The notes: a model not told the origin generated them from the sequence alone. Shown: positions 1 through 63,305, counted from the first letter of the whole stretch. The stretch: DNA of 63,305 nucleotides, filler included, from Octopus bimaculoides (GCF_001194135.2; 5 parts of 4 records of this genome joined end to end with filler, not necessarily neighbours in it), one strand, 5' to 3'. Made by a program: numbers and translations.

Positions 1-90
1 GAAATATGTGTGGAAAATACAGTGGGCTATGAATGACGTCATAGAATTGTCGGTCGTATTGCCTTCTTGCGTCAATATTTCGCCGCCTTA

Positions 91-325
91 AGGCGGCGAG
101 CTGGCAGAAACGTTAGCACGCCGGGCGAAATGCTTAGCGGTATTTCGTCTGCCGTTACGTTCTGAGTTCAAATTCCGCCGAGGTCGACTTTGCCTTTCAT
201 CCTTTCTGTGTCGATAAATTAAGTACCAGTTACGCACTGGGGTCGATGTAATCAACTTAATCCCTTTGTCTGTCCTTGTTTGTCCCCTCTATGTTTAGCC
301 CCTTGTGGGCAATAAAGAAATAAGA
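91..325 (+). mobile_element. SINE-like family A, near-complete copy
   Basis: Head AGGCGGCGAGCTGGCAGAA, B-box-like GAGTTCAAATTCC, body GTCGACTTTGCCTTTCATCC...GTCGATAAATTAAGTACCAG; the same motifs recur about 16 times in the window. Confidence 0.85.
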
Positions 326-591
326 AACGTTAGCTGGGTGAAACGCTTAGCAGTATTTGACAAACTTTGACAAGGCTAAAAACTGTAGTCAATCACTCAA
401 TAAATAAATAAATAAATAAATAGTTAGATAAAACTGGTTGTATGAGTGAAAAAAAGGGAGAAATGTGAAGAAATAACTAATGAACAAAAGAGTGGATTAA
501 AGAAAGAAAGAAGAAAGCTAAATTTCTAGACGAACAAGCCAAATGTTAAGATTAACTTAGATAATGCCTATCTTAGATTAATAGCTAAACA

Positions 592-757
592 TTATCCCAG
601 ACAACCAACGTAGGAAAATTGTTTAATAGGCATAAGAAGTGCATCGACACTTCGCTGATTCTGATCCGTGTGGTTAATAGAAGGTATATTGCGGAGGTGA
701 AGTAAATCATATCTTAGATGTTCATGCAGATAAAGTACCACATGTCCATTTTCGCCG
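592..757 (-). CDS. Candidate downstream or terminal exon of the PLAT-domain gene
   Basis: Acceptor TTTTTTTTTTATTAG| at 758-760. Phase 0 reads RRKWTCGTLSA*; phase 2 reads GENGHVVLYLHEHLRY...VGCLG*. The frame is unresolved. Confidence 0.3.
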
Positions 758-1009
758 CTAATAAAAAAAAAATTATCCTTCAAGAATTCTTGCATGTTAG
801 GATTATATACGAACACCATGAGATATTCAGTCTGTGTATGCATGAGTGGAACTATATTCTTTGGTATTGGACACATTCACTTAAAATCCAACAATGTGTT
901 TGTCTGAAGTTAACGAAGTAGACTCCAAGACAACTTTGGTCGTCAAGCTTTTATACATTACTATCTCGGTCATCTGCACATGGGAAGGTGAGTGAACAGT
1001 TGTTTCTAA

Positions 1010-1205
1010 CATAGGCAAATGGTCAAATATTTTAAGAAAAAGGGGTTAGTCAATTATATCGACCCAGTTCTTAACTGCTATCGAATTTTATCGACACTGG
1101 AGGGATGAACTTAGCTTCAGTGGGATTTGAACTCAGAATGTAAAAAAGCTGGAAGAAATACTGCAAAATATTTCGTACGATGCTTTAATGATTTTGCCAG
1201 TCCAC
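1010..1205 (-). mobile_element. SINE-like family A, degenerate
   Basis: Reverse-orientation motifs ATCGACCCAG...TTTTATCGAC...GGATTTGAACTCAGAA. Confidence 0.7.
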
Positions 1206-1234
1206 CACTCCATATTCAATAACGGTGATAAGCC

Positions 1235-1410
1235 GATAAACCGAACGTGGAGGTCGACTTGCTAGAAATAGCAGCCAAATACCTTGCAAATCACACTATT
1301 CGTTTGAGAAAAAAACACACGGGAAACATACAGGATGGTTACGAATTGAATGCTTTTGATCACAGGTCTCCTCAATCAGTGCTGACCTAAGGCTAGGCAA
1401 CAAAATCGCT
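1235..1410 (+). repeat. Interspersed repeat family E (TTGCTAGAAATAGCAGCC...GCTGACCTAAGGCTA); related copies near 16600-16765 (+), 38920-39000 (-) and 52340-52450 (-)
   Basis: Shared motifs between copies within the window. Confidence 0.55.
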
Positions 1411-1779
1411 ATGATGATAGTTTCTTTTCAACTACGTGTAAAGTTCATGGAAAGAAAAAAATGGAAAATAACAATTTGATTTCTAGATTACTATGTATAC
1501 ATATATATGTTCAGCCCACTGTCATGTCAGCTGCCAAGAAGTTTAGCTATCTCTTCCGTGCTCCGACACTTGCATCTGAGAGTACATTGTATCTTTATGA
1601 GGCCACCACTCGACTTTGTATTGAATATTGTTGTCATTTTTGGGCTGGTAACTACTCTGAGTGTCGACATTTGCTTAACTGAATTCAGAATTCGGTTAAC
1701 ATGGTGCTCCTATTCTTTCTACTAAGTTGAAGTTTTGGGACCATCGCTGAAATATATCTTCGTTGTGCTTTTTTCGATA

Positions 1780-1800
1780 TCTATATTTATAAAACAAAGG

Positions 1801-1866
<66 letters not shown>

Positions 1867-1944
1867 TAGTAGTAGTAGTAGTAGTAGTACATATATACAA
1901 ACTATGCCAATTTAATCCCGAGCAACGCCGGGTATCTCTGCTAG
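1780..1944 (+). mobile_element. Non-autonomous mini-Helitron carrying (TG)n(TAG)n
   Basis: 5' TC at 1780, hairpin CCCG-AGCAACGC-CGGG at 1917-1932, 3' CTAG at 1941-1944, inserted between A1779 and T1945 with no TSD. Confidence 0.8.
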
Positions 1945-2396
1945 TATATTAATATTTCTGATAAANNNNNNNNNNNNNNNNNNNNNNNNNNNNNNNNNNN
2001 NNNNNNNNNNNNNNNNNNNNNNNNNNNNNNNNNNNNNNNNNNNNNNNNNNNNNNNNNNNNNNNNNNNNNNNNNNNNNNNNNNNNNNNNNNNNNNNNNNNN
2101 NNNNNNNNNNNNNNNNNNNNNNNNNNNNNNNNNNNNNNNNNNNNNNNNNNNNNNNNNNNNNNNNNNNNNNNNNNNNNNNNNNNNNNNNNNNNNNNNNNNN
2201 NNNNNNNNNNNNNNNNNNNNNNNNNNNNNNNNNNNNNNNNNNNNNNNNNNNNNNNNNNNNNNNNNNNNNNNNNNNNNNNNNNNNNNNNNNNNNNNNNNNN
2301 NNNNNNNNNNNNNNNNNNNNNNNNNNNNNNNNNNNNNNNNNNNNNNNNNNNNNNNNNNNNNNNNNNNNNNNNNNNNNNNNNNNNNNNNNNNNNNNN

Positions 2397-2505
2397 TTTC
2401 ATCCTTTCGGGGTCGATAAATTAAGTACCAGTTGCATACTAGGGTCGATATAATCGACTGGCCCCACTCACCCAAAATTTCGGGCCTTGTGCCTAGAGTA
2501 GAAAA
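2397..2505 (+). mobile_element. SINE-like family A, 3' part after a gap
   Basis: TTTCATCCTTTCGGGGTCGATAAATTAAGTACCAG...GGCCTTGTGCCTAGAGTAGAAA. Confidence 0.8.
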
Positions 2506-2654
2506 TAATATATTACCTTTCTGCATTTAAACCAATATTGTTTGTAAGTAAATTCTTTAGTAGTCCTAGTAATTTTTAATTTTTGATTTATTTATAGTTT
2601 ATATAAATTATTTTATGTTAATATTTTATCGATTTTTAGTTTTAGATTTAAACA

Positions 2655-2917
2655 TGGACAGATTTTTATTGAGACCTCAGAAAAATGAGAAAGAGAGTCA
2701 TAGCAAACAAGACGGACACCAGAATAAAAAGGCCACCTCATCAGATCGAAAGTATAATGAAAATTACATCCAATATGGTTTTATATTATCGGAAAAAGAC
2801 GACCCAGTTCCTTTTTGTATGATTTGTTTAACAACACTCTCAAATGAAGCGTTAGTTCCCAGTAAACTTCAACGTCATATAATAACAAATCATCCGCAAA
2901 GTAAAAAAGTTTGGTAG
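2655..2917 (+). pseudogene. hAT (Buster/Charlie-type) transposase N-terminal BED zinc-finger fragment
   Basis: RKYNENYIQYGF...PFCMICLTTLSNEALVPSKLQRHIITNHP has the C-x2-C...H-x4-H pattern of Buster/ZBED5-like N-termini; it stops at 2917. Confidence 0.8.
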
Positions 2918-3389
2918 ATATTGTTTTATACTAATGGCTTCTTTCCTCGAACTGCTACTTTCTGGGACTCATTACTATCGTCTATGATATTCAATTCTTT
3001 AAGCTTTCTATCAGTCAACATCTTTTGAATTCGTAGGCCCCTTCTTTCCATTCTTTGTAGCCCCCTATGTTACAGTGACCTTAATCTTATATGGGACAAT
3101 ATTTAAAAAAAAATCAAAGTTCTAAATTGTTCATTGAAAAAATTATACTTAATTTTTTATTATTTCCTTTTCACTGGAAAATACGTTCCCGTAAACGAAA
3201 TATCTTAGATTGTAAAATATCTATCTCCAAGATGGGAATATCTTTTTGTCACCGTAACAAATATCACGTGATATTATATTTAGAGTAATCGCCATAATTT
3301 TAATTCCGTGGTGAATGAATTCTACTTTTTCAAATCAATCTATTTAATTAAAATATAATTAAAACACATTTCTCATATGCAGTTTTGCA

Positions 3390-3455
<66 letters not shown>

Positions 3456-3585
3456 NNNNNNNNNNNNNNNNNNNNNNNNNNNNNNNNNNNNNNNNNNNNN
3501 NNNNNNNNNNNNNNNNNNNNNNNNNNNNNNNNNNNNNNNNNNNNNNNNNNNNNNNTATGTGTGTGTGTGTGTGTGTGTGAGTGTT

Positions 3586-3627
<42 letters not shown>

Positions 3628-3793
3628 TATGTGCGTGCGTGTGTCAAAGACGTTATTATTGTTTCAGTATCAATTAATTAGAAATGTAACATTTGTTGTT
3701 ACACACAATAGCAAAGGAATGTCGCTAGGATTACCTGTCTCCAAGGGAGATAAATCTAATAAGATCAGTAATCTCGCTTTGAGGAGGACAAAC

Positions 3794-3840
<47 letters not shown>

Positions 3841-4004
3841 GAGAGAGAGAGAGAGAGAGAGAAGACAAACAGAGACAGTGAGATGGTAACAAACTGCTAA
3901 TCATATAAGTTCTTATTTTCAACTGATCAGACAGTTTAACAATAAGAATTTCTCCCTAGCGATATAGAAAGGCAATGTAGAAACGAAAAAGTACCTCCAC
4001 TTAC

Positions 4005-4201
4005 TTTTACTTTTGCACACCTGGTTTCACATTTAACCAGCATTCTGTTTGGATGTATTATTCCGTCATCATTCGGGCAAAATACTTCTTTAACGACTGA
4101 GGTGGGCGTTTGGGAAGAGTATGTCAGCATCTTCGTTAAGGAGCCACTGTTGCTGATCAGGTTCACATGTCTTATCCCTTCGCCAGATATTGACATCAGA
4201 A
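4005..4201 (-). CDS. Candidate exon of the PLAT-domain gene (197 nt, phase 1 to 0)
   Basis: Acceptor TTTTCTGATCTAG| and donor AAA|GTAAGT; open frame LMSISGEGIRHVNL...VFCPNDDGIIHPNRMLVKCETRCAKVK. Confidence 0.55.
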
Positions 4202-4339
4202 CTAGATCAGAAAATAAAGCAATATAACAAAAGTAATTTTTGTCGGAAGTAAAACGTAAGAAGAAATACCACAAAAGTACTTTTTCGGCTCTCTATGAAT
4301 CTTTTTATCCGTCACCCAACCCCAACATAAAAGTGGTTT

Positions 4340-4560
4340 CAAATTTTGGCACAATGCCAGAAATTTTAGGGGAGTGGTTAAGTCGATTACATCAACCCCA
4401 GTGCTCAACTGGTGCTTATTTTATCGACCACCGAAAGGATAAAAGGCAAACTAAAAACCGGCAGTATTTGAACTCAGAACGTTAAGCCAGAAGAAACATT
4501 GTTAAGCATTTTGTCTGATGCTCTAACTATTCTATCAGCTCACTGCAGTATTCTTTCTAA
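4340..4560 (-). mobile_element. SINE-like family A
   Basis: Reverse-orientation family A motifs. Confidence 0.75.
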
Positions 4561-5924
4561 TTTTGGCACAAAACAATTCTATTTCCCCACTGTCTTCATT
4601 CCCAAAACAATAATGCATAGCCACTTACGTCTTCGTTCGACTATATGCAACCATACACAGCAATGTGCCACCGTGAATGTTTTATCTTTTCTGTATATCA
4701 GAGTTCTTAAACCTTTTATATTAAGTCAGTTTTTGAAATCAATTCTATGCCACAGGGAATCCGTACTTAAAAATTATTATATATGCAATAAAGCCTACCT
4801 AAACCAGAAGCCCTTGCATAAGTGTTAACCTAACCATAATTTGAATTCCAACGAAGGATCATCACGCAGTATCAATGTATGGTATATAAACAACAAAACC
4901 ACCATGTAACAAAAACCCTTTAACAAGTTCAACCCTCCAAGAATGAAGGACACACAAGTTATAAAAGAGATCACAAGTTATAAAAGATTCACAAGCAACA
5001 AGTATATCAAACGCATACTTTCATCATTAGCTGCCTAATGGATATCATTATGGTTTCGACATCTGGCGGTGTCAACAGTGTTAAAAACATAAACGCTGCT
5101 TGAGAACTACATATTAGCACAATATGTCCATTATATCTACTTATTATTTTTGTTAAGTTTTTTTCTCTTTGATGAATTAAATTTCATGAGAGGTTAAGCA
5201 AATCGTAAAACCACCTTTGAAAGTTACTCCAATGATAATCGATCAGACGCCTAAAGTGGGTTGAAAAACTTTCGTTTTAAACAAGATATCGTTTAAACTA
5301 AATTCCTATAAACAGTGATTACACTGTGTAACACGGTTTTTGTCCCAGGGTAGCAACTGTTATTTCCTATTTGCTCACCCTTAGAAAGTATGAAAAATAG
5401 CTAATATTTCCTTCAAACTTTGCTTTTGTTACGATATCTATTCAAACTCCAAAGAATCCCTCTCAACACATAGCCATGATGCTCCCCCATTACTCCTGCT
5501 CATGATCAGAGATACACATGTTGCCAGCCACTAAGGGACATGCTCAAGTGTTTAAGGCGAAGCAACTGACAATCAATCTCTAGGTATTGAGCAGAATATT
5601 TGCTCTAACAATATTTCTGTTTCAGCAACTCAGCGCTGAATCTGTCCGAAATATATTGGAAAATAGGTAAGTTTCAAAACATTAATGTCCAGGGCACAAA
5701 AGCAAAGATTGAAGGGGATAGTAGTCATTTCCTTTGATTCCTAGATAAAAACAAATAGGAAATAACATTTATTGACCAAAGGCAAAATATAATAAGTAAA
5801 TAAAAAGTTTTTTACACCGTATCATTTTCCCAGATGGTTCTTCTTACACATAGATGACAATAACTCCATACTTTAGGTGACATGCTGTGCATGTATAATT
5901 GTTTCAAAGTATTCCACAAGGACA

Positions 5925-6108
5925 ACAATTTTGAGAGGTGGGTATAAGCCAAAAGCATCGACGTCAATTTTCAGTTGGTATTTATTTTATCGACCCCAAA
6001 AGGTTGAATCAGTTTGGTGGTTTTTGACACCAGAATGCAAAGGGTCAAGAGAAATACAGCTTAGCCTTTTGTCCGACGCACTAATAAATCTGCTTGCTCG
6101 CCGCCTTA
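5925..6108 (-). mobile_element. SINE-like family A, degenerate
   Basis: TTTTATCGACCCC...CTCGCCGCCTTA. Confidence 0.7.
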
Positions 6109-6479
6109 TAGTGCAGATATAAAATTGCGAATATAAAAATTAAACAATAAAAATAAGTTTTTAAGATGCATTTAATTAGCCTAATTATTAATATTTCTCG
6201 TGGAATCTTAGGATTCCAGGAAATTGTAGGTAGCGAAACGTTGCTGTACTGAAGAGTACTCTCCTATTGTCTTATCGGTTTCACTTGACTTGCAGCCATA
6301 CATACATACATACATACCACGGAATCTGAATCAAGCTGTTTTGGATGATATATATATATATGTATGTATGTGTGTGTGTGTGTATGTATGTATTCGCCCA
6401 TGCATACACACATGTACACACACACACACACACACACACACCACATTACACCAAACCACCACACACACATAATAATTAC

Positions 6480-6572
6480 TTGCGAAGTGTGTCTGTAGCC
6501 CGAAAGCTGCCAGGTCACAGAGTTTATTTCTTGAGCATTCCGTTATAAGTTTTTCTTTGTCCAAGTTTGAAT
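6480..6572 (-). CDS. Candidate exon of the PLAT-domain gene (93 nt, phase 1 to 1)
   Basis: Strong acceptor TTCTTTTTCTTGTTTCTACTCAACAG| and donor GCAA|GTAATT; only the phase-1 frame is open: SNLDKEKLITECSRNKLCDLAAFGLQTHFA. Confidence 0.55.
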
Positions 6573-6688
6573 CTGTTGAGTAGAAACAAGAAAAGAATTG
6601 TAAAATGGATTTACAGTTGGTTCAGATTTTTCACAGATCCTTGTAAAGGAAGAAAAAGTATAACATCTTTAAAATTAATTGACACTAA

Positions 6689-6870
6689 ACCGGCGAGCTG
6701 ACAGAATCGTTACTGCGCCGAGCAGAATGCCTAGTGGCCTTCCGTCCGACTTCACGTTCTGAGTTCAAATGCTCCCGGAGTCAACTTTCCCTTTCATTCT
6801 TTCGGGGTCGATGAAATAAGTACCATTTCAACAGTAGGAGCGATGTAATCGACTTATCATCGCCCTTGAA
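6689..6870 (+). mobile_element. SINE-like family A
   Basis: CGGCGAGCTGACAGAATCGTT...GTTCTGAGTTCAAAT...GGGGTCGATG. Confidence 0.8.
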
Positions 6871-7910
6871 GTTTCTGGTATATAGTACGTATTTTATCAT
6901 CAACGTTGGGTGTGATGAAAAGCAAAAATGTTAACGGATTTGGATTTAAGATAAAGAGATATAAAACTAAATACAATAAATAATTTTCTCTCTGGTTGAT
7001 TAAAGATAGGAAGAACAACCAGTCAAAAATATTCTTATAAACATGTAGACAGTAAAATTAAGTGAACTTAGTTCATTCCATCTGCCTTTCTTCTTTCATA
7101 TCATTCATTAAATTTCTCAGCGTAATTACACAATCGGTTTCTTATAATACAGGGGGTGGGGTGAGATACAATTCTATTGTTTTCCTTCTTTTTATAGTTA
7201 TTTTTTTTCTTTTTCATTAACCCTACCGAAATCACATGTAAAAGAAAGTTAGAAAAATCTGAAATCTGCTCCAGCATTGTCACAGCCTCTGGCTGAAACC
7301 GAAAGTAGAGTAATAGAATCTTTAACCAAAGAAAATCGAACTTTAAAACCGATAAGACAAAATGGTATGCAACTCGAATACACAAAACAGAAAAAAAGAT
7401 GAACTGAAATAAGATAAAATGAAATAAATCTTTAAGATATAGTTAGTAGAAAACAGGTAACAGTGAACTCGAAGACAAATCTAAAGAAAATGTCTCAGAA
7501 ACAGAGGAAACAAGTATTGCTGACCTCTGAAATCGATAAAAAAAATCTATTACAATATGTAAAATAGATAATATCAAACAAATATCACAGATGCTTTAAC
7601 CGATTAATGAGAGGAGGATAGACCTAAAATTGAAATTGGAGTAGAAATCAGTTATCAATGAGAATTTCAACTCTATTTTAAAATTTCAAATCTTCAGTAT
7701 GCCATCAAGACCGACTGTGCATTTCATCCTTTCGGGTTTGATAAAATAAGAACTAGTTGAGCACCGGGGTTCCGTGGAATTGACTTGCCCTTTCCCTCAA
7801 AATTGTAGACCTTATGCCACAATTACAAAGAAAAATTTCAATCTTTAGTATCAGTCAGGTGAAATTCTTTCAAACTAATTTTCTTGAATAAAATACCAGC
7901 CAATTCACTA

Positions 7911-8035
7911 GGCGGTGAAGTGGCAGATTTGTTAGAATAGTGGATACACGGCTACGCTGTATTTGTTCTGAGTTCAAATCCTGGTGAGGTTAACTCTGCC
8001 TTTCATCCTTTCTATGTCGATTAAAAAATAGCAGT
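7911..8035 (+). mobile_element. SINE-like family A, inverted partner of 8095-8215
   Basis: AGGCGGTGAAGTGGCAGA...GTTCTGAGTTCAAATCC...GCCTTTCATCC. Confidence 0.75.
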
Positions 8036-8094
8036 CCAAAGTAATAAAATAACAAAAACGGTATAAATGTCGAACTAAATACCTTGCGGTATTG

Positions 8095-8215
8095 TTCCCG
8101 AAAAGATAAAAGGAAAAGTCGACTTCAGATGAATTTGAACTCAGAACATAAGGACGAACGAAATGCCGTTGAGTATTTTGCCCGGTGTGCTAACGATTCT
8201 GCCAGCTCGCCGCCT
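8095..8215 (-). mobile_element. SINE-like family A
   Basis: AAAGTCGAC...AATTTGAACTCAGAAC...CTGCCAGCTCGCCGCCTT. Confidence 0.8.
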
Positions 8216-8817
8216 TGCTTTGTGCCTCATATTAATATTTGTTTGGGTTTTAGCTTTGAGGACATGATATCCAGGAATGGAATGACTGCCCAATAACAAT
8301 GACAGGAGCTAACGAGGGTACCTCGTTCTACAATTAATACCTTAAAAAAAAAAACATATTAAATGATACAGTCCTAAATAACCCTCAGCGAAAAAAGAAA
8401 TGAATGTAAAAAAAGTGGAGGGATCAGAGCTGAAATATTTTTAATCATGATTCATCTCAACATCAACAAAAACAACAAGAAATGACCAAGTGAAATCGAC
8501 AATTTCTTTCACCCAATTTTTTAATCAAGAGCGAAAATAGTACTCATGGACCCTTTACAGGGCTTCCAAAACTGATAGGGAGAGAGAAGGAGAAAGATAT
8601 TCTTGAACTGTGACAGGTCATGGCAAGATTTGAACTCAGAATGCAGAGAGATGGAACGAATACTGCAGGATATCTGATCCGACGTTATTATAAACCCCGA
8701 TAGGATGAACTCTGACTACAGAGGATCCAAATAAATACTGTATGGCATTTCTATTCACCTCTAGAGACATTTCTACCTATTGGCAGCAGGAAAAAATAAA
8801 GATTTAGTAAAACTTAC

Positions 8818-8895
8818 CACATCTATTGATATAAATGTAATGTTCGCTTACTGGTCCAATGATAAACATTCTGTATCTCTGTCTTTCTCCATAAA
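8818..8895 (-). CDS. Candidate exon of the PLAT-domain gene (78 nt, phase 1 to 1)
   Basis: Acceptor GATTACAG| and donor TGTG|GTAAGT; reads YGERQRYRMFIIGPVSEHYIYINRC. A second donor GTAAGC at 8846-8851 would give a 44-nt phase 0 to 2 exon, FMEKDRDTECLSLD. Confidence 0.5.
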
Positions 8896-9299
8896 CTGTA
8901 ATCTATTTGAGAAAAAGTAATATTCACTAAATTACTCAAATAAGCAAAGAAATAATTAAAATTTGGCAGTTTTGGGGCGGCTCAACATACACACACACAC
9001 ATGCACACACATATGTATATATTTGTATGCCTGTATGTGTGTGTGTGCGCGCGTATCATTTAATGTACACAGTGTTAAAATAAGAGCTACTAATAGTTTC
9101 TTGTCACGGGGCACCGTAAATAGACTGATTTATATAACACGCCTTGTGTTTCCAAGCAATCTTCAGGCTCAGGGCCACAAGGTCAGTTCTATTTGAAAAC
9201 CTGGACGTTGGTATATAATAAACTATGAAAAAAATCTATGCCATATATAAATGGATCATAAAAATGCAACATATGCGTAGCAGAAAGATCGTATATACT

Positions 9300-10920
9300 T
9301 TTTAGATCCAAGAATCCTATCACACTTCTTAATTGCAGAACCGAAAATTTCAGTAAATGCAAGCGCATAGACGAATTTCTCCTGTCAAACTGGAGTTCTT
9401 TGATTTAAATTAAAATATATAAGAACATTCGGCAGTTCTTTGATCAATGAAATAAGATTGATAGGTTAGAATGCTTAGCAAAAAGGGGAGCTTCCATAAC
9501 TTTAAAAAATCAAAAACTTAATTCTAGCAATAAGCCCACCTGTAGACTTATAAAACCAGTAACAACTGCAATAGGTTTAGTAGCTTCCAAAATACTAAAA
9601 ATTATTAATAAAATTAGGAAGACTACAGAATTACAGCAACAGACAAATAGCAATGTTGTCATAGAAAAGTTTAAGAATGTAAAAGAAAAGCATAGTATTA
9701 GATTTTCACAATTTGATATTGAACTTCTTTGTGGATAATGCAATTGAGTTCATCAGTAATATATATCGATCTTAACAAATCCAAACTTTGACTTTATCAT
9801 GCATGTGCGAAAAATCTCCCTCTTCAGTAAGGGTTCGGCTAGAAGCAAAAAATCTGAACCAGATGAATTGTTTGATGTATCGATGAGAACATCTGACAGT
9901 GCTGATATTTGTGATCTAGTAGGTCTCTTTATATTAGATATACAAAGATCAAAATTTTCCTTCCACGACATTAGTATAAACGGTGATGATGAATTAGGCA
10001 TATCACATGATTGCGATGGACATACACTCAATAAGGAAAAAAATCATTTAGCCAGTTAAGCCTCAAAATCACAGATTTCTTAGATATCTCCCTAAACTTG
10101 TATTCCCACAAAACATTAGAGCCAATAATAGCAATAGGGTATCTACTCTCTCCTCATGTAAAGAAATAATTGATAAGGCAGCCCCTACTAAAATAACGCT
10201 TTGCATAATAGTGGGCTCAAAGAGAAAATAGCTTACACTCCTGCCACAAAAAGTACGAATCCTAAAAATAGACCTAAAAAGATTTTCTTTCGAATGTAAA
10301 AACTAACGCAGCTAGTAAATTCTTTGCCTTAATAGACAAGCATTTCTCGGATAGTTATGAATATTAGAAAATCTTTGATAGATGTTCAGTACAAGTTTTT
10401 TACAGCTGCTGCCCCAACATGAAATATATTATTACACATAGGTCACACCAGGCGCCTACTCTAAAATGTAACTATAGAAACCCATACACTTGCCCACTCA
10501 GCCAGGCATGTATGGTTAGTTAAATGGTCTATGAAGTTAGGTTACTTCAGTTCTACAAAATAATGAGACTCAAAAGAAAAATTCACTGGTTTATTCAAAC
10601 GTGTCTTAAAGATAAGATATGTCAATCACAGGTCTACTTTACAACATGTAGATAAAAAGAAAATCACAAAGTTAACTAGCTATACCTGGGACTTGAGAGC
10701 TAACAATACCCAACACACTATCAAGTAGAGCGTCAAAGAATAACCCATGTCATACGTTGAGGGAGTAAAGGAAGTGCCGGCTTTGTATAACTGAGACATT
10801 TCATATCCTTTTTAAACCCATGGACTCCACCGGCCTACTGAATTCTAGATCCGAAATTTTCACAAAAATTTAAGCATCGGAATAAATTTCTGTTATTGAA
10901 CTGGAAAATACCTACTCTCT
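9300..10920 (+). mobile_element. Degraded Penelope-like retroelement (RT plus GIY-YIG endonuclease)
   Basis: NKPTCRLIKP...FSQFDIE, then HVRKISLF...FDVSMRTSDSADICDLVGLFIL...NGDDELGI (RT motifs), then CNYRNPYTCPL...MVYEV (GIY-YIG region); many stops and frameshifts. Confidence 0.8.
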
Positions 10921-11097
10921 CAGGATGAATCAGGCAATCTCAACTTCAATCTTTCTGTGTTGAATTAACCACCCAACCACTATTAACTCTCATTCTAATG
11001 GATCAAAGTAACACAATTCTTATCTCCACTTCTGTGCTTCTTTTACTTGTTCCCTTCATTCACTTATTGTCTTTCGTTATTTCTCAAATTTTCTCAC

Positions 11098-11128
11098 GGT
11101 ACGCCATCCGACCATCAGAGACATGAAA
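11098..11128 (-). CDS. Candidate 31-nt exon (phase 0 to 1) linking exons 16099-16265 and 8818-8895
   Basis: TATTAG|TTTCATGTC...TACC|GTGAGA, reading FHVSDGRMAY. It supplies the needed phase change, but the acceptor is weak. Confidence 0.3.
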
Positions 11129-11534
11129 CTAATAGTTACTTGAATTTAAATACTGTATGTATGTATGTATGTATGTATGTATGTATGTATGTATGTATGT
11201 ATGTATGCATGCATGTATGCATGTATGTATGTATGTATGTATGTATGTATATCGGGAGATGGATGATATCGTTGATTATCATTGATTTTTAGGAAATTCT
11301 ATAACATTAGGTACATTGTTAATTATTTCATTAAACATCATTCATTTGATAATACTTTCTTAAAGCTAGGTATTTAACATGCAAGTGATAGCCGTGTAAT
11401 GCTGCCAGAAACGGCAAAAGAATGTAACTGACATTGAATATTTACAGCGCAGTGGGAGTGGATGCTCAAGTATTGACAATGATGATTACTTGTCTGTGAT
11501 TGAGCATCCCCCACACGCGCGTACACTTACGCAG

Positions 11535-11660
11535 TTCTTCTTCTTCTTCTTCTTCTTCTTCTTCTTCTTCTTCTTCTTCTTCTTCTTCTTCTTCTTCTTC
11601 TTCTTCTTCTTCTTCTTCTTCTTCTTCTTCTTCTTCTTCTTCTTCTTCTTCTTCTTCTTC
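11535..11660. repeat. (TTC)n microsatellite, about 42 units
   Basis: Pure trinucleotide run. Confidence 0.95.
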
Positions 11661-11744
11661 ATTTCCTGGACATCACTGTCTCAAGTCCTAGAACTCTTCA
11701 GGTTAGTCATCTGGTTTCCATGACGCACGCATACGTGAGCAAGA

Positions 11745-11925
11745 TCACAACATTCCCCAACCCCTGGATGGGATACCAGTCCATTACAGGGCTACTTATT
11801 CATAGTTGAGCGGACTGGAACAGATTGAAATGAAGTGTTTTGCTCAAGAACAGAACGACCACTCGGTCCGGGATCCAAAATCATGATCGATAGATCGTGA
11901 GTGCAACAACCTAACTCCTGGATCT
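11745..11925 (-). mobile_element. SINE family D, partial reverse copy
   Basis: Reverse complement matches 36618-36869 (GCGGACTGGA...AATGAAGTGTTTTGCTCAAGAACA). Confidence 0.7.
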
Positions 11926-12174
11926 TTTCCATCTATCCAGTTTCATTAACAAGACATGGGGCAATCTGAGTTTGTAGGAAATGATTTTTATGCAAAATGC
12001 CCGTCAGTGAGTTGAATTGGGGATTTTGTGATTGTGATGTAAACTTCTTAGCCATTCAATAATACAGCATCTGTATACAGCACAGTAGTAGAGTTGTAAA
12101 AGTAAAATAATTGGAATTTCTTTTTTTTAGAAGCTAATAATTTCTATCTTCTATACTGTCTTTCTGGCATCAGG

Positions 12175-14400
12175 ATGAACATTGTGGTGTCTCTGCAAAA
12201 GATGTTGCACAAAACAACAACCTGATCAGAAGCTTCAAGACTGCACTTGAAACAATTCCACCTGATTTCAGGAAATACAATGTAGTTATCAGGTCAGACA
12301 ATAAACTATCTGGTCACCATGGAGGGAGGTTTAATGCGCCAATAGCAAATGAAATAGTTATGCTTCTGGCTGGGCAAGAACATGACAGGCGTAACATTCT
12401 TCTCCATTTCAGAGACAGCAGACTGATGAGGATTTCAGAAATACACAGGTCTTGTGATGCACTGTTCTTTTATGGAAGAGATGGTTACCATAACAACATT
12501 GCTTAGACAAACTCCTCAAAGAGAATCTCATCCGATGACTTCTATGCATTCCACATCATGGTGAGGAGTAAAGATGCCAACCACATCCTACATTGTAGGG
12601 ATCTGTTCAGTCAGTTCATTGTTGACAGGCATGCAAAAATTGAAAGTGAACGGCTACTCTACTAGAGAGTGAAACAGAAGAAACTAAGAGTGGAATCATA
12701 TGCACACCTGCAAGACGCAATGCCGAATGACCATGATGTCAACAACACGGGTTAGCTGATCATGCTTCCATCATCATTCACAGGAAGCCCAAGATATATA
12801 CAGAAGCGCACACAAGATGTAATGACATATGTTAGACAATATGGAAGACCACACCTCCATATAACCTTCATTTGCAATCCTAACTGGAAAGAGATTAAAA
12901 ATGAACTCTTCCCAAGCCAAGAGCCAAGAGACAGACATGACATAATTGCAAGGGTCTTCAGACAGGTTATCAAGCTCATGCAGTTATTGACCAAAGATAA
13001 GGTGTTCGGTGCTACTAGATGTCACATGTATACCATAGAATGGCAGAAACGTGGTCTTCCTCATGTACACATCCTGCTATGGCTTACAGAAAAAAAATCC
13101 ACGCCAGAATGATAGACACATTCATCAATGCAGAGCTTCCAGATTCTCAAGAAGATCCAGAACTCTTCAGTGTGGTCAAGACTCAAATGGTTCATGGTCC
13201 ACGTGGGAACATCAAACTACATGGTCCACGCATGCAAGATAGAAAGTGTACGCAAGGCTTTCCAAAGAAGTTCCTTCAAGAGATCCAGACTGGACATGAT
13301 GGCTATCCCCTCTACAGAAGAAGGCCAGGTGATGGTGGGTTTAAAACCACCATCAAGAAGTTAGCTCATACTGAAATTCCAGTTGACAACAGGCAGGTAG
13401 TACCATACTGTCAACTCCTCTCCAAGATATTCAAGGCACACATCACCGTTGAATTCTGTAATTCAGTGAAATCCTTTCAGTATGTGTGAAAATATGTTAA
13501 CAAGGGATATGAGATGGCAGTATTTGCAGTCCAGGATTCAGAGAATTATGAAATCAAGACCTTCTAACTGGGGAGGTATATCAGCAGTGGTGAAGCATGT
13601 TGGAGAATCTTCAAGTTCCCCATTCATGAGAGATATCCCCACGTAGAACACCTTGCAGTTCACTTAGAGAATGGAGAAAAGTTTTACTTCACCCCAGAGA
13701 CAGCGCAACAACAAATGAAAGCCCCAAAGAATACCACACTTACAGCATTCTTCAAGCTTTGTCAGGATGATGAATTGGCTGCAAGACTACTACACAATGA
13801 AGTTCCACAATACTACACCTGAAACAAAAAGGAACGGAAGCGATGTGCACTTGGAGCACCCACAGATCATCCTGGTAGAGTAGTTGTCCATTCCAACTAC
13901 TCAGAGTTCAACTATCTAAGGCTTCTCTTACATAATGTCAAGGGACGCACATCATTTACTGCCTTACGTACGGCTGACAACACAGTATGTCTAACATATC
14001 ACCAGGTTTGCCTTCTCAGAGGTTTTCTAGAAGATGATGCACACTGGGATTTCACTCTGAGAGAGGCACAAATGTGCAAGTCTCCTATGCAGCTGAGAAG
14101 CCTTTTCTCCAAAATGCTGGTGAACTGTGGATTGTCAAATCCGAAACAGCTTTGGTACAAATACAAAGAAGGGCTTTGTGAAGACATTCTTCAAGGAATT
14201 CAATATCAGTATGAGGATGATGTCACAATCAATGATGACATCTTCAATGAAGCATTAAGATTAATAGAGGACAAGGTTCGATCACTGGGTGGAAACAAAC
14301 TTGAACTGTGTGGTCTTCCAGCTCCTGTCAGAGATGTTCAACACAGAGATAATCAGGGAAACACCATACAACATGGAAAGTTTGCAGGAAGTTGACAATG
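12175..14400 (+). mobile_element. Helitron Rep-helicase fragment (Rep/HUH domain, disrupted)
   Basis: GRFNAP..NEI, LPSSFTGSPRY, YGRPHLHITFICNPNW, EWQKRGLPHVHILLWL, VVPYCQLLSKIFKAHITVEFC.SVKS and GRYISSGEACWRIFKFPIHERYP; a few stops and frameshifts, ends before the PIF1 helicase. Confidence 0.92.
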
Positions 14401-15231
14401 AGAAGGAACCACTACTGATATAACACTCGTAGCTAAAATCCACGAAAAACACGTGGCCCAAAACTACTAGTTCATTGTTTACTTAAATGCGATGTATAAG
14501 CTGTATACAGGTTATTGAATATATTTCTCCGAGCAAGTAAGAAGAAAGATAAGAGTTTGGGGCTATGCCGAACAAAGCAATCATTAAGGAAACCACCGAT
14601 GTCAACTGATTGTATGACTAAACTATAAGGAATTTGACAACGTCAAACTCCTTATAATCTAGTATTCATTAGTGTGTTTGTGTGTGATATGTGTATGTGT
14701 AATTCCACTGCTTGCGCTGCGTTCTTTTCTTTAGTCGTTTAGTAATGATGACAATTATTTTGACCTGTTGATAGAAGGAATAAATTTCTTTTTTTGAGGG
14801 TTCTAAGCTACAGAAATGCTGGAGATTATTTTTTGGTAAACGGGTTGGTGTTTAACAGTACATTAGGGAAACATTTTGGTCTTATTTAGTTTAATGTAGA
14901 TCGCAAATTTGTGGTCCATATTGCCAAATACTCGAAACTGTGGATACCTTACGTGAAGCATATTGGTTAACTTAACGTGAATTCAGAGTATGACTTAGAT
15001 GATCCACTGTGGTTTGTTCCAAATCTAGATTGGTGCATTCTTTTAGTCATAGTGATGTTTGCTTGATAGTTGGAACTACTTGAGCAGGCTTATGAAGCTT
15101 TTTTAGTATCATCTCCTTCCATACAGACCCAACGTGCGTCCAAGATGCCATTCCAGTTGTCCGCAAACACTAACTTTGTTTACTTCATGGTATTGCTCTA
15201 TGAAGTTGGTGTCATCTCAGGTTAGTAGAGA

Positions 15232-15900
15232 CATCATCATGCGTAGAGCCGACCAGATCCATCAGTGCTTTCTATCGCCGTCGGTCCTGTGCCAGCTCCT
15301 TTGCATCCTCCAAGGTGACGTCGAGCCTCTGGAGATATTCCCCAATCATTTCCAGTCATCTGGTGCGAGGCCTGTCATGAGGCTTCTTCCATCCCGCCGC
15401 CACTGCGTCGAATTAGTAAAATCCTGGTAGGATGATCTAGCGGGAGACAGAGGACATATCTGTACCAGCACATGCGACGGATAGCTATAAGGTGGGAGAC
15501 TGCAAGTTGATGCGTGTTCGCATGCAATTCTTTGTTGGAAACGTGTGATCGTACCATCTGATATTCTCGGTGGTTCTCAGAGCTCTGCTATTGAAGACGT
15601 CTATCCTCTTTTCCAGTGTCTTCGAGAAAAGCCACGATTCTGCTCCTTAGAGGAGAATGGAGAGGGTCGATGCGTTGTAAATGCGGAGCTTCGTCTTCCG
15701 GGAGCTTCCATAGAGAGTACATGACCCCAGTAGCCAGACCACATCTGCGGTTGATTTCCGGGTTCAGGTCTCCATTGTTGGTGAGTAATGTTTCTACAAG
15801 CCTTAAGATATCTAACAAGTCAGCTCTGCAAGCAACCATCAAAGACCTATCATTCCCAATGTTCCTCCTCCCTAAGCACCAAGTCATAATTTGGGCCTAG
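15232..15900 (-). mobile_element. RTE-clade LINE, 3' fragment of ORF2
   Basis: PEINRRCGLATGVMYSLW...LLYGAES..., NIRWYDHVSNKEL, RPRTR...AQDR; typical RTE C-terminus, disrupted. Confidence 0.75.
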
Positions 15901-16098
15901 GAAGATTGTACTTATCTCTGGGTCTAGCCCTTCCGAAACATCACTGCCATACTACTCTATCTAGGCCAAGTTTCAATCTCGAAGTTAGCCAGAAGGAAGG
16001 TGAGTGAGGGATAATTATAATATAACAATAACAAGGACTACAACAACAACAAACGCAAACAAAAGTAATAACAATATTAAATATAAATAAATACTCAC

Positions 16099-16265
16099 CA
16101 GCAAGTTAGATAAGGTTTTATATGTATATCTCGAAAAATTAAACACATTCAAGTGTCCTAATGTCGGCAGAGCGAATGAGAACACTTCTTCATTTTCACG
16201 ATTAGCTTCATCTTGTGTTCTTTCGTTGATTCCGCAAAATAATTTGCAACATTTGGCCTTTTCTC
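16099..16265 (-). CDS. Exon of the PLAT-domain gene (167 nt, phase 1 to 0)
   Basis: Acceptor GTTTTCAAG| and donor CTG|GTGAGT; reads EKAKCCKLFCGINERTQDEANRENEEVFSFALPTLGHLNVFNFSRYTYKTLSNLL; phase matches exon 20691-20787. Confidence 0.65.
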
Positions 16266-16493
16266 CTTGAAAACATACATGTATCATGTACAACAAGCTG
16301 ATTTCAGAGGAAAACTTTACATACCAGCTGCTATCTGCAATGGAGTAAAAGGCAAAATATATTATGGGAAACACGATCGCACATGTATCTGCACGTACAC
16401 ACAAATACATGTACATCATACATTAATACATAAGCACGAACACGTACGCAACACAAACACACACGCACACACACAAACACATGCACACACGCA

Positions 16494-16551
<58 letters not shown>

Positions 16552-16989
16552 TGCATACATGCCAACAATGAAATACAAGTAACCGAGTTAATCTGAACTT
16601 AGTTGCTAGGTATGCTAGAAAAAGCAGTTAAATCGTCTTAAATATCTCCACCTACTGTCATAATAATAATAAAAAGTATATGATGGTATAATCAAGGCTA
16701 GGGCGTCTTCGATCATAGGTTTGTTCGATCAAGCTCACCCTGGCGCTAAACAACAATAACAATAAAATCTCAATAATTACGACCACTTACTTGCGCATGC
16801 GAACATTTTCGACGAGGATATACTGAGTAAAAGAGAATTGAATCAACTGCAATTCACTACTCCATTTGGATTTACGGTTGAGGGTGGGTTTGCGTTCCTG
16901 CATGCAGACAACTTCAGTGACTGGTCTCAGCATTGCATCAGTGGCATGTGTAGATAGGATGTCTAACCTAAGTCTCTCTCAGGAGACAA

Positions 16990-18618
16990 TTAAAAGTGAG
17001 TGTTTTGGGGACGATTGTTTTGTACTTTACCTCTGGGATGTCACACAAAATCATCCATCAAAAGTTCCCCATCATGCTGGGGGTCCACTTACCTTGGTAC
17101 ATGTTTTCCATCTTAGTAATATCTTGATGGAACCTTTCTTCATGCTCATCACTCACTGCTCTGAGTTTCGAAGGGAAGAAGTTGAGGTGGGAGTGGAAAA
17201 AGTGAATTTTGAGTGACATTCGGCATCCCATATCCTCATAAGACTAGCAACTTCGTTACAAACTTGGTAATCTAGTACTTGTGTGTTACCACGGAAGCCA
17301 TGGAAAACTAACTTAAATGGTCCCCGAGCTCTCCGTTCCGTTAACGTAAGAAGCTCCTCAAAGTCCTTATACTTCAGCACCTCTCGGATCTGAGGTCCGA
17401 CAAAGATGCCCTCCTTGAGCTTAGCAGAACTCAGAGCTGGGAGCAGAGTGCACAAGTGCTGGAAGGCAGCGTCATTTTTGTCCATGGCCTTCACGAAATT
17501 CTTCATTAAACCAAGCTTGATATGAAGAGGAGGAAGAAGCACTTCGTTCATGTCCACCAGAAGATTTTCTTGGATAGTGTGTTCACCAGGCATGAAAGTG
17601 TTCCTAGATCTTGTAGTGCTCGACTGTCCCAGAGACAGAGAAACAACAGTACTTTGTGAAGTCTGCTTGATACCCATAAGGAGCCCAATGACCTTGAGGT
17701 CTCCGCAGAGACCCCACTGGTACTGGTTGTACTTGACAGCTTTCAAAAAGAGCTCCATATTGTCATACGACTTCTTCAGATAGACTGAGTAGGCAATGGG
17801 AATGCTGGGGCATTTATTGCTATCGAGCAGGAGCACGGCTTTCAGACTTCGCTTGGAAGAGACTGTGAAAAGACGCCAGTCTGAGAGATTGTGTTGGAAA
17901 CCAAGGAAGGTGAACAAGCCAGAGATATCTGTGCTGTAGTACAACCTGCTTTCCATGTCGAAGAATGAAGCAAAGTCTTGGTTCCGTGTCCTGAAACTGG
18001 CGATCCTTACATCTGCCTTGATCAGATTCCACTGCTTATGCCGAGATTCCAGGAACTCTGACTGCTGCTTAGATAGATACAAATCATGGGCAAGGTCATT
18101 CAGGTTTTCCTGCGTGATCCAGTGGAGCACATTGCCACTTACTCCTGAATAAACAGAGACATTGTCTCCAGAAGAGATCGCCTTGGCAGAATCTTTCCTT
18201 GAAGGCATTACTTCGTCTGATGAAGTAAGAAGATCCTTATTCGCTTGGGGTGTAGGGACAGGTAGATCATCTGAGTGGGGAACAAGTCTTTTAACTGAGG
18301 GAAGGTTGGAATATTTGATCTTTTTTTTAGAAGAAGCATTGTTAGACAAAAATAACAATCATCTACATGGCTTCGTGGCTGTCTCCAGACCAAGGGACAG
18401 CAAAGTTGAAGGCTGCTTTCTTGCTGTTAAATCATGCAGTTCATCCATTGTGGCTGGGTTTACAAGGGATGCCGCATAATCATAATATGTATAACTCAAA
18501 AACTAGAGATGCTGAGTGAAAACTGGTTTTGTGTCTGAAATTAGCACCCCCCACAAAAAAAAAAAAAAGGCTAGAACAACTATTTTTATGTTTGACTCAA
18601 TTTCTCTGTAAACCAGTG
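16990..18618 (-). mobile_element. Chapaev3-like (CMC superfamily) DNA transposon, internally deleted and 3'-truncated
   Basis: VWRQPRSHVDDCYFC, IKYSNLPSVKRLVPHS, WGLCGDLKV, PPLHIKLGLMKNFVKA and, in a shifted frame, MSLKIHFFHSHL...SDEHEERFHQDI. Terminus CACTG at 18618 is flanked by TTA (TWA site). Confidence 0.72.
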
Positions 18619-19026
18619 TTAGTGACATAGGAAACAGTTGTTCCATTTCTGAGTTTTTTAACGTCCTAAATTCGAAAGTAAAGAAAAATTCGCAAATTGC
18701 TATTCATTTAAGAAAGCAAGGATGTGAGTTANNNNNNNNNNNNNNNNNNNNNNNNNNNNNNNNNNNNNNNNNNNNNNNNNNNNNNNNNNNNNNNNNNNNN
18801 NNNNNNNNNNNNNNNNNNNNNNNNNNNNNNNNNNNNNNNNNNNNNNNNNNNNNNNNNNNNNNNNNNNNNNNNNNNNNNNNNNNNNNNNNNNNNNNNNNNN
18901 NNNNNNNNNNNNNNNNNNNNNNNNNNNNNNNNNNNNNNNNNNNNNNNNNNNNNNNNNNNNNNNNNNNNNNNNNNNNNNNNNNNNNNNNNNNNNNNNNNTA
19001 TATATATATATATATATCCACACATA

Positions 19027-20252
19027 CAGTGTGCGATGAGTAAATTGTTGCCATTTCATATTTTCAATTTCGCGCATGTGCCTTATTTGTTTTTGATTTT
19101 ATCGACTACACAGTATAGTAGGGTCAGTTGACACTGTCTGTGAGAAAAACAACACCGTGACGCAATTCACTCTGCTAGAAACTTGGAAACGACATGCTGT
19201 ACTGCTCGACATTCGCGCAGGAAGCTCCAATACGGACTTTTCAGAATATGTTTTTGGGTGTCAATATGAAGACAGTGCAAGTGATTCGTAGAGTTGGATA
19301 AGTCTAATGGTAATTACGAAGATATAACAGCTCGGAAAACTCACTCTGATCATTCTGAATTTTTTGGTGAGTTCCAGGCCATGATTCGCAACGATCCTTC
19401 CAAGTCACTCAGGTCCATCACCAGGGACTTGAGTGTGTCTGGGTTTCTTATCAGGCAGGTAGTGCATCAAAACATTCGGTATTCGTCATCCAAGATGAAA
19501 AAGGGCCAATTTTTATCTTAAGCCATCAAGGACAAGAAGAAAGACCGCGATACGAAGCTTTTGAATAAATTCAAGCATCCCTTCCAACCAAACATGCTTT
19601 GGTTTTTCTCAGACGAGAAAATTTTCTGCCAGGATCAGATGGTGAACACACAAAACAACCATTGGGTTGCCATGTCCCCAAAATATGTACCGAGAATGAT
19701 AAAAATCAAACGTCCAGTCAACATCACGGTGTTTGGAGTGATCGCTAGTGATGGCGACATTATGCCTCCATTCATCTTCTCACACGGCCTCAACACGGTG
19801 GCCATATCAAGTGTCTGAAAGTGGCTGCTGGAAGACTCTATGTCTAACAAGAGGACTCTGCACTATGCCACACAAGCAGGAGAACCCAGTCATGGCTGTC
19901 AGATAATTTCTGCGACTACATCACCCCTAACATTTGGCCACCTAACCCCCTAGACTGCAACCTCCTTGATTGTTATGTGTGGGGTGCAGTTGAGCGAGAG
20001 ACCAACAAAACTCCTTGTAGCACCAAAGATAAACTGAAGGCAAGGATTATGGCAGCATTCACCAACTGAAACAAGGAGAGCGTCCTGAAGAGTTGCAGGA
20101 GATCCCGAAGTCGTCTGGAGATTGTGGTTGAAGCCAATGGCGATTTTATTGAATAAATTTACTCTTTAGCATTTCAAGATATTTTTATGTAATTTTGGTA
20201 AATATATCTGTTAAGATTATTGTTATTTTCATTTTTACGTTATTTAAACATT
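19027..20252 (+). mobile_element. Tc1/mariner DD37D (maT-type) transposon, degenerate
   Basis: TA|CAGTGTGCG left end; WFFSDEK; exactly 37 residues between the D of DSALCH and the D of NLLDCYVW; right TIR lost in a gap. Confidence 0.85.
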
Positions 20253-20468
20253 NNNNNNNNNNNNNNNNNNNNNNNNNNNNNNNNNNNNNNNNNNNNNNNN
20301 NNNNNNNNNNNNNNNNNNNNNNNNNNNNNNNNNNNNNNNNNNNNNNNNNNNNNNNNNNNNNNNNNNNNNNNNNNNNNNNNNNNNNNNNNNNNNNNNNNNN
20401 NNNNNNNNNNNNNNNNNNNNNNNNNNNNNNNNNNNNNNNNNNNNNNNNNNNNNNNNNNNNNNNNNNNN

Positions 20469-20501
<33 letters not shown>

Positions 20502-20690
20502 TATACATATATATATTTGTATTTATGCATGCATGTATGCGTATTTGGATGTATTTATATATGTGTGTATGTGTGTGTATGAGTGCATGATTAATGTATC
20601 TATTTGTTCCTCATACAGACATGCACGTACATGTATTAGATGTAAATATGCGGCTTTGTCCGAGAATTCATACATTTAAATACCACTTAC

Positions 20691-20787
20691 TTCCTAGATG
20701 CTGATTGATACCCATTACTGCTTCTTTATTTACGATTTTATCATAATGGAAAACTCCCATTTCCGTACCATTGCTGTAGATAGTTAT
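20691..20787 (-). CDS. Exon completing the PLAT/LH2 domain (97 nt, phase 0 to 1)
   Basis: Acceptor TTCTTTCTCTAACTACAG| and donor GGAA|GTAAGT; only the phase-0 frame is open: ITIYSNGTEMGVFHYDKIVNKEAVMGINQHLG, continuing WFLKT in frame. Confidence 0.72.
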
Positions 20788-20889
20788 CTGTAGTTAGAGA
20801 AAGAACTGTCTGTCAAGCTCAATACAGGACATTAAAAAGTATGTAACCATACATCGTAAGTGTAGCACAATATTGTATTACATGGAAAA

Positions 20890-21702
20890 ATGCGAGCAAG
20901 AGAAATAATATTCTTAAGATTGTAAACCTGGAAAAGTACAGGACAAGTTATTATACTTGGAAAAGTTCAGGACAAGAACATTTTTACTTAAAATATTGCA
21001 GATAAGGATAAAATTTCAAATGACATTTAGATTTAGAAAATATTAGCTATTATTAAAACTAATAATTTTATTACAAGTTATTACTTCTGTTTGTTATTAC
21101 TTGTTACTTCTATTAAAAATAAAGAAAATAACTCAATTAGAATATTTTTTGCATTCTGAAAAAAGATTCATTTTTTAAAAATTATTAATTGATAACTAGA
21201 AATATGAAAATAGGTTATAAAAATAATAGTAGTACGTAATTAGTTAGTACAATAAATATAATAATACAAAAATTAGTTATATATTTCAATAAAATCTACC
21301 TATAACAACAAATTCACAGTAAAATTTGCTTGAGTTATTGCCTAAATTATTGCCAAGTTTTCACATTTTTAATCTTGACCCAATGCCTATTTTTTACATA
21401 ATGAATTTGCCTACCATATATACTATTCTACTTTGCATAAAACTTTAGCTATATTGGTACTTCTGGCTCTCATTTTTAAAGTATTCTAGTGTGTCAATAT
21501 TTTAACAAAATGATGGTACCTTTTTTAATTATAATGTTACTTTGTAAATTAAAATCAAATAATTTTCAATATTCAAATTTTATTGTTAGGCTGCAATATT
21601 CTAAATAAAAATTTTCTTATTCTGTACTTTACCAGATGTAATAACTTGTCCTTTACTTTTCCAGGTTTATAAGCTTAAGAATATTAATTCTCTTGCTCGC
21701 AT
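20890..21702. mobile_element. Unclassified non-autonomous element with inverted arms of about 112 bp
   Basis: 20890-21001 versus the reverse complement of 21591-21702 shows about 14 mismatches; AT-rich non-coding interior; the right end abuts a gap. Confidence 0.75.
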
Positions 21703-22611
21703 NNNNNNNNNNNNNNNNNNNNNNNNNNNNNNNNNNNNNNNNNNNNNNNNNNNNNNNNNNNNNNNNNNNNNNNNNNNNNNNNNNNNNNNNNNNNNNNNNN
21801 NNNNNNNNNNNNNNNNNNNNNNNNNNNNNNNNNNNNNNNNNNNNNNNNNNNNNNNNNNNNNNNNNNNNNNNNNNNNNNNNNNNNNNNNNNNNNNNNNNNN
21901 NNNNNNNNNNNNNNNNNNNNNNNNNNNNNNNNNNNNNNNNNNNNNNNNNNNNNNNNNNNNNNNNNNNNNNNNNNNNNNNNNNNNNNNNNNNNNNNNNNNN
22001 NNNNNNNNNNNNNNNNNNNNNNNNNNNNNNNNNNNNNNNNNNNNNNNNNNNNNNNNNNNNNNNNNNNNNNNNNNNNNNNNNNNNNNNNNNNNNNNNNNNN
22101 NNNNNNNNNNNNNNNNNNNTTTCTCGCATCTTTTTTAGTGGGTGTTTGACTGAGAGAGAAAGAGGTGTTGCCTGAGAGAAAGAGAGAGAGGTGTTTTCAG
22201 AGATAGAGAGAGAGGTGTTGTCAGAGAGGGAGTGAGAGAGAGAGAGAGAGAGAGAGGTGTCTTGCTCTGTGTGTGTTTGTGAGAGAGAGGAGAGAGTGAT
22301 AGCGTAAATTTTTATTTATTTAGTTTTTCTTGCATCTTTTCTTAGTGTGTGAGTGATTGACTGAGAGGGAGAGAGAGAGAGAGAGAGAGAGAGTTGTCAT
22401 ATATGTGTAAAATGGCTTGGGTCAGTCACGCACGCACACATACACTTACGTATACCCATTATCAGTCGTATACAAGTACATGCATAAATACATACGCATA
22501 CATGTTTTTTATATGTGTGCGTGTGAGGGAGAGTGAAAAAATCAAGGTATGTGTTCGCATGACAATTTTTTTTGCATGTATGTATAAGTAGCAAAGTAAA
22601 ATTTACGCTAA

Positions 22612-22659
<48 letters not shown>

Positions 22660-22665
<6 letters not shown>

Positions 22666-22790
22666 GTCACATACACACACACACAGCAACACACACACAC
22701 AGCAACACACACACACAGCAACACACACACAGCAGCACACACACACAGCAACACACACACACAGCAACACACACACAGAGCAACACACAC
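22660..22790. repeat. Interrupted (CA)n minisatellite, unit about ACACACACACAGCA
   Basis: About 9 near-identical units following a (CT)n run. Confidence 0.85.
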
Positions 22791-22999
22791 CTCTCTCTCT
22801 TTTACTATTCCAGAACTTAAATGAATGTAATTAACATCGAATATTTGCGGCAAAGTTTCTCATAAAACTAACCAACACACCTACCGTATTGAAAAATTAG
22901 TTTAAATTGCTCTTCATCTTCTAATTAAATAGAGTCACTAAATTCAAGGAGAATATTAGTGGTGCCGGTGTTGGCTACTGTCCCTTCTCCTTGATCTAA

Positions 23000-23600
23000 G
23001 TGTATTAACTGTTACTACCACTCTTCACTCCTTCAATGATTCTCAGGTGTTTTACTATCTCTCTAGTCCTGCACCGAGGACATCAATCATCTCATCTTTC
23101 TCATCAGCCTCAACGATATAAATTCCCACAAGCACCTATTGGCTACCGTACTCCTACCATACAATGTTGTCGGCACAAGTACCAAATCCTTTCCTATAAT
23201 AAAACGCTTTCATCAGTTAGTATCATAATTTACGAGTATTGCTGAACGTCACATCGACATTTCACATGCCCATCATAACTTCAGCATCTACCTTTGCTCA
23301 GCTATCACCGTGCTTGTATATATCGGAAACCCTGACCACTACCTATTCATAACAACACCCCATTAATTCTCATACCATGCGTTAACCCACTTTTATTGAG
23401 CCAACTGACTGAATCTCCACCAGTTGTATGCATGCTACGTTGTCAAGAAATCACCACGACCACAACAACAACAACCAAGACATCTAAGCAAGTAATCGAA
23501 GCTTCTCTCATATCACACGTCTTTCCGTATTACACACACAAGCCCACAACTATATATTCCTTAAGTTGTTTTCACTAAGTCGCACAATAGCAGTATAGAC
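23000..23600 (+). mobile_element. Penelope-like element, degraded C-terminal GIY-YIG region
   Basis: FPQAPIGYR motif and FTC...IY.C....YIG remnants spread across frames. Confidence 0.5.
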
Positions 23601-24339
23601 AAATCTGGAGAAAGTTACCTGCCACCCACCCGAATGAGACGCTTGAACGTATTACCAGAGTTTTTGGAACGATAATCGTCAGTAAATCTAAGGATGCTAT
23701 CGTGCTTTCTCTCTCACCTAAAAATTCCAGGCAATTTTTTTTTCTGGGCTCTTCTTCCTCAACAGGGTCTTTACCGACTTTCCAGATTCTGTCAAATCGT
23801 TACTCTCCTGCCAAGTTCTGCCAATAGATACAATCTGTCGGCAGAATGTTCGTTGAGAAAGTCTCCGCATTTGCTGCCAGTTTGCTTTCAACTCCACACA
23901 GCAAACATTCAATCTAATTCCCACGCAAAGGCTCCTTTCCCACTCTAACAGACTTACAGTTACGCACACAGAGTGCGAACATTTCTCGAGTCGTCTAAAC
24001 ATAATCATATTAGGCAATTTGTTTGATAGTGTTCTTTTTTAATGCATTCAAAGAAACGCATATCATCGTCTCAATATTCATTCTTTGTCTTTTTACAGAG
24101 ACCAACCCCATTCTATGGTTCTTTTATCATGTCTCTCTCTAGTTCTCACTTTGTATTAATTCTTGCTGATAACTACATACAGTTCAAATGGCACCAGAAT
24201 ATGTAGTTATCACCCCTTTATCATTCATTTAATTCCTAGGCATCAGCTACACACAGCCCTCAAATTTGCAACAAATTCTATCCTTAACAATCTCTCATGA
24301 CCTATGATGTAAACTTCATATACAAACACACACCCCTGC

Positions 24340-25735
24340 CTTCAAAAACCACATTCTCTATCTCTCTCCAGCTTCCGGTCACTTATTTTTCGCCTATGTA
24401 ATAACACACGTGCTTTTATCCGGACAATCTGCTCCTTTTCCTCCTCCCGAGACATTTTCCTCTTTCCGACGAAGAGCCATGCTCGAAACGTCATTTCCAC
24501 TTTATTTTTCCATCTAAAACTCTCACAGAGCATCAAATATATATTCACTGTGTACGTCTAATTGACGCTTGTTGTTTCTTTCCTGTTTAAAAATTTTTTT
24601 TTTATTTTTGATATGCCTATTATTGCATGCTACGTCCTTTGGACGATGGTTTGGAGTACTTCATTCGTGGATTACCTTTACACTTGGATTGCGTTACACC
24701 TTTGAATTCCCTCCGAGTATGTTGATTTTGTACCATTGATTGTGAATCATTTAAATTTTTCGTTGGCTCTTTCATCTTTCTTCTTCCTCCTTTCCTATAC
24801 TGCTCCTTTCCTTGCCTCCTCTCTCACACTCCTTTCTACCCCTCACTTCACAATGCCCAGCCGTCATTCCTTCCTCAAGCAACTCCACTTACTTCTCACT
24901 TACTTCCTTTCCAGCTTCTATCCTCAATGCCTGCAACCCTCCATACAATTCTCCCGTTTGCTCTTCAAAAAATCTTGCTTCTCTAGCCATATCTCTTTCC
25001 TGAGCCGATTTCTCCATCATCAAGTCATGCGCTGTGACTTCTGCTTGAAGTTTCACATCACTCCCTATTCTTTTCCCTTCACTGTACCCATCCTCGCACA
25101 CATTTATCACCTTCTTATTCGTACCATCATCCGTTCCATCTTCTCCACTATTCACTCCCTGGATTACCACCTCTCACTAGCTTACGTTCCCTCCTCTCTT
25201 TGCTCTCCACCTTTCAACCAACCTATTTTCCGCTTCCAGCTTAGCCTCAATCACCAGCTCTTCAACTTTCTCACACACACTAAAAACCACAAACTCCTCC
25301 TCCTCCTCCTCCTCCTCCTCATCCTCATCCTCCTCCTCCTCAACCCCACCATTACATCTCCCCTCCCAGCCACACCCCGTCTTTTCCTACTCCCTGCCAA
25401 GTCCATCTCACCCCCGCACTTGCTCCACCCCTCCACTCCGGCCCTTCGCCTCACCACTTCACCATCATTGTCCCCGCACCTACTCCTTGACACACTCTGT
25501 TCCTCTACATCCCCACTTCCACGCACTGTAGTCATCATACTATCCGATCTCCCACTTTCCATAGTTGAACGTTCGCTCTTCGGTAGAGGTCTCCGCTCTG
25601 TACCTCTCACACCCCACTACGATGAATTCAGGAACCGTACGGATGTCGGTCAGTTTCTGTGCCTCACAAAACCGCGCCTTCACAATAGTCGAGATTGTTT
25701 CTCAGAGCCTCTCGTTTTCTCTCTCCAGATCTGCT
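24340..25735 (+). mobile_element. Penelope-like element: terminal (pLTR-like) region followed by ORF N-terminus
   Basis: C(C)GACGAAGAGCCATGCTCGAAACG end motif; SHISFLSRFL...DFCLKFH and VVIILSDLPLSIVERSLFGRGLRSVPL...DEFRNRTDVGQF are typical Penelope pre-RT motifs. Confidence 0.7.
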
Positions 25736-25933
25736 ACATTTAATAGTTCATAAAGCGTAGCATAAATTTTTTAAACTATGAAGCATAAAATCCTTTCGGA
25801 AATTATGGAAAACAAAAAGCGACTAATATAAAACATATATTGTACCAAAAATATAATAATTTGAAACAGAAGAGGCACAGGCCTATTGACTAAATGTATT
25901 AACATAAAATATCAGAAAAATAGATTCAAGTAC

Positions 25934-26095
25934 CACTAGCGTAGCTAAAGTGTGTGCCGCCCGGGACGCCCTTCCGTTTGCCGCCCCCGGACCCCATAAA
26001 AATACATATTACCTACAGCAGACCCAAAAGTGCTGCCCTCTTAAAAGTGCCGCCCGGGGTGGACTTCTCCTACCGCCCCCCTAGCTACACTAGTG
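25934..26095. mobile_element. hAT-type MITE (162 bp)
   Basis: TIR CACTAGCGTAGCTA / TAGCTACACTAGTG (13 of 14 match); 8-bp TSD TCAAGTAC / TCAAGTGC. Confidence 0.88.
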
Positions 26096-26369
26096 TCAAG
26101 TGCCTAATTTGAGAGAGAGAGGGAGAAAAAAGAGAGAAAGAGAAAGAGAGAGAAAGAGAGAGAAAGTGAGAAAGAGAGAGAGAGTAATGAAGATTCTGTA
26201 GGGTAATCAGTAATATGCTTTACAGGTAAGTAATAGGTAGTACGCAGTTCGAATCTCTTCGGTGGCTAGTTTCTGTTTTGTCTGAAATTGGCTGTTATAT
26301 TAAATATAACTTTACACTGAAAAATTTCAGCAGTTCGATCTTTCGTTCATTATCGATTATTTTACTTAC

Positions 26370-26602
26370 TGTTTTCAAGAACCATCTTGAAGTTGCTTTT
26401 CTTCTATATACACTAATATATTGCACCTGCTTACAAATTAAACTGGAGACTGTAATGTTATCAGTTGTATTTGGTTGAAAATTATCGTTTGGTGAGCCCA
26501 ACATGGCTTCTAATATTCCATTGGTGCAATATAATCTTAGTATTATATCATCTTCATTTCCAGTTTCTCCTGTTTCTACTTGAACGAGCAGTTGCATAGT
26601 CT
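26370..26602 (-). CDS. PLAT/LH2-domain exon of an unrecognised gene (233 nt; ATG at 26597)
   Basis: Acceptor CTTTCTTTTAACATTCATCACTTCAG| and donor ACA|GTAAGT. MQLLVQVETG...DDIILRLYCTNG...LGSPNDNFQPNTTDNITV...ISVYRRKATSRWFLKT fits the PLAT pattern (V-x-TG, NF-x4-D, WFL-x2-I). Confidence 0.75.
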
Positions 26603-28005
26603 CTGAAGTGATGAATGTTAAAAGAAAGTTCAGTCACAGGGATACATGTACACATTATGAAAATATTTAAATACGGTGGTGAGCAGAAAATAATTCTTAA
26701 CCATTTGAAGTTATATCCGTAATGACAAAAGTGGGGACAACTCCAGTCACATTTCAGCCTTATTAAATTTCATAAGCAAAACATAATCAACAAACACTTA
26801 CCAAATCACAGAATGCCATAAAGATTATATAATTCCTCCAAGTTGACATCTGTACAAAGGATGTCTATGTTAATTTATAAATTCGATATTTTGTTTAAGT
26901 CATTAATTTATTTGACTATTTGGGCCAAATACTTCAGTTTAGTTTATTATTTCAGATTCTTTGTCCATATTCTTTAGTGGTCTATAAAACTAAAAATGTT
27001 TGGACAGCTGTATATTTTAAAAATATTGTTACTTGCTGAGGAGAAGAAACAGTGTCCATAAGACTTTATAGGGTTTTCGAGATTGGTGAGAAGACGAGAG
27101 TAAGTTATTCTCAGGGCAGACGCCTGGTTCGAATGTTTGCCACGACTCTGCTGAACTTGGGAGAACTAAATGGCAGTTTAAAATGGGTGACAGATTCGTT
27201 CTACCACTCAACAACAGGAACGGCCGATCCATTGGACTTACACAGTTTACATCCACTAAATCTCACTCCAAAGAATTTGATATTACGAAGTCTTTGATCG
27301 AACTGAAGCTACAGTAGAAAATATTTATCTAAGATGTAGTGCAGTGAGATCGAAACCCAAATCACATTGTTGCAAAGCAAATTTCCTAATCACACAGCTA
27401 TGCTCGAAACTTTGAGAGGACAACATACCAGTGTAGCAGATATCGAAGTAAGTACAGAAAGCGCACGAAATATAATTAGGAAATGATCGAAGGCTATCTG
27501 GAACACATGTGAAAAGATTAATAAGCAACAGCAAAATTTGTTAAAATGCTATGATTATGTGGTGAAAGTGCATGCTTCATTGCAGCATCGTAGAAAACCT
27601 GGAACTTGCTCAAGATATAGTAAGAACTGAACTTATTGTGGCCTGTTGTCAAGATAAATTCAAAACTAAGAGAATATGCTTTTCAAAAGTTCTGCAAGGC
27701 CTCCCAGACTGATGAGGTTAATGCGGTTGATATACTGTTTGTATATCAGTGCATATCTTTATATTTTACTTGTTTCAGTCATTAGACTGCGGCTGTGCTA
27801 GTGCACCACCTGGAAGAAACTGAGTCGGACGAATCGACCCCAATACTTATTTTTTTAAAGTCTGGTACTTACGTTATCAGTCATTTATGCCGAACTGCTA
27901 AATTACGGAGACGTAAAGACACCAAGAAGAAACAGACATAAACACACACACACACACACACACACATACACACACACATACACACACACACACGCACACA
28001 CACAC

Positions 28006-28105
28006 NNNNNNNNNNNNNNNNNNNNNNNNNNNNNNNNNNNNNNNNNNNNTTAATTAATTAANNNNNNNNNNNNNNNNNNNNNNNNNNNNNNNNNNNNNNN
28101 NNNNN
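28006..28105. other. Fixed 100-bp scaffolding gap with a TTAATTAATTAA linker; the same structure occurs at 40526-40625, 56087-56186 and 58503-58602
   Basis: 44 N, then the 12-mer, then 44 N in all four cases; the 12-mer has stops in all six frames. Confidence 0.92.
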
Positions 28106-28830
28106 TATATATATATATATATATATATATGAGTTTATGAATGTATTTAAGTACATTTTCCTTAAGGTATATTTCCAGATATAAACTTATAAACTTATAA
28201 AATATGACTGTTATGTATATACGTGTAAGGAATATAAAAAGAATCAAAATATGATTATATATCACACGCCAATGAGAACTTCTCTTTTTTAACACATCCC
28301 TCATAGTTTAATGTAAGTTTAAAATATTTTCTTTATATGACTGTATTGGGAACTCATTCTTTCTAAGTGTTTATTACACTGTCATCGATCATAACACCAA
28401 CTAAGTTATTGAGATTCTCAGTGAACAAATGTCTTGATTAGACAAATTGAAATGTGTCGTGAGGTTCATCTAACGTAAAGATATAGTTTCTGCTATTAAA
28501 TGTCTAATAACAGATTGAATAAATACTTTTAAGTCTTTCGTTATCTGTTCCCAAAAATTCTTGAATACTTTTTACATACTTGGATAATCTTAAAGGCGTT
28601 TGATAATTTTTTGGGGATAAACGTCTCTCCTCCCCATCCCTGAACCTAACAAAGTAGCACGGTCGTGTATAGAGGAGAACTATCATACTTAGACTCCAAG
28701 GTAAACTCTTTTCACCTATCTTCATTTTAGACCAAAAGTAGTAGGTATTCTTTTTATGCATGTGCATAAAAATATATTGGGGACATAGCTGTGCTGGAAT
28801 AAAAAAAATGAAATTTTACAAATACATGTA

Positions 28831-29010
28831 AAGCGGTAAGCTGGCAGAATCGTTAGCGCATCGAATAAAATGCTTAGTAGCATTTCTTCTGTTTTCATAT
28901 TCTGAGTTCAAATTTCGCGCAAGCCGACTTTGCTTTTCCTTTTTTCGGATTCGATAAAATAGGTACCAGTCGAACACTTGGGTCCATGTTATCGACTATT
29001 CCCCTTCCCA
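28831..29010 (+). mobile_element. SINE-like family A
   Basis: AAGCGGTAAGCTGGCAGAATCGTTAGC...CTGAGTTCAAATTTC. Confidence 0.8.
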
Positions 29011-29994
29011 TAAATTTGGGAAAAATTTTATAATACATAGCTCATTAAATTTCTGCTCAAACATTAAAGCTTAAGCAATCCTTTTTATGACAGTCTTTAG
29101 GGACTTTGTTATAGAGAGGTTTCACATATGAATAAAAACAAAAATTTCCTTCTTGGTAAAGAGTGGGGTTATTTTTCATTGTGACTGATTTAAATCATTA
29201 ATGCCATTGGAAAAGGAATGAACATTACCATTTCCCGGTTTTCCTACCTGCCGAAAATGAATTTCTGGCATTGTTGTAGAGTGCCAGGCAAAGTGGTTTG
29301 CAGCATATGCTTACATCCTTAAAAATTAATTATTCTCGACCTGAGAATCTGAAACAAAACTTTGGAGACAATTATTTGACAATTCAATTCACTTAGGTTT
29401 CTGCGCATGCGCTAAAAATATGGGTCATGCTCAAAGACATTTCAACACAACTATAACTTTCCAGCTGCAATCATCCTGTCTGTATTTAAGGAATCAGAAT
29501 TTTTTTCCAGATTTGTATCAACAAAAGCGGTCCAACCGTAACCATCCTCTCCCTAAACTCTCTAAATGAAGTTGCTATTAGCTTTTTGGTATCATTTTAG
29601 TTTGTAAAAGACAAAGAAATAGTTATAACTTTGGAATTAGTCGAAGGAGGTAATGAAGCACACAATCTAAAACGCTTTTAGTGAGAAAATAAAAGGTATT
29701 TTGAATTAAAAAATTGAAAAACAAATTTAGATTTTATTAAAATAACGTGTTTGTAATAACCTTAATATTTTTTTTTATAAATAAAGGTGTTAGATAAAAG
29801 TAATTCAGAGATGCCAGCTGATAAACCCATTTCAAATATTAGACTACTATGAAAAATAAACAAGCAGAAATAAAAGGTTATTTAAGATTAGATTCCCAAG
29901 GAGGAATAAAATCTGTTCCGATTTTCAGGCATTTTAAGATTATTTTCTATCATTAAAATAGTAATTTTTAAAAAATGTTAGAAGGCCAACAATT

Positions 29995-30150
29995 TTGAGA
30001 GAAATGGGTTTAGTCAATACAATTGACCCCGGTACTTGAATGATCCCGAAAAAGTCAATTTGACTTCGACAGGATTTGAACTCAAAAAATAAAGAGCCGG
30101 AACAAATACTGAAACGCATTTTTCGGCATTCTAACGATTCTGCCAATCTA
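29995..30150 (-). mobile_element. SINE-like family A
   Basis: Reverse-orientation motifs ending CTAACGATTCTGCCA. Confidence 0.75.
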
Positions 30151-30267
30151 CTGCACCTTGTAATTATGATAATTAAACACTTTACCTTAAAAATACTCAG
30201 TTCTCTGTGTGAATTTGATCTCAGACATTATCGAGGAAAGCGCTGATTTGTTATTTCAAGTTACCAT

Positions 30268-30458
30268 TAACACGCCGGGCGAAATGCTTAGAGGTATTTC
30301 GTCTATTTTTACGTTTTGAGCTCAAATTCCGCCGTCGTCGACTTTGCCTTTCATCCTTCCGGGGTCGATAAATTAAGTACCAGTTGCGTACTGGGATCTA
30401 TCTGATCGACTGGCCCCCTTCCTCAAAATTTCAGGCCTTATCCCTATGGCAGAAAGGA
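30268..30458 (+). mobile_element. 5'-truncated family A SINE with a 17-bp TSD
   Basis: TTATTTCAAGTTACCAT at 30251-30267 and at 30459-30475. Confidence 0.9.
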
Positions 30459-30564
30459 TTATTTCAAGTTACCATAGTGATTCGTCTGCGAAACCATTTT
30501 CGCTAACTACTGCTTTCTTATTTAGCCACAAAATCAGTAATTTCGAGAAAAAGGTTTGTTGTCA

Positions 30565-30725
30565 ATATTTTCGACCCCAGTACTTGACTGCTACTCTATT
30601 TCATCATCTCCGAAAGTACGAAAGGCAAAGTTAACCTTGGCAAGATTTGAACCTAAAACATAAAGAGATAGAATGAATGCTGCAAAGCAGTATTTTTCCT
30701 GACGCCCTTCTCATTCTGAAAACTC
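30565..30725 (-). mobile_element. SINE-like family A, degenerate
   Basis: TCGACCCCAGTACTTGACTG...GAAAGGCAAAGTTAACCTTGG. Confidence 0.7.
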
Positions 30726-31494
30726 GCTGCTCGCTAGTTTAAACTTTTAAATTATAAGGAGAGGAATCTTATTGATTGCCATTAAATTATCAACTAAGTA
30801 CGTCCAATCTACAAGCTATCCTTATATATTTTCTATTAGAAAGTTTTATTCAGGATACAAACTGCCTCTCGAAAATTTTTGTGTTACGTTTAATGAAATC
30901 GATCTGGCAACCGCTGAGGCGAGGAATAATTTGAATGCCGTACTCAGGATATAGCACTAACCTCAGAAAAACAACAGAAAGTTTGATATAGAAGTGAACA
31001 CTTTTTATCATTAATGAGCTAAGTGGTTTGTGTGTTTAGATAATGATAGATAAATACGCATAGAGATTAACATGAAAGTTGATGTTGACACTGAGATAGA
31101 TACGCAACGAAATATATAATCAGAGAGGGAGTGGGCACAAAACTGGAAAACTTTATCGAAGTACACAAAGAAACAGACTTACATACAAATAGTCATAGAA
31201 AAATAATCAGACGATGGACATATTAAGGTCGATAAAAAACAAACTACAGTACAGAATAAGACATACGGTAAAAATATTTTCAGACAATGTTAGTGCGTTT
31301 TATTTATGGTGTTAATATTTTATTTATAACCTTCCATGGTCGCAACAAAGTCAGCACACCATAAAGCTGTAGGCAGTCTTTCGGATTATGACCACAAATT
31401 GAAATTGGAAAATTATCATAAGGATTCAATATTTAAATTTTGAAATAAATTTAAAAAAAAAATGAAATTTTGAAAAAAGAAAGAATCAGAAGTG

Positions 31495-31644
31495 TGCAGG
31501 CGTGGCATTGTGGTAACAAGTTTGCTTTCCAACCACGTGGTTCTGAATTCCGTACCACTTTGTGAGAGTGTCTTCTACTATAATTTTGGTCCCACCAAAA
31601 CGTTGTGAGTGGATTTGGTAGACAGAAACTGAAAGAAGCACGTC

Positions 31645-31690
<46 letters not shown>
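31495..31690 (+). mobile_element. SINE-like family B, 5' half ending in (TA)n
   Basis: GTGTCTTCTACTATA...GTGAGTGGATTTGGTAGACAGAAACTGAAAGAAGC. Confidence 0.8.
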
Positions 31691-31692
<2 letters not shown>

Positions 31693-32409
31693 GAATGTGT
31701 ATCATATATCATACATGGATGTCAAGGAAATATATCCTGTGTATCAATCCAATATACAGGACAGGTAAAAGTCAAACATAGAATTCAGTACAGAATTCCC
31801 GCCTTCACAAAAAAAGTAAAAAAACCAAGGCATGAGGTAAATGAAAAATTCCGAAATTTGAACAGCTATTTCTTTTTGGCAAAATCGTAATCTCCGTTGA
31901 TGAAAACAGAAACTCAAGGAAATAAAAAAAAAAAAGAAAATGGTGGGAGTGCATGTTTGACATGTCTTGCCGTGACATTGCAGACTTGTGTCAATATTTC
32001 CGCTTTCAATTTGGGGTTACGAATCGAAAGAATGTTAGGAGAGAATGCAAATAATAACGGTTTGATCGTATAAAACAACCCGTGACGTTCCCGTTATTTC
32101 AATCGGATTCACCAAATACTCTACTATTGCATTCATATTTAACACAAGAAAAAGTGTGGCTGTTTATTACTTAAATACACCAGACGCTTAGTGAATTAGA
32201 ACGATTACCGTATTCAATGGCAGAAAAGATGCACTCCAATTTTAGCAGTGCATATTCTGGAAAAAAGTTTATATAACGTTAAATCATGTAGTATAGGTCA
32301 CCCAGCTTTCGCATGTAGGACTCGGGGCGAGTTTTTGAAACATTTGTTTTGGAGGGTACAAAAAAGCATCTTATATGCCATCAAATACGATAATAACTAA
32401 TCCTGTCTT

Positions 32410-32775
32410 TTATTGGCACTAGGCCTAAAGTTTTGGAGGAGGGGTGCTAATCGATTAAATCAATTCAAGAGTTCGACTGGTACTTATTTCATCGCCTCAG
32501 AAAGGGTGAAAGGCAAAGTCAACTTCTGCAGAATTTGAACTCAGAACTTAAAGTCGAAAGAAATGCCGCTAAGTATTTTTGTCCAGCGAAGTAGCATTTT
32601 CGCCAGATCGCCGCCTTATAGATACACTAATTAATAATTATTTCAAATTTTTGCCACAAGGGTAGCTTGGGGGAGATGAGGAGGAGTCGATTACATCGAT
32701 CCCAGTGTTCAACTGGTACTTATTTTATCGATCCCGAAAGGATGAAAGGCAAAGTCAACCTCGGCGGAATTTGAA
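32410..32775 (-). mobile_element. Two tandem reverse family A SINE copies
   Basis: Motif GAAAGGCAAAGTCAAC...AATTTGAAC occurs twice. Confidence 0.8.
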
Positions 32776-34143
32776 CAATAATTAATAATGCATACTTCGT
32801 TCTATTCGATTTGGTTGTTAGGATAAGAAGCTTTCCAACACTCCTGCTAATGATGGATTTAAATAATTATTTAAAAAGATATTAGTTTTGTTAAATCATT
32901 TACAATAAATAAATAATCCTTANNNNNNNNNNNNNNNNNNNNNNNNNNNNNNNNNNNNNNNNNNNNNNNNNNNNNNNNNNNNNNNNNNNNNNNNNNNNNN
33001 NNNNNNNNNNNNNNNNNNNNNNNNNNNNNNNNNNNNNNNNNNNNNNNNNNNNNNNNNNNNNNNNNNNNNNNNNNNNNNNNNNNNNNNNNNNNNNNNNNNN
33101 NNNNNNNNNNNNNNNNNNNNNNNNNNNNNNNNNNNNNNNNNNNNNNNNNNNNNNNNNNNNNNNNNNNNNNNNNNNNNNNNNNNNNNNNNNNNNNNNNNNN
33201 NNNNNNNNNNNNNNNNNNNNNNNNNNNNNNNNNNNNNNNNNNNNNNNNNNNNNNNNNNNNNNNNNNNNNNNNNNNNNNNNNNNNNNNNNNNNNNNNNNNN
33301 NNNNNNNNNNNNNNNNNNNNNNNNNNNNNNNNNNNNNNNNNNNNNNNNNNNNNNNNNNNNNNNNNNNNNNNNNNNNNNNNNNNNNNNNNNNNNNNNNNNN
33401 NNNNNNNNNNNNNNNNNNNNNNNNNNNNNNNNNNNNNNNNNNNNNNNNNNNNNNNNNNNNNNNNNNNNNNNNNNNNNNNNNNNNNNNNNNNNNNNNNNNN
33501 NNNNNNNNNNNNNNNNNNNNNNNNNNNNNNNNNNNNNNNNNNNNNNNNNNNNNNNNNNNNNNNNNNNNNNNNNNNNNNNNNNNNNNNNNNNNNNNNNNNN
33601 NNNNNNNNNNNNNNNNNNNNNNNNNNNNNNNNNNNNNNNNNNNNNNNNNNNNNNNNNNNNNNNNNNNNNNNNNNNNNNNNNNNNNNNNNNNNNNNNNNNN
33701 NNNNNNNNNNNNNNNNNNNNNNNNNNNNNNNNNNNNNNNNNNNNNNNNNNNNNNNNNNNNNNNNNNNNNNNNNNNNNNNNNNNNNNNNNNNNNNNNNNNN
33801 NNNNNNNNNNNNNNNNNNNNNNNNNNNNNNNNNNNNNNNNNNNNNNNNNNNNNNNNNNNNNNNNNNNNNNNNNNNNNNNNNNNNNNNNNNNNNNNNNNNN
33901 NNNNNNNNNNNNNNNNNNNNATTAAGATATTGGCAAAGTTTCGGAATAACTATCACTATTTCATGGAGAAGGAAACGGGAGGGGATTGGATGGCTTTTCC
34001 CCAACTTCATTTTATAGATCTTTAGTAAATGGGGGAACTTTTTTCTAAAATCTTCAATTCTTAACATTGTTGCCCCCCTGTTCCCTGTCCTTCCTCTTGA
34101 GAAAGTGATAGTTCTATCTATATAAATACGTACACACACACGT

Positions 34144-34179
<36 letters not shown>

Positions 34180-35469
34180 TAGATACATATAAACGCGCAC
34201 GCACACATAGATGCAGGATATACATAATAATTTATACAAGCATATATTTACCAGAAGACGAAGCAGTTCCACGAACAATCTGCAGGAACAGACAGCACCA
34301 CCAAAAAATGTTAAATGTTAAAAAATACCCGAACCACGGATGCAATGATTTTGACCTCGTCACAGTTCCTGGCAAAATGTTTCCAGTGCTTATTCGAAAA
34401 ACTTTAATCCCAAGTGTAATTTCTAATAGGTAACAACTCAACAGTTAACAAATTACCAAAAAAAGAAAAACAAGGCAAAGCAAAGAGGAAACAAAAAGAA
34501 AAAGGGTAGGTAAAGAGGTGTGGAAGACGACAGGTAAAATTTGAATAAAAAAAGAACATGAAATACGAAAGAGAGAAGAACTGAGAGAGAGAGAGAGAGA
34601 AGACTTAGAAGTAGGCGGAGATGAAACAAGATTAATTATTCTCCACTCTAACAGTAGCCCTGAAATCAAGAGTATTTTCCTTGTCTTTTGTACTTTTTGT
34701 GCGTTAAATACCTTTTATAAAAGTATAAAAATGAACAACAATAATCACTACAAGCGGATTATGTGTGTGTGTGTGNNNNNNNNNNNNNNNNNNNNNNNNN
34801 NNNNNNNNNNNNNNNNNNNNNNNNNNNNNNNNNNNNNNNNNNNNNNNNNNNNNNNNNNNNNNNNNNNNNNNNNNNNNNNNNNNNNNNNNNNNNNNNNNNN
34901 NNNNNNNNNNNNNNNNNNNNNNNNNNNNNNNNNNNNNNNNNNNNNNNNNNNNNNNNNNNNNNNNNNNNNNNNNNNNNNNNNNNNNNNNNNNNNNNNNNNN
35001 NNNNNNNNNNNNNNNNNNNNNNNNNNNNNNNNNNNNNNNNNNNNNNNNNNNNNNNNNNNNNNNNNNNNNNNNNNNNNNNNNNNNNNNNNNNNNNNNNNNN
35101 NNNNNNNNNNNNNNNNNNNNNNNNNNNNNNNNNNNNNNNNNNNNNNNNNNNNNNNNNNNNNNNNNNNNNNNNNNNNNNNNNNNNNNNNNNNNNNNNNNNN
35201 NNNNNNNNNNNNNNNNNNNNNNNNNNNNNNNNNNNNNNNNNNNNNNNNNNNNNNNNNNNNNNNNNNNNNNNNNNNNNNNNNNNNNNNNNNNNNNNNNNNN
35301 NNNNNNNNNNNNNNNNNNNNNNNNNNNNNNNNNNNNNNNNNNNNNNNNNNNNNNNNNNNNNNNNNNNNNNNNNNNNNNNNNNNNNNNNNNNNNNNNNNNN
35401 NNNNNNNNNNNNNNNNNNNNNNNNNNNNNNNNNNNNNNNNNNNNNNNNNNNNNNNNNNNNNNNNNNNNN

Positions 35470-35508
<39 letters not shown>

Positions 35509-35840
35509 ACAATACAAGTATGTGTGAATAGACAGATTGATAGATAGATAAATAGGTAGAGAGGCGAAAGTATTTACTGTTTTAAGTAAAGAAATATTTG
35601 GCGATCACGTGAGCAGCAAGAAAAAGATTTTGGTTTTAAGATTTGTCCAAATTTCTCCATAAGATCAAACACACACACATATATACTGAATTTATTAATT
35701 AATATGCTACATTGTGATTAATTAATTTTATTGCGAGACGTGTACTATGCGTGTATATCTATGTATGTTACATATGTTTGTACTTGTGTCTATGTATGTC
35801 CATATATCTATATCCACATGTACCTATCTATCTATCTATA

Positions 35841-35972
<132 letters not shown>

Positions 35973-35982
35973 AAAATATATA

Positions 35983-36410
35983 CGAGGAGTGTTCCAGAAG
36001 TTTGAAATGCTTTCAGGAGGGGCAGTTATAACTGTCCTAGATTATTGTAATTTTAAAATACCATCACTACACATCTAATAAGCTGACCTGCCAACTTTTT
36101 ATTCCCGATTGAAGGAGAGAAACACACCCTCGTAATCACTGCTTGTCACAGCCTATTAAACATTGCTTGTCACAATTCCATCTTGATGGTGAACAACTTG
36201 TCAGAGATGGGCATCAAAACTGGATCTCACTCCCTACAGTACACACCTTACTTCCTGTGGGTTTTGGTTGTTCCCCAACCTAAAGGAGAACCTCATTGGC
36301 AGTCGTTTTGAAGACATTGAGAAAATGAAGGAGGCTGTGACAAAGGTTCTTGACGCCTTCACGTTGGAGGATTTCTATGGGGACTTCCCGATGGCGATGA
36401 AAGTTTTGTA
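35983..36410 (+). mobile_element. Mariner-like element, internally deleted remnant
   Basis: TA|CGAGGAGTGTTCCAGAAG TIR start; remnant of PYS...CGFWLFPNLKENL.GSRFEDIEKMKEAVTKVL. Confidence 0.7.
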
Positions 36411-36617
36411 CTTCTGTGAAATTAATAAATGTCTTGCCTGAAAAACAATCTCAAAATTTCTGGAATGTTCTTCGCATGAATATCCTGAAACCATGCATGG
36501 ATGGTTTTAGGATATCAAAGCTAACAGAGAAGAAGAAGTTTCAATTTCATAGTGAAGTTTTGAAATGCTTCATTGTAACTCCTTTAAAACATTATAATCT
36601 TGTATATATTATAGAGT

Positions 36618-36869
36618 GGAGGCGCGTGGCTTAGTGGTTAGGGTGTCAGCATCATGATCGTAAGATTGTGGTTTCGATTCCTGGAACAGGCGACGCGTTG
36701 TGTTCTTGAGCAAAACACTTCATTTCACGTTACTCCAGTCCACTCAGCTGGCAAAAATGAGTAACGCTACGATGGACTGACGTCCCGTCCAGCTGGGGAA
36801 CACATACGCCATTGAAACCGGGAAACCGGGCACATGAGCCTGGCTAGGCTTTAAAAAGGGCGCATTTAT
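36618..36869 (+). mobile_element. Full-length tRNA-derived SINE, family D (252 bp)
   Basis: A box TGGCTTAGTGG, B box GGTTTCGATTCC; 15-bp TSD TATATATTATAGAGT at 36603-36617 and 36870-36884. Confidence 0.9.
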
Positions 36870-37284
36870 TATATATTATAGAGTCTATTGAGACAAAAAA
36901 TCTTAATGTAAGAATCAGTGAGGAATCTGGAACCTACACTATATTACTAAAATAAGCAACAACGTACAATGGTAACCAGCAGAGTGGGTTCTGAAAGCAT
37001 TTAGAATAAGATGAATTTATGATAGTTGTAAAGGAAAACACTTGTTCATAGTCGTATAGATTGCTGCTCCTATCTGTGACTTGCTGATTACAAAACTCAG
37101 TTCAGATTTGAAGCTAAATCTCAACTGTGTAATTTCCTGGACAATTAATTGTGAAGTATCAACAAAAGATGCAGATGCGGACCGCAGCGTTATAGATCTT
37201 CGATAACCAAAAAATAAGACAAAGGATGCAAAAGAATTGGTGGCCTTTCTCCAGATGATTCGAATCGGTTTGAAAATTTGTCTA

Positions 37285-37346
<62 letters not shown>

Positions 37347-38328
37347 NNNNNNNNNNNNNNNNNNNNNNNNNNNNNNNNNNNNNNNNNNNNNNNNNNNNNN
37401 NNNNNNNNNNNNNNNNNNNNNNNNNNNNNNNNNNNNNNNNNNNNNNNNNNNNNNNNNNNNNNNNNNNNNNNNNNNNNNNNNNNNNNNNNNNNNNNNNNNN
37501 NNNNNNNNNNNNNNNNNNNNNNNNNNNNNNNNNNNNNNNNNNNNNNNNNNNNNNNNNNNNNNNNNNNNNNNNNNNNNNNNNNNNNNNNNNNNNNNNNNNN
37601 NNNNNNNNNNNNNNNNNNNNNNNNNNNNNNNNNNNNNNNNNNNNNNNNNNNNNNNNNNNNNNNNNNNNNNNNNNNNNNNNNNNNNNNNNNNNNNNNNNNN
37701 NNNNNNNNNNNNNNNNNNNNNNNNNNNNNNNNNNNNNNNNNNNNNNNNNNNNNNNNNNNNNNNNNNNNNNNNNNNNNNNNNNNNNNNNNNNNNNNNNNNN
37801 NNNNNNNNNNNNNNNNNNNNNNNNNNNNNNNNNNNNNNNNNNNNNNNNNNNNNNNNNNNNNNNNNNNNNNNNNNNNNNNNNNNNNNNNNNNNNNNNNNNN
37901 NNNNNNNNNNNNNNNNNNNNNNNNNNNNNNNNNNNNNNNNNNNNNNNNNNNNNNNNNNNNNNNNNNNNNNNNNNNNNNNNNNNNNNNNNNNNNNNNNNNN
38001 NNNNNNNNNNNNNNNNNNNNNNNNNNNNNNNNNNNNNNNNNNNNNNNNNNNNNNNNNNNNNNNNNNNNNNNNNNNNNNNNNNNNNNNNNNNNNNNNNNNN
38101 NNNNNNNNNNNNNNNNNNNNNNNNNNNNNNNNNNNNNNNNNNNNNNNNNNNNNNNNNNNNNNNNNNNNNNNNNNNNNNNNNNNNNNNNNNNNNNNNNNNN
38201 NNNNNNNNNNNNNNNNNNNNNNNNNNNNNNNNNNNNNNNNNNNNNNNNNNNNNNNNNNNNNNNNNNNNNNNNNNNNNNNNNNNNNNNNNNNNNNNNNNNN
38301 NNNNNNNNNNNNNNNNNNNNNNNNNNNN

Positions 38329-38585
38329 GTGGTGGTGGTGGTTGTGGTGGTGGTGGTAGTGGCGGTGTTGGTGGTATTTGTGGTGGTGGCGATGATGGTG
38401 GTGACGGTGGCGATGGTGATGGTGGTAGTGGTGGTGATGGTGATGGTAGTAGTAGTAATGGTTGTTGTGATATTGGTGGTTATTGTAGTTGTAGTAGTAG
38501 TAGCAGTGGTGGTAGTGGCATTGGTGGTGGTGATGGTAGCAGTAGTTATAGCAGTAGTGGCAGCAGCAGCAGCAGCAGCAGTAGC

Positions 38586-38631
<46 letters not shown>

Positions 38632-38900
38632 ATGGTAGTAGTGGTAGTAACAGTGCTGGGAGTGCTGGTGGTAGTATTAATGGTGGTGCTAATAGTAGTA
38701 GCGGCAGAGGCATTATTATCATCATCATCATCATTAATCGTTATCATCATCAATCGTCATCATTATCATCATCATCATCATCACCATCATCACCATCACC
38801 ATCATCATCAATCATGAATCATCAATCATCATTATCATCAATCCTCATCAATCATCATCATCATCATCATCACCATCATGAGTATTATTATTATTAGTAG
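38329..38900. repeat. Compound trinucleotide array (GGT/GAT, AGT, AGC, ATC/ACC, ATT)
   Basis: Direct reading; this is the source of the poly-T, poly-G, poly-S and poly-H pseudo-ORFs. Confidence 0.9.
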
Positions 38901-39188
38901 TAGTATTGGTGGTCGGTGCTTGTTTGTGTTTGCTCATGATGTGTTGCTAAACCTGATCCAGCCGACCTGGGATCAAAGAAATAGCAGCCGTTCACACATC
39001 TTCCTTTTTCATGGTATTTTACTGTTGTTTCTTCTTGTATTTGTTTCAGTCGTCTGAACTGCGGCCATACTGGGGCATCTCATTGAAGTGTTTAGTGGGG
39101 GATGTAAACACACCGTGTTGTGGGGGATGTAAACACACTAACACCGCTTGTCAAGCAGTGTAGGGGGTAAAAAAAAAANNNNNNNNNN

Positions 39189-39266
39189 TCAAAGTCCTTC
39201 GAGGCGAAAAACCCCTTCACTGAAGCTTCCATCTCCTCATGTTGATGAAGCGCCGCGTGTGCAGGA

Positions 39267-39268
<2 letters not shown>
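39189..39268 (-). mobile_element. Mariner transposase C-terminal scrap
   Basis: EEMEASVKGFFASKD. Confidence 0.4.
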
Positions 39269-39301
<33 letters not shown>

Positions 39302-40180
39302 GGACGTACCGCCTGGGTAGGAAAGGTAGGCAGTGCCTACCCTAAATAAAATCGATCGATAGTAACATTTTCCTTTTATGGCGATATATGCACCCAATTC
39401 AATAAAATTATGAAGAATCCTCTGATTATTATGCATAAAAAGCAAAATATATTTTCTTATAGATTAGGTTGGCATAGTTCACCCTTGCCTTTCAATTTAA
39501 GCAATAAAATTACATATAGTACTGCTGTAGTATATGTGCTGTGTACATTCTTACAACAACGTTTTCTTTACGCGCTATAAAGGCAGAAGTAATTCTGCCT
39601 CCAACTCAGTCGTACGCCTGTATTTCGCTTATTTTTTTGTGTGTTTTACTACATGAACGTCACTAACTGCCTGCCCTGAGTAATTACTGACAGAACGTTC
39701 CTGATATATATTATATATTCTTTTACGTGTTTCAGTCACTGGGTTGCAACCATACTGGGGCACTGCTTTGAAAGGTTTAGTCCGACAGATCTTGCTGTCT
39801 GTTATTTTTTTAGCCTGGTACTTACTTTATCGTTCTCCTTTACCATACTGCCGGGGCCACGGCGACATAAACAAACCAACACCAGTTGTCAAATGGTAGT
39901 AGGGGACAAACACAAACATACCAGACGAAGAACACATGTGGAGCACAAAATTCACTACAGCTGTTTCGGCAGCGTTTTATTGATGCATTCTCGGATGCAC
40001 ACGTATTTACATACTTACGACGTAATGACAACTAGGAATTGTTTTCTAGCACTATATGCTGAATAGTACGTACCCAGCCATCCTTGACGCCCTACATGTT
40101 GATATATCTAGACTCTAATGAACCTGCAATGGCTCACACACCCGTCTGTCTCTCTCTCTACACACACACACACACACACA

Positions 40181-40300
40181 CACGAGGGGTGTATGAAAAG
40201 TCTTGAGCCTCAGAAAATGCAAAACATGGTACAAAACTTCTGATGAAGGTAAAGGCCTTTAAGGCCTTGAAGGCTCAAAACTTTTCATACACTCCTCGTG
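40181..40300. mobile_element. Mariner-derived MITE (120 bp)
   Basis: 30-bp TIRs CACGAGGGGTGTATGAAAAGTCTTGAGCCT / AGGCTCAAAACTTTTCATACACTCCTCGTG; TA on the right and TA+(CA)n on the left. Confidence 0.88.
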
Positions 40301-41159
40301 TAACGCCTAGTTTAGAATAGAGTCAGCTGACGAAGGAAAAGTTCCATAAGTGGCTCGTCTGTTTTCCTATGTGTTCATTCTGTTGTCTGTAAACAAAGTC
40401 CGTTTTTGTGCTTTATGTTCCCGTTCCTTTTCTGACGTCCTGTACCCGGATATGCATCTATATATACATGTAGATGTAGGTATGGACATATATGTATCTA
40501 TACATGCATATGCTGATATATTATTNNNNNNNNNNNNNNNNNNNNNNNNNNNNNNNNNNNNNNNNNNNNTTAATTAATTAANNNNNNNNNNNNNNNNNNN
40601 NNNNNNNNNNNNNNNNNNNNNNNNNGTTAAAATTTTTGTCTAGAATCAATTACTATGACCCTGCTATGTCAAGATGGACTTATATATTCTTCCTCACATT
40701 TGGATTTTATGTATGCTCTCTCCCACTTGGTTTTAATATGTTGCCACATTTGTAATTTGTAATATGTCTTTTTCTGCATTTTTCGTGCAGCTGAAGATTG
40801 CTCTTCATATTGCATTTAAGGTAATGCTCACATTACTTAAATAAATTGAAGTAGCATGAAACGTGCGTACTGCAATCACTTTTGAAATCCGTGTTGCTTA
40901 TTGTTTGATTTTAATCACCCATCCTTTTGGGATGCGATATTCGGGTGCCTTCGCATAAGTACCATATTCAAACCTTGAATCTATATATATGCATATATAT
41001 ATACACATCTATATGCATATATGTATACACATATATATATATGCATATATGTATGGTATGTATATAATCCAAAAACGAAATATATATATATATATATATA
41101 GATATATACATACACACACATACATATATATATACACACATACACATGTATATATGTAT

Positions 41160-41223
<64 letters not shown>

Positions 41224-41581
41224 CATTATCATTTATGTCCACTTTTCCATGCTTGCGTGAGTTGGACAAAATTTGTTGAGACCCTTTTTGAGCATCCTGA
41301 CCTGTTACAAAGCAAGGTAATATTTTCCCATAGCCAGCCATGTTTTTCACAGAAGACTGGAAATAAACACCATCACTTGCATGATGATGAGATTTGTTTA
41401 CAATACTCGCCTGATATCAAGACAAGGGTACACACAAATTTCTTGACTGTAAAGATGAGTTGGCCATCATCTAAATACCAGTAGACCCATTATTTGATCA
41501 GTTTTCTCAACTTCCTTGTGATTTGCATAACTGTTTGAACAATGTATAAGTTCAGAAAAGATTGACTTCAAAAAAGCTTAC

Positions 41582-41779
41582 CTGGCTCAAATTTTATAAT
41601 TGAGACATTACTGTTGGGTCTTTCATAAAAATCCATCATCATAAGTGCTGTTCCCTGTCGTGTGTAACATCGGATTGTTGAGGCGTGACTAATATCCCCA
41701 CTGCGAACAATTGAGGCAGTTACAATGTTTTCATTTTCATCAACAATTATTTCTGCTTGTTTGAATTGCATTGTGGGTA
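41582..41779 (-). CDS. FREM2: FREM2/ECM3-like protein, Calx-beta exon (198 nt, phase 1 to 1)
   Basis: PTMQFKQAEIIVDENE...RSGDISHASTIRCYTRQGTALMMMDFYERPNSNVSIIKFEP resembles FREM2 (MQF...[34 protein letters not shown]) as I recall it; CAG| and |GTAAGC sites. Confidence 0.85.
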
Positions 41780-42465
41780 CTGAAGAGAAAAGAAAGACAT
41801 ATTAAGATGAAATAACTGTTAATTTTTTAAAAAAAGATGAAATTTTTAATTTTTAAACAAAAGTTATGAGTAATAAAAGTTTATAGTCATTTTGTTACCA
41901 CAATGATTTCTACAACTTTTATTTTCAGGAAAATTTATTTCTCATTTAAGTAGGAGGTCATTAATTTATAAAAGAAATAATGAGATGGTGCGATGTCCGT
42001 GCAGTTCCTAAGACAATCAACAGAAATTCCAAAAAGCTGTCAAAGCTCTGAATGACTCAAGCCATTTGGGGCTTTGATGCTTGTTTCAGGAATTCTTTTC
42101 AATAGGTAGAATTTCAATATAATAAATTTTCTGCCTATTGAATGAAGTAATCTACTGAATCAATTTCAATGTGCTGCTGACACTTATTTCATCCACCTAA
42201 AACTGATAGAAATAGCAGTCATGTCTCCCAGAAATCATTATCCCCTGTTTTAAATAATGAAAGTGACATTCCTACAAACCCTGTGCCTGAAATATAGATG
42301 TAATGGTCATAGCTTGAATGCCACTGGTTATTAGTGTGCTCAACAAGAAATGCTTGGGGCAGATGAATCTCAATATTAATGGTAAATAAATGTGATACTT
42401 CTGACTAAATATGGTAGTTGACTATTTCACCATCAACCATTATGGCATCTGATAACAATCTAAAG

Positions 42466-42722
42466 CAGTGGTTCTCGACCAAGGTCCATATGGCCCTTAG
42501 GGGTTCATATAATATTTTGTTGTTAAAATTTATGTAAAATAAATTGGATATACTTCTACAATACACAAAACATTTTATCAATCTTTTTAATACAATTCCT
42601 AATAATATTTAATTCTAAAAATATAATGGGACTTTTTTTAAACATTGAATGGCTATGAGGGTTCCCCCAAGTAAAATAGGAATCAAAGGGGTCCATAGGT
42701 AAAAAATGGTTGAGAACTACCA
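42466..42722. mobile_element. hAT-Charlie-type MITE
   Basis: TIR CAGTGGTTCTCGACC / GGTTGAGAACTACCA (degenerate); perfect 8-bp TSD ATCTAAAG. Confidence 0.82.
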
Positions 42723-43015
42723 ATCTAAAGTATACAAAGGCAGAAACTATGAAATGATTTAATTAGAGTTGGAGATTCTTTGATTACAGAGTAGGAGTAA
42801 GTCCAGATAAATCATATACTATGATAAGGACATATTTGATAGTCTGTATTATTGTTACAACTGAATTTGGTATTTACTTTTAATAAAATAGTGAAGCAGT
42901 TGTGGGCATGCTTCCTCCTTTCCAGATTAACAAAGGAATGAAAATGTATAGTTATTAAAAATATATGTTAATTTTACATGTGTTAACCAAGGTAACTGAA
43001 CAAAATGTTACTTAC

Positions 43016-43225
43016 AGTCTGAAATAGAATCGTTTATAGCTATTATTGAAGAGCTTGGGTCTCCAAGAATGGCACCCATCGGCATGTAGAGAGATAATTC
43101 AAATGCTTCCATTCCCTCAACCAATGGCTTGCCTTTGTCATCTAAAATTGTCACCTGCACTTTCTGATAAGTGACACCTGGTGGGAAGGTGAGCACTTTA
43201 TCAACTGTGATATAGTCAACACCAG
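43016..43225 (-). CDS. FREM2: FREM2/ECM3-like protein, Calx-beta exon (210 nt, phase 1 to 1)
   Basis: AGVDYITVDKVLTFPPGVTYQKVQVTILDDKGKPLVEGMEAFEL.LYMPMGAILGDPS...INDSISD; in frame with exon 41582-41779; CAG| and |GTAAGT sites. Confidence 0.87.
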
Positions 43226-44149
43226 CTGTAAATAAAAATAAAATAAAATAAAATAAAATAGAATATGTAACTTTAAAGAAAATATTAGCAACAGAAACAG
43301 ACATGACTTCTATAATAATAAACATGAAACTGTCTGTCTGAGTCTCCTGTATGTAGAGCAAGTCTACACTTGCTCTACATAGACATATTATAGCTTTTTG
43401 GAATTAGGAATATCTCAGGATTGAAGATCTACCCTTGATTTGGTTCTTGAACATCCAACATTGGGATCTTATTTAAAAGCATTTGGGCTGCTATTTCTAG
43501 CAGGTACAGCTTGGCTGATTCACACCATCTTGGCTGGCATTTATCAGATGATTTCAGAAACCAAGGGATAGATAAATGACATTTGCTTCATTAGTTTTAC
43601 ATCGAGATAAGAACTTTGGGACAAATTGGCCAACAGGTGGAATTCAACTTAGGACTGGAACAATAGAATGATTGCATTACAGAATTAATTCTCATCTGTC
43701 CTTAACTTCTGCTCAAACACCACTGGGGCATATAGTCATTATAGATGTATTATAGTTATGCTATTTAGCTCTTTTTAATTTTGGGCTGCAGGCCCACTTA
43801 GCCCTCTACAGGAAGTAGATTAAAAGTCCACATGGATTGTGGTTTTTAAGCTAGTTTACATATAAAATAAAATAAATATAATGTACAAGAAATAAAAATA
43901 TTCTAAACTTATCAAATTATTTCTGTGTAATTGTTAGTAAGCCAAGAGAAACATGTGATTGTGAATAAATAAGAAACATAGTGTTTCAATGTACTTCAGT
44001 TTCAACAAGATACTTTCATCAAAATTAGTGACGTATATTGTTGAGTTCTGCTTGTTTAGCAAGGAATCTGACATGCTTTCATGAATTAGGACCAAACCAA
44101 TTGCATTTTGATAGAGTCATTGTAGCTATCAAAAGTACATATGCTTCAC

Positions 44150-44785
44150 CATCTCATTCCATGTCTTCCTGTGGAAGAGGTAGACCCAGGAAGACATAGG
44201 ATGAGATGGTGAAGTATGATTTTCAAATGCTGGGCCTCATGGAGGTAATGATTTGTGACCAAGGCATTTGGCAATATGCCATGCTTGAAAAGACCCATCA
44301 AGCAAAGTGAAATCATAGTTGTGGCCGTTGTCAGTGTCACATAAGAGGCACCCATGTGGGTGACGCATAAAAAGCACCTTTTGAGTGTTGAGCTTCACAG
44401 AGGCAATGTGGCTGATACTGGTGTTGTAGAACTAGCAACCGTGCTGGTGGCATGCAAAAGGCATCTCCTGAGTGCTGGGCCTCATGGAGGCAATGACAAA
44501 TGATGGGACCTTTGGCAATATGCTGTGTTTGAGAAGGAAAATCCATCAAGCTGAGTAAAATTGTAGTCACAACAGATACTGGTATGTAAAAGCACCCATT
44601 ACAGTGGCATGTAAAAGCACCCGTTACACTCTTGGGGTGGTTGACATTATGAAGGGTATCCAGCTGTAGAAACCAAACCAAATCACACTGGAATCTGGTG
44701 CAGCCTCTCAGCTTACCAGCTCTTGTCAAACCATCCAACCCATACAAACATGAACAGCGGATGTTAAATGATGATGATGATGATG
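44150..44785 (+). mobile_element. Family C repeat (RTE-like 3' end with (GAT)n tail); further copies at 45090-45300 and 45780-45950
   Basis: AAGGGCATCCAGCTGTAGAAAC...CCAACCCATGC...GTTAAATGATGATG. Confidence 0.7.
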
Positions 44786-45985
44786 TACTGTTATAATCAC
44801 TCTTATTTTATCATATACTTTATAGTAATAATATCTTTAGGTATCATATTAATCAATACTGTATTTTGGAGTACAATATCAACAGCCAGGTCTTAGATGT
44901 TTGACTGAATACTTTGATTCCTAATGATATATCATTTGGTACCCAAGTCATTGATAGTTTACAATAAAGTTAGAGTATCAACAATAAGATATTACATACA
45001 TGACAAAGACTACCTAATAATACTTACCATTAGGTATGAAACCACTGATATTTACAGTGGAGTATCCTATGTATCGTGGCTACTCAAGAAGACCCATCTA
45101 CCACAGCAGTATTGGCACTGGTGCCACATAAAAAGTACCTAGTACACTCTGTGGAGTGGTTGGCATTAGGAAGGGCATCCAGCCATAGAAACCATACCAG
45201 AACAGACAATGGAGCCTCACCAGCTCTACTCAAACTGTCCAACCCATGCCAGCATAGAAAACAGACACTAAATGATGATGATGATGATGATGATGATAAT
45301 GAATAGACCACTTACACTCCTTTTTCACCCTCCCCACCAGTACTGCCTATTGTCATCTCATGTTACTCTGTTAGCCATACTTTTGCTCCTTTCCTCTCAC
45401 ATGTCCTAGACCTCAGTCATCATCCTGTCTCCTGAGTCACAGACATTGACATCCATCTCAGTCACTCTCTCTTGAATAAAGTACTTGTCCCATAATATTG
45501 AGTATTCCTATGATGCTCTATGACACATCCCTCTCAACATCATCATTCAAGCCTTTATCACGTATACATCTTATTCTGTTTAAAGAGGCTGGTTGACAAG
45601 TAGAGATGTAGGATTGTCAAATTGCTTTAGTTGTGTTGAAAAAATGGCTACTTCTCTAATTCTGGTGTCACAAAATAATGCAAGTGGATACACAATTTAA
45701 AGTGTGAGGTTGTGAGAGCCTTTTAGTTTTGTTGGGGAGATAATAACTCTCTAGTAAGAGTGCCATGAAAAAAATGTTTCTGATACACTCTCTAAGGTAA
45801 CAGGTGTTAGGAAGAGCATCCAGTTATAGAGACCAAGTCAAACATTAAACACAAGCATGATGAGACCTTCCAACACATGCTGAGTTCAACATAGAAATTG
45901 GATGTAAAACAACGATGATGATGATGATGATGATGGTGATGATGATGTACAGCAAAATAGAATATCACTGGCAGAAGACTTTTGT

Positions 45986-46032
<47 letters not shown>

Positions 46033-46951
46033 TATTTTTACAAAATAACAAAAACAATAAAATTGAATATAACAAAGCATTATCTTTAAAGGCTACAATG
46101 AATCTACAATGATACAACATTTGAAATATAATAAAAGCATTAATTCAAAAGAAATCAGTAACTATTCTGTTAGAATTTACCAAAAACATGGAAGATAGTG
46201 TTTTGTGTAAAGAACAAATGAAATAACTAATGTTTTGAAAAAATATATTTTGCTTGAGTATTCAGCTCAAATTATTTCTGAAAACCTCTTTAATATTTTT
46301 CAATTGATAAAAAGATTTGTTTTCTGTTATGGAAGAGCTGTGGACACCGGAATTAATTTTGGTATTTTCTCTTTTCTCTTTTATTTGTTTCAGTTATCAG
46401 ACTGCAGCCATGCTGGGGCACTTCCTTGAAGAATTTTAGACAAAGTTATCGACCCCAGTTCTTTTTTTTTTTTTTTTTTTTTTTGTGAAACCTGGTACTT
46501 ATTCTATTGAACTATTTTTGTTGAATTGCTAAGTTATGGGGGCATGAACACTAGTTGTCAAGCAGTGGTTGGGGGGAAGGGCAAACACATACACAAAGAC
46601 ACACACATACATACACACATACACACACGTGTGTGTGTGGGTGTGTGTGTGTGTGTATATTCAGCCTCTTTCCTCCAGCCATTTCATCATGTTGAACCCA
46701 TTAAGCCCTACACATTATTTTTCTCTCTCCATTTTCCCTCTTAATCCTTTGTTGAAGAGCATAAACTCAAAAACACAAGACTTCTTCCCAAGTGTTAAAT
46801 TAATACACCTGCTTGTTNNNNNNNNNNNNNNNNNNNNNNNNNNNNNNNNNNNNNNNNNNNNNNNNNNNNNNNNNNNNNNNNNNNNNNNTATATATATATA
46901 CTTTAATTATATATATATACTTTATTTATATATATACATACATACTTTATT

Positions 46952-47011
<60 letters not shown>

Positions 47012-47269
47012 CTTTATTTAAAAGCAGCAGAAATATAACAAAAGACTGTTACTTGGAGTTTCATGTTCTCGTTCATTGGACAGTTTGTTGCACATTTATG
47101 TGCTTACTCCGGTATATATATATATATATATATATATTGTGATGGCACCTGTGCCCAGCGTCGCCTTCCTGGCACTTGTGCCGGTGGCACGTGTAAAGAC
47201 ATTCGAGTGAGATTGTTGCCAGTGCCGCTGGACTGGCTCTTGTATATATATATATATCTATATATATGA

Positions 47270-47410
47270 TGGGCTTGTTTCAGTTTCTGTCTACCAAATC
47301 CACTCACAACGCTTTGATCACTCCAAGGTGTTTCCCCAAGGTGCCATGCAGTGGGACTGAACCCAGAACCATGTAGTCGGAAAGCAAACATCTTACCACA
47401 CAGCCATACC
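47270..47410 (-). mobile_element. SINE-like family B head, reverse; other reverse pieces near 27760-27930, 39730-39910, 46390-46580 and 51245-51410
   Basis: TTCAGTTTCTGTCTACCAAATCCACTCACA...GTGGGACTGAACCC. Confidence 0.78.
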
Positions 47411-47698
47411 TGGTATTTATTTTATATTTCTATTAACTTGGGGTAGATCAGAGATAGAAGTCTTTCTCAATGAGATTTGAGCCTCAAACTAAGTGGGGAA
47501 ATTTGAATTGAGCATTACTTGAGGATGGTTATTATCCATTTTCTTTCCAAGCAAGATAATTATTACTCACAATGGCTAGACATGTTTCCACAGAAGAATG
47601 GAAATGTTCAACATCACTTGTCTGAAGGTGGTTCTTGTTTACATTTATTGTGAAACGTCAAGACAGGGAAACATAAGAACACACACGCACGCGCGCGC

Positions 47699-47731
<33 letters not shown>

Positions 47732-47842
47732 TGCGCACATATACTTTTCTAAGTTGTTATTTGAAATTTTATTTCAAATTTTGTTAAAATTTAGAACATC
47801 TGTCATAACAACTGGAATACTTCCTTATACAGCGAAAGCGAA

Positions 47843-48205
47843 ATTGTGATGGCACCTGTGCCCAGCGTCGCCTTCCTGGCACTTGTGCCGGTGGCACGTG
47901 TAAAGACATTCGAGTGAGATTGTTGCCAGTGCCGCTGGACTGGCTCTTGTGCGGGTGGCATGTAAAATACACCATTTTGAGCGTGGCCGTTGCCAGTACC
48001 ACCTGACTGGCCTTCGTGCCGGTAGCATGTAAAAGCATCCACTACACTCTCGGAATGGTTGGCGTTAGGAAGGGCATCCAGCTGTAGAAACTCTGCCAAA
48101 TCAGATTGGAGCCTGGTGTAGCCATCCGGTTCACCAGTCCTCAGTCAAATTGTCCAACCCATGCTAGCATGGAAAGTTTGATGTTAAACGATGATGGTGA
48201 TAATG
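47843..48205 (+). mobile_element. Family C repeat, relatively intact copy
   Basis: Same 3' motifs as 44150-44785; its first 108 bp are identical to 47136-47243. Confidence 0.8.
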
Positions 48206-49662
48206 ACAGCTGTCCTCATCCTTATTCATTACATGACTGCTTCTTACACCTAATTTTTCTCTTAACATAATTGCACTTTGTCATATATGTACGTCAACAT
48301 TGCACATTCAGTGGAGTATGCAAGCCTCATGTGTCTGTATAGAGCTTCCCTTGTTTAACTCTACACCAGATCTAATTGAATAGACCCACAATGTTCTAGT
48401 CATAATTTCTTTCAGGCATAATATTTCTATGTCTACATTATCCAATATAAGAATCCTTTGTTGGTAACATTTGAGTACAATTTAAAGGTGATTTGGTTCC
48501 TTTTCTAAGCAGGTTAAGTCACGGCTTGGAAGGTTTTTTCTTTTTTGTTTGTGAAATCTACTTAACCGAAGTCACAAATTACTCCAGACATTTTTCTTCA
48601 GTTAATTTTTTCTTTCTCTAAAATTACAATGATTGTGAAGTTGACATTGCCAATATTATCAAAATTACAAGTAATTTTGTTTGTCAGTTCGCAATAGGAT
48701 TAAATGATTGTCAGAATAATTGATAACATTTTCAGAAAAAAGAAAAGAATCAGAACTTAAGAATACTCTGAGTGAAGTTTATAAATGATAAGAAACAAAG
48801 AAACTTACATTCGGCTGAGTAAACATTTGTACTCTTTGATCTCAGGGTTACACTTGAAGCTTGAGACAAGTCCGGACCAACACGATGGACTGAAACATCA
48901 ATATATTTCACACTTTCATCCACAATGTGGTTATCCTTTCCAAAATATATTACTGGCTCTGAAAATGGAAGAGTGGGAAAAAGAAGATGTCAATTTATGA
49001 AAAGAAATTCCATAGTTTCTACACTGGAATAAACAATCTGAAGTATTATGGATGTCATGATGGCACAATGTTTCGTTTATAAAATAAACTGATAGAATAC
49101 AGAGAGCACTGGGTGAATTGTATCATGGCTCCATCTCAAGAGAGGTTGCCATGCCTTCTGTAAGACAAAAATGGTTTCACTATTCTGTGTTGTCTCCATT
49201 CTTCCAAGGCAAACATGACTAAGAATGAGTGGCAAACAGTTTATAATAGGTGTTTGTGGTGGTGGGGGACATTAGTCTATGGTATATATCCTTGAAGAGT
49301 CACATGGTGGAGGAAGGAGTGGAGAATATGATGGTTAACAGTAACTAACAATAATGAAAGGAGGTACTGTATAAGAATAGATAAGATATATAAGGATAGA
49401 TCAGATATCAACCCTCATTATACACAGACATCATGGTGGAAGAGAGGTAATGTGAGAATGAGGTGATGATAGAAGAGAGATAGAATGATAAAAGTTGATG
49501 GTGGAAAGACTGAATACAAACATGTCATATGGCATCCATCATTATACAAGCAACATGGTTGTATAATGATGGATGCTATTGTTATAAAACCATAATGGAT
49601 AGGATGAGTGATGGATGAGAAGATAACAAAGGGAGCAGTAAATGGAAACTTAACAGGGAAAT

Positions 49663-49823
49663 GGGTGAAGTGGTTGTGTTGTAAGTAGCTTGCTTACCAA
49701 CCACATGGTTCTGGGTTCATTCCTACTGCGTGGCACCTTGGGCAAGTGTCTTCTACTATAGCCTTGGGCTGACCAAAGCTTTGTGAGTGGATTTGGTAGA
49801 CAGAAACTGAAAGAAGCCCGTCG

Positions 49824-49888
<65 letters not shown>

Positions 49889-50095
49889 ATGTTTGTGTGT
49901 CTGTGTTTGTCTTCGCCAACATCGCTTGACAATCGATGGTGGTGTGTTTACATACCCGTAACTTAGTGGCTCGGCAAAAGACACCAATAGAATAAGTACT
50001 AGGCATCCAAAGAATAAGTCCTGGGGTCGATTTGCTCAACTAAAGGCGGTGCTCCAGCATAGCCACAGTCAAATGACTGAAACAAGTAAAGAGTA
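49663..50095 (+). mobile_element. SINE-like family B, near full length, with internal (TA)n(TG)n
   Basis: tRNA-like head GGTTCATTCC, GGCACCTTGGGCAAGTGTC, tail GACTGAAACAAGTAAA. Confidence 0.85.
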
Positions 50096-51192
50096 ATATG
50101 CTGTACATCCTAATCTCTATTACTGCCACCACGATTTCAATGACTGTTTCACCAATAGGTGAGTCTTCTTCAAAACTGTGTTGCTAAGCATTGCAGTTCT
50201 CTATCAGCTGAATCTGAGGTTGAAGGTTTTGTGAATTTATTTCACTACATTGTCCCATACCTTCATAGGGATTTCTTTTCCATTGGGTATATCTACTTTG
50301 ACCATTTAGCATTTGGATTACTGTCAAATGTAATGCTTATTTATTCACATCATTTTGAATTAATCCTGCATTATCATGTAGCTTTGAGATTTAAATGATA
50401 TTCTTTTATTCTTTTACTGGCATTGGTCATGATTGGTTGGTGCTTTTTACATTCCACCAGCACAGGATCCAGTCACGTGAACCTGGCACCGACCACATTT
50501 GGATGGTGACTTTTATGTGCCATTGGCACGGGAGCCAGCCAGGGGACACCAGCCCCAGCTATGATATTGATTAAATATGTATGTATATATGTGTGTATAT
50601 ATGTATGTATGTATGCATATATNNNNNNNNNNNNNNNNNNNNNNNNNNNNNNNNNNNNNNNNNNNNNNNNNNNNNNNNNNNNNNNNNNNNNNNNNNNNNN
50701 NNNNNNNNNNNNNNNNNNNNNNNNNNNNNNNNNNNNNNNNNNNNNNNNNNNNNNNNNNNNNNNNNNNNNNNNNNNNNNNNNNNNNNNNNNNNNNNNNNNN
50801 NNNNNNNNNNNNNNNNNNNNNNNNNNNNNNNNNNNNNNNNNNNNNNNNNNNNNNNNNNNNNNNNNNNNNNNNNNNNNNNNNNNNNNNNNNNNNNNNNNNN
50901 NNNNNNNNNNNNNNNNNNNNNNNNNNNNNNNNNNNNNNNNNNNNNNNNNNNNNNNNNNNNNNNNNNNNNNNNNNNNNNNNNNNNNNNNNNNNNNNNNNNN
51001 NNNNNNNNNNNNNNNNNNNNNNNNNNNNNNNNNNNNNNNNNNNNNNNNNNNNNNNNNNNNNNNNNNNNNNNNNNNNNNNNNNNNNNNNNNNNNNNNNNNN
51101 NNNNNNNNNNNNNNNNNNNNNNNNNNNNNNNNNNNNNNNNNNNNNNNNNNNNNNNNNNNNNNNNNNNNNNNNNNNNNNNNNNNNNNNNNNNN

Positions 51193-51235
<43 letters not shown>

Positions 51236-53533
51236 ATATATATATATGACAAGCTTCTTTCGGTTTCTATCTATCAAATCCACTCACAAGGCTTTGGTCG
51301 GCCCAAGGTTATAGTAGAAGACACTTGCATCCAAGGTGCCATGCATTGGGACTGAACCTGGAACCATGTGGTTGGGAAGCAAGCTTCTTACCACACAGCC
51401 ACTCCTGCACCTTTTTATTTTTAGAATAACATTATAGGGTAGATATGAGAGGTCAGATTTGGCCAGTTTTGAACATTTGGGCCTTATATAGTCTGCTTAA
51501 ATGCTGACGAGTTAAGTGCTGACACTTCTTGACATCCTCTATATACTTTACATACTCATACTTATATCCAGCTTTTCTCCCAGCTCATTTGTACTGTCAT
51601 TCAGGCACTCTCATATTACACATTTAGCAGAGAAGGGAGAACATAAGGTTATGAAATTAATGCCTGAATAATATGTATTTGTCTAACCCATGCTAGCATT
51701 AAAAAAATGTTCATAAACCTGAACGAATGAATAAATCTGTAGAAGAATGGATGAAAGGATTGAGATAAAAAAAAACAAAAAAACTACTGTGCTTATGTGA
51801 CTATCTACCCAGTATTGGTTCTACCCAATCACGGAACAAATGGATAAAATGTCTGGATGGATCAACTATTCTATTAGTAATATTATAAGCTCTCTGTGTG
51901 TGTGTGTGGTGTGCACATGCATGTGTGAGTGTGTCTGTATATACCATACATACACATACAAGTATAAAATAAGGAATAATCTTCTATTTTCCTTTTTGTT
52001 CATTTCTCTTTTGGAAAGAGAAAGTGAGTGGGATGTGGGAGAGACAGAGAGAGAGAGAGAGAGATTGAGTGAATGAGTAAGAGAAAGAGAGAGAAGAGAG
52101 GATAAAAAGAGTGTGTATATGTGTGTATTTGTATGAGAAGTAAGTCTAATATTGTGTCTGCCATTAGATAATCTGATGTAAAAGTCCGCATAGAAGGATA
52201 TAGATAAGATTGCTTGGTGTCAGAGGATTCACATCAAAGACTGTAAACTTCATAGTTTTATTAGAAAAGAGACATGTTGGAGAAAGACGAAAATAGAGAA
52301 AGGATTGAATTATCAGCAAAGGAATTGCTTTTTATGGCTGGTGTTGTTGTATTTAGCCCTAGGTCAGTACTGATCAAGTATACCTATGATCAAAAGCGAT
52401 TCAGTTGAGACCACCCTGTTTCTCTTTCAGGTATAGTGTGAGTGTGTGCATCTAAGACCACAAAGAAATTGAGTTAGTGAGAGGTGATTGATGGTAAGCT
52501 AATGGTGAAGAGGAAAGGGACGTGGAATATTTTCATCTTGTAAACTTCTCTTGGATTTGTTTAAAGATTAAATGCTACTGGGGATTGAATTAATGGTATA
52601 ATCTAGATAAGAGGCATGGGCTGAGTTTCTTTTATTTTTATTCCATTCCTTTTTATTTATTATTTCAGTTTATTTGGTATTTTCTTATATTCTAATCAAG
52701 TGAGATTGGTTGGTATTAATAGACTGCAAGTTTCTTGCAAGCACTATTGAATAAGTCACTCATTTTGATCCTGTTTTGGTCTGCATTAGAAGAAGACTGA
52801 TTCAATTATGTTTCTAATGATCTTGGGAAAGGCATAGATGTAACAACATCCATTTCTTGCCCCTTTCAGAGTAGAGAACATTTGTAGGTAACCCTAAACA
52901 AATCAATATTTAAGACAGACAGAAAAGCATTAAGCTCTTGTGACAAACCAAGTCTGCAGACATTTCATTTTTGTCATTGAATTCTTAGAGAAAGGAATGT
53001 ATGTCACACAATCATCTCATTTTTTTTCTTCTTTTTTTTTTTCTTTTTCAAATATGAAGGTTTATGTTTTTATAAGAAATCAGTTTTAATGATTCCAAAT
53101 AATTGGTTTGAAGTAGTAACTGACTGAATCAATTCTGACTTTATTACTGAAGCATTCTTTAGCCTTTTTAGCATTTAGAATACTCTGCCAAATGCAATGC
53201 TCATTTATTCACATTGTTTTGAATTAATCCTTTCTCAGGTAGTGGTTTGAGATTTCAGTGATATGATTGACTGTTTTTAGAATGACAAGGTATGGTAAGT
53301 GTGAGAGGCAGGATCTGGGCCAGTATGTATATATATATATATATATATATTGAACTATCCCAAGTGTAACTGCCTGAAATGGTCGTGACATCTGGTACGT
53401 GACTGACGAAAGAAGGCCACGAATGACCTGTCTTTGTTTGCCTGTCCTTCTAATTGTTGTTTCTTTTGTCCGCCTTTGTATCGTCTATCTGTCCGAATGT
53501 TTTTATTGTCCTCTATTGCATTTTTGTTCCATT

Positions 53534-53609
<76 letters not shown>

Positions 53610-54337
53610 TGTGTATATATATATATATNNNNNNNNNNNNNNNNNNNNNNNNNNNNNNNNNNNNNNNNNNNNNNNNNNNNNNNNNNNNNNNNNNNNNNNN
53701 NNNNNNNNNNNNNNNNNNNNNNNNNNNNNNNNNNNNNNNNNNNNNNNNNNNNNNNNNNNNNNNNNNNNNNNNNNNNNNNNNNNNNNNNNNNNNNNNNNNN
53801 NNNNNNNNNNNNNNNNNNNNNNNNNNNNNNNNNNNNNNNNNNNNNNNNNNNNNNNNNNNNNNNNNNNNNNNNNNNNNNNNNNNNNNNNNNNNNNNNNNNN
53901 NNNNNNNNNNNNNNNNNNNNNNNNNNNNNNNNNNNNNNNNNNNNNNNNNNNNNNNNNNNNNNNNNNNNNNNNNNNNNNNNNNNNNNNNNNNNNNNNNNNN
54001 NNNNNNNNNNNNNNNNNNNNNNNNNNNNNNNNNNNNNNNNNNNNNNNNNNNNNNNNNNNNNNNNNNNNNNNNNNNNNNNNNNNNNNNNNNNNNNNNNNNN
54101 NNNNNNNNNNNNNNNNNNNNNNNNNNNNNNNNNNNNNNNNNNNNNNNNNNNNNNNNNNNNNNNNNNNNNNNNNNNNNNNNNNNNNNNNNNNNNNNNNNNN
54201 NNNNNNNNNNNNNNNNNNNNNNNNNNNNNNNNNNNNNNNNNNNNNNNNNNNNNNNNNNNNNNNNNNNNNNNNNNNNNNNNNNNNNNNNNNNNNNNNNNNN
54301 NNNNNNNNNNNNNNNNNNNNNNNNNNNNNNNNNNNNN

Positions 54338-54382
<45 letters not shown>

Positions 54383-54561
54383 TTATATATATATAATTTT
54401 CTAAGTTTAAATCCTACTCAGACAGTTCTGCTTTTAATCTGTTGGATCTATAATTGTAAGTACTGGTCAAGTACCAAAGTTGATTCAGTCAATTCTACAT
54501 TTCTGCCACAAATTACGACCTTGTGTCATTGTAAGAAACCATTAGTGCTTGCGTGTGTGTT

Positions 54562-54625
<64 letters not shown>

Positions 54626-56029
54626 CGCGCGCGAGTGTGTGTGTCTAAGAGATAGACAGTGTGAGAGAGAGAGACTTAGTGAACAGATATTTAATACAAT
54701 CAATTTCATTGCCTGGAAAACTTTTGATGACTGAATAGAAATCAACTTCTTTTTAGAAACCAAGATGCTTAAGATGTGACAAAGAATATTTTAAAAACGA
54801 AATCAATAAATAAAATGCACAAAAAATATACTAAAAATCAAAACCAAAATGAAAATTTTAAATGGTCTAGCAGTTAACATTGTATTCTTTAGTTATTTGT
54901 GTTCTTTGGCTATTTTCAAATATAAATTTGAAAATTGTTATTAAGCCTCTAGTCATGTCACTTTATTAGAGATCCCCTCCAGGTTTGGAAACTGGTATCA
55001 TTAACCGATTTCGTTGTCAAGTGGTTAGATTCAGAACTAATTCAACATAAGGATAACATTGGGGGCTTTATGAGGGAAAAAAAAAAAGAAAAGTAAATGA
55101 AGAAATTATAAAACAATCAAAGCAATAACAAGAAAAACGTTTTTCAAGTATATTGGAATTTGTTAAATTGTAATATACTTGACAGTATATGTGTATGTGT
55201 GTGTGTGTGTGAATGTATGAAGGTGTGTGTGTATATGTGTGAGCAGGTGTTTTACACATACATACATACATACATACATATATACATGCATACATACATA
55301 CACCCATATATATGTGTGTGTGTGTGTATATTTATATATATACATATATATATATACACACACGCACATACATATTTTATGATTCATTTAAACAATAGTT
55401 ATAAATCTGTTGTGATCATTTTGATCTCTTCAGAACAAGTTTAAAAGTAAGTTCTGAAGAGATCAAATGATGGAAACTAATATATAAAACTGTAAACTAT
55501 AGTTTAAATATATACACACAAACACACATACAGACATGTTATATATACACATACATACACGTTATATATGCACATACATACATAAATACATAACTATATA
55601 CACTCATGTGTGTGTGTGTGTGTGTGTGTACACTTACACATACAATCATCATTAACATTTTAAATCAACCTTACACACCGTAATGAGTTGGATGTGTCAT
55701 CACAATTTAAATCATCTCCTTATGCGAGCTAACGCTCCAAGAGACTCAGAACTTGTATGTGTCATTTAACTGGATATCAGTGGCTTGATGCCATTCCTAA
55801 GTGTACAGGAGGCATTTTCTTGTGGCACCAACACTGAAGATTGAATAGTCCTTGCTGACACAGAATTAGAGGAGTCTCCTAACCTTATACTATTCTCTTC
55901 TTCGTTTTGCCAACTACTTTACAGCATGTAGAGAAGATAGAGGGTTGGTTATGCAATAAGTACAGGTGGGAACTGAAATCACAATCATACAATCTTGAAT
56001 CTAATACCCGAACCACTAAGCTACATGTC

Positions 56030-56086
<57 letters not shown>

Positions 56087-56186
56087 NNNNNNNNNNNNNN
56101 NNNNNNNNNNNNNNNNNNNNNNNNNNNNNNTTAATTAATTAANNNNNNNNNNNNNNNNNNNNNNNNNNNNNNNNNNNNNNNNNNNN

Positions 56187-56263
<77 letters not shown>

Positions 56264-57161
56264 CATACATACATACATACATAAATACATACATACATGC
56301 ATACATAAATATATATATATTACATATATATATTGCATATGTATATGGCTTTATATATTTAATATGTTTATATCTATGTATGCAAGCAACCATGCATACA
56401 CACGCACACACTCACGCCCATATACATACATGCATACATATATGTATATCTACTTGAATACGATAGTGTGTGTGTGTATCTGTGTGTGTGTACGTGCGTG
56501 TGTGCACATGTGTGGATGTAAATTTAATATTCATTAAATATACATGTGCAATTATTATATTGTCTCTATCTATCTATCTATCTATCTATATGTAAATATG
56601 TGTGTATGTATATATATGTATGTATGTATGCGTATATATTTCGTGTTTGTGTTTGTCTGCACATGTGTTCTGCATAATTCATTAATTTATGTAAATATAC
56701 AGTAAAATTATACAGTTGTAAACATATATATAATATTGAAATGTAACAGCGAATCTACTCTAATAGGAATTGAACTTCAGCCCTTATTGTCCAGTGAAAT
56801 AAATATACGAACGAAGCACGGCTATTATATTTCCTTGCTTTTTGCCATTAACTCATACCTAGGAATCTAAGGCTGTAATGTGTGTGTGTTTTTTAATGTC
56901 AAATACCAACAATAATTTAATAAACTCCGTCTCCGGCAATTCTAGTAGGTATTTTATATACAAAACATGTTGAGCTACAAGTATAGTATGGCTTATAAAA
57001 CATTTTTTATGTTTAATTTGTGAGTACAAAAGCTTTCGATTAGTTCTACTATTGAGTAAGATTTGCATTGGTGGATTTCATTTGCGACATTTGGTCTCCA
57101 TCTTCAATTCTTATTTTTCTTGCAGAAGTTGCCGCTGTTGTTATTGACGTTGTTGTTGTTG

Positions 57162-57205
<44 letters not shown>

Positions 57206-57601
57206 GGTGGTGGTGGTCGTGGTGCTGCTACTGCTGCTGCTGGTGGTATTTAGCTATTGGTTCAATGCTGATCGAACAGATTTGTAATCAAAGATGTTCC
57301 CGCTGCCGGGAAACATTCCAGTTATAAAGAAACGGGTGAAGTAATTATTGAAAAACGTCTCGGTCCCCTANNNNNNNNNNNNNNNNNNNNNNNNNNNNNN
57401 NNNNNNNNNNNNNNNNNNNNNNNNNNNNNNNNNNNNNNNNNNNNNNNNNNNNNNNNNNNNNNNNNNNNNNNNNNNNNNNNNNNNNNNNNNNNNNNNNNNN
57501 NNNNNNNNNNNNNNNNNNNNNNNNNNNNNNNNNNNNNNNNNNNNNNNNNNNNNNNNNNNNNNNNNNNNNNNNNNNNNNNNNNNNNNNNNNNNNNNNNNNN
57601 N

Positions 57602-57633
<32 letters not shown>

Positions 57634-57944
57634 GAGTATATCCTTGGCGGCATTTCTTCTGGTTTCTTTCTTCCTGTGTTCAAATGCTACCACTTTGCAT
57701 TTCTTCCAACGGCGTCGTTAAAGTCTAAATTATTAATCAATACCGGGGAACCGATATAATTGACTACACCCCATCACAGACTTCCAACCAATACTAGTAA
57801 CTAGTATCACATGTGATTCGCTATAGCATACCATGTGATCACAGTTTGTAATTTTTAATAGTCGGTTGCCATTAGCAAACAGACTTCGGTTTCCGTCTTG
57901 CTTTCGCTTCTTCTTTTTCACACCTTAGTAACATTATTCATTTC

Positions 57945-58165
57945 TTTATTGCCCACAGGAGGCCAAGCATAGGAGGGACAAAGAAGGGTTTTAAGTCGAT
58001 TACATCAACCTAAGTGCATAACTGGTACTTATTCAATCGACCCCGAAAGAATGAAAGTTAAAGTCGACCTCGGTGGAATTAGAACTCAGAACGTAAAGAC
58101 AGACGAAACACGGGTAAGCATTTCGCCCGGCACGCTAACGTTTCTGCCAGCTCGCCGCTCCGCCT
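57945..58165 (-). mobile_element. SINE-like family A, near complete
   Basis: Reverse complement closely matches 91-325. Confidence 0.85.
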
Positions 58166-58630
58166 TAGTGTCCTTATTGAGATTAAACAGGGCAGCCTAA
58201 AACGTACCATCTGATTACATTTTGGTAAGCTTAATAAAACTCATATTATTTTCATATTGAACCTCATGGTCACTCCGCTGCTTACCTCATTCAGCTTTCT
58301 GTTTCATATTTTCCGTAATCGATAACATAAAATGTACCAGTCTAGTATGGAGGTTGACATAATCGATTTTTCTCCCACTAATCCACGAATCGTCCATTGC
58401 TCTCCAACTATTTCGCCATTTCTCTGTTGCTCAAGCAACACTTTTACAAACCACATTATGTTAGATATAATATTTACAAATCCATATATATATATATATA
58501 TANNNNNNNNNNNNNNNNNNNNNNNNNNNNNNNNNNNNNNNNNNNNTTAATTAATTAANNNNNNNNNNNNNNNNNNNNNNNNNNNNNNNNNNNNNNNNNN
58601 NNTTGATACTTCTTGTGTAGCATCAATTTC

Positions 58631-58905
58631 AGTGGGGAGGTGTTATATGGACTGTTAGATATGCAATTCGTCTGACGTTCCGTGTGTCATGTGGTTCGTC
58701 TGAGTTCATTGTTTCATTGTTGTTGTCTTGTGGGACTGTCGTAGTAAAATGTCATTGATATATATATAGCGGACATGACTTTTGTTTATTCATAACGAAC
58801 ATTGGGTGAGTGCGTTCTTTGTATGTAATTGAATAATAAATGTAATAATTAAATTGTATAACTCGTTATGTTATCTCTGCGAGTCAGTCCGAGGGAAACA
58901 TAACA
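58631..58905 (+). mobile_element. Polypurine tract plus 3' LTR of an LTR retrotransposon, cut by a gap
   Basis: AGTGGGGAGG|TGTTAT...AATAAA...ATAACA; inverted termini TGTTAT/ATAACA; LTR at 58641-58905. Confidence 0.6.
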
Positions 58906-58967
58906 CCAATCATCTCCTTTATTCTGATATTTATCATTTATTATTAAAACAAGAATAAATAACTTAC

Positions 58968-59090
58968 TTTCTCTTTCTTGGCAGGCTCTGTTTGCTCATT
59001 TGGATCAATATCTTCAGGAACTTCAAGAATTATATTGTCATCATTTGGATCAAGTGTCAGCATTGCTGGTCCAGGTATTTTCTCCATATT
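58968..59090 (-). CDS. TAF1: TFIID subunit 1 exon (123 nt, phase 0 to 0)
   Basis: NMEKIPGPAMLTLDPNDDNIILEVPED resembles TAF1 PVLTLDPNDENLILEIPD; CAG| and |GTAAGT sites. Confidence 0.92.
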
Positions 59091-59829
59091 CTGTTAGGAA
59101 ACAGAATGATATGACATTGTTTTATATTTAAGATGTATGTGTGGATCTGTATCTCATAGCTTATTATCATAATATATTTACATTATGTTATTATATTTCT
59201 TAGCTGGTGCTAGTAGAAGACACTTGCTCAAGATAATGTGTAGTGGGACAGAACCCAAAACCAAATGCTTGCAAAGCAAACATCTTAATCACACTGCTAT
59301 GCCTATGCCATTATTACAGTACTTATAATTAATTTACATGTATGTGTATATTTACTGTATTTGTTTGTTAAATAAAATAGTCAAAGAGGTTCAGTGCCCA
59401 TGAATTTTTCAAGTCTTCTATACGCTATGATTCAATGTTCATGTATAGTTATGTAACTCTTATGTACTGTTTAAGGCACTTTAACCAAACTAAATCAATA
59501 AATGGAAGTATATTTTTTGGAATTGATGAAAAATGTTACATAAGATTAATATAAATGATTTTAAATAACCTTTATTCAAGAAATTCAAACCATTACATTC
59601 TATCCTAATTCACTGCATCCACAATAAAAACTGTATCACTTCTTAAACTATGTTTCAGAAGTGAGGATGTGAATCATTTCTTCCAAAATATAATTTAATT
59701 CTGTGCCTAGTTCTCAGTGACAACACCCAATAACAATAAACATAATCAAATAGACCACAACTATCAATTTAAGTATATACAGAAGTTGTTTGTTTGTTTG
59801 TTTGTTTCAAAGGAAGACAAATACTTTAC

Positions 59830-59933
59830 CTCAGGGTCCCAGATAATATCCTCTTCCCAGTTTTCATAAACCAGAGCCTCATTTTCAACCGGGAAGATAG
59901 AACGCCAATTCGATTCTTTGGAATCACTAATTT
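59830..59933 (-). CDS. TAF1: TFIID subunit 1 exon (104 nt, phase 1 to 0)
   Basis: WRSIFPVENEALVYENWEEDIIWDPE resembles TAF1 [24 protein letters not shown]. Confidence 0.93.
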
Positions 59934-59961
59934 CTATGTAATCAGGAAAATTAAAGAAAAG

Positions 59962-60029
<68 letters not shown>

Positions 60030-60257
60030 TACAAAATCAAAGTAATGAAAAACCATCTTAAATTAATAGAATAAATTTAAAAGAGAGAGATAGGTAGAAT
60101 GGGCCACTTTCCAAAAAAAGATCAACTCAACTGCATGCTGTGTATATACATACACACATATATACATATATTCATGCATGCACATACATAGAAACATACA
60201 CACATACAGAAAAGAAAAGAAAACACAAAAATTGAAAAACAGAAACAAAACACTCAC

Positions 60258-60347
60258 CAGTTTGGAACTGAGGTCCAACTTTAGATCCCAAACTTTGCAC
60301 AGAAGCATTCTTCCCTGGAATTATGAAGGATTTATTTCCAAATCGGT
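60258..60347 (-). CDS. TAF1: TFIID subunit 1 exon, variable linker (90 nt, phase 1 to 1)
   Basis: CAG| and |GTGAGT sites; keeps the frame between the flanking conserved exons; reads RFGNKSFIIPGK...PQFQT. Confidence 0.75.
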
Positions 60348-60569
60348 CTGAAACAAGTGAAGAAGATAGAAACAAGTTGAATTAAAATCATTTGACAGAA
60401 AGGAAGAAACAGTCAATGTATTGAAGGTGTTTCAAGTCACATGTTGTTATTCTAAGTACTCAATCTTAGTTTACCCAATAAAGATTCCCCACCGAGAAGT
60501 AGAATAAGTCATAGACATAGCAGTTAAAAGTAAAGAGCAGGAGAAATACAAATAAACTAAAGCACATAC

Positions 60570-60789
60570 TCTGCTGCAAAAATTGGCCAGCACTTCGGAA
60601 ACTTGCACTTGGAATCCATCCTGCAGATGGTGCACGCAGTTTATGTGACTGTAGAACCTTTGCACGTGCCTCTTCACCATTCCAGATCACCTCATCCTCC
60701 CAATGGACTTGTGTCACCATTTCAAAGATTTCATCAGGAAAAGCCATCAGGTTCCTTCCTTCTTTACTCAAGTCAAATTTACTACGATC
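60570..60789 (-). CDS. TAF1: TFIID subunit 1 exon (220 nt, phase 0 to 1)
   Basis: DEIFEMVTQVHWEDEVIWNGE...AGWIPS resembles TAF1 [21 protein letters not shown]...AGWLPS. Confidence 0.93.
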
Positions 60790-60967
60790 CTAAAACGACC
60801 AAAGAGAGAAATAAGCAAAAGAAAAGCCAGTTATTTGATGCACAAACACACACACACATGCAAGCATGAATATGTGTGTGTGTATACATATATAATAAGT
60901 AAAAGGGATTAATAAATCCGGGCAGATACCTAAAAAGTACTCAGTGTTAAACAAATTTGGTTAACTA

Positions 60968-61175
60968 TGAGTGGGTGCTGAAAAGTTCCTGGCTTTGAGT
61001 AGAAGAAAATACAGGAGAATCAGTTAATTATGATTTTATTCAACATATTCCCCTCTCAGATTCACACACTTCTTGCAGTGGTCCTTCAGTTTTTCTAAGC
61101 CCTGTAAAAGAACCTGGAAGGTTTGGCCTCTATCCAGGCCTTTCACGATATCCTTAAAGCCAGGAACTTATCACA
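60968..61175. mobile_element. Mariner-derived MITE, degenerate right end
   Basis: TGCTGAAAAGTTCCTGGCTTT / AAAGCCAGGAACTTATCA. Confidence 0.7.
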
Positions 61176-61461
61176 TATCAAAACTCCTTAAATATCAAAA
61201 CACCAGATACCGATAAATTCATGTAGAATTAATATCCAAGGTAATTGTCATGTCTGACAAGTGAATCTAAGTAGTGCTTAGAAAAATTTCAAGAAATTCA
61301 GAGTATAAGACAAGAGCTAGAATGGAGAAAAACACATCTTTAATTGATGATTATTCTATACATTACTGACAACCATTTCTATTGTGCCAGTACATACAGA
61401 AAAAAGGTAGAAATTACCAGTCAAATTGATATATCACACATCCACACTTGTACATATATAT

Positions 61462-61639
61462 AGGCGTAGCTGTGTGGTAAGAAGCTTGCTTCCCAACCAC
61501 ATGGTTCCGGGTTCAGTCCCACTGCATGGCACCTAGGGCAAGTGTCTTCTGCTATAGCCTCAGGCCAACCAAAGCCTTGTGAGTGGATCTGGTAGAAAGA
61601 AACTGAAAGAAGCCTGTTGTGTATGTATATGTGTATATA

Positions 61640-61689
<50 letters not shown>

Positions 61690-62135
61690 CATCATTTAAC
61701 TTCTGCTTTCCATGCTGGCATGGGTTGGACGATTTGACTGAGGAGTGGTGAACCAGATGGCTGCACCAGGCTCCAATCTGATCTGGCAGAAATTCTACAG
61801 CTAGATGCCATTCCTAACGCCAACCACTCCAAGAGTGTAGTGGGTGCTTTTACGTGCCACCTGCACAGGATCCAGTCCAGCGGCACTGGCAACGACCTCG
61901 CTCAAATATTTTGTATATATGTGTGTTTGTGTGTGTATATGTTTGTCCCCTCCACCATCGCTTGACAATGATGTTGGTGAGTTTACATCCCTGTTATTTA
62001 GCAGTCCGGCAAAAGAGACTGACAGAATAAATACTAGGCTTACAAAGTATAATTCCTGGGGTCGATTTGTTCAATTAAAGGCGATGCTCCAGCATGGCTG
62101 CATTCAAATGACTGAAACAAGTAAAAGAATAAAAT
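61462..62135 (+). mobile_element. SINE-like family B interrupted by a reverse family C copy (about 61688-61905)
   Basis: B head, (TA)n, ATCATC-tailed reverse C copy, then the B 3' half resumes at about 61906. Confidence 0.82.
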
Positions 62136-62186
62136 ATACACACACACACTCATACAATACAGAAGTCACATAATGGAAGTTCTTAC

Positions 62187-62363
62187 TCCTAACTTGAAGC
62201 CATAAGAAAAGTTTTCTCCAGTTTCATCGACTGCCATCAAGTCATACCAATACTGGGCTGGGCCATACCTCCAGGGTGGGACCTCAAATCTGTGCTCAAT
62301 ATCAGTGTTCTTGTCTTGTTTGCTGGACGACGATCGACTCTCTATTGGACGTACTACAATCTC
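62187..62363 (-). CDS. TAF1: TFIID subunit 1 exon (177 nt, phase 0 to 0); absent from the ORF track
   Basis: EIVVRPIES...PPWRYGPAQYWYDLMAVDETGENFSYGFKLG resembles TAF1 [28 protein letters not shown]; strong acceptor and GTAAGA donor. Confidence 0.93.
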
Positions 62364-62519
62364 CTGTGATGGAAAAAGAAGAACAAAACAGATATTTTAG
62401 ACATGCAATACATTATCTTAGACACACTCACTCACATGATATAGACACATGGACAACAGAATATGAAACCAAACAACAGAATATTAAACACAGTGATTTG
62501 CTCTTATAGTTACTTCATC

Positions 62520-62810
62520 ATCATCATCATCAATTAATGTCCATTTTCCATGCTGGCATGGGTTGGACGGTTCAACTGAAAACTGGTAAACTGGAGAGCT
62601 GCACCAGGTTCCAGTCTGATTCGACTTGGTTTCTATGGCTGGATGCCCTTCCTAACACCAACCATTCCAAGAGTGCAGTGGGTACTTCTTACATGTCACC
62701 AGCACAGATGCTGGTGACTTAGTACCAGCATTGGCCACAACTACGATCTCACTTGGCTTGACAGGTCTTCTCAAGCACAGTATATCACCAAAGGTCTCAG
62801 TCACTTGTCC
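62520..62810 (-). mobile_element. Family C repeat, reverse
   Basis: CATCATCAT...CCATGCTGGCATGGGTTGGA...GGATGCCCTTCCTAAC. Confidence 0.8.
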
Positions 62811-63305
62811 CTATCTCTAAAAACAGAGCATCAGTAGTTCTTCATCCTGGTACAAAGTTAACATCTCATCTAAACTAATTTCCTTCTTAATTAGTCTCTA
62901 CTATAATCTATCTATAAAATTCAAAACTTGGTTAAGTTGACAATGATACTGAGACACAAGTCACTGAGGATGATAACCTCTCTATGCTACCTAACTGTCT
63001 ATAATATCATAATATCATTTCCATGAATTTTTCTTCTTGGTATCGGTGAGGGCATGTGAACCCCTATCATTCAGTACACACTTTTCGCCAACAATACATA
63101 CACACACACACACTCTTTTGTCATACAAAATGCCTCACACTTTTAACCCTCATGACACAGAACAGACATATGTGTACGCACGCACACACACACACATGGT
63201 GATGAGGTAAATGTAATGATGAGGGTAGTGGTGCAGTTTAGTGACAGTGGTAGTGAGGAGCAGAAGCAGGAGGTGCAGAAGGAAGAGGAGATGAGGGGTG
63301 TAGGG

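Follow-up and report, generated by a model that had tools for sequence, protein, structure and literature searches.

This locus raises the question of whether a chain of short minus-strand segments, running from 26602 to 592 of the window (the whole stretch of DNA analyzed, 63,305 nucleotides including filler), represents a hidden gene whose product begins with a PLAT/LH2 domain, as the initial annotation proposed. The analyzed stretch belongs to Octopus bimaculoides chromosome CM046614.1, with a 100% match to locus L004 57342-85346, and the 26602-592 chain is the middle third of an annotated, fast-evolving Octopus gene in which a divergent PLAT/LH2-like domain lies in the middle of the protein. 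A multi-exon minus-strand gene is indeed present and matches the RefSeq model XP_052828546.1 exactly. It is not hidden, being already recorded as LOC106876258, with counterparts in O. sinensis (LOC118766049) and in an O. vulgaris model. The product (P0008, 790 aa) carries the RefSeq label "uncharacterized protein", and a literature search found no paper that mentions LOC106876258; from its sequence, we characterize it here as a protein that looks PLAT-like and surface-protein-like. We hold the gene identity, the exon structure and the PLAT-like module, taken jointly, with high confidence, a grade that covers these three and excludes function, which is drawn entirely from sequence and analogy.

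LOC106876258 spans 90 kb and has 16 coding exons; exons 9-14 fall within the window and encode residues 337-650, while ~336 residues are encoded upstream and 140 downstream. Rebuilding the 16-exon GT-AG model on the genome returned exactly XP_052828546.1, and an equivalent exact 16-exon GT-AG model was also rebuilt in O. sinensis, whose orthologue is 86% identical; an O. vulgaris model (P0004) is also present. Exon 9 is 100% identical to an internal segment of the proteins P0002 and P0003, and the cluster members behind this match carry the names XP_014780233.1, XP_052828546.1 and LOC106876258. The models for this gene are computational predictions, made by Gnomon or by an O. vulgaris pipeline; in the older O. 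bimaculoides models it is divided into two. The in-window features, in the direction of transcription, are as follows.

26370..26602, minus strand: exon 9, 233 nt, phase 1 to 0, residues 337/338-414, the first ~77 residues of module M3
20788..26369, minus strand: intron 9, with an assembly gap at 21703-22119 and low-complexity ORFs at 24904-25616 that are exons in a retired model
20691..20787, minus strand: exon 10, 97 nt, phase 0 to 1, residues 415-447, the last strands of M3
16335..20690, minus strand: intron 10, with gaps at 18732-18998 and 20253-20468 and a 401-aa ORF at 17153-18358, probably of transposon origin
16099..16334, minus strand: exon 11, 236 nt, phase 1 to 0, residues 448-525, acceptor at 16335-16336
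8903..16098, minus strand: intron 11, with a species-specific insertion at 9335-14422 that carries a Helitron fragment; includes 11098-11128
8818..8902, minus strand: exon 12, 85 nt, phase 0 to 1, residues 526-554, ITVYGERQRYRMFIIGPVSEHYIYINRC
6480..6572, minus strand: exon 13, 93 nt, phase 1 to 1, residues 555-585, two conserved cysteines
4005..4201, minus strand: exon 14, 197 nt, phase 1 to 0, residues 586-650, three conserved cysteines
1..4004, minus strand: first part of intron 14 (7868 nt in total), with gaps at 1966-2396 and 3456-3555 and an ORF at 592-876

Exon 14 is the final coding exon in the window, the next lying ~3.9 kb past the window start. Compared with O. sinensis, exon 9 shows 94.4% identity, free of indels and with its AG/GT borders kept (it matches P0008 and P0003 at 100%), exon 10 is 94.8% identical, and exon 11 is open, indel-free and likewise retains AG/GT; exons 12, 13 and 14 are also used by the O. 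vulgaris model P0004. Intron 9 is collinear between the two species (5582 versus 5378 nt), and intron 10 measures 4356 nt against 4511 nt in O. sinensis. The five assembly gaps are all intronic (introns 9, 10 and 14) and none adjoins an exon; exon order and the intron lengths across these gaps agree with the gap-free O. sinensis assembly.

The seven minus-strand segments from which the gene was originally proposed are all flanked by AG/GT and, joined in phase, give an open frame of 297 codons. Under comparable splice criteria, the minus strand yields 146 candidate exon/frame combinations, the plus strand 145 and Markov shuffles 107-161, and on either strand as well as in the shuffles 24-35 "exons" can be strung together with consistent phases; the phase chain by itself is no better than chance. 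Set against the RefSeq model, four of the seven segments are exact (26370-26602, 20691-20787, 6480-6572 and 4005-4201) and the rest are wrong. The third had its acceptor placed 69 nt late (16265 instead of 16334) through use of an internal AG at 16266-16267, and the fifth began 7 nt late (8895 instead of 8902). The 31-nt mini-exon at 11098-11128, which does no more than offset the 7-nt error at 8902, is spurious: it is used by no model and lacks a collinear O. sinensis counterpart. The same applies to the supposed continuation from 757 onward, an ORF (592-876) that no model uses and that lies in a stretch with no collinear counterpart in O. sinensis.

The sole recognizable domain of the protein is M3 (residues 338-447, exons 9 and 10), a divergent PLAT/LH2-like module that is modeled as an eight-stranded beta-sandwich. 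Neither exon matches Pfam singly; the PLAT/LH2-like domain that had been read from the first two segments emerges only once they are spliced, when PLAT (PF01477) scores 23.3 bits (E=1e-4) and ATS3 (PF06232) 21 bits, against gathering cut-offs of 23 and 27 bits, respectively. The similarity could be spurious, with residues 338-447 forming some other beta-rich region whose match to the PLAT and ATS3 profiles is accidental. The score does sit on the gathering threshold and drops under it in the full-length proteins (O. bimaculoides, 20.8 bits; O. sinensis, 22.4 bits); ATS3, the second Pfam match, aligns with the C-terminal half of M3 at ~20-21 bits in O. bimaculoides, below its cut-off; a PDB sequence search returned no match for the module; and hhalign against a profile of the PLAT repeats of P0007 gave just P=0.006. 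Nevertheless, partly independent lines converge on the same full-length alignment, namely two PLAT-clan Pfam models, phmmer, a custom HMM and AF2. The top non-octopus match among 1.84 billion proteins (phmmer) is P0007 (E=6e-4), in which Pfam recognizes 11 PLAT stretches and our own HMM 13, and an HMM built from these 13 repeats aligns its positions 3-100 of 102 with residues 342-434 at 19.9 bits. A template-free AF2 model of residues 237-447 folds M3 into eight strands at low confidence (pLDDT 50-59, with 27 for the full-length protein), and when this low-confidence model was compared with the PDB by Foldseek, nearly all of the top 50 matches were PLAT domains at probability 1.00, with ~110 aligned columns and rmsd mostly 3.6-5.7 A. 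These matches are almost exclusively PLAT, come from four unrelated protein families and include lipoxygenases, alpha-toxin and pancreatic lipase-related proteins. A chance resemblance thus appears unlikely.

Whether the 790-codon model is a functional coding sequence at all is a separate matter: it could represent a pseudogene in decay, or an ORF that gene predictors assembled from a non-coding transcript. Several properties lean toward such decay: dN/dS against O. sinensis is 0.82 over the CDS, exon divergence (5.95%) is barely under that of introns (7.0%), and substitutions spread evenly across codon positions (21/16/19) with no third-position excess, a combination that weakly constrained sequence would show. 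The lack of literature on the locus points the same way, as does the search for homologues, in which none was found outside Octopus in protein databases (including an exhaustive phmmer of 1.84 billion proteins), a result in keeping with the lineage-specific character proposed earlier. However, neutral decay would be expected to leave ~5 stops and ~20 indel events, whereas the whole CDS, with 158 substitutions relative to O. sinensis, holds no stop and one in-frame 6-nt indel (P(no stop)=0.005, P(<=1 indel)=3e-8); indels number 0 in 941 exon nt versus 8.6 per kb in introns. Furthermore, the O. sinensis orthologue keeps the reading frame, 30/30 splice sites and 20/20 cysteines, exon 11 is open with AG/GT even in a more distant relative at ~80-85% nt identity (Logan contig L001, 84.6%), and dN/dS falls to ~0.5 in the PLAT modules. 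Because frame, splice sites and every cysteine are preserved, we conclude that the gene is genuine and evolving rapidly, and regard decay as very unlikely.

The gene was initially taken to encode a stand-alone protein of ~300 aa, with the ATG at 26597 as its start codon and PLAT at its N-terminus, the arrangement of lipoxygenases. This ATG has an A at -3 and stands two residues ahead of the first PLAT strand, and an internal promoter or alternative first exon may be conceived. It is, however, the internal Met339, placed behind the phase-1 acceptor at 26602 (...YQ/TMQLL...) and preceded by ~336 residues. Three O. bimaculoides models as well as the O. sinensis and O. vulgaris models read through this acceptor from upstream, the upstream 336 codons stay open in both species, and exons 7 and 8 encode a paralogous module with identical exon structure, making a separate start highly improbable. 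PLAT is internal rather than N-terminal, and therefore the analogy with lipoxygenases that begin directly with PLAT fails. That the gene is simply an orthologue of a known PLAT protein (lipoxygenase, LOXHD1 or PKD1-like polycystin) can be virtually dismissed, for although a PLAT-like domain is shared and the best distant match is multi-PLAT, Pfam at E<=10 on the full-length protein gives PLAT and ATS3 only, with no Lipoxygenase, REJ, GPS, PKD or PKD_channel, and the architecture is that of a single predicted transmembrane helix, a signal-like N-terminus and one clear plus one degenerate PLAT module; the absence of lipoxygenase and polycystin features had been correctly anticipated.

The PLAT domains of animal lipoxygenases (coral 8R-LOX and human 5-, 12- and 15-LOX) are the best structural matches of modeled M3, and the octopus strand motif W-[FY]-L-K-x-I-T-[IL] resembles that of ALOX5. 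Unlike in lipoxygenases, the octopus domain lies at 338-447 and the protein seems to be routed into the secretory pathway; the catalytic domain PF00305 has no match at E<=10 in full-length P0008 (790 aa) or P0010, and a scan of the window's minus strand, insensitive as it is, found nothing for it. The pancreatic lipase family and Clostridium perfringens alpha-toxin, both with a C-terminal PLAT, are among the Foldseek matches. In these secreted proteins PLAT acts extracellularly, docking on lipid surfaces or colipase, which is the setting we infer for the octopus protein, although the latter appears to be membrane-anchored and has no lipase, phospholipase C or other enzymatic domain. LOXHD1 and multi-PLAT proteins such as P0007, the closest non-octopus sequence match, likewise have tandem PLAT-like modules. 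LOXHD1 is cytosolic, whereas the octopus protein has a signal-like N-terminus, a predicted transmembrane anchor and one clear plus one degenerate module; instead of a long LOXHD1-type repeat array, each of the two orthologues gives one Pfam PLAT match. Members of the polycystin-1 family (PKD1, PKD1L1-3, PKDREJ and LOV-1) are also PLAT-containing membrane proteins, in which a cytoplasmic PLAT follows the first of 11 transmembrane helices and REJ and GPS domains are present; the octopus protein differs in its single predicted transmembrane helix, C-terminal to PLAT, and neither full-length orthologue has a Pfam match to REJ, GPS, PKD or PKD_channel at E<=10. Plant PLAT1/ATS3 proteins (PF06232), whose profile matches the octopus module below cut-off, carry a signal peptide as well as a PLAT domain; they are small and single-domain and, unlike the predicted octopus protein, devoid of a transmembrane anchor. 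A loose resemblance of the tail to SUEL lectins was not upheld, as neither the tail nor the full-length protein matches PF02140 at E<=10.

The predicted topology is that of a surface protein. Exon 1, judged by eye, has the n-h-c regions of a signal peptide (ending ...TEG) and is predicted to encode a cleavable one. Hydropathy identifies one strong hydrophobic segment only, at ~750-783 and C-terminal to PLAT, and all 15 N-x-S/T sequons lie N-terminal to it (expected 8.3+-2.5, p=0.01). Residues 31 to ~746 would form a glycosylated, disulfide-bonded ectodomain, followed by a single transmembrane helix at ~750-778 and an 11-residue cytoplasmic tail. The membrane association suggested in the initial annotation thus appears to run through this C-terminal helix, while targeting by PLAT would be hypothetical. 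A signal peptide, an ectodomain and one helix would together make this a type I membrane protein with no signaling domain.

Upstream of M3, residues 237-337 (M2, exons 7 and 8) are, to judge from alignment and gene structure, a degenerate tandem copy of it: the two modules share a two-exon, phase 1-0-1 structure, and none of 200-300 shuffles equaled their Smith-Waterman z of 5.6-5.8. With the custom PLAT HMM, M3 scores 19.9 bits and M2 3.5 bits, and the rest of the ectodomain has no match; a third PLAT-like module is possibly present. Exon pairs 5-6, 7-8, 9-10, 11-12 and 14-15 all have phases 1-0-1 and lengths of 179-236 nt plus 85-97 nt, and the second exons of three such pairs begin ITFY, ITIY and ITVY. 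The entire ectodomain might conceivably be an array of PLAT-derived modules, arisen through successive tandem duplications of a two-exon unit and displayed at the surface by the transmembrane anchor, a reading that we consider doubtful and, to our knowledge, an architecture not known for PLAT. Module M5 carries 22 nonsynonymous versus 2 synonymous changes and is possibly under positive selection.

By analogy, we tentatively propose a binding protein that is displayed at the surface or resides in the secretory pathway, whose PLAT-like modules may attach to a partner protein or a lipid surface, the way PLAT domains act in secreted lipases and in bacterial alpha-toxin. Either a recognition role or weak constraint would be compatible with the rapid evolution of the gene. 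If the array reading were true, LOC106876258 would be a candidate recognition molecule in octopus, for example in gametes, immunity or contact chemosensation.

An exhaustive HMMER search with exon 9 alone (76 aa) recovered the query at 100% identity inside two older O. bimaculoides models, P0002 (residues 96-171) and P0003 (residues 399-474), together with an O. vulgaris protein at 86% identity (P0004) and a weak match to P0007, a multi-PLAT protein of 2248 aa from outside the octopuses (E=6e-4). These fully identical internal matches settle the gene identification. Cluster look-up gave P0003 as XP_014780233.1, the product of LOC106876258 in Octopus bimaculoides, and P0004 as CAI9732740.1; the P0003 cluster also includes XP_052828546.1, which is the current model (P0008, 790 aa), and LOC106876259, a retired neighbour (P0009). 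The gene that the initial annotation had called hidden is already present in RefSeq as uncharacterised, so no unannotated locus was uncovered, and no called gene on record corresponds to the 100-aa ORF that reads through exon 9. A word-indexed search with the first three exons of that annotation returned solely P0001, a read-through genomic ORF of a related species; this search is lossy, having missed annotated proteins that carry the same exons at 100% identity. With P0008 as the query, the O. sinensis orthologue LOC118766049 (P0010, 792 aa) was found at 86% identity and full coverage, with no match outside Octopus. A literature search on the locus and protein identifiers and on PLAT in octopus found nothing relevant.

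The loci compared were a gap-free 80.5-kb stretch of O. sinensis (L003) and a 110-kb stretch of O. bimaculoides (L004), to which positions 1-28005 of the window correspond at 57342-85346, reversed, with 100% identity. Both the P0008 and P0010 models were rebuilt exactly, each with 16 coding exons, GT-AG introns throughout and translations equal to the deposited proteins. The rebuilt features are as follows.

L004 10001-100008: whole gene LOC106876258, of which exons 9-14 lie in the window
26370-26602, minus strand: exon 9
20691-20787, minus strand: exon 10
16099-16334, minus strand: exon 11
8818-8902, minus strand: exon 12
6480-6572, minus strand: exon 13
4005-4201, minus strand: exon 14

Exon 8 lies about 3.7 kb past the end of the 1-28005 piece and exon 15 about 3.9 kb past its start. 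The piece is microsatellite-rich, at 38% G+C, with five N gaps, all of them inside introns; across these gaps the order of the exons and the lengths of the introns match O. sinensis, whose assembly has no gaps here.

The seven minus-strand segments originally proposed are indeed flanked by AG/GT, and joined in phase they give an open frame of 297 codons from the ATG at 26597. By themselves, these properties are no evidence for a gene: under comparable splice-site criteria, the number of candidate exon/frame combinations was 146 for the minus strand, 145 for the plus strand and 107-161 for Markov shuffles, and phase-consistent chains of 24-35 exons could be built in all of these. Against the rebuilt RefSeq model, four segments are exact, the acceptors of the third and fifth are wrong, and one (11098-11128) is spurious, as is the further ORF at 592-876. 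The third takes as its acceptor an internal AG that lies 69 nt downstream of the true one, and the fifth begins 7 nt late, a frame error that the 31-nt "exon" at 11098-11128 merely mends. The stretches surrounding 11098-11128 and the ORF at 592-876 have no collinear O. sinensis counterpart. The proposed N-terminal start of the PLAT domain likewise gives way, since the ATG at 26597 is the internal Met339 and exon 9 is entered from upstream in phase 1 at 26602 (...HPQYQ/TMQLLVQ..., the slash marking the junction).

The PLAT assignment itself, placed by the initial annotation on its first two exons, was upheld for a divergent, PLAT-like domain. While Pfam gave no match for exon 9 alone, its read-through ORF or exon 10 alone, the spliced exons 9 and 10 scored 23.3 bits for PLAT (E=1e-4, cut-off 23) and 21 bits for ATS3, a family of that clan, with the ATS3 alignment extending to the end of exon 10. 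In the full-length proteins the PLAT score fell below the cut-off, to 20.8 bits in O. bimaculoides and 22.4 bits in O. sinensis, and the precomputed Pfam field is empty for P0010 and P0003. Scanning the minus strand against Pfam as concatenated stop-to-stop segments gave nothing, PLAT included, and is too insensitive to count as evidence. Pfam places 11 PLAT stretches (435 bits) in P0007, the best non-octopus match; a profile HMM was made from 13 PLAT repeats that a custom iterated HMM detected in this protein, and its positions 3-100 of 102 aligned to residues 342-434 with 19.9 bits. Residues 237-447 were modelled with template-free AF2 on an alignment of two sequences; the model was of low confidence (pLDDT 46 overall), with eight strands at pLDDT 50-59 in the exon 9-10 module. 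Using this model, a Foldseek search against the PDB returned almost only PLAT domains among the top 50, drawn from four different protein families: pancreatic lipase-related proteins, the alpha-toxin of C. perfringens, and the lipoxygenases coral 8R- and human 5-, 12- and 15-LOX (about 110 aligned columns, rmsd mostly 3.6-5.7 A, E 1e-3 to 5e-2). PDB sequence searches yielded nothing relevant for the single domain, whose one above-threshold match (E=1.8) arose by chance, and no match with the orthologue profile. Taking all lines together, residues 338-447 very probably have a PLAT-type fold.

Full-length Pfam scans at E<=10 gave nothing besides PLAT and ATS3, with no lipoxygenase, REJ, GPS, PKD, lipase or Gal_Lectin match. 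Lipoxygenase, LOXHD1, polycystin and SUEL-lectin identities were rejected on this ground, the last having been raised earlier as a loose likeness, and the gene did not turn out to be a plain orthologue of a lipoxygenase, LOXHD1 or PKD1L gene. Judged by its sequence, the LOC106876258 product appears to be a divergent PLAT-containing protein, so far found in Octopus only, and not an orthologue of a lipoxygenase, LOXHD1 or a polycystin.

The PLAT-like module (M3) has a tandem duplicate. Residues 237-337, encoded by exons 7-8 (M2), resemble it significantly from end to end (z=5.6-5.8, a value that none of 200-300 shuffles attained), with exon sizes of 212+91 nt against 233+97 nt and phases 1-0-1 in both. 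Phases and sizes of the same kind are found in exon pairs 5-6 (M1), 11-12 (M4) and 14-15 (M5): the intron phases of the gene run 1,1,1,1,0,1,0,1,0,1,0,1,1,0,1, with none in phase 2, and five exon pairs show the 1-0-1 pattern with second exons of 85-97 nt. This regularity suggests that a two-exon unit, duplicated several times over, gave rise to the gene. The second exons of M2, M3 and M4 start ITFY, ITIY and ITVY, and a fixed-register comparison of second exons, post hoc and suggestive, gave p=0.004. Sequence similarity backs module duplication for M2 and M3 only and, weakly, for M4; since neither pairwise Smith-Waterman nor hhalign profile comparison detected M1, M4 or M5 as PLAT-like, the five-module array is still a hypothesis.

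Comparison with O. sinensis bears on the coding status of the gene. Introns diverge by 7.0% with 8.6 indel events per kb, and the six in-window exons by 5.95% with 0 indels in 941 nt (P=3e-4). The CDS as a whole differs by 158 substitutions and a single in-frame 6-nt indel and contains 0 stops; the intron indel rate predicts about 20 CDS events (P(<=1)=3e-8), and the probability of random substitutions leaving the frame open is P=0.005. All splice sites (30/30) and cysteines (20/20) are conserved in the orthologue, and exon 11 is open and indel-free with AG/GT flanks in L001, a contig of a more distant relative (84.6% nt identity). Amino-acid constraint on the protein is weak: substitutions are evenly distributed among codon positions, and dN/dS is 0.82 overall, about 0.5 in the two PLAT-like modules and 0.87-1.4 in M4 and M1. 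Residues 586-682, encoded by exon 14 (4005-4201) and exon 15 outside the window, have 22 nonsynonymous against 2 synonymous changes (dN/dS about 3.3), counts too few for a two-species test, with every Cys kept. From these patterns we conclude that the ORF is maintained by selection, yet the protein evolves very fast. As a separate observation, the 3' 95 nt of exon 11 (16099-16193, minus strand) are 94% identical to L001 at about 970-1066, where flanking intron is 79-86% identical, and include a run of roughly 60 nt that is unchanged, third codon positions included; this could reflect constraint beyond coding, for example a splicing enhancer, or chance.

Outside the exons, the 1-28005 piece is intronic debris, with no tRNA (ARAGORN) and no Rfam family. 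Its features are as follows.

12762-14395, plus strand: Helitron fragment, inside 9335-14422 in intron 11
17153-18358, minus strand (the gene's strand): 401-aa ORF, the longest in the piece, in intron 10, with no Pfam match
24736-25743 (plus strand) and 24904-25616 (minus strand): low-complexity region of intron 9
60-340, 1035-1175, 2397-2459, 4378-4541, 6691-6856, 7712-7770, 7965-8024 and 8100-8216, both orientations: short interspersed repeat
2615-2917, plus strand: weakly zf-BED-like ORF in intron 14 (Spin-doc zf-C2H2_12 E=3e-4, zf-BED E=0.03, both under cut-offs)
11486-11723: homopolymer run of about 130-160 nt, poly-A on the minus strand and poly-T on the plus strand

Within the Helitron fragment, the ORF at 12762-13112 matches Helitron_like_N (E=2.8e-38) and is followed by broken ORFs. 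The 5 kb around it lack a collinear O. sinensis counterpart, which marks them as an insertion in the O. bimaculoides lineage, and the spurious mini-exon 11098-11128 falls inside this insertion. The 401-aa ORF is probably a transposon protein, and the ORF at 2615-2917 may be a hAT-type transposon remnant. Older gene models took junk exons out of these introns: retired RefSeq models drew a start (the P0009 head, 17094-17111) and a terminal exon (the P0003 tail, 18362-18451) from or beside the 401-aa ORF, and the P0002 tail maps to 24904-25616 in the intron 9 region, where an E-rich ORF on one strand supplied exons to this retired UniParc model and a 335-aa S/L/P-rich ORF lies on the opposite strand. 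The interspersed repeat (about 170-280 nt, 71-87% identity between copies) is represented in the piece by eight copies or fragments and in the 110-kb locus by 12 matches, with copies scattered in the O. sinensis locus too. Microsatellites of (CA)n, (TC)n and (TATG)n type adjoin several exons, for example at 16420-16560 and 6290-6440.

For the rest of the protein, full-length AF2 modelling reached a pLDDT of 27. The peptide encoded by exon 1 (MDTCFGHKTTKPSKLSSLLLILMFTSFTEG) is arranged like a signal peptide, with n, h and c regions, and the intron that follows is in phase 1; the sole strongly hydrophobic stretch, residues about 750-783, is followed by KWVYTTMFLKI. All 15 N-x-S/T sequons lie ahead of this hydrophobic helix (expected 8.3+-2.5, p=0.01). 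This layout points to a putative type I membrane glycoprotein whose cytoplasmic tail is very short, and from it we infer that the protein probably enters the secretory pathway and is anchored in the membrane. By analogy with the extracellular PLAT domains of lipases and alpha-toxin, a surface-displayed binding protein is a tentative suggestion, in which the target of the PLAT-like sandwiches would be a lipid surface or a partner protein. A recognition role could account for the rapid evolution, and so could weak constraint alone.

What is new here is that an "uncharacterized protein" now has a domain assignment, with an architecture corrected relative to the initial annotation and an ORF maintained despite near-neutral amino-acid evolution. 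As a lead for cephalopod biology the gene is a modest one. Surface proteins that are taxon-restricted and evolve fast are candidates for a part in lineage-specific cephalopod biology, and a PLAT-type module displayed outside the cell on a membrane anchor would widen the known contexts of this domain.
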